34,349 nt of DNA from Candidatus Eiseniibacteriota bacterium (GTDB taxonomy: Bacteria > Orphanbacterota > Orphanbacteria > Orphanbacterales > Orphanbacteraceae). The DNA lies in NCBI GenBank assembly GCA_043809585.1, contig JBDROZ010000119.1, forward strand, positions 1 to 34,349. The letters are read 5' to 3'. This document shows positions 1-34,349 of this stretch, in pieces; positions within the stretch are counted from its first letter, which is position 1; each line of letters opens with the position of its first letter. The position numbers were made by a program, and so were the translations under genes. The notes beneath the pieces are model-generated. The model was not told where the DNA came from. It saw nothing but the letters and a program-made list of their open reading frames with translations, and did no database searches.

Positions 1-172
1 CATAAGAGCCTCCCCCCGGGCGCTATCACTTATCGCTCCTAGCCTGGATTATGCATGAATCTCCGTTACGAGGGCTCGGATCGCCTGACGAGAAGCTGAC
101 TTGGACGAGCCGCCACCGGAGGCGTAGTCATAAGAGCCTCCCCCCGGGCGCTATCACTTATCGCTCCTAGCC
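1..172. repeat. Identical 44-bp direct repeat (1-44 and 129-172)
   Basis: CATAAGAGCCTCCCCCCGGGCGCTATCACTTATCGCTCCTAGCC occurs at 1-44 and 129-172. The first copy may extend beyond the window edge. Confidence 0.9.
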
Positions 173-288
173 GTCGCGATAAGTCCAAGCGCCCGACGGG
201 CCCCATCGAGGAGGCGGCGAAGGAAAGGAGGCTTCGCAGGCGGCGATCCGAGATCGCAGTAGGAGATTTGTGCATAACCCAGGCCTAG
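39..288. mobile_element. Palindromic MITE-like element A (CTAG-bounded)
   Basis: CTAG at 39-42 and 285-288. Arms CCTGGATTATGCATGAATCTCC (43-64) and GGAGATTTGTGCATAACCCAGG (262-283) are complementary at 19/22. Inner pairs are CTCGGATCGCC (75-85)/GGCGATCCGAG (242-252) and CTTGGAC (100-106)/GTCCAAG (183-189). No coding capacity. Confidence 0.6.
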
Positions 289-294
289 ATCCCT

Positions 295-340
295 TTGACA
301 CGAATGTTTCGCAAGGCTTATACTTTGCCGAAGTTCGGCA
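295..340 (+). promoter_or_regulatory. Near-consensus sigma70 promoter with downstream palindrome
   Basis: TTGACA (295-300), 18 nt, TATACT (319-324). Perfect inverted repeat TGCCGAA-G-TTCGGCA at 326-340. Confidence 0.6.
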
Positions 341-669
341 TCGGGTGGGGGGAGCTGAGATGATCGCGACCTCTTCGACAGTAACCGCTTACCCAAAAAC
401 ACCTTATCCAGAGTCTCCGCCGATCTCCTTCGCCCGAGAGGATCGATCTCCCTTCCCGAAACTGCGCCTTAAGGAAGCGGAGCCATGCAGAACTCTCTGT
501 TCGGCGGCCATGCGGCGACATGCCGCAGCCTAGCTCCGAACAAGGTTCGACGTCACCGGCATATCCGGTTCGCCGATAAGGGACTGCGCCGCCGGTGCGA
601 CGAACGCGCTGAACGCCATACGGCGAAGCCGGCAGTTTCTCGGGGAGTGGAGAGAACCGTCTAGCAGTA

Positions 670-852
670 CTAGAATCGGTTTCACAACCTCCTTCGTCGC
701 GAGATCGAGCGAAAGGTCCGGCGGCAAGGATCAAGGGGGAAAACGCCCGGACGTGGCCTAAGAAGGCCATTGAGGACGTTTTTACCCGGGTACGCAGCCA
801 CCGGGCCTTGCAGCCGATCGTAGCAGAATGGAGGTTGTGGAACCGGTTCTAG
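670..852. mobile_element. 183-bp MITE-like hairpin element B, copy 1
   Basis: Terminal inverted arms CTAGAATCGGTTTCACAACCTCC ... GGAGGTTGTGGAACCGGTTCTAG. A second copy at 5376-5558 differs at 10 positions by manual alignment. Confidence 0.85.
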
Positions 853-917
853 GCATTCGACAATGCTCACTCATCTGATGGGCGATAACGACCCCTACCA
901 GAATAGGAAGCCCGATT

Positions 918-1457
918 GTGCTGACCTTCTTGCTCACTTTGACAGTCACAGTCACAGCGGTCGCATTGCTCTATGCACGATGGGAGTATCGTAAGCGCGG
1001 CAAGCTGACTCTCATGGGAGTATCCTCACTCTGTGCCATGCTGCTCGTGCCCAATCTCATCCTCGCGTACTCCACGACATATGATATGCCTGACACGCCG
1101 CTGGACTACTTCGGCGTATTCGTGGGCGTTGTCGGGATAGTGTTGTGTGTGTTTGGTATCACCACCTTCCGTTCATTGCTGAAGGTTCTCTGTATTGATG
1201 CAGATGAACTTGTCACAACCGGCCCGTACAGGTGGAGTCGGAATCCGCAGTACGTGGGCTATTTTCTGTTCTTGCTTGGTTTTTCGTTCCACGACTGTTC
1301 GCTATGGTGTCTTGCGGCGCTGCTCGTGGTCGCGATCAGTCTGCATCTGCTGGTTCTGATTGAAGAGGAGCACCTGCATCGTCTGTTCGGCGAGCAGTAC
1401 GGCGAGTTTCACCGCGCAGTCCCGCGCTATGCAGGTTGGGGGCATTTCCGAATCTAG
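918..1457 (+). CDS. Isoprenylcysteine carboxyl methyltransferase / PEMT-family membrane methyltransferase
   Basis: Several hydrophobic helices. Motifs LVTTGPYRWSRNPQY and EEEHL..LFGEQY..F...VPRY. Codon usage is less GC-rich than the core genes. Confidence 0.8.
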   Translation: MLTFLLTLTVTVTAVALLYARWEYRKRGKLTLMGVSSLCAMLLVPNLILAYSTTYDMPDTPLDYFGVFVGVVGIVLCVFGITTFRSLLKVLCIDADELVTTGPYRWSRNPQYVGYFLFLLGFSFHDCSLWCLAALLVVAISLHLLVLIEEEHLHRLFGEQYGEFHRAVPRYAGWGHFRI

Positions 1458-1555
1458 CCGAACAGTCGCTGCCGGACGGATAGAGCGAGCCGTTGCATCG
1501 GGCGGCGCTGCGCGTCTGCAGGTGACGACGAGCGCCAGACGGGGGAGAGGGTGTC

Positions 1556-2524
1556 GTGAGGTATAGAAGCGTCCGGGACGCGACCGTTGCCGCAGTCCTC
1601 CTTCTGTCGCTCCCGTCGAGTCCGGGTGCTGCGCCCGGCCACCCCTGGCTTCGGGGCCCCGCGAACCCCGACTCGCCTGCAAAGCGAATCCCACCGCCAA
1701 CCGGATACGAGCGCCTTCCCGGCGGGGACCGGTCTTTCGCGTCGTGGCTCCGAGGCCTCCCCCTTCGGAAGCCGGGAACTCCCGTGCGGCTCTTCGATGG
1801 TCGAGAGAAGTCCTACCAGGGCGGCGTGTTTGCCGCCGTCGACATCGATGTCGGATCGAAGGACCTCCAGCAGTGTGCGGATGCGGTCATCCGGCTGCGC
1901 GCTGAGTACCTCTTGGCCGCGGGTTGCGCAGACCGAATCGCCTTCGATTTCACCAGCGGGCATCCGGCCCGCTGGTCGGACTGGCGCGCCGGGCAACGCC
2001 CCGTGGTATCAGGAAACGAGGTCTCCTGGATCCTCCGAGCCCGTCCCGACTCCTCCTACGCCTCTTTTCGAAACTACCTGAACTCCGTGTTTACGTACGC
2101 GGGGTCGTATTCCCTGGCGCGAGAACTCCAGGCCGTGGCCGATCCCAGTCAAGTGCTCCCGGGTGATGTCTTCATACAGGGTGGCTTCCCGGGACACGCC
2201 GTCCTGGTCGCCGACGTGGCCGAGGGTGTCCAGGGACGGAGGGTCTTTCTTCTCGTCCAGAGCTACATGCCGGCTCAGGACATTCACGTTCTCTTGAATC
2301 CGAATGATGGAGGCTCTCCTTGGTTTCCGGCTCTTCGTCAAGGCAGCCTCGTGACGCCGGAGTGGACCTTCTCGTACACTGATCTCCGGAGGTTCGCTGA
2401 TCCGGACTGCGGGGGGAGGCCGACTACCTCCGCGTCGGAGGTCGACCCTCGCCCTCCCCCCTCCCCCACCCCCTCCCCCATCCCCCAGGACCTTCCCCGA
2501 AAAGTGAGCGATAGAACGGGCTAA
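1556..2524 (+). CDS. DUF4846-family secreted protein (C-terminal tail now supplied by the IS end)
   Basis: Signal-peptide-like N-terminus. Motifs DLQQCADAVIRLRAEYL, PGDVFIQGGFPGHAVLV and QSYMPAQDIH are typical of DUF4846. Confidence 0.75.
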   Translation: MRYRSVRDATVAAVLLLSLPSSPGAAPGHPWLRGPANPDSPAKRIPPPTGYERLPGGDRSFASWLRGLPLRKPGTPVRLFDGREKSYQGGVFAAVDIDVGSKDLQQCADAVIRLRAEYLLAAGCADRIAFDFTSGHPARWSDWRAGQRPVVSGNEVSWILRARPDSSYASFRNYLNSVFTYAGSYSLARELQAVADPSQVLPGDVFIQGGFPGHAVLVADVAEGVQGRRVFLLVQSYMPAQDIHVLLNPNDGGSPWFPALRQGSLVTPEWTFSYTDLRRFADPDCGGRPTTSASEVDPRPPPSPTPSPIPQDLPRKVSDRTG

Positions 2525-3926
2525 CTGGGGACAGCGCAAGGAGTGAGGGTCATACGAGAAGTGAAAGACGTGGTCTCGACTGGTAGAGTGGAGAATGGTG
2601 AAAGAACAAGAACCCACTCGAGACAGAGGAGACCACGTAATGGGTGAGGTTACAGCAGTTGCGCGGAAGTTGCGAGAGCAGATCCACGATTTTTCGGGGA
2701 GACTTTCTCCCCGTTTTTCGGTGACGCAGCGGCGGTTTGTGGAGGAGATGCTTTACGGGATTCAGTCGCGCCAGAGCGTGCGTCTGAGCGAGATCGGCCG
2801 TTCGCTGGAGGAGGCGATCCCGTTGGCGAAGACCGAGACACGCTTATCGCGGAACCTGGCGTGGTGCGACTTGGAAGAAGCGGTTCAGGAGGGTGTGATT
2901 CGACTGGCAGGGCGGCGAGTGCATCGCGATACGCTTCTGATCTTCGACACGAGCGATGTGTGCAAGCCGTATGCGAAACGGATGGAGTATCTGGCGACGG
3001 TTCGGGACGGGAGCGCGGGGGAGCTGCGGGAGGGCTACTGGCTCTACACGGTGACGGCCTGCGAGCGCGGCAAGCGTCGAGCGATCCCTTTGTACCAGTC
3101 CCTGGCCTCTGCTTCGGCACCGGACTTTTCGAGCGAGAACGATCAGATTCTGCGGGCGGTCGATACGGTACGGGAGGGCGTAGGTGATCGGGGGGTGTGG
3201 GTGATCGACCGTGGGGGGGATCGCGGTGTGCTGTACGAGGCGTTTATCCAACGATCCCTGCAATTCGTGATTCGTCTGCACGGCAAGCGGCATCTGGTCT
3301 TCCGGGGAGGTAAGCGTCCGGCGAACAGCGCCCCGATCGGTTGCGCTTTCCCTTATGCCGAGACGGTTGTGCGGGAGGCGCATGGGAAAGAGAATGTCTA
3401 CCCCTTAACCTATGGCTTTCGTCGGGTACGTCTTCCCGGGTACGAGGAAGAACTCTTTCTGGTGATGGTAAAGGGGTTCGGACAAGAACCCTTGCTGCTC
3501 TTGACGAATCTCCCGATGCGTCGGAATCGGGAAGTTCTCTGGAGCGTGGTGGAAAGCTACATCACGCGGTGGCGCGTGGAAGAGATGATCCGCTTCCTCA
3601 AGCAGAGCTATCATCTCGAGGACATCCGCGTATTGACTTATCGGCGGCTGCGGAACCTGGTCGCCCTGGTGTTGGCCGTCGGCTACTTCGCGGTGGTTCA
3701 TTTGGGCGAGCGTCTCAAGGTGGCCGTCCTCGCCCGGCGCTTACTTAAAGCCGCGAAACGGATCTATGGCGTGCCCGCATTCCACTGCTACGCACTCGCC
3801 GATGGGATCGCCGCCATCCTTCGCCGAACCGGCCAGGGACCCCTCTGCCAGCTCCAGCGGGCAAAGCCGCCGCCGGGAAGCCTGCAAATGGCTCTCCAAG
3901 GCCTCTGAAAACTGGGGAAAGTCCAA
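2486..3926 (+). mobile_element. Complete IS4-family insertion sequence (1441 bp)
   Basis: Imperfect terminal IRs CAGGACCTTCCCC (2486-2498) and GGGGAAAGTCCAA (3914-3926), 10/13. Flanked by the 9-bp direct repeat CCCATCCCC (2477-2485, 3927-3935). Contains a single transposase ORF. Confidence 0.85.
2595..3908 (+). CDS. IS4-family DDE transposase
   Basis: LLIFDTSD, VIDRGGDR, LLLTN and YITRWRVEEMIRFLKQ (the YREK signature of the IS4 family). The start could instead be ATG 2640. Confidence 0.85.
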   Translation: MVKEQEPTRDRGDHVMGEVTAVARKLREQIHDFSGRLSPRFSVTQRRFVEEMLYGIQSRQSVRLSEIGRSLEEAIPLAKTETRLSRNLAWCDLEEAVQEGVIRLAGRRVHRDTLLIFDTSDVCKPYAKRMEYLATVRDGSAGELREGYWLYTVTACERGKRRAIPLYQSLASASAPDFSSENDQILRAVDTVREGVGDRGVWVIDRGGDRGVLYEAFIQRSLQFVIRLHGKRHLVFRGGKRPANSAPIGCAFPYAETVVREAHGKENVYPLTYGFRRVRLPGYEEELFLVMVKGFGQEPLLLLTNLPMRRNREVLWSVVESYITRWRVEEMIRFLKQSYHLEDIRVLTYRRLRNLVALVLAVGYFAVVHLGERLKVAVLARRLLKAAKRIYGVPAFHCYALADGIAAILRRTGQGPLCQLQRAKPPPGSLQMALQGL

Positions 3927-3938
3927 CCCATCCCCTCC

Positions 3939-3968
3939 TTGCCTTCCCCCCCACCCCCGTGATATATT
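3939..3968 (+). promoter_or_regulatory. Candidate promoter for the M24 peptidase gene
   Basis: TTGCCT (3939-3944), 18 nt, extended -10 TG-A-TATATT (3960-3968), about 50 nt upstream of ATG 4017. Confidence 0.4.
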
Positions 3969-4016
3969 TCATCGCTTCAGATCCCCACCGCTCAGATCTC
4001 GAAACGGGAGACGACC

Positions 4017-5135
4017 ATGGCAAAGAGAAAGAAAGTCGCCACGCTGGTCATCGCCGACACCATGTCGAGCGCCGACCTTCTCTACATCACCCGGTTCTCC
4101 TCCATCGACCCGATCGCGTATATCAAGATCGGGAGAAAGGGCACCATCATCCTGACCGACTTCGAGGTGGGCCGGGCAAAGGTGGAGTCGAGCGCCGACG
4201 AAGTCCTCCCCCTCAGCGAGATCGCCGAGAAGGCGGGAAAGCCGGACATGGTTTCCGCCGCCGCCTACTTCCTGGCCGAGAAGGACGTCACCCACATCCA
4301 GGTGCCGGGCGCCTTTCCCGTCGGCATGGCGGAGGAGATGAAGAAGCGGGGCTTCAAGCTCGAGGTTCAGAAGGACCCGTTCGTGCCGGAGCGGGAGACG
4401 AAGAACTCCTGGGAGGTCAAGATGATCACCCAGACCCAGCGGAAGACGGAGAAGGCGATGATGACCGCCATTCGCTGGATCTCCTCGGCGTCCGTGCGGA
4501 GGGGGACGCTCTACGTCGGCGGACGCCCCCTGACGGCGGAAATGGTCCGGAAGCGGATCCACCTCCAGCTGATGGAGGACGGGTGCATCGGCGCCGGCAC
4601 GATCGTGGCGTGCGGCGATCAGGGCATCGATCCCCACAACGCGGGGAACGGGCCGCTGAAGGCGAACAAGCCGATCATCATCGACATCTTCCCCCGGTCT
4701 CAGGACAGCTACTACTTCGCCGACATCACGCGGACCGTGGTGAAGGGGAAGGCGTCGGACATGGTGAAGAAGATGTTCCGCACCGTGCGCGAGGGGCAGC
4801 GAATCGCCTTCGAGATGATCCGACCGGGCATCAACGGGCGCAAGGTTCACACGGCCATCAACGAGTACTTCGTGAAAGAGGGGTTCGAGACGGGGATGGT
4901 GGGCGGGAAGTTCCAGGGGTTCATCCACGGGACCGGCCACGGCCTCGGTCTCGAGATCCACGAGCCGCCCCGGATCTCGAAGGTGGACCTGAATCTCAAG
5001 TCAGGGCACGTGGTGACCGTCGAACCGGGCCTCTACTACAAGGGGCACGGCGGAATCCGGATCGAGGATGTGGTCCTCGTGACCCCCCAGGGGAACAAGA
5101 ACCTGACCCGATGCCCGAAGGTCCTGGAGGTTTAG
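4017..5135 (+). CDS. Xaa-Pro aminopeptidase/prolidase (peptidase M24B)
   Basis: Creatinase-like N-domain. Metal-binding motifs IIIDIFP..YFADITRT, HGTGHGLGLEIHEPP, VTVEPGLY and GIRIEDVV. GGAG RBS. Confidence 0.92.
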   Translation: MAKRKKVATLVIADTMSSADLLYITRFSSIDPIAYIKIGRKGTIILTDFEVGRAKVESSADEVLPLSEIAEKAGKPDMVSAAAYFLAEKDVTHIQVPGAFPVGMAEEMKKRGFKLEVQKDPFVPERETKNSWEVKMITQTQRKTEKAMMTAIRWISSASVRRGTLYVGGRPLTAEMVRKRIHLQLMEDGCIGAGTIVACGDQGIDPHNAGNGPLKANKPIIIDIFPRSQDSYYFADITRTVVKGKASDMVKKMFRTVREGQRIAFEMIRPGINGRKVHTAINEYFVKEGFETGMVGGKFQGFIHGTGHGLGLEIHEPPRISKVDLNLKSGHVVTVEPGLYYKGHGGIRIEDVVLVTPQGNKNLTRCPKVLEV

Positions 5136-5271
5136 ATCCTATGTAGCAAGCGAGCGGGCCACACGGACGGCAAGTTCGACCTCGAAGACCGCCGCCCCAC
5201 GGGCACCGAAGATTCGAGCCGGGGCTCCCTGAAGCGGCTCTTCCGGTAGTCCCCGAACAGAGAATCGAACG

Positions 5272-5302
5272 ACGGCCCCGGACCGTTCCGGGGCCGTTTT
5301 TT
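5272..5302 (+). terminator. Rho-independent terminator
   Basis: ACGGCCCCGGA-CCGT-TCCGGGGCCGT stem-loop followed by a T run. Confidence 0.8.
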
Positions 5303-5348
5303 ATTGTGGCGGAAGAAGTTGGGAATCGCCTTCTCCCCCTCCCCTTCC

Positions 5349-5377
5349 TTGACGCCCCCCCGTCCCTGGCATAGACT
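5349..5377 (+). promoter_or_regulatory. sigma70-type promoter overlapping the left end of element B copy 2
   Basis: TTGACG (5349-5354), 17 nt, TAGACT (5372-5377), directly after the terminator. Confidence 0.55.
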
Positions 5378-5558
5378 AGAATCGGTTTCACAACCTCCTT
5401 CGTCGCGAGAACGAGCGAAAGGTCCGGCGGCAAGGATCAAGGGGGAAAACGCCCGGAGGTGGCCTAGGAAGGCCATTGAGGACGTTTTTACCCGAGTACG
5501 CAGCCGCCGGGCCTTGCAGCCGATCGCAGTAGAATGGAGGTTGTGAAGCCGGTTCTAA
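5376..5558. mobile_element. 183-bp MITE-like hairpin element B, copy 2
   Basis: Same length and orientation as 670-852, with 10 substitutions. Ends are CTAG ... CTAA. Confidence 0.85.
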
Positions 5559-5699
5559 GGAGGTGCGGCGCCGGTCCATTCCCGGGCACTCCGCCGCGGG
5601 ACCGGAACTTCCGGTTCCGGAATCCCGGCCTCGGCGCGAAACGGACCGACCCCGGACTCCGATACCCGGCGCGGTCCAAATGGTGGAGGGGGACCGCCC

Positions 5700-6356
5700 G
5701 TGGCATCGATGGCGCCTCAGTCGGAAATCGACGTATTCGGCCTCGTGGTCGGCCTCTTCCAGGAGAACACCTTCTTCTTGAGACGAAGGGACGCGGCGGA
5801 GACCGTCATCATCGACCCGGGCGACGAAGGGGAAAGAACCTCCGGCCTCATCCGTTCCCACGGATGGAAGCCGGTGGCGGTGGTCAACACCCACGCCCAC
5901 CTCGACCATATGGGCGCGGTGGCCCGCCTGAAGTCGGAATTCGGCATCCCCTTCTACCTGCATCCGGACGACGAGCCGCTGCTCCGGGCGGCGCCGGAAC
6001 ACGCCGCCGCCTTCGGCATGCCCGCTCCGGAGGTGCCGGTCGTGGATCGTCCCCTGGGCCACCGGCGGACCCTCGATCTCGCGGGGCTGGCGATCCAGGT
6101 GATTCACACGCCGGGGGGCGTTTCCCTCGCGGTGCCGGGACGGGTCTTCGCCGGGGACACCCTGTTTCTGGGGTCCATCGGGAGGACCGACCTCCCGGGG
6201 GGCGACTACGGGACGTTGATCGATTCGATCCGGGACCGCCTGATGGCGCTTCCCGACGAGACCATCGTGCACTGCGGCCACGGACCGGACACGACCATCG
6301 GCCGGGAGCGAAAGACGAATCCGTTCCTCCGCGCGCCGGGGAACGCCCTCCCGTAG
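5700..6356 (+). CDS. MBL-fold metallo-hydrolase (glyoxalase II/YcbL-like)
   Basis: IIDPG, NTHAHLDHMGA (HxHxDH), FAGDTLFLGSIGRTDLPGG and HCGHGPDTTIGRERKTNPF. GTG start with GGAGG RBS (alternative ATG 5709). Confidence 0.9.
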   Translation: MASMAPQSEIDVFGLVVGLFQENTFFLRRRDAAETVIIDPGDEGERTSGLIRSHGWKPVAVVNTHAHLDHMGAVARLKSEFGIPFYLHPDDEPLLRAAPEHAAAFGMPAPEVPVVDRPLGHRRTLDLAGLAIQVIHTPGGVSLAVPGRVFAGDTLFLGSIGRTDLPGGDYGTLIDSIRDRLMALPDETIVHCGHGPDTTIGRERKTNPFLRAPGNALP

Positions 6357-6376
6357 TCGTGAAGGAGAGAGGAACC

Positions 6377-6706
6377 ATGACCGACCTCGCGTCGAAGCGT
6401 TGCGCCCCCTGCGAAGGAGGAGTGCCCCCCCTGACGAGGGAACAGGCCGCCCGGCTCGCGCGGGAGCTGAATGGATGGGAGATGGACGACGGAGCGAAGG
6501 GGATCCGGAGGACGTTCACCTTCGACGATTTTCACGGGACCATGGCGTTCGTGAACGCCCTCGCCTGGATCGCCCACAAGGAAAACCATCATCCGGACCT
6601 CCGGGTGGGCTACAATGAGCGCGGCGTCCGGTACTCGACCCACGCCATCGACGGTCTGTCGGAAGACGACTTCATTTGCGCCGCCAAGATCGACGCCCTG
6701 GTCTAG
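6377..6706 (+). CDS. phhB: Pterin-4-alpha-carbinolamine dehydratase
   Basis: ATG 6377 after GGAG/GAGG. CxPCEGG, ENHHPDL and STHAIDGLSEDDFICAAKID. This is the 3' part of the listed ORF 5534-6706. Confidence 0.9.
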   Translation: MTDLASKRCAPCEGGVPPLTREQAARLARELNGWEMDDGAKGIRRTFTFDDFHGTMAFVNALAWIAHKENHHPDLRVGYNERGVRYSTHAIDGLSEDDFICAAKIDALV

Positions 6707-6769
6707 GAGCCGCGGACGATTCGGCGCGTGACGATGCCAACCCCCCCGGGTGGGACAAGGAGAGCGACC

Positions 6770-7285
6770 ATGCTGAAGAAAACGATGGAGAAGGCCTTGA
6801 ACAAGCAGATGAACGCCGAGTTCTGGTCGGCGAACCTCTACCTGTCCATGGCCGCCTTCTTCCAGAGCAAGAACCTCGGAGGCTTCGCCCACTGGATGAG
6901 GCTGCAGCTCGTCGAAGAGAACATGCACGCCATGAAGTTCTTCGACTTCATCCTCGATCGGGGGGGAATGCCGAAGCTGGAAGCCTTCGCGGCGCCTCCC
7001 GACACCTGGAAGACAGCCCTCGCCGTCTTCGAGTCGGTGCTCGAGCACGAACGGAGCGTCTCCGCCGGGATCCACAATCTCGTGGACCTGGCCCGGAAGA
7101 ACTCGGACTTTCCGTCGGACACGTTCCTCCAGTGGTTCGTGACGGAGCAGGTCGAGGAGGAGGCGGCGGCGGACGACATCGTGCAGAAGCTGAAGCTCGT
7201 CGGAAACCAGGGTCACGGCATCTTCATGATCGACAGAGAGTTATCCCAGCGCCCGGCTCCGGCGGCGGCCGCGGGCGGCGCGTAA
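6770..7285 (+). CDS. ftnA: Non-heme ferritin
   Basis: AGGAG RBS then ATG 6770. ALNKQMNAE, YLSMA, EENMHAMK, EHE and FLQWFVTEQVEEE ferroxidase-centre motifs. Confidence 0.92.
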   Translation: MLKKTMEKALNKQMNAEFWSANLYLSMAAFFQSKNLGGFAHWMRLQLVEENMHAMKFFDFILDRGGMPKLEAFAAPPDTWKTALAVFESVLEHERSVSAGIHNLVDLARKNSDFPSDTFLQWFVTEQVEEEAAADDIVQKLKLVGNQGHGIFMIDRELSQRPAPAAAAGGA

Positions 7286-7464
7286 GAACACCGCGAAGAA
7301 ACCGAATGTCGGGGGTCCCCTCGCCGGAGGGCGCCCCCTTTTCCCTTCCCGCCCCGGGGGGAAGCTAATCCCCGCGAAGGATCGGACCGAACAGAAGAAG
7401 ACAGGGAGGGGTTTCCCTTCCTCAGCCGGTTCCAGGCCCCACCGGGGGGATGGCGAGAGGGTCC

Positions 7465-9921
7465 ATGGAAAGCGCGCTCGAAGCCCGACCGCGGGACAAG
7501 GTCCACGAGTTCCAGGAGGCGATCCGGCGGCACGTCCGTTACTCCCTCGGGCGGGAGTGGAAGAATCTGTCGGGGCGGGAGATTTTCACCGCCGTGGCCC
7601 TCGCCGTTCGGGATCACCTCGTGGACCTCATGTTCGAGACCGAGAACCGGTACCGGGAGGCGGACGCGAAACGCCTCTACTACCTCTCCATGGAATACCT
7701 CATGGGGCGTTCCCTCGGGAACAACCTCATCAACCTCGGCCTCTTCGACATCGCCCGGGAAGCCCTCGACCGGATGGGCATCGATCTCGAGGACGTCCGC
7801 GACGGCGAGAGCGACGCCGCCCTCGGCAACGGCGGGCTCGGCCGCCTCGCGGCCTGCTTCCTCGATTCCCTCGCCACCATGAACCTGCCCGGATTCGGCT
7901 ACGGCATCAACTACGAGTACGGGCTCTTCCGGCAGCAGATTTCGAGCGGACAGCAGCGGGAGAAGCCGGATCACTGGCGTTCGTACGGCACGCCTTGGCA
8001 GATCGAGCGGCCCGACGAGGCGTGCATCGTCCCCGTCGACGGGCGGGTCGAAAGCCTGCGGGACGGGCAGGGCAAGGATCATCCGGTCTGGCGGGACTGG
8101 CGCATCCTGGTCGGCGTCCCCTACGACATGCCGATCGTGGGGTACGGGGGACGGACGACGAACACGCTCCGGCTCTACTCGGCGCGCTCCTCCCACGAAT
8201 TCGACGTGGGAATCTTCAACGGCGGCGACTACCTGCGCGCGGTGGAGCAGAAAGTCGCGTCCGAGACCATCTCCAAGGTCCTCTATCCCTCGGACCTGAT
8301 CGAGGCGGGGAAGGAACTCCGGCTGCTGCAAGAGTACTTCTTCGTCGCCTGCGCCCTCTGGGACATCAGCCAGAAGTACCTTCGGCGCCGGGTCAGCTTC
8401 GACGATTTCCCGTCGAAGGTGGCGATCCAGCTGAACGACACCCACCCCTCCCTCGCCATCGCCGAATTGATGCGGATCCTGATCGACGAGAAGGCGCTCC
8501 GCTGGCGCAAGGCGTGGGCGATCACAAAGAACGTCTTCGGGTACACGAACCACACGCTGCTTCCTGAGGCCCTCGAGCGCTGGCCCGTGGATCTCGTGAG
8601 GCGCGTGGTTCCCCGCCATCTGGAGATCATCCGGGAAATCGACCGGCGGTTCCTGAGGCGCGTCGAACTGATCTGGCCGGGGGACGCCGCCAAGAGGGAG
8701 CGCCTCGCCATCGTGGAGCAGGGGCCCGATCCCCACATCCGCATGGCCCACCTGGCGATCGTGGGCAGCCACTCCGTGAACGGCGTGGCCGAGCTCCACA
8801 CGGACTTGATCAAGACGACGCTGGTGCCCGACTTCTACAAGATGTGGCCCGAGCGGTTCAACTCGAAGACGAACGGCGTCACCCAGCGCCGGTGGCTCCT
8901 GAAGGCGAACCCCCGTCTGGCGGATCTCGTGACCGGCGCGATCGGCGACGGATGGATCACCGATCTGGACCGGCTCCGGGACCTGGAGGGGAGCCTGGAG
9001 GATCGAGGATTCCGGGACGAGTTCGCCGCGATCAAGCGGGAGAACAAGGAGCGCCTCGCCGGGACGATCATGGAGACGACCCAGGAGGCCGTCGATCCGG
9101 ATACGATCTTCGACGTCCAGGTAAAGCGAATCCACGAGTACAAGCGGCAGCTCCTCTCGGTGATGCACATCATCCATCAGTACTTCACCGTCGTGGAGGA
9201 CGGGCAGGACCTGCGGGCCCCCCGGACGTACGTATTCGCCGGCAAGGCGGCGCCGGGCTACTGGGCGGCGAAGCAGATCATCCGGCTGATCCACAACGTG
9301 GGGGCCGTGGTCAACCGGGACCCGCGGGTGCGGGGCCGCCTCAAGGTGGTCTTCATCCCTGACTACCGGGTCTCCCTGGCGGAGAAGATCATCCCCGCCG
9401 CCGACGTTTCGGAGCAGATCTCGACGGCCGGCATGGAGGCGTCGGGAACGGGCAACATGAAGTTCGCCCTGAACGGCGCCCTCACGATCGGGACCCTGGA
9501 CGGGGCGAACGTGGAGATCCAGGATGAGGTGGGCGCCGAGAACATCTTCGTCTTCGGCCTGAAGGCGGCGGAAGTGGAAGAGATGCGGCGGATGAACACC
9601 TACAGCCCGTGGCACTACTACACGAGCCACCACTCGCTTCGGCGCGTCATGGACGCCCTCAATTCGGACCTCTTCTGCCCGAACGAGCCCGGGCTCTTCA
9701 AGTGGATCTTCCAGAAGGTCGTCGACCAGGGCGACTACTACTTCCACCTCGCCGACCTTCCCTCCTACATCGAGAGGCAGAAGGAGGTCGCGGTGGCGTA
9801 CAGCCGGCCGGACGAATGGTGGCGGAAGTCGATCCTCAACGTGGCGCGGATCGGGAAGTTCTCGAGCGACCGCACCATCCGCGAGTACGCCCGGGAGATC
9901 TGGAAGATCAAACCCGTCTGA
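7465..9921 (+). CDS. glgP: Glycogen/alpha-glucan phosphorylase
   Basis: YYLSMEYLMGR, ALGNGGLGRLAACFLDS, QLNDTHP, YTNHTLLPEALE, KRIHEYKRQ and the PLP-lysine motif EASGTGNMKF. Alternative start 7450. Confidence 0.96.
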   Translation: MESALEARPRDKVHEFQEAIRRHVRYSLGREWKNLSGREIFTAVALAVRDHLVDLMFETENRYREADAKRLYYLSMEYLMGRSLGNNLINLGLFDIAREALDRMGIDLEDVRDGESDAALGNGGLGRLAACFLDSLATMNLPGFGYGINYEYGLFRQQISSGQQREKPDHWRSYGTPWQIERPDEACIVPVDGRVESLRDGQGKDHPVWRDWRILVGVPYDMPIVGYGGRTTNTLRLYSARSSHEFDVGIFNGGDYLRAVEQKVASETISKVLYPSDLIEAGKELRLLQEYFFVACALWDISQKYLRRRVSFDDFPSKVAIQLNDTHPSLAIAELMRILIDEKALRWRKAWAITKNVFGYTNHTLLPEALERWPVDLVRRVVPRHLEIIREIDRRFLRRVELIWPGDAAKRERLAIVEQGPDPHIRMAHLAIVGSHSVNGVAELHTDLIKTTLVPDFYKMWPERFNSKTNGVTQRRWLLKANPRLADLVTGAIGDGWITDLDRLRDLEGSLEDRGFRDEFAAIKRENKERLAGTIMETTQEAVDPDTIFDVQVKRIHEYKRQLLSVMHIIHQYFTVVEDGQDLRAPRTYVFAGKAAPGYWAAKQIIRLIHNVGAVVNRDPRVRGRLKVVFIPDYRVSLAEKIIPAADVSEQISTAGMEASGTGNMKFALNGALTIGTLDGANVEIQDEVGAENIFVFGLKAAEVEEMRRMNTYSPWHYYTSHHSLRRVMDALNSDLFCPNEPGLFKWIFQKVVDQGDYYFHLADLPSYIERQKEVAVAYSRPDEWWRKSILNVARIGKFSSDRTIREYAREIWKIKPV

Positions 9922-10006
9922 GCCTCCGCCCCCGGTCCCATCGAGTTTCTGCTGCGGCCCTGAATCGCGGGCGGCGAGGCGGTTCTTCTTCCCGTGACGA
10001 TCAAGG

Positions 10007-12832
10007 CTAAACGTCGTCCTCCCTCGGGAGGAACTGCCGGGCGGCGGCGGAGGCGTAGTCCGCGAGCCGGACCCCCACTTCGACCTCGTGCTCCCGGAAA
10101 CCGACCTCCCGGCGATCCTCGCCCGCCACACGGTAGACCACAACCGATCCGATCAGGTCGTCGCCCGACAGGAGGGGGAGCGCGAGAACCGCCGCGGTGT
10201 TCGCCTTCTCGAGGAAGGGGCGGATCTCGTCGGTTCGGACATCCCGGTCCCGACACGGTTTTCCCCGGACGGCGGTGACGGCGACCATCTTTTCGTCGAG
10301 CCTGGCCAGGGGCTCCTCGGGCGTCGGCATCGACGTGCCCTGGGTCGCGAGCAGGTCGTAGGAAGCCGTGTCGCGGCTCCCCGGCTCGGCGTCCGGCCGG
10401 AGGAGGCGAACCGTCGCCACGTCCGACTCGAGCACGGTGGCCGCGCAAAAGGCGACCAGCTTCGCGAGCCCGATCCGATCCCGGGCGGCGGTGAAAGCCA
10501 CCCCCATCTCGCTGATCGCGGAGAGCATGGTCACCTTCTTCCTCGAGTCCGAGTGGGCGCAGGCGTCGCCGATCAGGAGCCCCACGGAGGAGGCGATGGA
10601 CGAGACAAGCCCGAACCGGTTCTCGTCGAAGTCCCCCCTCGTTATGTCCTCGATCCCGACCACGCCCTTCAGGTCGGTTTGGTGGAGAACCGGTACGGCC
10701 ATGTAGGTGCGGACCGGTTCCTGGTCGGAGGGGTCGCTCCGAAGGACGAGAGTCCGGCGTTCCTTCGCCACGTGCCCGATGATGCCCTTGCCGACCGGCA
10801 CGTGGTAGGCCGCGAGGGTGTCGACGCCGATGCCGGACGCCGCCTGGAGGACGAGGGCCTTCCGCTCCGCGTCGGCGAGGTAGATGGCGCAGACGTCGAC
10901 CTCGAGCATCTCGACGATCTTGTCGGCGATGAGCCCGAGTTTCCGGTTCAGGTCCTCCCCGGAGAAGGCGATCGCTTCGATCTCGGCCCTCACGGAGAGT
11001 TCGAAGGAACGGAGCCGTGACCGCTCGATCTGGCGCGACTGGTCGAGGGCCCCCCCGATCTGGCGGCCGAAGACGGCCACTCGATCGAGTTCCTTCTCCT
11101 CCAGAACGGGGCTGTCGGAAGGACAGTTGACGGAGAGGGTGCCGATCACATTCCGGCCCGCGAAGAGGGGGACGCAGACCGACGACTGGATGTCGGGCCG
11201 CCCCCCCATGCCGCGGAACCGGCGGTCGCCGATCCGTCCTTGAAGCAGCAGGGGTTCGCCGCTCTCCGCCACGCGGCCGGCGATCCCCTCGCCGAGCCGT
11301 TGCCTGGTCTTCCGCGCCACTCCCTCCGGGATGCCCTTCGACGCCAGGATCCGAAGCTCCCGGGTCTCGTCGTCGATCAACATCAGGCTCCCCGTCTTCC
11401 CCCCGGTCATGGCAAGGGCCATCTCGAGCACACGGCCGGCGAGCCGCCTGAAATCGAGGAGCAGTTCGAGGGCGCCCAGAAGCCCCGCCACCTCGCCCGT
11501 AGGCGCCGGGACGGGGGGCGCCGGCGTTTCGAGGCGCGGCGCCCTTTCGGGGGCGATGGTCGAGAGGGTCTCTTCGATCTCTTCCTTCGCGACCACCTCT
11601 TCCCGCTCCCCGTCCGGCCCTTCCTCGAGCCGCTCATCCGGTTCGGCCCCGCCCGGGGACCGCGCATCCTCCTCGTATCCCTCTTCGTCTTCTCCGTCCT
11701 TTTCCGGCCGGTCAGGCCCGCCCGCCGGTCCGCCGACATGCCCGTCCCCGGCGCCGAGAAGAACCACGCCGTACCGGGTCTTTTCCGGGTCCCCCGCCGC
11801 GCCCGGCTCTCCCTCGGGCTCCTCCGCCTCTCCCGCCATTTCCCCGCCGAACCGCTCCCCGAACACCGCCTCCGTCACGATCCGGAGATTCTCTTCCCGC
11901 CTCGCCTTCCCCAGGATGCCGAGAAGGGGGAGGTCGCCGAGAGTGTCCCGCGCCTTCGCGGCCCGGTCGGCGAGAACGAGTACCGGCACCGTGGGCGCGT
12001 ACGCGGTGAGCCGCCGGCAAAGGTCGATCATTTCCTCCCCCTTCTCCTCGGGGAGGACCACCACGGAGAGACCGTAACCGGCGGGATCGTTCTTCTCCCA
12101 CGCCTCCTTCGGCGACTCGACGATGGTGACGTCCTCGAGGCCCGCCTCGCGCACGGCGCGGCTGAGAAGCACCGCGTCCCACGGGCTTCGGTCCGCGATG
12201 AGCACGCGCCGGCCTTTGGGGGGCGGCCAGAGACGAAGACGGTCGGGCGAGATCATCGCCTCGGGACCGAGAGGGACGGTGTGCGCGGCGAGGCCGCTCG
12301 GAGTTTGGTTGTGAGGCACTTGGGCACCTCCTCCCGCCGGGCGGGGCGGGGATGGGTCGGTGGAAGATCTCGAGGCCGTTTCTTCTTCGTGTGCGGCCCG
12401 GCGGTGGATCCATAGGAGCAACCTCCGCGACTCCGGATCGCCGGAGTCCCAGACCGCCGCCTTGCCCCTATAGGTTTCCGCGCCGCCCCCCGTTCCCCTC
12501 CCCCCGCCGATCCGCCGGAAATCGCGGGCGCCCCCCTCGAGAAGAAGGGAACGGAGCGCCTCGGCCAGAGTCCGGCCCGGGGCCACCTCGGACCGGAGGA
12601 AGGGGTGGTCGCCGGCGAGGGAAATCTCCCCGCCGGGAGCGGCGCCCGTGATTTTCCGGAAGGGACCGTTGCAGGCGCGAACGCGGAACTTCCCGTCGAG
12701 CACCGCGACCGCGTCGGGCACCAACTCGAGAAGGGCGTCGCTGAACGCGAGCAGGTACGAAAGGTCCTCCCGAAGCAAATCGAGAGGGGTCCTCTCCCCC
12801 GCCGGCCCGCCGTCGTCACGGGTGTTCGTCAT
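10007..12832 (-). CDS. PAS / degenerate receiver / three-GAF signalling protein
   Basis: PAS (LLELVPDAVAVLD...CNGPF). REC-like segment RVLIAD...VPVLVLA. GAFs with GEGIAGRVAESGEP..SVCVPL, GKGIIGHVAKE..MAVPV and LALPLLSGDDLIGSV. ATG 12832 with GGAG; alternative TTG 12868. Confidence 0.75.
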   Translation of the reverse strand: MTNTRDDGGPAGERTPLDLLREDLSYLLAFSDALLELVPDAVAVLDGKFRVRACNGPFRKITGAAPGGEISLAGDHPFLRSEVAPGRTLAEALRSLLLEGGARDFRRIGGGRGTGGGAETYRGKAAVWDSGDPESRRLLLWIHRRAAHEEETASRSSTDPSPPRPAGGGAQVPHNQTPSGLAAHTVPLGPEAMISPDRLRLWPPPKGRRVLIADRSPWDAVLLSRAVREAGLEDVTIVESPKEAWEKNDPAGYGLSVVVLPEEKGEEMIDLCRRLTAYAPTVPVLVLADRAAKARDTLGDLPLLGILGKARREENLRIVTEAVFGERFGGEMAGEAEEPEGEPGAAGDPEKTRYGVVLLGAGDGHVGGPAGGPDRPEKDGEDEEGYEEDARSPGGAEPDERLEEGPDGEREEVVAKEEIEETLSTIAPERAPRLETPAPPVPAPTGEVAGLLGALELLLDFRRLAGRVLEMALAMTGGKTGSLMLIDDETRELRILASKGIPEGVARKTRQRLGEGIAGRVAESGEPLLLQGRIGDRRFRGMGGRPDIQSSVCVPLFAGRNVIGTLSVNCPSDSPVLEEKELDRVAVFGRQIGGALDQSRQIERSRLRSFELSVRAEIEAIAFSGEDLNRKLGLIADKIVEMLEVDVCAIYLADAERKALVLQAASGIGVDTLAAYHVPVGKGIIGHVAKERRTLVLRSDPSDQEPVRTYMAVPVLHQTDLKGVVGIEDITRGDFDENRFGLVSSIASSVGLLIGDACAHSDSRKKVTMLSAISEMGVAFTAARDRIGLAKLVAFCAATVLESDVATVRLLRPDAEPGSRDTASYDLLATQGTSMPTPEEPLARLDEKMVAVTAVRGKPCRDRDVRTDEIRPFLEKANTAAVLALPLLSGDDLIGSVVVYRVAGEDRREVGFREHEVEVGVRLADYASAAARQFLPREDDV

Positions 12833-13147
12833 TACTCTCCGCGGCGTCCGGGTAACCCCTGACGCCAAGAACGAAAAAACGGATCAATCCTTACCAAGGA
12901 TCGGCCCCGGCGCCGGTTCTCTTGAGAGGATTCACCGGCCCGAACCCCTTGCGGCTCGGCGAATTGGGGGACACTACACTTAAGCTCGATTCTTCAAAGG
13001 ACTCACACGTCTCGGGCCGAGTCGGGAGCCGGGGGGGCAGGCGCCGTAGGGGATTCGTGCCTAATCCGGGTCGAGGTTAGGCATTGTGTCTTCCGAATTC
13101 GGCATGGCATGATCGGGTCGGATCCCCTAGCCGAGAGGAGTGTCAGG

Positions 13148-13951
13148 ATGGACTACGTCGTCGAGCTCGAGGCCGATCACCCGGGGTTTCACGACCCGGA
13201 GTACCGAAAGCGCCGCGACGAGATCGCGCACCTCGCCCCCCCCCTCGACTCGGACGGAGGACCGGAACCGGTCGATTACAACGAGCAGGAGCGGAAGACG
13301 TGGGAAACGGCGTACGAGAAGCTGACCGCCCTCTACCCGACCCACGCCTGCGCCCCCTTCGTGAAGGTGCACCGGGAGATCGGATTCTCGGGCCGGGAGG
13401 TGCCCCAGCTCGTCGACGTCAGCGCCTTTCTCACGGAGAAGACCGGCTTCCGCCTCCAGCCCGTGGCCGGCCTCGTCGGGCCCCGGCAGTTTCTCGGCAA
13501 GCTCGCGAAGAGGACCTTCTGCGCCACCCAGTACATCCGCCACCATACGGAGCCGCTTTACACGCCGGAGCCGGACATCATCCACGAGCTGATGGGCCAT
13601 GCGCCGATGCTCGCGGTGAAGGAGTTCGCCGACCTCTCGCAGAAGATCGGCGAGGGATCGTTCAAGGCGAACGACACGCAGATCGTGCAGCTCGCCACGC
13701 TCTACTGGTTCACCATCGAGTACGGCGTTCTCCTCGAGGAGGGGAAGCCGAAAGCCTACGGCGCGGGACTCCTCTCCAGCTTCGGCGAGCTGGAGCACTC
13801 CCTCTCGGGAAAGGTCGAGATCAGGCCCTTCGATCCCTTCGAAGCGGCGACGACGGCCTATCCGATCACCGAGTACCAGCCTCTTCTCTGGAGCGTGAAG
13901 TCCATCGGCGAAGCGTTCGAGAAGATGGAGGAGTTCGTGAAGGGGATGTAA
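13148..13951 (+). CDS. phhA: Phenylalanine 4-monooxygenase (pterin-dependent aromatic amino acid hydroxylase)
   Basis: GAGGAG RBS, ATG 13148. TQYIRH, YTPEPDIIHELMGH (two iron-binding His), YWFTIEYG (iron-binding Glu) and AYGAGLLSSFGEL. Confidence 0.93.
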   Translation: MDYVVELEADHPGFHDPEYRKRRDEIAHLAPPLDSDGGPEPVDYNEQERKTWETAYEKLTALYPTHACAPFVKVHREIGFSGREVPQLVDVSAFLTEKTGFRLQPVAGLVGPRQFLGKLAKRTFCATQYIRHHTEPLYTPEPDIIHELMGHAPMLAVKEFADLSQKIGEGSFKANDTQIVQLATLYWFTIEYGVLLEEGKPKAYGAGLLSSFGELEHSLSGKVEIRPFDPFEAATTAYPITEYQPLLWSVKSIGEAFEKMEEFVKGM

Positions 13952-13953
13952 GA

Positions 13954-13984
13954 AGCCCTCCTCCGGCAAGGCCGGAAGAGGGCT
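13954..13984. terminator. Hairpin between convergent genes (probable bidirectional terminator)
   Basis: AGCCCTC-CTCCGGC-AAG-GCCGGAA-GAGGGCT between stops at 13951 (+) and 14012 (-). U tails are weak. Confidence 0.5.
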
Positions 13985-14011
13985 CGATCGTTCTCAGCGT
14001 CTTCGCCCGCC

Positions 14012-17000
14012 CTACCGGACGAGGGTGATCTGCCGGACCTGCAGGAACCCGGAGGCCTCGAACCTCACGAAGTAGATCCCGGAGGTCACGTCCCGGCCCG
14101 ATCCGTTCTTGCCGTCCCAGAGGACCTCGTGCCGTCCCGCCGGAACCGTGGCGTTGATAAGCGTCGCCACCTCGCGGCCCGCGATGTCGTACACCCGGAT
14201 GAGGGCGCGCCCCTCGGTGGGCATGGAGAATCCGATCGTGGTCCGCGGGTTGAACGGGTTCGGCCGTCCCGGCTCGAGCCCGAACGCGAGAGGCACCTCG
14301 GGCGACCCCTCGGCGATGCCGGTGGCGTAGTCGTTCGTCGCGGTGATCAGGATGTCGTCGACCGCCGCCTCCACGAGAGAGCCGTTCGCGTCGTCGGAAG
14401 CGATGAAACGGAACCGCACCTGATTGGTGAGCGAGATCGTGTCGTCCAGGGCGAAGCTCCGCACGACCCAGGCGTTCGTGCTCGCCGTCGTGTACTCCAG
14501 GTTCTTCCACGTGGAGCCGTTGTCCGTCACCTGCACGTTCCAGATGTCGGAGTTCGGCGAGCTTCCGTAGCTGTTCGTGTACCAGACGGCGTAGCTCAGG
14601 GAGGCCAGGGAGTAGCCGGTGAGATCGAAGACCGGCGAGAGCAGGGTCGTCTGCCTGCCGTCCACGTCGTTGTCCCCCGCGGCCCCGCCGACGGCCCCGT
14701 TGCCCGTGACGAAGCAGATCGTCCCCGGATCCGGCGTGTGGTCGTCTTCGGGCTGCACCTCGCTCCCGCTGTAATCGGTCCCCACCGGATCGGCATGGAT
14801 CCAGACGCCTGTCGTGGCGTCGTCCCCCGCGACGCCGAGGGTCCAGCCGTTGTTGGTCTCGAAGTCGTCGTCGACCACGATCGCGATCTGGGAAACGATG
14901 AATCGGTGCATGTCGAACGGCGCCCCCGGCGGATCGATGGTGATCTGATCGAGCCCGTCCCGGGCGTAGACGAAGTACTCGACGATGGACGTGTACGGCT
15001 GCCCCGGGATCTCCCCCTGGAACTGGCCGGGCCCGATCGAGTCGAGCTGCACCGTGAGAAGTTCGGCATTCCAGTTGGTCCGGTAGTGGATCCGCCTCTG
15101 GGGAAGCCCGGAGAACTCCTCGATGGTGACAGGGATGACGTACGGGCCGGTGACGTCATCCGTGTCCTCATGGGGCGTCACGGTGACGATCGGCCCGGCG
15201 TTGTCCACGAGGCCGAAGTCCTGGATCGTCATCTGGCTCTCGGTGATGGAAACCCCCGCGACCGTGTCCGGCTCGAATCCGGCGCGGGAGGCGACCACCG
15301 TGTAGGTCCCCGGCGCCACGGAACCGCTGAACGTCCCGTCCGCCCCGCTCGGGAAGGAACGGCCCGTGCCGAGCACTTCGACCATGGCGCCGGCGACCGG
15401 AGTGTTGTTGTAGGAGGTGTTCCGCACCGTCCCCGACAGGAACCCGTAGGCGGTTTCCAGCATCGGGAGGAATCGGATCGCCCGGCCGGCGGCGAGCGTG
15501 GTCGCGCCGGCGGAGTACCGGTTCCAGTAGGTGATGAGTATGCCGTCGAGCTGGTCCGGGCTCTCGATGCCGACCGTGGCGTATCCCTCGGTCGGATCGT
15601 AGTTGGTCACCTGCTGGTACTGGAACTCGATCATGCCGTCCCCCGTGTCGGTCGTGTGGAAGGCGGGATCGTAGAGGATCACCTCGAAGGTCTCGACCGC
15701 CCCGCCCACGGCGTTCCGATACCGGCTCCACTCGAAGATCCAGCGGTGATTCACCGCCTCGTACTTGTAGTACGCCTGGGAAGCGGGGGCGGAGGTCGTC
15801 GTGTACAGGTCGTCCCAGAAGGGAGCGATCATGGCGTCGGGGCCGCCCGCGCCCGGGATCGTCCAGTTCCGATAGGAAAAGCTCTCGCTCACGCCCATGG
15901 CGATCCAGCCGTTGGAGCAGACGGTCACCTGGTCGTAAGACCGACCGTAGTAGTTGAAGGTGAAGGGGAGAGTCAGCACCTCGTTCACGCCGTAGTCGTC
16001 GCCCGCGTAGTCGAGATTGACGTGGGTGCCGCCGCTGCCGCCGTAGGCGGGGTCGAGCTCGATCCAGCTGTAGGTCGGCGCTTCGGGGTAGGCGGTGTCC
16101 ACGTTCTCGTATGCCAGATACCCATAGGCGTCGGGCCCGGTGGGATCGTTGTTGCTCACCTGGCCGACGGTCAGGCCGAAGGGGATCGTGTCGATCCGGC
16201 CGCCGTCGAACTGGGCGATCAGGAGCATGCTCGCCGAGTAGCCTTCGTAGACGTTCGATGACGCGGAGACCGTGAAGCGGTCACCCGAGTTGTTTCCGGT
16301 TCCGCCCGTCCCGATCGTCCCGAACGTCCCCTGGGCATCACCCACGCTGACATACGAACTCTGGGAAACCAGGGTTCCCGTCATGCTGCCGGCGGCGACG
16401 CCGCCGCTGTTGTAAACCGTCACGGCGAGATCCACCGTCTCGCCCGGATCGAGGCCGTTCCCGCCGTCGTTGTAGAAGGTGCGGCTCTGGTAGAGCAGCT
16501 CCGCGGAGACCACGTCCAGCTCAATAAGCGAGTGCCAGTCGTCGACGCCGTTTGTGGCGTCGAGGCCGAGCCGGAGGACGTGGCCGTCCGGGCAGCCCGG
16601 GGCGACTACGATATCGAAGTCCTCCGCGCTCCAGGCCGTGCCTCCGGAGCCGATGGTCCCGAAGCTCTCCGCGTTGTCCGTGATCGTCACGAACGGGTCG
16701 CTCTCGGTCAGCGTCGCCGTCACTCCCGACACCGACGAACCGCCGAAGTTCCGGAGCTGCACCGGCAGCTCGATCGTCTCGTTCGGGTTGATCACGCCGT
16801 CCCCGTTGCCGCTGCTCCCCCCCGACCCGTCATCATCGATGGTCGCCGCCGCGTATCCCACGTGGTCCCCGGCCGACACGTTCACGGTGGCGAGGTACGG
16901 GTGGAGGTTGTGCTTCGTCACGGTCAGGTACATGGAACCGGCGGTGACGTTCGTGAGCGGGAGCTCGACGAGGCCGTTCTCGTCGGTGTAGCCGGTCACG

Positions 17001-18850
17001 TAGGTCTCGCTCCCCTTCCAGAGGCAGACCAACGCCCCCTCGATCGGAAGGGTGATGTCCTCGACGGTGACGATCATCGAGTTCTCGGCGATCGCCACGG
17101 ACGCCCGGTGGGTGACGGTGATCGGGCCGGGAACGGCGGTCCAGACGTCGATCACGGGATCGCCCATCAGGTTCGCCCAATGGGCCCAGATGGTGACCGC
17201 GTTCGGCTCGTTCGACCCGTAGTTCAGGGCCATCTCCACCTTGCCCCGGGAGGCGGAGGCGCCCATGGTGTGGAGGTTTTCCTGGATCAGTCCGTGGAAG
17301 ATTCCGTAGAACATGCAGTTGTTGTAGCGCGTATGGGTGCCGAGGGTCGCCATGCCGATCGCCCCGATGCCCCCTTCCGGAACGGCGCTCGGGATCGAGT
17401 CGGCCACGATCGCGCCCCCACGGAGGAATCCCTCGGCCCGGCTCGTCCCGGAGGCGAAGGAGCCGGTGTCGCAGGTGATGATCACGCAGTAGGGGAGCTT
17501 CCATCCGTTGTTGATGGCCGACACGTAGCCGTTGCTCCAGCCGCTCATATTGTAATAGCCTCGGTATCCCATCACCGTGTCCCCCTTGCCGAGGGCGGTG
17601 AGCATCTTCGTCACGAATGTGGCCGAGAAGATCGAGTCCACTTCGGTGTAGCCTATGTTCCAGAGGTGGTTCCGGAGCCAGCGCTGGGTCTCGATGCAGC
17701 TGTAGCCGGAGGAGGAGGGGTCGCCGATGACGCACCCCCGGGTGAACCAGCCGGTGTTTCTCATTTCGGGGTCCGACTCGTAGTACACCGACTTCTGGAT
17801 GATGACGCCGAGTTCGGCCATGGTGCCGTAGGAAAGACGGCCGAGGTGGACGTCGGGCAGGGCGTCGCCGCCGACGAGCTGGCTGTAAGGGAGGTCACCC
17901 TCCCCGTCGTATCCGGAGAGGGTCTCGAAAAACGTGGGGATCTGGCTCACGTCGCCGACGAGCACCACGTATTCGAGATCCACGTTCGGATCGTTGTACA
18001 CGCTCTGGATGTAGCTCTTGATCTGGTTCGCGGACGTCCCGGTCTGGGCGGTGGTGACGTGCGTCACCGGGTACCCCTTTCGGGTGCGCCACTCGATGTA
18101 CTTCTGGACCGAATCGATGACGGCCGCGTTGTTCTGGGTGATCATCAGGATCGTGCCGGGCGCGACGGTCGTCAGCGGAGCCGCGTCGTCGTAGTTCACG
18201 ACCAGGGCCCGGTACATCTCGTAGAAGCTCGGCGGAACGGTCGTGGGGAGGGAGGCCTTCTCCGGAGCCGCCCCCTCGAACTCGATCTCCACCTCGATGC
18301 GCCGGGCCACCTTCATGGTGCGGCTCGCCGGATCGTAGTGGACCGGCCGGAAGTCGAGGTTCATCACCCGGAGGTCCCGGAGGTAGGCCGGAGAGCCCAC
18401 GACCACGTCGACCCCGTCGTCCATGCGCATCGCCGAGTAGGCGGCGGCGTCGTACATGAACTCGTTCGGCTCGCTCTCCCGCCCGTCCTGCACGGGGAGA
18501 AGGTGGACGCCCGTGAAGGTCTCTTCCTCCAGACGCGTCGAGTTCACCCGGACCGTGGCCCCTTCAGGCACGGCGAGAAGGCGGGCGTAGGTCGGAATCG
18601 CCGGCTCGCCGACACCACCCATCGCCCCTCCGCCCGGGATCGCGGCCGCCTGAAACTCCATCCCGCCCAAAGTGATGCTCTCCATCAGGAGTTCGGGCAG
18701 CTCGAAGAGGAGCGTGATCCCGTTCCCGTTCGACGAGACGAGATCGACGACGGGAGCTTTCTCCGGAGAGACGCCGGTGACGTCGTCTCCGAAGAGAGGA
18801 GAATGAATCAGGAGCCCGCTCAGCAGGCAAAGCAAAGCGATGCGACGCAT
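14012..18850 (-). CDS. Large secreted C25 (gingipain-fold) peptidase-like protein with Ig-like/adhesin repeats and C-terminal FlgD-like sorting domain
   Basis: Signal peptide MRRIALLCLL from ATG 18850. Propeptide GEPAIP. YVVLVGD..IP, DLPYSQLVGGD..PDVHLGRL, ITCDTG, NLMGDP and GNGDG..NP.ETI repeats. Carboxypeptidase-regulatory-like domain. C-terminal PNPFNPRTTI..WDG..SGIYF. Confidence 0.85.
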   Translation of the reverse strand: MRRIALLCLLSGLLIHSPLFGDDVTGVSPEKAPVVDLVSSNGNGITLLFELPELLMESITLGGMEFQAAAIPGGGAMGGVGEPAIPTYARLLAVPEGATVRVNSTRLEEETFTGVHLLPVQDGRESEPNEFMYDAAAYSAMRMDDGVDVVVGSPAYLRDLRVMNLDFRPVHYDPASRTMKVARRIEVEIEFEGAAPEKASLPTTVPPSFYEMYRALVVNYDDAAPLTTVAPGTILMITQNNAAVIDSVQKYIEWRTRKGYPVTHVTTAQTGTSANQIKSYIQSVYNDPNVDLEYVVLVGDVSQIPTFFETLSGYDGEGDLPYSQLVGGDALPDVHLGRLSYGTMAELGVIIQKSVYYESDPEMRNTGWFTRGCVIGDPSSSGYSCIETQRWLRNHLWNIGYTEVDSIFSATFVTKMLTALGKGDTVMGYRGYYNMSGWSNGYVSAINNGWKLPYCVIITCDTGSFASGTSRAEGFLRGGAIVADSIPSAVPEGGIGAIGMATLGTHTRYNNCMFYGIFHGLIQENLHTMGASASRGKVEMALNYGSNEPNAVTIWAHWANLMGDPVIDVWTAVPGPITVTHRASVAIAENSMIVTVEDITLPIEGALVCLWKGSETYVTGYTDENGLVELPLTNVTAGSMYLTVTKHNLHPYLATVNVSAGDHVGYAAATIDDDGSGGSSGNGDGVINPNETIELPVQLRNFGGSSVSGVTATLTESDPFVTITDNAESFGTIGSGGTAWSAEDFDIVVAPGCPDGHVLRLGLDATNGVDDWHSLIELDVVSAELLYQSRTFYNDGGNGLDPGETVDLAVTVYNSGGVAAGSMTGTLVSQSSYVSVGDAQGTFGTIGTGGTGNNSGDRFTVSASSNVYEGYSASMLLIAQFDGGRIDTIPFGLTVGQVSNNDPTGPDAYGYLAYENVDTAYPEAPTYSWIELDPAYGGSGGTHVNLDYAGDDYGVNEVLTLPFTFNYYGRSYDQVTVCSNGWIAMGVSESFSYRNWTIPGAGGPDAMIAPFWDDLYTTTSAPASQAYYKYEAVNHRWIFEWSRYRNAVGGAVETFEVILYDPAFHTTDTGDGMIEFQYQQVTNYDPTEGYATVGIESPDQLDGILITYWNRYSAGATTLAAGRAIRFLPMLETAYGFLSGTVRNTSYNNTPVAGAMVEVLGTGRSFPSGADGTFSGSVAPGTYTVVASRAGFEPDTVAGVSITESQMTIQDFGLVDNAGPIVTVTPHEDTDDVTGPYVIPVTIEEFSGLPQRRIHYRTNWNAELLTVQLDSIGPGQFQGEIPGQPYTSIVEYFVYARDGLDQITIDPPGAPFDMHRFIVSQIAIVVDDDFETNNGWTLGVAGDDATTGVWIHADPVGTDYSGSEVQPEDDHTPDPGTICFVTGNGAVGGAAGDNDVDGRQTTLLSPVFDLTGYSLASLSYAVWYTNSYGSSPNSDIWNVQVTDNGSTWKNLEYTTASTNAWVVRSFALDDTISLTNQVRFRFIASDDANGSLVEAAVDDILITATNDYATGIAEGSPEVPLAFGLEPGRPNPFNPRTTIGFSMPTEGRALIRVYDIAGREVATLINATVPAGRHEVLWDGKNGSGRDVTSGIYFVRFEASGFLQVRQITLVR

Positions 18851-18993
18851 GGAACCCTCCGCTGGTTCGAACGTGGACGCGACGGTTTCGTTATGGAACC
18901 CCACCTTCGAGAAGGGCGAACTTCTCGAAGCATAAGACGACGAAGTGAACTTTCGGCGTGGGGGGAGTTCGACCGGAATGATCACTCGTTCGC

Positions 18994-19002
18994 ATTATAG
19001 CA
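18994..19002 (-). promoter_or_regulatory. Extended -10 promoter for the leftward C25 gene
   Basis: The minus strand reads TG-C-TATAAT, a perfect extended -10, in an AT-rich patch. Confidence 0.6.
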
Positions 19003-19144
19003 TAGCCCGTAACGAGATTACAGGATAAGGTGCGTCCCCCACTCGCGTCCTCCGGCGGTGACTTTCCGACTCGTTTCCTCGGATGCGGATGGCGGGCGGG
19101 CCCCCTCATCCACGGGGCGCGGGGAGGGGGGGGGAATTCCGGGC

Positions 19145-19173
19145 TTCCGATCGCGCCTAAGTTATGGTATAAT
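19145..19173 (+). promoter_or_regulatory. Extended -10 promoter for the rightward operon
   Basis: TG-G-TATAAT at 19165-19173, with a weak -35 TTCCGA 17 nt upstream. Confidence 0.6.
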
Positions 19174-19373
19174 TTCGCTTAATCGTGTTCTGCCTCGGCC
19201 CGTCCTCCAGGGGATCGGCCGCGTGGAAATCGGGCGGGAGGAGGCCCGGCCGCCGGGCGTTCCCGGTCTTTTTCGCGCGCGATCCGCGGCGGACCGCCGG
19301 ATCCGACCGCGGAACCGCCGTTCGATGATCGCTCCCCCGATTCTGGGTCTTTTACCGTCTAGGAGAATGAGTG

Positions 19374-21011
19374 ATGAGAAAGGGGCTCTGTCTGGCCGTC
19401 CTCCTGCTCTCCGCCGCCGTCGCCCACGGAGGGACCATCCAGGTACCGGGCGATTACACGCTCCTCCAGGCCGCCCTCGACGCGGCGGTCTCCGGTGACA
19501 CGGTGCTCGTCGCCGCCGGCACCTATGACTCCCTCTTCTATCCGCCGGGCGCCGACACGGCGCGGTGCGTGGCCTACATGAAGACCGGCGTCACCCTGCT
19601 CGGCGCGGGCATGGGCCAGACCGTAATCGACGCCCAGAACCAGGGCCGGGGGATCCTCTGCTACGGGGTTTCGAGCGGCCGCATCGAGGGCCTCACGGTC
19701 ATCAACGCCTTCTCCGAGATTACCGGCGCGGGAATCTTCTGCACCCAAGGCTCTTCCCCGACCATCGCCGGCTGCGAGGTCAAGGAGTGCGGGGACGGGG
19801 GGATCATCTGCACCTTCGCCTCGAACCCCCTCATCACGGACTGCGTGATCAAGGACAACATCTACAAGTCGGGCGGAGGCATCGCCATCGAAGACGGCGC
19901 CTCCCCCACCGTGGTGAACACTCTCATCTACCGGAACAGGGCGCCCGAGGCGGGCGGGGTCCTCGTCCGCGGAGCGGGCTCGTCGGGGCTGTTCATCAAC
20001 TGCGTGATCGACAGCAACTATCTGAACGCCAGCGACGCGCCCGGCGGCGGCTTCGCCGTGCGGGACGGCGGCCTCACGGTCCGGAACTGCCGGGTGACGC
20101 GGAACCGGGCGACCGGCGCCGGGGGCGGGTTCGATATCCGCTCGGCCGGGTCCCCCGTCGTGATCGATTCGACCATCATCGCGGACAACTCGACGGCGGA
20201 CGCCTTCGGTCCCGGCGGCGGCCTCTACATGGAGCTCTCCGACCTCGAGCTGACGTTCTGCGAGATCACGGGCAATTCGGCGCCGGGAACGGACTCCCTG
20301 AACGACGGGGGGGGCATCTTCGCCTTTCTCCCGAGTTCGATGACCATGACGAACTGCACCGTCGCCGACAATTCGACCCGTCCCCTCGGCCGGGCCGGCG
20401 GCATCTACTGTTGGTTCGCGAACCCGACCATCGAGAAGTCGATCCTCGCCTTCAACCACCTCAAGGGGATCCACTGCGAAGACTCGACCCCGATCCTCTC
20501 GTGCACCGACATCTACGGGAACGACAACGACGCCCTCTGCGGGACCGACAACGGCGGAAACTTCTCGGCCAATCCGGGGTTCTGCGACCGGCCGAATGGG
20601 GACTACACCCTGGCCGGGACGTCCCCGTGCCTGCCGGGCAACCACCCGGACAGCGAACCGTGCGGATTGATCGGAGCATACGGTGTGGGGACCTGCGCCA
20701 TCGGGGTCGCCGATGGATCGGGCGCCGAGAGCATGATCCCCTTCGATCACCAGGCGAGCCCGAACCCCTTCGGGCCGAGCACGACGATCCGGTTCGGCAT
20801 GACGAATGCCGGACGGGCAAGCGTGGCGATCTACAACATCCAGGGGCGCCGGGTCCGAATGTTCGAAGAGGGCGAACTCGCCGCCGGCCCGCACCAGGTT
20901 TCCTGGGACGGACGGGACGATTCGGGGCGCGCCCTCTCCTCGGGCGTCTATTTCTACCGGGTGACGGAAAACGGTCGCGGGAGGAGCGGACGGCTCGTGT
21001 TGACGCGGTAG
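19374..21011 (+). CDS. Secreted right-handed parallel beta-helix protein with C-terminal FlgD-like domain
   Basis: AGGAG RBS and signal peptide. IQVPGDY..LQAALDAAVSGDTVLVAAGTY, repeated GGGI.....P.I..C.I..N units, NPGFC..GDYTL..SPC, and C-terminal PNPF..WDG..SGVYFYR. Confidence 0.85.
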   Translation: MRKGLCLAVLLLSAAVAHGGTIQVPGDYTLLQAALDAAVSGDTVLVAAGTYDSLFYPPGADTARCVAYMKTGVTLLGAGMGQTVIDAQNQGRGILCYGVSSGRIEGLTVINAFSEITGAGIFCTQGSSPTIAGCEVKECGDGGIICTFASNPLITDCVIKDNIYKSGGGIAIEDGASPTVVNTLIYRNRAPEAGGVLVRGAGSSGLFINCVIDSNYLNASDAPGGGFAVRDGGLTVRNCRVTRNRATGAGGGFDIRSAGSPVVIDSTIIADNSTADAFGPGGGLYMELSDLELTFCEITGNSAPGTDSLNDGGGIFAFLPSSMTMTNCTVADNSTRPLGRAGGIYCWFANPTIEKSILAFNHLKGIHCEDSTPILSCTDIYGNDNDALCGTDNGGNFSANPGFCDRPNGDYTLAGTSPCLPGNHPDSEPCGLIGAYGVGTCAIGVADGSGAESMIPFDHQASPNPFGPSTTIRFGMTNAGRASVAIYNIQGRRVRMFEEGELAAGPHQVSWDGRDDSGRALSSGVYFYRVTENGRGRSGRLVLTR

Positions 21012-21100
21012 TTTCTTCTTCCGAACATGAGGTCAACAACGCGGTTGGTTTCGATCACCTCCGCGTTGTATGGTGGAGGTGGTGTTCCGGGAGGAGAACG

Positions 21101-24100
21101 ATGCAAAAGACACTGCTTACAGCTCTGATCACGTCACTGTCATTCACCGCCCCCGCGGGGGCCTCCGACATCGAATCCAGAGGGCCGGCGCCCGCGGTCT
21201 CCGTCGAGAACGGCGAGGGCCGGGTCCGTCTCGTCTTCGAGACCGGCGGGGAGATCCCCGACCGGCCGGTCCTCCGGCTGGTCCCCCTCCCCTCCGGAGC
21301 GACCACGCCCCGGGTCGGGGCCACCGGGAAAACCGGAACGGTCGAATTGGGGCAACCGATGGTGGCACGGGGGGTGACGCTTCTTCCGGTCACCCTGTCC
21401 CCCGAGGTCTTCGCCGCCGGGAAGAAGGCCGGATCCCCCGTGGCGGTGGAGATCCTCTTCGACGAGGGGGCCGCGAAAACTTCGAATCTCCGGGCCGCGG
21501 CGCATAGTCGCGGCTTTTTTTCCGCCTATGGCGACTTATTGGCCGGTGCCGGAAAAGTGGGAGGCGATGAGGAGGGGAGCTTCCTCATCATCACCGCCCC
21601 GCAGTTCGCGGCGGCCATCGAGCCTTTCGCGGCCTGGAAGAGGCAGATGGGATTCGAGACGATCGTGGCCACCACGAACGAGACCGGCACGGGGAACGAG
21701 TCGATCCGCGCCTGGATCCGTAACCTGTACGACACCGCCGAGAACCCGCCGCTCTACCTGGTTCTCGTGGGGGACGTGGAGCAGATTCCCGGGTTCGACT
21801 ACCACCAGAGCGTCACGGACCTCCCCTACGTCCTCATGGACGGCGACGATTTCCTTCCCGACCTCGAGGTGGGCCGCTTCTCGGCGAGTACCGTGAATCA
21901 CGTGCAGACCATCGTCGCGAAGACCGTCGGGTACGAGAAGACCCCCTCGGTCAGCGACACGACCTGGTTCCGGAAGGCCCTCCTGGTGGCGGGGAACTCC
22001 AGTTCGAGCACCCCCGTTCCTGTCTCCCGGTGGTGTCGGGAACAGCTCTACGGCGCGGGATTCGCCAAGGTGGACACGGTCTTCTACCCGCCCCACTGGG
22101 GGACCGGATTCCCCTTCATCAAGGCCTCCATCGACGCCGGAGTCTCGATCGTCAGCTACCGGGGATGGGCCTACGGGTGGCGGGGCTGGGAACCGCCCCA
22201 CTTCACGGTCGACGAAATCCCGAGCCTGAACAACGGGTGGAAGCTCCCCCTCGTCTGCAGTTTCGTCTGCGAAAACAACAATTACACCTTCCCCGAGTGC
22301 TTCGGCGAGGCGTGGATCCGGGCGGGATCGGCGGCGGCGCCGAAGGGGGCGGTCGCCTTCATCGGGAACAGCGAGCACTGGTCCCACACGAGGCACAACG
22401 ACGCGGCGGCGATCGGGACCTTCCGGGCGATCGCCGAGCGGGGAGAACGGCGGCTCGGCCAGCTCCTCCTCTCGGCGAAGAACGAGATCCACCGCTCGTT
22501 CCCCGACATGATCTACTACGCAACTCACGAAGACAACTCGGTCGAGTTCTACTACTACATCTACAGCCTCCTCGGCGACCCCTCCCTGGAACTCCTCACC
22601 GAGAGGCCCCGGGAGCTGACCGTGAACGGCCCCGACTCGATCGCCCTCGGAAGCAACTACTACTGGGTGGAGGTGCTGGACGGGGCGACGGGCGACTGGA
22701 TCGAGGGAGCCCGGGTCGGCCTCAGCCAGAACGGCGAGTTTCTCGCCTCCGGGTTCACCGACGAGGTGGGGGAAGCGGTGTTCTTCGCCGATTTCGACGA
22801 CGACTCCGCCCCCGTGGTGGTGACCGTCACCGGCCGGGGCCTGAAGGCGCGGCAGAAGACGCTTCCCGTGGTGTCGAACCGGACCCACCTCGGCATCGCC
22901 GGCGTGACGATCTACGACGACGGCACCGGTTCCAGTTCGGGGAACGGCGACGGGATCGTGAACCCCGGAGAGACGATCGCCATCGAGGCCGCGCTGAAGA
23001 ACGATAACGCCCAGGGGACGGCGACGTCGGTCGTCGCCTTCCTGAACGCGAAGGACCTCTTCGGCACGCTCGAGGCGGCCCTGATCGACTTCCCGAACAT
23101 ACCCGCCGGGGGCACGGCCGTCGCCGAGGCGACATGGACGGCGGTGTTCGACGGCGATCTCGAGGACGGATTCGTCGCCCGTTTCCGCCTCTCCGCTTTC
23201 ACGGGAGGGACGGAAACGGTGAACGGCTTCTCGCTCGCCGTGGAAGCGCCGGACGTCATGTACGAGCGACACCTCCTGGACGGCGACGGGATCCTCGATC
23301 CCGGCGAGACGTCCTCCCTGGCGGTGACGGTCGGGAACGAGGGCGCCGCGGACGGGAACGGCGTGACTGCCGTTCTCCGGAGCGAGACGCGCCACCTCGC
23401 GGTCGTCACCGACTCGATCGCCTCCTTCGGGAACCTCCCGCCCGGCGCGGGCGGGACCTCCGGTTCGCCCTTCACGATCGAGGCGACCGACAGCGCCGCC
23501 GTCGGCCAGGCGGCGGTCTTCACCCTTCTCCTCACGACGGACGGCGGTTACGAGATGACCACGTCCTTCAGCGTCCGGATCGGCGACGCGGACCACCGGG
23601 CCCCCCTCGGACCGGACCGGTACGGGTACTACGCCTACGACAACTCGGACACGGACTACCCGGACCACGCCCCGCTCTTCGAATGGAAGCCGATCTCCTC
23701 CGCCTACGGCGGGCCGGGCACCCGTCTCGCTCTCGAGGACGACGACTCGGCCGTGCTCCCCCTCGGCTTCGACTTCCGTTACTACGGCAAGACCTATGTC
23801 GAAATCCTCGTCTCCGACAACGGCTGGATCTCCTTCGACACCGAGGCCTCGTACGACTTCTACAACTGGTCCCTGCCGAACCTCTACGGGCCGGGGGCCA
23901 CGGTGGCGCCCTTTTGGGACAATCTGGACCCGGAGAAGAAGTACCAGGGGCGGCCGGTCGGCGACGGAATCTACTTCTATCCCGACGCGGTGAATCACCG
24001 ATTCATCGTCGAGTGGAGCCGCATCGGCAACGTGCGGCCCCATCACGAAAACCGGAGCGACTGGGACGAGCTCCAGACCTTCCAGGCGATCCTCCTCGAT

Positions 24101-24889
24101 CCCGACTACTACCCGACGCCCACCGGGGACGGGATCATCCGCTTCCAGTACAAACATGTCGTGAACAACGACTACGAGCGAATGTACGCCACCGTGGGGA
24201 TCGAGAACGAGGCGGAGAACGACGGCCTCGAGTACACCTACACCAACATGTACCCCGCGGCGGCCGCCCCTCTCTCGTCGGGCCTGGCGATCGACTTCAC
24301 CACCGCGCCCCCCCGCTACCGGCCGTACGATCTGGCGGCATTCAAGGCCCAGGCGACGGACGACGGGCTGCTCCTCTCCTGGACGCCCTCGGACGGCAGG
24401 CCCCGGGGCGCCACCGTGGTTTACCGGGCGGGCGGGGAGGGCCCGTACGAGGCCCTTCCCGGCGCGATGCTCCCGCCCGAGGCGACGGCCTATCTCGACG
24501 AGACCGCCGACCCGGCGAAGCCGTGGTCGTACAAGATCGGTTCCTTCGACCCTGTCGGACGGGAGACCGTGCTCGGGCCCTTCGTTTACGCGGGCAAGGC
24601 GGAGGGGGCCCTCCTCCTCTCCCTCGGCGTGACGGGACCGAACCCGTCCCGGGGGAATTCGATCCTTCGCTATTCGCTCCCCACCGAGGGCCGGGCCAAG
24701 CTCCGGATCTTCACCGTCACGGGCCGGCTCGTCCGGACCCTCGTGGACGGCGAGGTGGGCGCCGGCGCCTGGGTCGTCGATTGGGACGGCCGGGACGACC
24801 GCGGGAGAGAGCTCCCGAGCGGCATTTACTTCGGAAGGTTGGAAGTGGGGGCGGAGCGCCGGAACGCGAAGCTCACACTCCTCCGGTAG
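21101..24889 (+). CDS. Second C25 (gingipain-fold) peptidase-like protein with C-terminal FlgD-like domain
   Basis: GAGGAG RBS, ATG 21101, signal peptide. YLVLVGDVEQIP, DLPYVLMDGDDFLPDLEVGRFS, FVCENN, YSLLGDPS, GNGDGIVNPGETI and GPDRYGYYAYD. C-terminal GPNP..WDG..SGIYF. The listed ORF start 19565 is an upstream extension. Confidence 0.85.
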   Translation: MQKTLLTALITSLSFTAPAGASDIESRGPAPAVSVENGEGRVRLVFETGGEIPDRPVLRLVPLPSGATTPRVGATGKTGTVELGQPMVARGVTLLPVTLSPEVFAAGKKAGSPVAVEILFDEGAAKTSNLRAAAHSRGFFSAYGDLLAGAGKVGGDEEGSFLIITAPQFAAAIEPFAAWKRQMGFETIVATTNETGTGNESIRAWIRNLYDTAENPPLYLVLVGDVEQIPGFDYHQSVTDLPYVLMDGDDFLPDLEVGRFSASTVNHVQTIVAKTVGYEKTPSVSDTTWFRKALLVAGNSSSSTPVPVSRWCREQLYGAGFAKVDTVFYPPHWGTGFPFIKASIDAGVSIVSYRGWAYGWRGWEPPHFTVDEIPSLNNGWKLPLVCSFVCENNNYTFPECFGEAWIRAGSAAAPKGAVAFIGNSEHWSHTRHNDAAAIGTFRAIAERGERRLGQLLLSAKNEIHRSFPDMIYYATHEDNSVEFYYYIYSLLGDPSLELLTERPRELTVNGPDSIALGSNYYWVEVLDGATGDWIEGARVGLSQNGEFLASGFTDEVGEAVFFADFDDDSAPVVVTVTGRGLKARQKTLPVVSNRTHLGIAGVTIYDDGTGSSSGNGDGIVNPGETIAIEAALKNDNAQGTATSVVAFLNAKDLFGTLEAALIDFPNIPAGGTAVAEATWTAVFDGDLEDGFVARFRLSAFTGGTETVNGFSLAVEAPDVMYERHLLDGDGILDPGETSSLAVTVGNEGAADGNGVTAVLRSETRHLAVVTDSIASFGNLPPGAGGTSGSPFTIEATDSAAVGQAAVFTLLLTTDGGYEMTTSFSVRIGDADHRAPLGPDRYGYYAYDNSDTDYPDHAPLFEWKPISSAYGGPGTRLALEDDDSAVLPLGFDFRYYGKTYVEILVSDNGWISFDTEASYDFYNWSLPNLYGPGATVAPFWDNLDPEKKYQGRPVGDGIYFYPDAVNHRFIVEWSRIGNVRPHHENRSDWDELQTFQAILLDPDYYPTPTGDGIIRFQYKHVVNNDYERMYATVGIENEAENDGLEYTYTNMYPAAAAPLSSGLAIDFTTAPPRYRPYDLAAFKAQATDDGLLLSWTPSDGRPRGATVVYRAGGEGPYEALPGAMLPPEATAYLDETADPAKPWSYKIGSFDPVGRETVLGPFVYAGKAEGALLLSLGVTGPNPSRGNSILRYSLPTEGRAKLRIFTVTGRLVRTLVDGEVGAGAWVVDWDGRDDRGRELPSGIYFGRLEVGAERRNAKLTLLR

Positions 24890-24897
24890 CCGGGGAC

Positions 24898-26046
24898 ATG
24901 AGACGAATGGGCGGGATCATGAGATTGGGCATATTCGCGGCGGCGGCGATGATGATTCTCGGCCACGCTCCCGGCGCCGCCGGGGCGCCCGCCGAGGAAT
25001 CGTCGAAGGGGAAGCCGTGGTACGATTCGGTCAAGTTCTCCGGGAAATTCGCCTTCGAGGCCGCCTACGACGACAACGTGGTCCACTACTCCGGCGTCGA
25101 TCTCGCCGAGTTCGAATCGGTTCTGAACGTCGGTAAGTACTCGATCACCAAGGCGGGGGACTGGATCCTCCGGCCCCGGCTCGAGCTCGAGGCGAAGACG
25201 AAGGGCTGGGGGGGGGAGAGCCTCTCCCTCGATGCGACCCTCTCGTCGTGGCGGTACGTCTGGAACGACATCAAGAACAACGAATCGTACGACGTGACGC
25301 TGAAGCACGGCGCGTGGGGGGTGAGCAACTTTCAGCTCGGCTTCTATCACGCTCCCATGTACTACATCCGGAATTTCCGGGACCGGGACCCCTTCACCAG
25401 CATCGCCACGCCTCTTGGTTACAAGGACTTCTCCCTTACGTCGAACTCGATGTATCTCGGGTTCTGGAAGAAGTACACGAATAGGATCCGGGGGAAGATC
25501 GAGCTCCGGCGGGCGTGGCGCTACTTCAACCAGGCGTTCATGGAGAACGACAACTGGGAGTGGCGGATCACGGGCTACGTCCAGTACTCCCTCTTCGACT
25601 TCCTGGAGGTCAAGGGGGAGTACGCCTACAGCGACGTGAAGGGACGGGGGGCCGACTCGGCCGGCGAGACGAGGGAGAACTCGGACGACAGCGACCCCTC
25701 TTACGAGCGGGACGCCTACGCCTTCGATCTTCTGTACGCCTTCCCGAAGAAGAATCCGCTCCGTTTGAGCGGGCTCAATCTGAAATTCGACTACCAGATC
25801 TACTATTTCACGAGCGCGAAACGCATCGAGGAGGATCCGTTCCACGTGGGGCGGAAGGACAAGGTCTACCGTTTCGAAGCGATAGGGAACACGCGGCCCG
25901 TCCTCGGCCAGGTGAGCCTCCAGGGAGGCTACCGGTACACGGAGCGGACATCCACCGCCCCCGAGGCGTCGGCGGGCGAGGATATCGGCGAAGAGAAGGA
26001 CTACAAGGACAACCGTTACTGGTTCGGGGTCGAGTACCCGTTCTAG
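24898..26046 (+). CDS. Probable outer-membrane beta-barrel protein
   Basis: Signal peptide (starts possible at 24898/24907/24919). YDDNV early motif, many aromatic amphipathic strands and a C-terminal ...RYWFGVEYPF resembling a BAM beta-signal. Confidence 0.6.
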   Translation: MRRMGGIMRLGIFAAAAMMILGHAPGAAGAPAEESSKGKPWYDSVKFSGKFAFEAAYDDNVVHYSGVDLAEFESVLNVGKYSITKAGDWILRPRLELEAKTKGWGGESLSLDATLSSWRYVWNDIKNNESYDVTLKHGAWGVSNFQLGFYHAPMYYIRNFRDRDPFTSIATPLGYKDFSLTSNSMYLGFWKKYTNRIRGKIELRRAWRYFNQAFMENDNWEWRITGYVQYSLFDFLEVKGEYAYSDVKGRGADSAGETRENSDDSDPSYERDAYAFDLLYAFPKKNPLRLSGLNLKFDYQIYYFTSAKRIEEDPFHVGRKDKVYRFEAIGNTRPVLGQVSLQGGYRYTERTSTAPEASAGEDIGEEKDYKDNRYWFGVEYPF

Positions 26047-26071
26047 CACGAGCAAGAGGAGAGCATCGACG

Positions 26072-28528
26072 ATGAGAAACCCTTCGGACAGGGGAAGGAA
26101 CCGGGGAACGGGCCGGGCGGTGGTCCTCTCGCTGGCGGCGGCCCTCCTTTTCGGATGCGGGGCCCAAGAACTCTACAAGCCGCCGACGGCACCTTACCAG
26201 GTGGTGGGCCGGCTCGAGCTGCCGAGCGAGGTGGAGGACGTGGCCGTACTCGGCGATTACGCGTACCTCGCCGCCGGACAGGCGGGGCTCATCATCGTCG
26301 ACATCTCGGACCCGACGAAACCGGTCCTCGTCGAGACGCTCGGAACCGTGAAGTACGCCGAGAAGATCGAGGTGGTGAGCGTCAGCTCCGGCGGGGGCGT
26401 CACGGACATCGCCTTCGTCGTCGAGGGGACCGAGGGGATCACCACCTATGACGTCACGGACCCGGAGAACGCCTACTCTTTCAACCAGGGAACGACGGCG
26501 GTCGACGGGATCAGCATCTTCGTCGAGCTTCCCGAGGACCCGGCCGACCCGTACGTGATCTATCTCGCCGAGAGCTGGAAGGGCCTCCGGATCTTCGAGT
26601 CCGACCCGACCACCCCGGGACTGCTCCAGTACAACGGCGTCTTCGCCGACACCCGAGGATCGGCGCGGGCCGTCGCCGTCCAGGACGGTTTCGCCTACGT
26701 GGCGGACGACCAGATGGGTCTGGCGATCCTCGATGTCCGCACGCGGGTTCTCGGTTCGGTGAAGATGGTCTCCTCGTGCGACACGAAAGGTGAGGGGAGC
26801 GGGATCGCGGTCCACGGAGACTACGCCTACATCGGTGACTACGAGAACGGGCTGACCGTGGCCGAGATCCGCCGGGAGCCGCTCGTGGAAGGGGGCGAGC
26901 CGATGCCCGTCCCCTACGTGGTCGGCCACCTCGCCCTCGGAGGACGGTGCCAGACCACGGTCTACCGGGACGGCAAGGTCTTCCTCTCCGCCCAGGACGG
27001 CGGCGTCCACATGGCGGACGTATCCGATCCGACGGCGCCCCGGTACCTCGGCACGGTGATCACCTCCGACGCCACCGGGATCGCGCTCGCCAAGTCGGGC
27101 CTCGTGGTCGTCTCGGACCGCCACGAGGGGCTTCTCGTCCTCGCCGGAGGGGGCGCGTTCAGCGACGCCGTCCCCCCCGCGGCGGTGACCGACCTCGCCG
27201 CGGCGGGGGTCGACTCGACGAGGATCCGCCTCGCCTGGACGGCGCCGGGGAACGACGGGCTCTCCGGAACGGCGACGGTCTACGACATCCGCTACGCCGC
27301 CGATTCGCTCGCCTCCGAGGCCGACTACGACTCGGCGACGGCGGCCGAAGGGGAACCGTCCCCGGCGTACCGGGGAACGCCCCAGACTTTCGACGTGACC
27401 GGCCTCGAACCCGGGACCCGCTACTGGTTCGCCCTGAAGACGGCCGACGCCTCCCAGAACTGGTCCCCCCTCTCGAACACGGCGGCGGCGTATACCCCGA
27501 GCGGGAACGTCCCCCCCACCCTCTCCGGCGGGACGCTCCGCCCCGAGGCGGGCACGTCCGACACGACCTTCGTCTTCGAGGTGACCTACCGGGACGGCGA
27601 CGGCGACGCCCCGGCGGAAGCCCGCCTGCTCCTCGACGGGGCCCCCCTCGCCATGACCGAAGTGAGCGGCGACTACGATGAGGGCGCCCTCTTCCGGTAC
27701 GAGGGGTCCTTCGGAACCGGCGTCCACCACTACGCCTTCTCTTTCAAGGACCCGAGCAACCCGGCGGTGACGACCGCGCAGGCGACGGGGCCGTACGTCG
27801 GAGAGGCGATCTTCCGGATGGGAAGCCCGGCAAACGAGCCGGGGCGGGACACGGACGAGACGCTCCACACCGTGGTCTTCACGTACACCTTCGAGATCAA
27901 CGATCACGAGGTGACCCAGGGCGAGTACCGGAACTTGATGGGAACGAATCCTTCCCGGATCGTCGGGGACAATCTGCCCGTGGAGAACGTGACCTGGCTC
28001 GACGCGGTCCTCTACTGCAACGCCGTCTCGAGCTTCCTCGGATTCACTCCCGCCTACACGGTCAGCGGATCGATCATCACGTGGAACAGGGACGCCGGCG
28101 GCTACCGCCTTCCGACCGAGGCGGAGTGGGAGATCTTCTGCCGGGCCGGAACGAACACGGCCTTCTCCTCCGGCGGCCTGACCGAGCAGGGGTGCGCCGT
28201 GGACCCCGTGCTCGACCCGATCGGATGGTACTGCGGCAACGCGGGGACCACGACCCACGCGGCGGGATTGAAGAGCGCGAACCCGTGGAACCTGTTCGAC
28301 ATGCACGGAAACGTCCGGGAGTGGTGCTGGGACTGGTACACGGAGGACCTCGGGACGGGCGTCGGCGTGGATCCCGCGGGACCCGGAGGGGGCTCGCAAC
28401 GCGTGGTCCGCGGCGGCTCCTGGTTCGACTTCGCCCGGGAATGCCGGAGCGCGTCCCGTGCGCCCTATTGGCCGAACTCGAAGGACGACGTCGTCGGCTT
28501 TCGACTGGCCCGGACCGTCGTCGACTGA
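26072..28528 (+). CDS. Lipoprotein with LVIVD repeats, FN3 domain and C-terminal FGE-sulfatase/SUMF1-like domain
   Basis: Lipobox LLFGC. Repeats such as VAVLGDYAYLAAGQAGLIIVDISDPTKP. FN3 IRLAWTAPG..GLEPGTRYWF. C-terminal domain FRMGS, YRLPTEAEWE, DMHGNVREW and RGGSW..GFRLA. Confidence 0.85.
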   Translation: MRNPSDRGRNRGTGRAVVLSLAAALLFGCGAQELYKPPTAPYQVVGRLELPSEVEDVAVLGDYAYLAAGQAGLIIVDISDPTKPVLVETLGTVKYAEKIEVVSVSSGGGVTDIAFVVEGTEGITTYDVTDPENAYSFNQGTTAVDGISIFVELPEDPADPYVIYLAESWKGLRIFESDPTTPGLLQYNGVFADTRGSARAVAVQDGFAYVADDQMGLAILDVRTRVLGSVKMVSSCDTKGEGSGIAVHGDYAYIGDYENGLTVAEIRREPLVEGGEPMPVPYVVGHLALGGRCQTTVYRDGKVFLSAQDGGVHMADVSDPTAPRYLGTVITSDATGIALAKSGLVVVSDRHEGLLVLAGGGAFSDAVPPAAVTDLAAAGVDSTRIRLAWTAPGNDGLSGTATVYDIRYAADSLASEADYDSATAAEGEPSPAYRGTPQTFDVTGLEPGTRYWFALKTADASQNWSPLSNTAAAYTPSGNVPPTLSGGTLRPEAGTSDTTFVFEVTYRDGDGDAPAEARLLLDGAPLAMTEVSGDYDEGALFRYEGSFGTGVHHYAFSFKDPSNPAVTTAQATGPYVGEAIFRMGSPANEPGRDTDETLHTVVFTYTFEINDHEVTQGEYRNLMGTNPSRIVGDNLPVENVTWLDAVLYCNAVSSFLGFTPAYTVSGSIITWNRDAGGYRLPTEAEWEIFCRAGTNTAFSSGGLTEQGCAVDPVLDPIGWYCGNAGTTTHAAGLKSANPWNLFDMHGNVREWCWDWYTEDLGTGVGVDPAGPGGGSQRVVRGGSWFDFARECRSASRAPYWPNSKDDVVGFRLARTVVD

Positions 28529-28544
28529 TCAGGAGGACCACCCC

Positions 28545-29654
28545 TTGAACGAGGAACTTCGGACGACCCGGTTTCATTTCATCGATCAGTACCGCGGGCT
28601 GATCGGCGTCATGATGCTTCTCGGCCACAGCAACTACTACTTCAACTACATCTGGAAGCAGTTCGACCCCCTCGATCCGCTCTTCGGCGAGTGGGGGCAG
28701 TTCGCCCTCCGGTACATGGGCTACCTCTGCGCGCCCGGCTTCCTGATGATGAACGGCGCCATGGTCTGGTGGGCCTACAAGCGGCGGGTGGAGAAGGGCG
28801 TCGCCGACTGGAGCGCCCGGTGGCACCTGATCCAGCGCGGGCTCTTCCTCGTGCTCGTGCAGGTCACATGGGTGAACTCGTCGTGGAGCGGCTTCGACCG
28901 CTTTCGCCCTGCCCACCTCGGCATCATCGCCTGCATCGGGCTCTCCATGGTCCTCCTCACGCTGATCGTGAACTACAAGTGGCCCGTCCGCCTCGGCGTG
29001 GCCCTCGCCTGCTTCCTGATCCACCCGCTTCTCATCCACATCCACTACGACGCGGACGTGACGTGGCAACGGGTGATCATGCAGACCTTCGTCGACTCGG
29101 GGGACTGGAACAAGTACCCGGTCATTCCCTGGTTCGGCCTCGCCACGATGGGTTCGGTCATGGCGAGCGGGTGGCTCCGGATCTGGAAAACGACCCGGGA
29201 GCGGTTCCTCTGGAGCCTCGGCATCGGCCTCGCCGCGATCGGACTCGCGACCGTCGTCCGGCTGGCGGGGGGCTACGGGAACATCTGGCCCTTCCAGGAG
29301 ATCGGGCACTATTCGTTCTTCCTCGACAACAAGTACCCGCCGAGTCTCTACCACAACCTCTGGTTCTTCGGTTCCGTGACGATGGGCGTCGGCGTGATGG
29401 CGCTCCTCGGCCACTGGGAGCCGAATCTTCCGGCGCCCCTCGGCCTCGTCGGGAAGGTGCCCCTCTTCTTCTACTGCGTCCACATCGGGATTCTCGGCAT
29501 CTTTTCGAAGCGCCTCGGTTTCTTCTATCACGAGGGGGCGGTGGCCGCGTCCCTCTTCGGGATGATCGTCATGCTCGGGGTGATGATGCCCCTCACGGTC
29601 TGGTTCGGCCGGGTCAAGAAGAAGAGCACGAACTACATCATCAAGATGATCTGA
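28545..29654 (+). CDS. HGSNAT/DUF1624-like multi-pass membrane acyltransferase
   Basis: AGGAGG RBS then TTG 28545. IDQYRGL..MMLLGH, LCAPGF, RGLFL, YPVIPW and KYPPSL motifs, with about 9-10 hydrophobic segments. Confidence 0.75.
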   Translation: MNEELRTTRFHFIDQYRGLIGVMMLLGHSNYYFNYIWKQFDPLDPLFGEWGQFALRYMGYLCAPGFLMMNGAMVWWAYKRRVEKGVADWSARWHLIQRGLFLVLVQVTWVNSSWSGFDRFRPAHLGIIACIGLSMVLLTLIVNYKWPVRLGVALACFLIHPLLIHIHYDADVTWQRVIMQTFVDSGDWNKYPVIPWFGLATMGSVMASGWLRIWKTTRERFLWSLGIGLAAIGLATVVRLAGGYGNIWPFQEIGHYSFFLDNKYPPSLYHNLWFFGSVTMGVGVMALLGHWEPNLPAPLGLVGKVPLFFYCVHIGILGIFSKRLGFFYHEGAVAASLFGMIVMLGVMMPLTVWFGRVKKKSTNYIIKMI

Positions 29655-29670
29655 CGGGAGGATGGGAACC

Positions 29671-30162
29671 ATGAAGTTCGATCGGAAAGCCAAGGTCCTG
29701 GTCCTCTCGTTCCTGATCGCCTTCGCCGCCGGGTGCGGCGACCGGGAGGAGTTCGGCTCGGAAGGAGAGAACGGGACGACGGTCTTCGCGCCGAAGAAGG
29801 GCGATGGCGTCACGGCGGCCATCACGTTCTGCGAAAAGGTCGGGAGCAAGACGGGAAAGCCGATCGGGGAAGGAACCGTGTTCATCGCGGGCGAGGACGA
29901 AAAGGTCCGGGCCCTCGTGGAGATCGGGAACGCCCGGGCCCTCGGCGAGAGGGAGCTGATGTTTCATCTGATGTGGATCGACCCCGAGGGCAACTCCTTC
30001 TACACCAAGAGGATCGATATCACACCGGAAGGCGGGGAGGCCGAGATCCAGAGCGCCATCTCGATTCCCCCTGACAAGAGGGAGCCGGGGATCTACACTT
30101 TGCGGGTCTTCCTCTTCCGCGAGCGGATCGCCGAGAAGACCTTCGAGCTCATCGCGCCGTAA
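29671..30162 (+). CDS. Small lipoprotein with predicted beta-sandwich (Ig-like) domain
   Basis: GGAGG RBS, lipobox FAAGC, and a W..P.G....GIY.LRV pattern. Function unknown. Confidence 0.7.
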   Translation: MKFDRKAKVLVLSFLIAFAAGCGDREEFGSEGENGTTVFAPKKGDGVTAAITFCEKVGSKTGKPIGEGTVFIAGEDEKVRALVEIGNARALGERELMFHLMWIDPEGNSFYTKRIDITPEGGEAEIQSAISIPPDKREPGIYTLRVFLFRERIAEKTFELIAP

Positions 30163-30216
30163 GCGCGGGCCGGACCGGCCCTCGGGCCCGGAGGATCTCC
30201 CCCACGGAGTAAGACC

Positions 30217-31386
30217 ATGACCCTCTTCCTGATCCTTCTGGTCTTCGTGCTGCTCGTCTGGACGTGGGAGGCGATCAAGCTCCGCCGGGCCCTCCGGGCG
30301 ATTCCGACCCGGATCCACGTGAACGGGAGCCGGGGGAAATCGTCGGTGACGCGGCTGATCGCCGCGGGCCTCCGGGAGGGCGGGATCAGGACCGTGGCGA
30401 AAACGACCGGCAGCCGGGCGAGGTACATTCACCCGGAAGGCGAGGAGGAGCCGATCGTCAGGCTCGGCTCGCCGAACATCTGCGAGCAGGTCGGCGTGCT
30501 CGACCGGGCGCGCCGGGAGAAGGCGGAGGCGATCGTGATGGAGTGCATGGCCCTCCGGCCCGATCTTCAGATCATCACGGAGAAACACATCCTCCGTTCC
30601 ACCATCGGCGTCATCACCAACGTGCGGGCCGATCACTTGGACGTGATGGGGCCGACGACGGCGGACGCGGCGATCGCCATCTCCTCCACCCTGCCGAAGC
30701 GGGGCGCCGCCGTGATCGGTCCTACGAAACACGCGGAAATCTTGGAGGCGCGGGCCCGGGAAAGGGGATCCTCGTTCGAGATGGCCGACCCGAGGGGAAT
30801 TCCGGAGGGGGCGATGAGGGGTTTCGCGTACATCGAGCACGAGGAGAACGTGGCCACCGCCCTCGCCGTGACCCGCCGTCTCGGCATCGACGACGCGACC
30901 GCGCTCCGGGGCATGTACGGGGTCACCCCCGATCCGGGGGCGTGCACCCGCCGGGAGTTCCTCCACCGGGGGCGCCCGATCGAGTTCATCAACATCTTCG
31001 CGGCGAACGATCTCGAGTCGACCATCACCATCTGGAACCGCGTCGGCCTCTTGCCGGGGGGCGGGATTCCGAGCGTGGCGCTCCTCAATCTCCGGGGAGA
31101 CCGGATCGACCGCTCCCTTCAGTTCGCGGAGGCGGTGGAGGAGGCGCTCGTCGCGGATCACTACGTGATCATCGGCGAGGTGCGGGACCGGATTTACCGG
31201 CGGTTCGTCCGGCGGGTCCCGAAAGAGAAGCTCCACATCCTCGGAAAGGTCACCGCCGCGGAGACCTTCGACCGGATCGCCGAGATCGACCCGAGGGGGG
31301 CGCGGGTCGGAGGCGTCGGCAACATCGGGGGGCTCGGGCACGGAATTCTGGTCTGGGTCGAACGGACGGAGGGCGCGTCATGTTGA
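30217..31386 (+). CDS. pgsB: Poly-gamma-glutamate synthase (Mur-ligase-like) PgsB/CapB
   Basis: N-terminal TM helix. IHVNGSRGKSSVTRLI, AKTTG, ECMALRPDLQ, ITNVRADHLDVMG, PDPG, FAANDLEST, RGDRIDRS and GNIGG. Confidence 0.93.
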   Translation: MTLFLILLVFVLLVWTWEAIKLRRALRAIPTRIHVNGSRGKSSVTRLIAAGLREGGIRTVAKTTGSRARYIHPEGEEEPIVRLGSPNICEQVGVLDRARREKAEAIVMECMALRPDLQIITEKHILRSTIGVITNVRADHLDVMGPTTADAAIAISSTLPKRGAAVIGPTKHAEILEARARERGSSFEMADPRGIPEGAMRGFAYIEHEENVATALAVTRRLGIDDATALRGMYGVTPDPGACTRREFLHRGRPIEFINIFAANDLESTITIWNRVGLLPGGGIPSVALLNLRGDRIDRSLQFAEAVEEALVADHYVIIGEVRDRIYRRFVRRVPKEKLHILGKVTAAETFDRIAEIDPRGARVGGVGNIGGLGHGILVWVERTEGASC

Positions 31387-31844
31387 TCGCCGAAGCGATC
31401 GGGATCGGTCTGGTGGTCAGCCTTCTCTTCGTGGAGGCCGTCGGATTCGCCGCGGGGGGCTTCGTGGTGCCGGGCTACATCGCCCTCTACCTCGACTCCC
31501 CCCTCCGGCTCCTCGGCACCCTGCTCGCCGCGACGGCGGCCTACCTCAGCGTGCGCGTCGGAAGCCGTTTCCTGCTCATCTACGGCCGGCGGGCCCTCGT
31601 CTTCGCCGTCCTCACGGGGTTCCTCTTCGGCACCCTCACGTCGCGCATCCCTCCCCTCGATTTCCTTTCCGCCGACACGTCGCTCCAGGCGATCGGCTAC
31701 ATCATCCCCGGCCTGCTCGCGTACTGGATGAACCGCCAGGGGATCGTGCGGACCCTTTCGGCCATGATGGTCGCCGCCGTGATCGTCCGCTTCGCGCTCA
31801 TCATCTTCCACGGAGGATCGGTCCTTGAGACGGTTGCTCTATAG
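31380..31844 (+). CDS. pgsC: Poly-gamma-glutamate biosynthesis membrane protein PgsC/CapC
   Basis: ATG 31380 overlaps the pgsB end. IGIGLVVSLLF.E..G..AGGFVVPGYIAL, LIYGRR and IGYIIPGLLA. Confidence 0.92.
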   Translation: MLIAEAIGIGLVVSLLFVEAVGFAAGGFVVPGYIALYLDSPLRLLGTLLAATAAYLSVRVGSRFLLIYGRRALVFAVLTGFLFGTLTSRIPPLDFLSADTSLQAIGYIIPGLLAYWMNRQGIVRTLSAMMVAAVIVRFALIIFHGGSVLETVAL

Positions 31845-33009
31845 CGCCGCGCCGTGGACGAAGCGGGCGGACGTCCTGCTCGTCTTCCTCGCCATCCTCG
31901 GCCTCGTCTTCCACGTGATCGCCGAGGAGACCCGCCGAATCGCGGCCCAGCCCCATCTCATGGACAAGATGGCGGCCGCGACGAATTCGGTCCGCTGCTT
32001 CGAGGCGATCCGGCAGCACCGGATGGGCACGCCGGCGGCGATGGACCGGGAGAACGACCCGGAGGGGAGCGGCCTGATCGGCCAGGAGTTCACCCTCACC
32101 ACCACGGACCGGGGCATTCTCGAGGCGAAGCTGATGTCCGTGAACCCGAACTTCGCGGCCCTCTTCGTCGAGTACTTCCACGAGCTCGGTCTGAAGCCGG
32201 GCGATCCGGTGGCGATCGCCATGACCGGATCCTTCCCGGCCCTCAACATCGCCGTGATCTGCGCCGCCGAAAAGATGGGGCTCCGCCCGATCCCGATCAC
32301 GTCCGTCGGCGCTTCCATGTGGGGGGCGAACGATCCGGAATTCACCTGGCTCGACATCGAGACCCTTCTCCGGGAGCGGGGGCTGATCGAGACGAAGAGC
32401 GTCGCGGCGTCCATCGGCGGGAGCAACGACCGGGGCCGCGGGCTCTCCCCCAAGGGGCGGGAGCTCCTCCGGGAGGCGATCGACCGGAACGGCATACCGC
32501 TCATTCACGAGAGGACCTTGGACGACGCCATCGCCCGGCGGATCGAGATCTTCGAGTACGAAGCGAAGTCCCGGGGCGTGAAGGCGTACGTCAACGTGGG
32601 AGGCGCCGCGGCGAGCATCGGAACCAGCCTGAACGGGGCGCTGATCAAGAGCGGCGTGAACCGCACGCTCCCCTCGTACAACTGGACCATCCGGGGCGCC
32701 CTCCACCACTTCGCCCGGAAACGGGTGCCGGTCATCCACATTCTCCGGATCGAGACCCTGGCGGAACGGGCCGGGTTCCCCGTCTCCCCCGATGACATCC
32801 CCTCCGTCGGGGAGGGAGACATCTTCCACCGGGAGGTGTATGATCTGCGCATCGTCGTTCCCGCCTTTCTCACCTTCTTGATCCTCTGCTTCGGGGTTCT
32901 CCGGGCACGGCACACCGCGGCGGTTCGCGCCCGGGAGAGCGAGGCGGCGAAGGCGGAGCGGAAGGAACGGACGGGGGAAAAGGCGGTCTCGGAAGGGAGT
33001 TCGAATTGA
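31825..33009 (+). CDS. pgsW: Poly-gamma-glutamate system protein (PgsW-like)
   Basis: GGAGG RBS, TTG start, TM helices at both ends. GLIG.EF..TTT.G.LEAK..S.NPNFAA, GDPVAIAMTGSFPALNIA, SVGASMWGANDP and YVNVGG...SIG. Sits directly after pgsBC. Confidence 0.85.
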   Translation: MRRLLYSAAPWTKRADVLLVFLAILGLVFHVIAEETRRIAAQPHLMDKMAAATNSVRCFEAIRQHRMGTPAAMDRENDPEGSGLIGQEFTLTTTDRGILEAKLMSVNPNFAALFVEYFHELGLKPGDPVAIAMTGSFPALNIAVICAAEKMGLRPIPITSVGASMWGANDPEFTWLDIETLLRERGLIETKSVAASIGGSNDRGRGLSPKGRELLREAIDRNGIPLIHERTLDDAIARRIEIFEYEAKSRGVKAYVNVGGAAASIGTSLNGALIKSGVNRTLPSYNWTIRGALHHFARKRVPVIHILRIETLAERAGFPVSPDDIPSVGEGDIFHREVYDLRIVVPAFLTFLILCFGVLRARHTAAVRARESEAAKAERKERTGEKAVSEGSSN

Positions 33010-33908
33010 GAAGGCCACTCCTGGCGCTCGGCCTCGCCGGAGCCCTTCTCGCGTTTGCGGCGGCGGACGCGGGGGCGGCGTCGAAACGCATCCATCCCAC
33101 GAACGACGCGGAGAAGATCACGCTCCGGATCGGCCGGGGCAATTCGACCTATCATGTCGCGACGGCGGAAAAGCCCTTCGAGTTCAAGATCAAGGGGCCG
33201 ACGCCCATCCGCGTACTCTCCCGGCTGCTCTTCGGCGGCGGGACACCCGCGGACCCGACCCGTTACCGGGTCCGTCTGGAGATCGACGGCGTCGAACTCC
33301 GCACGGTCGGGGAAACGACGGGGCCTGCGGGCGACTCCGATTTCGGTGGCGACCCGGTGGGGGACCTTTGCAAGCGGGTCCTCACGATCCCGGCGGGGAC
33401 CCACAAGGTGCGCGTCTATCCGATCGAGCGGGACCTCCGCATCGCCGTCCGCCTCTTCCGGGGGGACGGGCGGACCCGGAAGCCGGTCTGGGTTTCCTAC
33501 GCGCCGGAAACGTACGAGCGGGCGATTCGCCTTCACGCCCGGGATTCGGAGTACACCTACTACCGCTTCAGCACCGGGACCCCCGTGACGCTCTCCGTGC
33601 ACGGCCCCCTCCGCCTGCGGATCATGACCCGCCTCGACTTCGGCGTCGAGCGGGGTTACTACCAGAACTACGCGATCAAGTGTTTCCTCGACGGCGAACT
33701 GATCCGGACCCACAATCTCCGGGCCCGCCCGAGCCACACGTCCAACTACCCCGACCTCCCGGAGATCACGCCGGGCACGGGCGAGACGGTCGAAATGGAA
33801 GTCCCGAAAGGCCTGCACCGCATCGAGATCGGCCTCGATTGCACCACCGGCGAAACCGCTTCGATGCGCATCATGATCCCCAAGAGGGCCGTCACGAACG
33901 GCCGTTAG
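33006..33908 (+). CDS. Secreted hypothetical protein with an internal two-domain duplication
   Basis: TTG overlaps the pgsW stop (TTGA). Signal peptide. Repeats YHVATAEKPFEFKIKGPTPIRVLSRLLF..YRVRLEIDG and YYRFSTGTPVTLSVHGPLRLRIMTRLDF..YAIKCFLDG. Confidence 0.75.
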   Translation: MRRPLLALGLAGALLAFAAADAGAASKRIHPTNDAEKITLRIGRGNSTYHVATAEKPFEFKIKGPTPIRVLSRLLFGGGTPADPTRYRVRLEIDGVELRTVGETTGPAGDSDFGGDPVGDLCKRVLTIPAGTHKVRVYPIERDLRIAVRLFRGDGRTRKPVWVSYAPETYERAIRLHARDSEYTYYRFSTGTPVTLSVHGPLRLRIMTRLDFGVERGYYQNYAIKCFLDGELIRTHNLRARPSHTSNYPDLPEITPGTGETVEMEVPKGLHRIEIGLDCTTGETASMRIMIPKRAVTNGR

Positions 33909-34051
33909 CCCGGACGAGCCCGTCTCGGCCCATCCGCAATGTCGCTCCATTGCACATCTTCCCCGACCATGTAAACCACTTCGGGGCTCGGGCCGATCCT
34001 TGGAGTAGGTCACGGCGCCGGTCTCGTTCCGGCGCTCGAAGGAGGAAGAAG

Positions 34052-34255
34052 ATGAGTCTCGACGATCAGGCGGCGCGGCGTCTCTATCTCACTCTGCTCC
34101 GGAGCCGGGGGCAGACGGAATCTCCGCGGAAGCCGGGCGTCCGCCGGGCGATGCTGATCCAGGCGCTTCGCCGGAAAGGCCTCGAGATCCCGGAGGAGAA
34201 GATTCTCCCCGTCGCCCCCATCGCCGAACCGGCGGACCGGCTCGGCCGCATTTAA
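34052..34255 (+). CDS. Small basic hypothetical protein (67 aa)
   Basis: Strong AGGAGG RBS at 34040-34045, then ATG 34052 (MSLDDQAARRLYLTLLRSRG...). No recognisable family. Confidence 0.5.
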   Translation: MSLDDQAARRLYLTLLRSRGQTESPRKPGVRRAMLIQALRRKGLEIPEEKILPVAPIAEPADRLGRI

Positions 34256-34349
34256 CCTTGATTCTCCATAAAATCTCGGCTCAAAACGCTGACGCTCGCA
34301 TGATAGCACGCCATCTGCGACAGGGCGCGGCATTCACCAATGCTCACAT

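Follow-up and report, generated by a model that had tools for sequence, protein, structure and literature searches.

We found that pgsB, pgsC and pgsW and the envelope genes flanking them in a 34,349-nt stretch of DNA (hereafter the window) are strongly supported, by comparison of sequences, as a single conserved system of diderm bacteria and not chance neighbours, in line with the central claim of an earlier reading made from the letters alone (the sequence-only reading). The support comes from gene neighbourhoods, from matching phyletic patterns and from PgsW-X gene fusions. With a probability of roughly 0.6, we interpret the cluster as an FCB-group trans-envelope system that would make, export and handle at the surface poly-gamma-glutamate (PGA) or a closely PGA-like polymer; we infer the identity of the polymer as well as the role of every component.

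ORF listing and start-codon mapping place ten co-directional genes on the + strand (19371-33908), pgsB, pgsC and pgsW among them (Table 1). From g1 to g7 the intergenic gaps are 89, 8, 25, 16, 7 and 54 nt, the g5-g6 gap of 7 nt becoming 16 nt if g6 starts at its second ATG, and g7/g8, g8/g9 and g9/g10 overlap by 7, 20 and 4 nt, in agreement with all the spacings first reported for the array. The putative extended -10 promoter that had been proposed ahead of it, TGGTATAAT, is conserved with G003, a relative from another genus, in which the block TATGGTATAATTTCGCTTA is kept amid an otherwise diverged spacer; this element was not among the matches of a two-hexamer promoter scan. A second putative extended -10 element, TGCTATAAT in minus-strand reading, would serve the divergent gene gU, and the block ATTATAGCATA is kept in 3/3 aligned relatives. 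Given the position of this promoter, gU probably starts at the ATG at 18850 (signal peptide MRRIALLCLL). Since gU is part of the same conserved set, the feature begins upstream of 19145, where the sequence-only reading had placed its start. That reading had also seen no intrinsic terminator with a U tail inside the array. A pattern scan does give terminator-like hairpins with T runs on the + strand, one of them in the 5' leader (19252-19267), where no Rfam family reached the gathering score, and another inside g2 (21492-21516, 10 pairs); the scan's total of 13 shows no excess over shuffles (8.0 +/- 3.6). All members other than the pgs genes carry, as had been claimed, export signals or membrane character, with signal peptides in g1, g2, g3 and g10, lipoboxes in g4 (LLFGC) and g6, and a polytopic g5. 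The C-terminus of g3 reads ...YPF, and g3 and g5-g10 are each single-copy in the 4.24-Mb genome.

Table 1. Coordinates of the genes and putative regulatory elements of the cluster in the window.
Feature	Position	Strand	Basis
gU, giant C25-like surface protein, divergent from g1	14012-18850	-	Pfam, NCBIfam
Extended -10 TGCTATAAT (minus-strand reading), putative, for gU	18994-19002	-	Read from sequence
Extended -10 TGGTATAAT, putative, for the ten-gene array	19165-19173	+	Read from sequence
Terminator-like hairpin and T run, inside the ~200-nt 5' leader	19252-19277 (hairpin 19252-19267)	+	Pattern scan
g1, secreted right-handed beta-helix protein, T9SS type-A sorting tail	19371-21011	+	Pfam, NCBIfam
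g2, 1262-aa C25-like surface protein, signal peptide, FlgD_ig tail	21101-24889	+	Pfam, NCBIfam
g3, 14-stranded outer-membrane beta-barrel (predicted)	24898-26046	+	AF2 model; structure comparison
g4, lipoprotein: LVIVD beta-propeller, fn3, FGE-sulfatase (C-lectin-like) domain	26072-28528	+	Pfam, NCBIfam
g5, polytopic inner-membrane protein, HGSNAT_cat/DUF1624, putative transmembrane acyltransferase	28545-29654 (TTG start)	+	Pfam
g6, small lipoprotein, lipobox FAAGC	29662 or 29671-30162	+	No family in Pfam/NCBIfam
g7, PgsB, ATP-dependent amide ligase, N-terminal TM helix	30217-31386	+	TIGR04012, Mur_ligase_M
g8, PgsC, membrane subunit	31380-31844	+	TIGR04011, Caps_synth_CapC
g9, PgsW, TIGR04332 'poly-gamma-glutamate system protein'	31825-33009	+	NCBIfam
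g10, X, secreted, two tandem jelly-roll (CBM-like) domains	33006-33908	+	AF2 model, Foldseek

We then compared the neighbourhoods of pgsBCW loci across diderms, using the best 80 of 377 relatives from a PgsW profile search (80 species-level loci, nearest to the query PgsW); partners may be absent around the remaining 297. In 39 species-level loci the sequence extends for 9 kb or more to either side of pgsW (fully flanked loci); X is present at 38 of them, the barrel at 33, the g4 LVIVD lipoprotein at 32, a C25-like gene at 31 and DUF1624 at 27, so that the co-occurrence expected by the sequence-only reading was indeed observed. The corresponding counts over the 80 loci are 77, 61, 55, 54 and 45, with g6 and the beta-helix gene at 23 each. 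These 80 loci place partner genes next to pgsBCW in Eisenbacteria, Fibrobacteraceae, Krumholzibacteriota, Latescibacterota, Bacteroidota, KSB1, Neomarinimicrobiota and Ignavibacteriales. Gene order is lineage-specific, running 1-2-3-4-5-6-B-C-W-X in the window, U<1>2>B-C-W-X-3-4-5 in Fibrobacteraceae, Krumholzibacteriota and Latescibacterota, and U-B-C-W-X-3-4'-5-6 in Bacteroidota, and the linkage thus persists through rearrangement. PgsW occurs in 9 of 41 genomes, and X and the barrel (E<1e-30) in the same 8 of these 9, versus none of the 32 genomes lacking PgsW; in one genome (G020) the genes are co-present though unlinked. Reduced loci also exist: four members of one Eisenbacteria subgroup (L030, L031, L035 and L038) have only B-C-W-X within 10 kb, in a fifth (L033) g5 and g6 are close by as well, and one locus (L100) is without X, barrel and g4.

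The synthase genes are recognized well above the equivalog cut-offs, PgsB with 390.7 bits for TIGR04012 (cut-off 222.7) and PgsC with 118.4 bits for TIGR04011 (cut-off 96.45; 114.8 bits for Caps_synth_CapC). As in Bacillus PgsBCA(E) and B. anthracis CapBCADE, the two are adjacent and overlapping, and a third membrane protein with a large extracytoplasmic domain directly follows pgsC. In contrast to these systems, the third protein is PgsW (TIGR04332, 320.7 bits for a cut-off of 100), in which TM helices 13-36 and 337-362 flank an extracytoplasmic domain of ~300 aa; it is unrelated to PGA_cap, the domain of PgsA/CapA. A sequence search of PgsW against solved structures found no relative, and we rejected PgsW as a diverged CapA (hhalign probability versus PGA_cap, 0.25%). 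The locus further differs in lacking a GGT-type CapD and in serving a two-membrane envelope, where it adds lipoproteins, a barrel, a jelly-roll protein of the periplasm and surface proteins that the T9SS would deliver.

Neither a PGA_cap nor a GGT domain was found by Pfam and NCBIfam in the ten locus proteins, so the claimed absence of capA and capD stands for the locus; genome-wide it fails, as two PGA_cap-domain genes and one GGT gene lie elsewhere and could provide CapA/CapD-like functions. One PGA_cap gene has a T9SS tail, and close homologues of it adjoin pgsBCW-X in sister Eisenbacteria and in one Ignavibacteriales genome; the absence of capA is therefore a property of this locus only. 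The premise that Bacillus requires PgsA was also too strong, over-expressed pgsBC alone having been reported to yield PGA in B. subtilis (PMC6029982). As to the proposal that flanking proteins replace CapA and CapD, the conserved shared system is borne out; the C25-like protein is not CapD-like (W/Y for the His), and the flanking proteins are candidates for such roles.

X is a 300-aa protein predicted to be soluble and periplasmic, whose AF2 model (pLDDT 90.6) has tandem CBM51/CBM22 as top Foldseek matches, with BcsB chains lower in the list. Four representative clusters consist of PgsW-X fusions (671-693 aa) in which TIGR04332 (297-317 bits) is followed by X. Structure prediction of the Pgs proteins with partners, suggested in the sequence-only reading, yielded a PgsW(40-345)/X(25-300) complex with a median score of 0.80 versus 0.00 for the best of 3 controls. 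Of 80 solved complexes, 58 attained a score of 0.80, as did 2 of 110 mismatched pairs; this calibration is only rough because the alignments were our own. Contacts agree by at least 94% between runs, partner pLDDT is at least 84, and the predicted interface centres on N286, invariant in PgsW. X is thus a predicted partner of PgsW.

At the outer membrane, g3 has no family assignment and no NCBIfam match, but its AF2 model (pLDDT 89.6, pTM 0.83) has CymA as its best match (Z 24.4, with 290 residues superposed at an rmsd of 3.4 A), followed by OmpG (Z ~20). Its structural matches are generic 14-strand channels; known polymer exporters are not among them, BcsC, PgaA and PelB appearing only as weaker Foldseek matches (TMq, the TM-score normalised to the query, of 0.37-0.44). 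We consider g3 a candidate polymer exit channel. In g4 it is the LVIVD propeller that is conserved; Bacteroidales, KSB1 and Ignavibacteriales examples have no FGE-sulfatase domain. The g5 protein scores 51.8 bits for HGSNAT_cat/DUF1624; to our knowledge, the N-terminus is the only obvious acyl acceptor of PGA, and we know of no substrate indicated for DUF1624. Two further genes are less widespread: g6, inverted in G003, is found at 15 of the 39 fully flanked loci, in Eisenbacteria and Bacteroidota only, and g1 (Beta_helix 93.2 bits, FlgD_ig 44.9 bits, TIGR04183 31.1 bits for a cut-off of 23) at 14 of the 39 and at none of the 26 Bacteroidota-labelled loci.

Two C25-like proteins are encoded at the locus. 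The C25 domain of g2 (Peptidase_C25, 198.8 bits) matches the RgpB and Kgp structures by sequence (E 3e-26 to 2e-24), and gU combines Propeptide_C25, C25-like and CarboxypepD_reg domains with a C-terminal FlgD_ig/T9SS sorting tail; in many loci, a homologue of gU either diverges from g1-g2 or lies upstream of pgsB. The two proteins share with gingipain-type peptidases the C25 domain and the position of the catalytic Cys (C390 in g2), but differ at the canonical His site (RgpB His211), occupied by W in g2 (W356) and Y in gU. The pgs-linked copies have W or Y there in 75/75 aligned rows and keep the Cys in 78/78 rows with a residue; H429, 39 residues past the Cys, is kept in 75/77, and E403 and N433 are also invariant. 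Three other C25 paralogues of the same genome retain G-H-G or A-H-G. Since the pgs-linked proteins lack the canonical His, they do not qualify as ordinary C25 peptidases or as CapD-like enzymes, and enzymatic anchoring by their C25-like domains is speculative. At 58.6 bits for the PorU model, whose cut-off is 420, g2 was rejected as PorU. By sequence matches, a separate T9SS exists outside the locus, with SprA on contig C72 (summed 532.7 bits) and, on contig C39, two true PorU genes (551 and 520 bits), one of them adjoining the best PorV-like match. Tail-bearing proteins are abundant in the genome (161 tblastn matches with g1 as query).

The cluster shares features with several known systems. 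A three-gene operon, CapB-CapC-'PgsF', was termed typical of Gram-negative producers in a preprint that also describes Cloacimonadota cells ringed by a DAPI-stained matrix interpreted as PGA (bioRxiv 10.1101/2025.11.11.687785), and a three-gene arrangement was reported for Fusobacterium nucleatum (Candela 2009, as cited in PMC4928254). Our cluster has the same core of pgsB, pgsC and a third gene in diderms without pgsA, PgsW and PgsF being likened by description only, and Cloacimonadota, like its hosts, fall within the FCB group. These descriptions end at three genes, and the preprint contains 'outer membrane' 0 times. In the literature searched, we found no mention of X, barrel, LVIVD, DUF1624 or C25-like partners of pgsBC(W). 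The logic is also that of synthase-dependent exporters (BcsABC, PgaABCD, Alg8/44-AlgK-AlgE, Pel), with an inner-membrane polymerase, an outer-membrane barrel, a lipoprotein and, linked to the synthase, a module that binds the polymer in the periplasm, jelly-roll domains being likewise present in BcsB. However, there is no sequence homology and no TPR scaffold here, an ATP-dependent ligase and not a glycosyltransferase would make the polymer, a polyamide, and the CymA/OmpG-like barrel has 14 strands compared with the 16-18 of synthase-dependent exopolysaccharide systems. The locus resembles the T9SS attachment complex (PorU, PorV, PorZ, PorQ) in combining a 14-strand barrel and a beta-propeller protein with a C25-related protein that keeps its C-terminal tail, all of which would act together with an anionic surface polymer. 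Yet g2 fails the PorU model, the PorU/PorV-like genes are on C39, g3 is far closer to CymA than to PorV chains (Z 14.2-14.6), and the propeller protein, unlike the PorZ type, is a lipoprotein without sorting tail.

In a rather unlikely alternative, the system serves attachment and not free-polymer export, the gamma-glutamyl polymer anchoring T9SS cargo (a role like that of A-LPS in Porphyromonas) or sitting on the giant C25-like proteins. In either form the C25-like domain, with its invariant Cys and the His 39 residues downstream, would be a dedicated transpeptidase; in its favour, PorU has been described as a C25-related sortase joining cargo to A-LPS (PMC8545088). The conserved residues, the T9SS-tailed C25-like genes at 31 of the 39 fully flanked loci, the occurrence of the extended cluster in T9SS-bearing FCB phyla (among the best 80 of 377 relatives) and the very large set of tail-bearing proteins are consistent with it. 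The low PorU score of g2 beside two true PorU genes elsewhere and the lost canonical His argue against it, as does the gene's location elsewhere in the order in KSB1 and Neomarinimicrobiota. Moreover, no C25-like gene lies in range at the Nitrospirota and Zixiibacteriota loci, which read B-C-W-X-barrel, and the core therefore works without a C25-like protein.

Very unlikely, in our view, is that pgsB-pgsC-pgsW-X is the sole functional unit and that barrel, lipoproteins, DUF1624, C25-like and beta-helix proteins make up a distinct envelope or T9SS-cargo module that only tends to be located nearby. Simple descent may explain synteny inside the window's own family, the Eisenbacteria subgroup with just B-C-W-X fits, and g6 and g1 are lineage-restricted; but barrel and g4 are retained at 33 and 32 of the 39 loci, in phyla with PgsW identity of just 37-48% and in differing orders. 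Strong barrel matches are confined to 8 PgsW-bearing genomes of the 41, one of them unlinked, the genome has one copy each of the barrel and DUF1624 genes, and ~7 C25 paralogues per 4.24 Mb would give an estimated ~3% chance per 20-kb span, compared with 31/39 observed. We would give equally long odds to a polymer retained in the envelope or periplasm, e.g. as osmoprotectant, metal buffer or nitrogen store and not as exported capsule or matrix. In this reading X would bind or retain the polymer in the periplasm, and the barrel would be a channel for uptake or turnover. Such a function would suit a soluble periplasmic X and a barrel closest in structure to the uptake channels CymA and OmpG, and the beta-helix and peptidase-like proteins might serve turnover. 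However, the B-C-W-X-barrel-lipoprotein order runs from inner to outer membrane as in synthase-dependent exporters, the partners sent to the surface by their T9SS tails imply that the polymer is extracellular, and the Cloacimonadota matrix was interpreted as PGA outside the cells.

In the trans-envelope secretion and display that we favour, the membrane-tethered ligase PgsB would polymerise glutamate with PgsC at the inner membrane, and the periplasmic domain of PgsW would dock X, whose tandem jelly-roll, of polymer-binding type, would convey the nascent chain over the periplasm. The CymA/OmpG-like barrel, together with the LVIVD-propeller lipoprotein at the outer membrane, would pass the chain through, and modification of the polymer or of an acceptor may fall to the DUF1624 membrane protein. 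The C25-like proteins g2 and gU and, in some phyla, the beta-helix protein would reach the surface via the separate T9SS of the genome, and there hold, trim or attach the polymer. The presence of these partners beside a PGA synthase across many phyla points to an undescribed polymer route through the two-membrane envelope.

The synthase genes pgsB, pgsC and pgsW (g7 to g9, together B-C-W; PgsW is the name that the sequence-only reading gave to the TIGR04332 'poly-gamma-glutamate system protein') belong to an array of ten plus-strand genes, g1 to g10, preceded by a divergent minus-strand gene for a C25-like protein, gU (see the table). The ORF coordinates bear out the arrangement described by the sequence-only reading: from g1 to g7 the genes are separated by 89, 8, 25, 16, 7 and 54 nt (the 7-nt gap becomes 16 nt when counted from the second ATG of g6), and the remaining ones overlap by 7 nt (g7/g8), 20 nt (g8/g9) and 4 nt (g9/g10). 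The export signals that it ascribed to the non-pgs members are likewise found, as the predicted signal peptides and lipoboxes listed in the table. Judged by their spacing alone, the ten genes would form an operon.

Genes of the poly-gamma-glutamate (PGA) locus and the divergent gene gU
Gene	Position	Strand	Family or domains	Other features
gU	14012-18850	-	Peptidase_C25 (PF01364), 136.8 bits	
g1	19371-21011	+	right-handed beta-helix with FlgD_ig / T9SS type-A tail	signal peptide
g2	21101-24889	+	Peptidase_C25 (PF01364), 198.8 bits; FlgD_ig/T9SS-kind tail	signal peptide
g3 (barrel)	24898-26046	+	no Pfam/NCBIfam family	signal peptide; C-terminus ...YPF
g4	26072-28528	+	three LVIVD repeats, fn3, FGE-sulfatase domain	lipobox LLFGC
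g5	28545-29654	+	HGSNAT_cat / DUF1624	
g6	29662-30162	+	no Pfam/NCBIfam family	lipobox FAAGC
g7 (PgsB)	30217-31386	+	TIGR04012, 390.7 bits (cut-off 222.7)	N-terminal TM helix
g8 (PgsC)	31380-31844	+	TIGR04011, 118.4 bits (cut-off 96.45)	
g9 (PgsW)	31825-33009	+	TIGR04332, 320.7 bits (cut-off 100)	
g10 (X)	33006-33908	+	no Pfam/NCBIfam family	signal peptide

The extended -10 reported ahead of the array, TGGTATAAT, is present at 19165-19173 upstream of g1, and the block surrounding it, TATGGTATAATTTCGCTTA, is kept in G003, a relative from another genus, the remaining spacer having diverged. The motif ATTATAGCATA at 18994-19004 is conserved in 3/3 aligned genomes and reads TGCTATAAT on the minus strand, where it would be a second extended -10 oriented toward gU; given its position, the ATG at 18850 (signal peptide MRRIALLCLL) is most likely the start of gU, and not the GTG at 18985. 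The claim that no terminator lies inside the array holds in that terminator-like hairpins are not in excess (13 vs 8.0 +/- 3.6 in shuffled sequences, by pattern scan), and fails in that hairpins with T runs do occur. One of these, at 19252-19277 (+; hairpin 19252-19267), falls within the leader of ~200 nt that separates the conserved -10 from g1, could be an attenuator and shows no obvious conservation in G003 or in the same-family genome G007; the other, a strong 10-pair stem followed by T7 inside the g2 coding region (21492-21516, +; about codons 131-139), may be due to chance or be an internal attenuation point. At gathering thresholds, no Rfam family matches anywhere in the window, 5' leader included. 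The high G+C of the region (61-71%) accounts for many spurious ORFs. Positions 1-14000 hold genes unrelated to the system, for a PEMT-like methyltransferase, a DUF4846 protein, a pterin dehydratase-domain protein, glycogen phosphorylase and a GAF/PAS regulator (minus strand), as well as a DDE-transposase-like ORF of 437 aa (2595-3908, +; weak domain match of 22.2 bits, cut-off 23) situated ~10 kb upstream of the PGA system.

The assignment of the synthase core is straightforward. PgsB passes the equivalog cut-off over profile positions 4-376 of 380, with a middle domain matching Mur_ligase_M (41 bits), and family membership suggests that its product is gamma-linked polyglutamate. PgsC, also above its equivalog cut-off, has hydrophobic segments and adjoins pgsB. 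PgsW, encoded straight after them, exceeds its family cut-off and reads as a ~300-residue domain flanked by putative TM helices 13-36 and 337-362. Its profile has 0 matches among PDB sequences at E<=10, and the ESM Atlas, without a PgsW model, returned only other 'poly-gamma-glutamate system protein' clusters. The possibility that PgsW is a diverged CapA was rejected (hhalign probability against PGA_cap, 0.25%). Two irregular loci were also seen. At ~6-10 kb of L035, from an Eisenbacteria MAG, pgsB, pgsC and pgsW are each represented by several partial matches in different frames, which could be assembly-error frameshifts or a decaying copy; on contig C9 of genome G025 (locus L024, 2939-5626), a divergent second paralogue of PgsW is encoded with neither pgsB nor pgsC in the surrounding 20 kb.

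We then asked how far the neighbourhood is conserved, its loss in relatives having been set beforehand as the test that would refute a PGA system of ten genes. TIGR04332 occurs in 9/41 genomes of a sample of relatives, the window's own included. In four members of the same family (G003, G004, G007 and G008), every one of the ten genes that the contig is long enough to include is retained, with protein identities of 50-79%, and gU is also kept in G003 and G007; such synteny within one family could be descent alone. In two distant genomes (L020 and L022), pgsB-pgsC-pgsW-g10-g3 are consecutive. A PgsW profile built from a 6-sequence alignment yielded 377 relatives in a one-genome-per-species collection, the best 80 of which were retained together with 10 kb on either side, and partners were counted by phmmer and iterated HMM searches over every ORF of 70 aa or longer (L025 and L081 duplicate contigs that already supply two loci of the sampled relatives). 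Among these best 80 of 377, sorted into taxa by us from record labels, the closest PgsW loci are from Eisenbacteria (61-70% identity), and the others come from Latescibacterota, Krumholzibacteriota, Fibrobacter(aceae), Bacteroidales/Bacteroidota, Lentimicrobiaceae, KSB1, Neomarinimicrobiota, Ignavibacteriales, Zixiibacteriota and Nitrospirota.

The partners were found beside pgsBCW across these phyla. Counted over all 80 loci, and then over the 39 with at least 9 kb on both sides, they are X (77/80; 38/39), the barrel (61/80; 33/39), g4 (55/80; 32/39), a C25-like gene (54/80; 31/39), DUF1624 (45/80; 27/39), g6 (23/80; 15/39) and a beta-helix gene (23/80; 14/39). Their order changes between lineages, from 1-2-3-4-5-6-B-C-W-X in the window's family to U< 1> 2> B C W X 3 4 5 in Fibrobacteraceae, Krumholzibacteriota and Latescibacterota, U B C W X 3 4' 5 6 in Bacteroidota and B C W X 3 4' U in KSB1 and Neomarinimicrobiota (4' presumably being a g4 homologue with LVIVD repeats only). 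Since the linkage persists despite this rearrangement, among distant loci whose PgsW proteins are 37-48% identical, function is favoured over inheritance. The g6 gene is inverted in L016 (G003), at 5936-6355, and in the Eisenbacteria loci L026, L027, L028 and L046, where it retains its place between DUF1624 and pgsB.

The most constant partner, X, is predicted to consist of two tandem beta-jelly-roll domains behind the signal peptide (AlphaFold2, 51-row alignment, mean pLDDT 90.6). Its top Foldseek matches in the PDB are tandem CBM51 and CBM22 domains (E 4e-7 to 4e-6), with BcsB chains lower, and whole-chain TM-scores to the matches are only 0.2-0.33 because the domain orientations differ. The family counts 287, 688 and 1230 representatives at E<=1e-30, 1e-10 and 1e-3, respectively, among 1.84 billion. 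Within the top 150 matches, P0027, P0095, P0100 and P0135 are natural PgsW-X fusions of 671-693 aa, with TIGR04332 in the N-terminal half (297-317 bits) and X at the C-terminus, and P0059 is a fragment of the same kind. The signal-peptide region of X lies between the two parts in these fusions and would there form a third TM helix. Structure prediction with the partners, proposed earlier as a check, was run for PgsW (residues 40-345) with X (25-300) and returned a complex that scores 0.80 (median), against 0.00 for the best control out of three; this score is attained by 58/80 solved complexes and 2/110 mismatched pairs, a calibration that is only rough here, the alignments being our own. At least 94% of contacts are shared between runs, with partner pLDDT of at least 84, and the predicted interface opposes residues 283-290 of PgsW, a loop that contains the family-invariant N286, to the second jelly-roll of X. 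To our knowledge no complex of these families has been solved, and PgsW has no PDB relative, so a memorised structure is an unlikely source of the score. Taken with the overlap of the two genes and the fusions, the prediction indicates that PgsW and X probably associate physically.

The barrel, g3, is modelled with 14 strands (pLDDT 89.6, pTM 0.83). Foldseek gave generic porin matches, and re-alignment of the model ranks CymA at the top (Z 24.4; rmsd 3.4 A over 290 residues), followed by OmpG (Z ~20), the FadL family (Z ~17) and, lower, the T9SS PorV chains 8gl6_F (Z 14.6) and 6h3i_F (Z 14.2). From this ranking, the model most likely describes a monomeric barrel of the large-pore type, rather than PorV or a known exopolysaccharide porin. 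By sequence, g3 matches no NCBIfam family at E<=0.01, hence not PorV (NF033710), and none of the 9 places found by a PorV-model search of the genome lies within the window. Homologues of g4 in Bacteroidales, KSB1 and Ignavibacteriales examples are ~340 aa long and contain LVIVD repeats only, which points to the propeller lipoprotein as the conserved element of g4.

The C25-like proteins depart from the peptidases at the active site. Compared with gingipain structures, g2 matches RgpB (E 3.2e-26), whose catalytic Cys aligns with g2 C390 and catalytic His with g2 W356; we take the RgpB dyad to be His211 and Cys244, a numbering consistent with chain positions in this alignment. Over 82 rows, from the 80 loci and the two window proteins g2 and gU, the canonical His column contains W in 63, Y in 12, including gU, a gap in 7 and H in 0, and the Cys column has 78 C and 4 gaps; the His of the canonical His-Cys dyad of Peptidase C25 is absent from g2, gU and all 75 aligned residues. 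Three other C25 paralogues of the window's genome (one on contig C7, two on C70) keep G-H-G or A-H-G. A third C25-like paralogue without this His (F at that place), 47% identical to gU, lies on contig C84 (~61100-64840, +) and is not adjacent to pgs genes. Invariant in the pgs-linked subfamily are E403, H429, T430 and N433. H429 aligns two residues past RgpB Trp284, which presumably lines the S1 pocket, and is a possible relocated catalytic His.

[quoted passage not shown] The true PorU genes are two on contig C39 (551.2 and 519.8 bits), one adjoining the best PorV-like match, and SprA is on contig C72. For TIGR04183 (cut-off 23), g1 scores 31.1, gU 23.5 and g2 21.2, just below, g2 also carrying a FlgD_ig match (29.0 bits vs cut-off 27). 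The elements that define T9SS type-A cargo, C-terminal sorting domains with SprA and PorU in the genome, are thus present, and in the simplest reading g1, g2 and gU would be cargo of this system that ends on the cell surface. As tblastn queries, they have 142-161 matches each in the window's genome, presumably most of them to the FlgD_ig/T9SS tail, which would imply an unusually large predicted T9SS cargo set. The PorU catalytic residues were not located in the accessible text of PMC12365241 or PMC8545088.

The absence of capA and capD put forward by the sequence-only reading stands for the locus, where Pfam finds no PGA_cap (PgsA/CapA) and Pfam/NCBIfam no GGT (CapD-type) in the ten proteins, and does not stand for the genome, where PGA_cap is found on C115 and C70 above cut-off (and on C47 below it, 22.4 vs 27 bits) and one GGT on C58. 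The C70 protein (~107199-109031, minus, in an open frame of 1044 aa) combines a signal peptide, PGA_cap, a PKD-like region and a T9SS-type tail, and shares 44% identity with a PGA_cap protein whose gene immediately precedes pgsB in an Ignavibacteriales locus (L092:5317-7206); similar proteins of ~1000-1100 aa lie a few kb from pgsBCW-X in the Eisenbacteria loci L030, L033, L034, L035 and L038. Owing to these homologues, the system may extend to a secreted protein of the CapA family whose gene is only loosely linked. GGT occurs in 0/80 loci, and the only one near any PgsW found is in L024, back-to-back with the divergent paralogue. In the accessible parts of the Bacillus literature, pgsBC over-expressed without pgsA in B. 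subtilis yields PGA (PMC6029982), and PgsA is proposed to release the chain and transport it, CapD anchoring it to peptidoglycan (PMC4928254).

By analogy, the most economical mechanism would be synthase-dependent, envelope-spanning secretion. PgsB and PgsC would polymerise glutamate, PgsW with X would provide the periplasmic part, the barrel and the LVIVD lipoprotein would, somewhat more likely than not, form the outer-membrane exit, and DUF1624 would modify some target. The surface C25-like and beta-helix proteins would retain, trim or couple the polymer, any specific version of this last step being tentative and on the improbable side. The likeness to Bcs, Pga, Alg and Pel lies in an inner-membrane synthase, a periplasmic partner and an outer-membrane barrel and lipoprotein that are encoded together and conserved; there is no homology to their parts, and the likeness is one of analogy. 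Bacillus PgsBCA and CapBCAD encode PgsA/CapA and CapD with the synthase, whereas this locus is without both.

The locus can also be read, less probably, as a minimal unit of B-C-W-X whose neighbours are unrelated, and an Eisenbacteria subgroup (L030, L031, L035 and L038) does carry B-C-W-X only within 10 kb, L033 having g5 and g6 in addition; L100 is without X, barrel and g4. The distribution over whole genomes bears on the same reading: in the 41 genomes, the X and barrel profiles (A3 and A4) match at E<1e-30 in the same 8, all among the 9 bearing PgsW, and the 32 PgsW-less genomes give no such match, only two weak partial X matches (E 5e-5 and 8e-4). In G020, X, barrel and pgsBCW are all present, at three separate places, and the window's genome has a single copy each of g3 and g5-g10. 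We put the probability that X and the barrel are functionally linked to pgsBCW at about 0.95, and consider such a link likely for g4, DUF1624 and the C25-like genes. Another, likewise less probable, reading retains the polymer in the periplasm, where PgsW and X would lie. An attachment system with PGA in place of A-LPS is a further less probable reading, in keeping with the sorting tails of the C25-like proteins; that the polymer is PGA at all follows only from family membership and from the DAPI-stained matrix, interpreted as PGA, around cells of Cloacimonadota with a CapB-CapC-'PgsF' operon, as far as the accessible text of that preprint goes (bioRxiv 10.1101/2025.11.11.687785). Quite unlikely, in our view, is an FCB-group polyamide machine in which PgsBC-PgsW-X feeds PGA into a CymA-like barrel and the C25-like subfamily couples it covalently to surface proteins or T9SS cargo; if true, PGA would play the anchoring role of anionic LPS in Porphyromonas. 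Envelope-spanning secretion is the reading we prefer.

The synthase core is already known, as is, at least by annotation, a third, non-CapA gene in Gram-negative producers; what this locus adds is a candidate apparatus for export and display that surrounds the core, conserved over several phyla and so far uncharacterised. The earlier statement that no characterised system of this type is known agrees with our full-text literature search, which found none. The search gave no link of pgsBC to X, barrel, LVIVD, DUF1624 or C25-like proteins (neighbouring genes may be drawn in Fig. S12 of the preprint on Cloacimonadota), nothing on T9SS combined with polyglutamate, no mention of TIGR04332 or 'poly-gamma-glutamate system protein', only unrelated text matches to 'pgsW' and not that name for TIGR04332, and, among the matches listed, nothing relevant on pgsB in Bacteroid* literature; none of the papers returned treats outer-membrane passage of PGA.

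Understanding of PGA synthesis rests almost wholly on monoderm Bacillus, and how a long polyanion crosses the periplasm and outer membrane of a diderm and is retained at its surface is undescribed in the literature searched. This locus and its relatives offer a candidate parts list (PgsW-X, a 14-strand barrel, an LVIVD lipoprotein, DUF1624 and C25-like proteins without the canonical His) and give a context to four function-less families, X, the barrel, g6 and TIGR04332. The set recurs in at least eight named FCB lineages from many habitats, Bacteroidales and Fibrobacteraceae included, which opens the question to genetics and reconstitution, and a Gram-negative export module could serve PGA production. 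A further suggestion is that uncultured anaerobic and soil bacteria may carry PGA-type matrices far more commonly than has been assumed.
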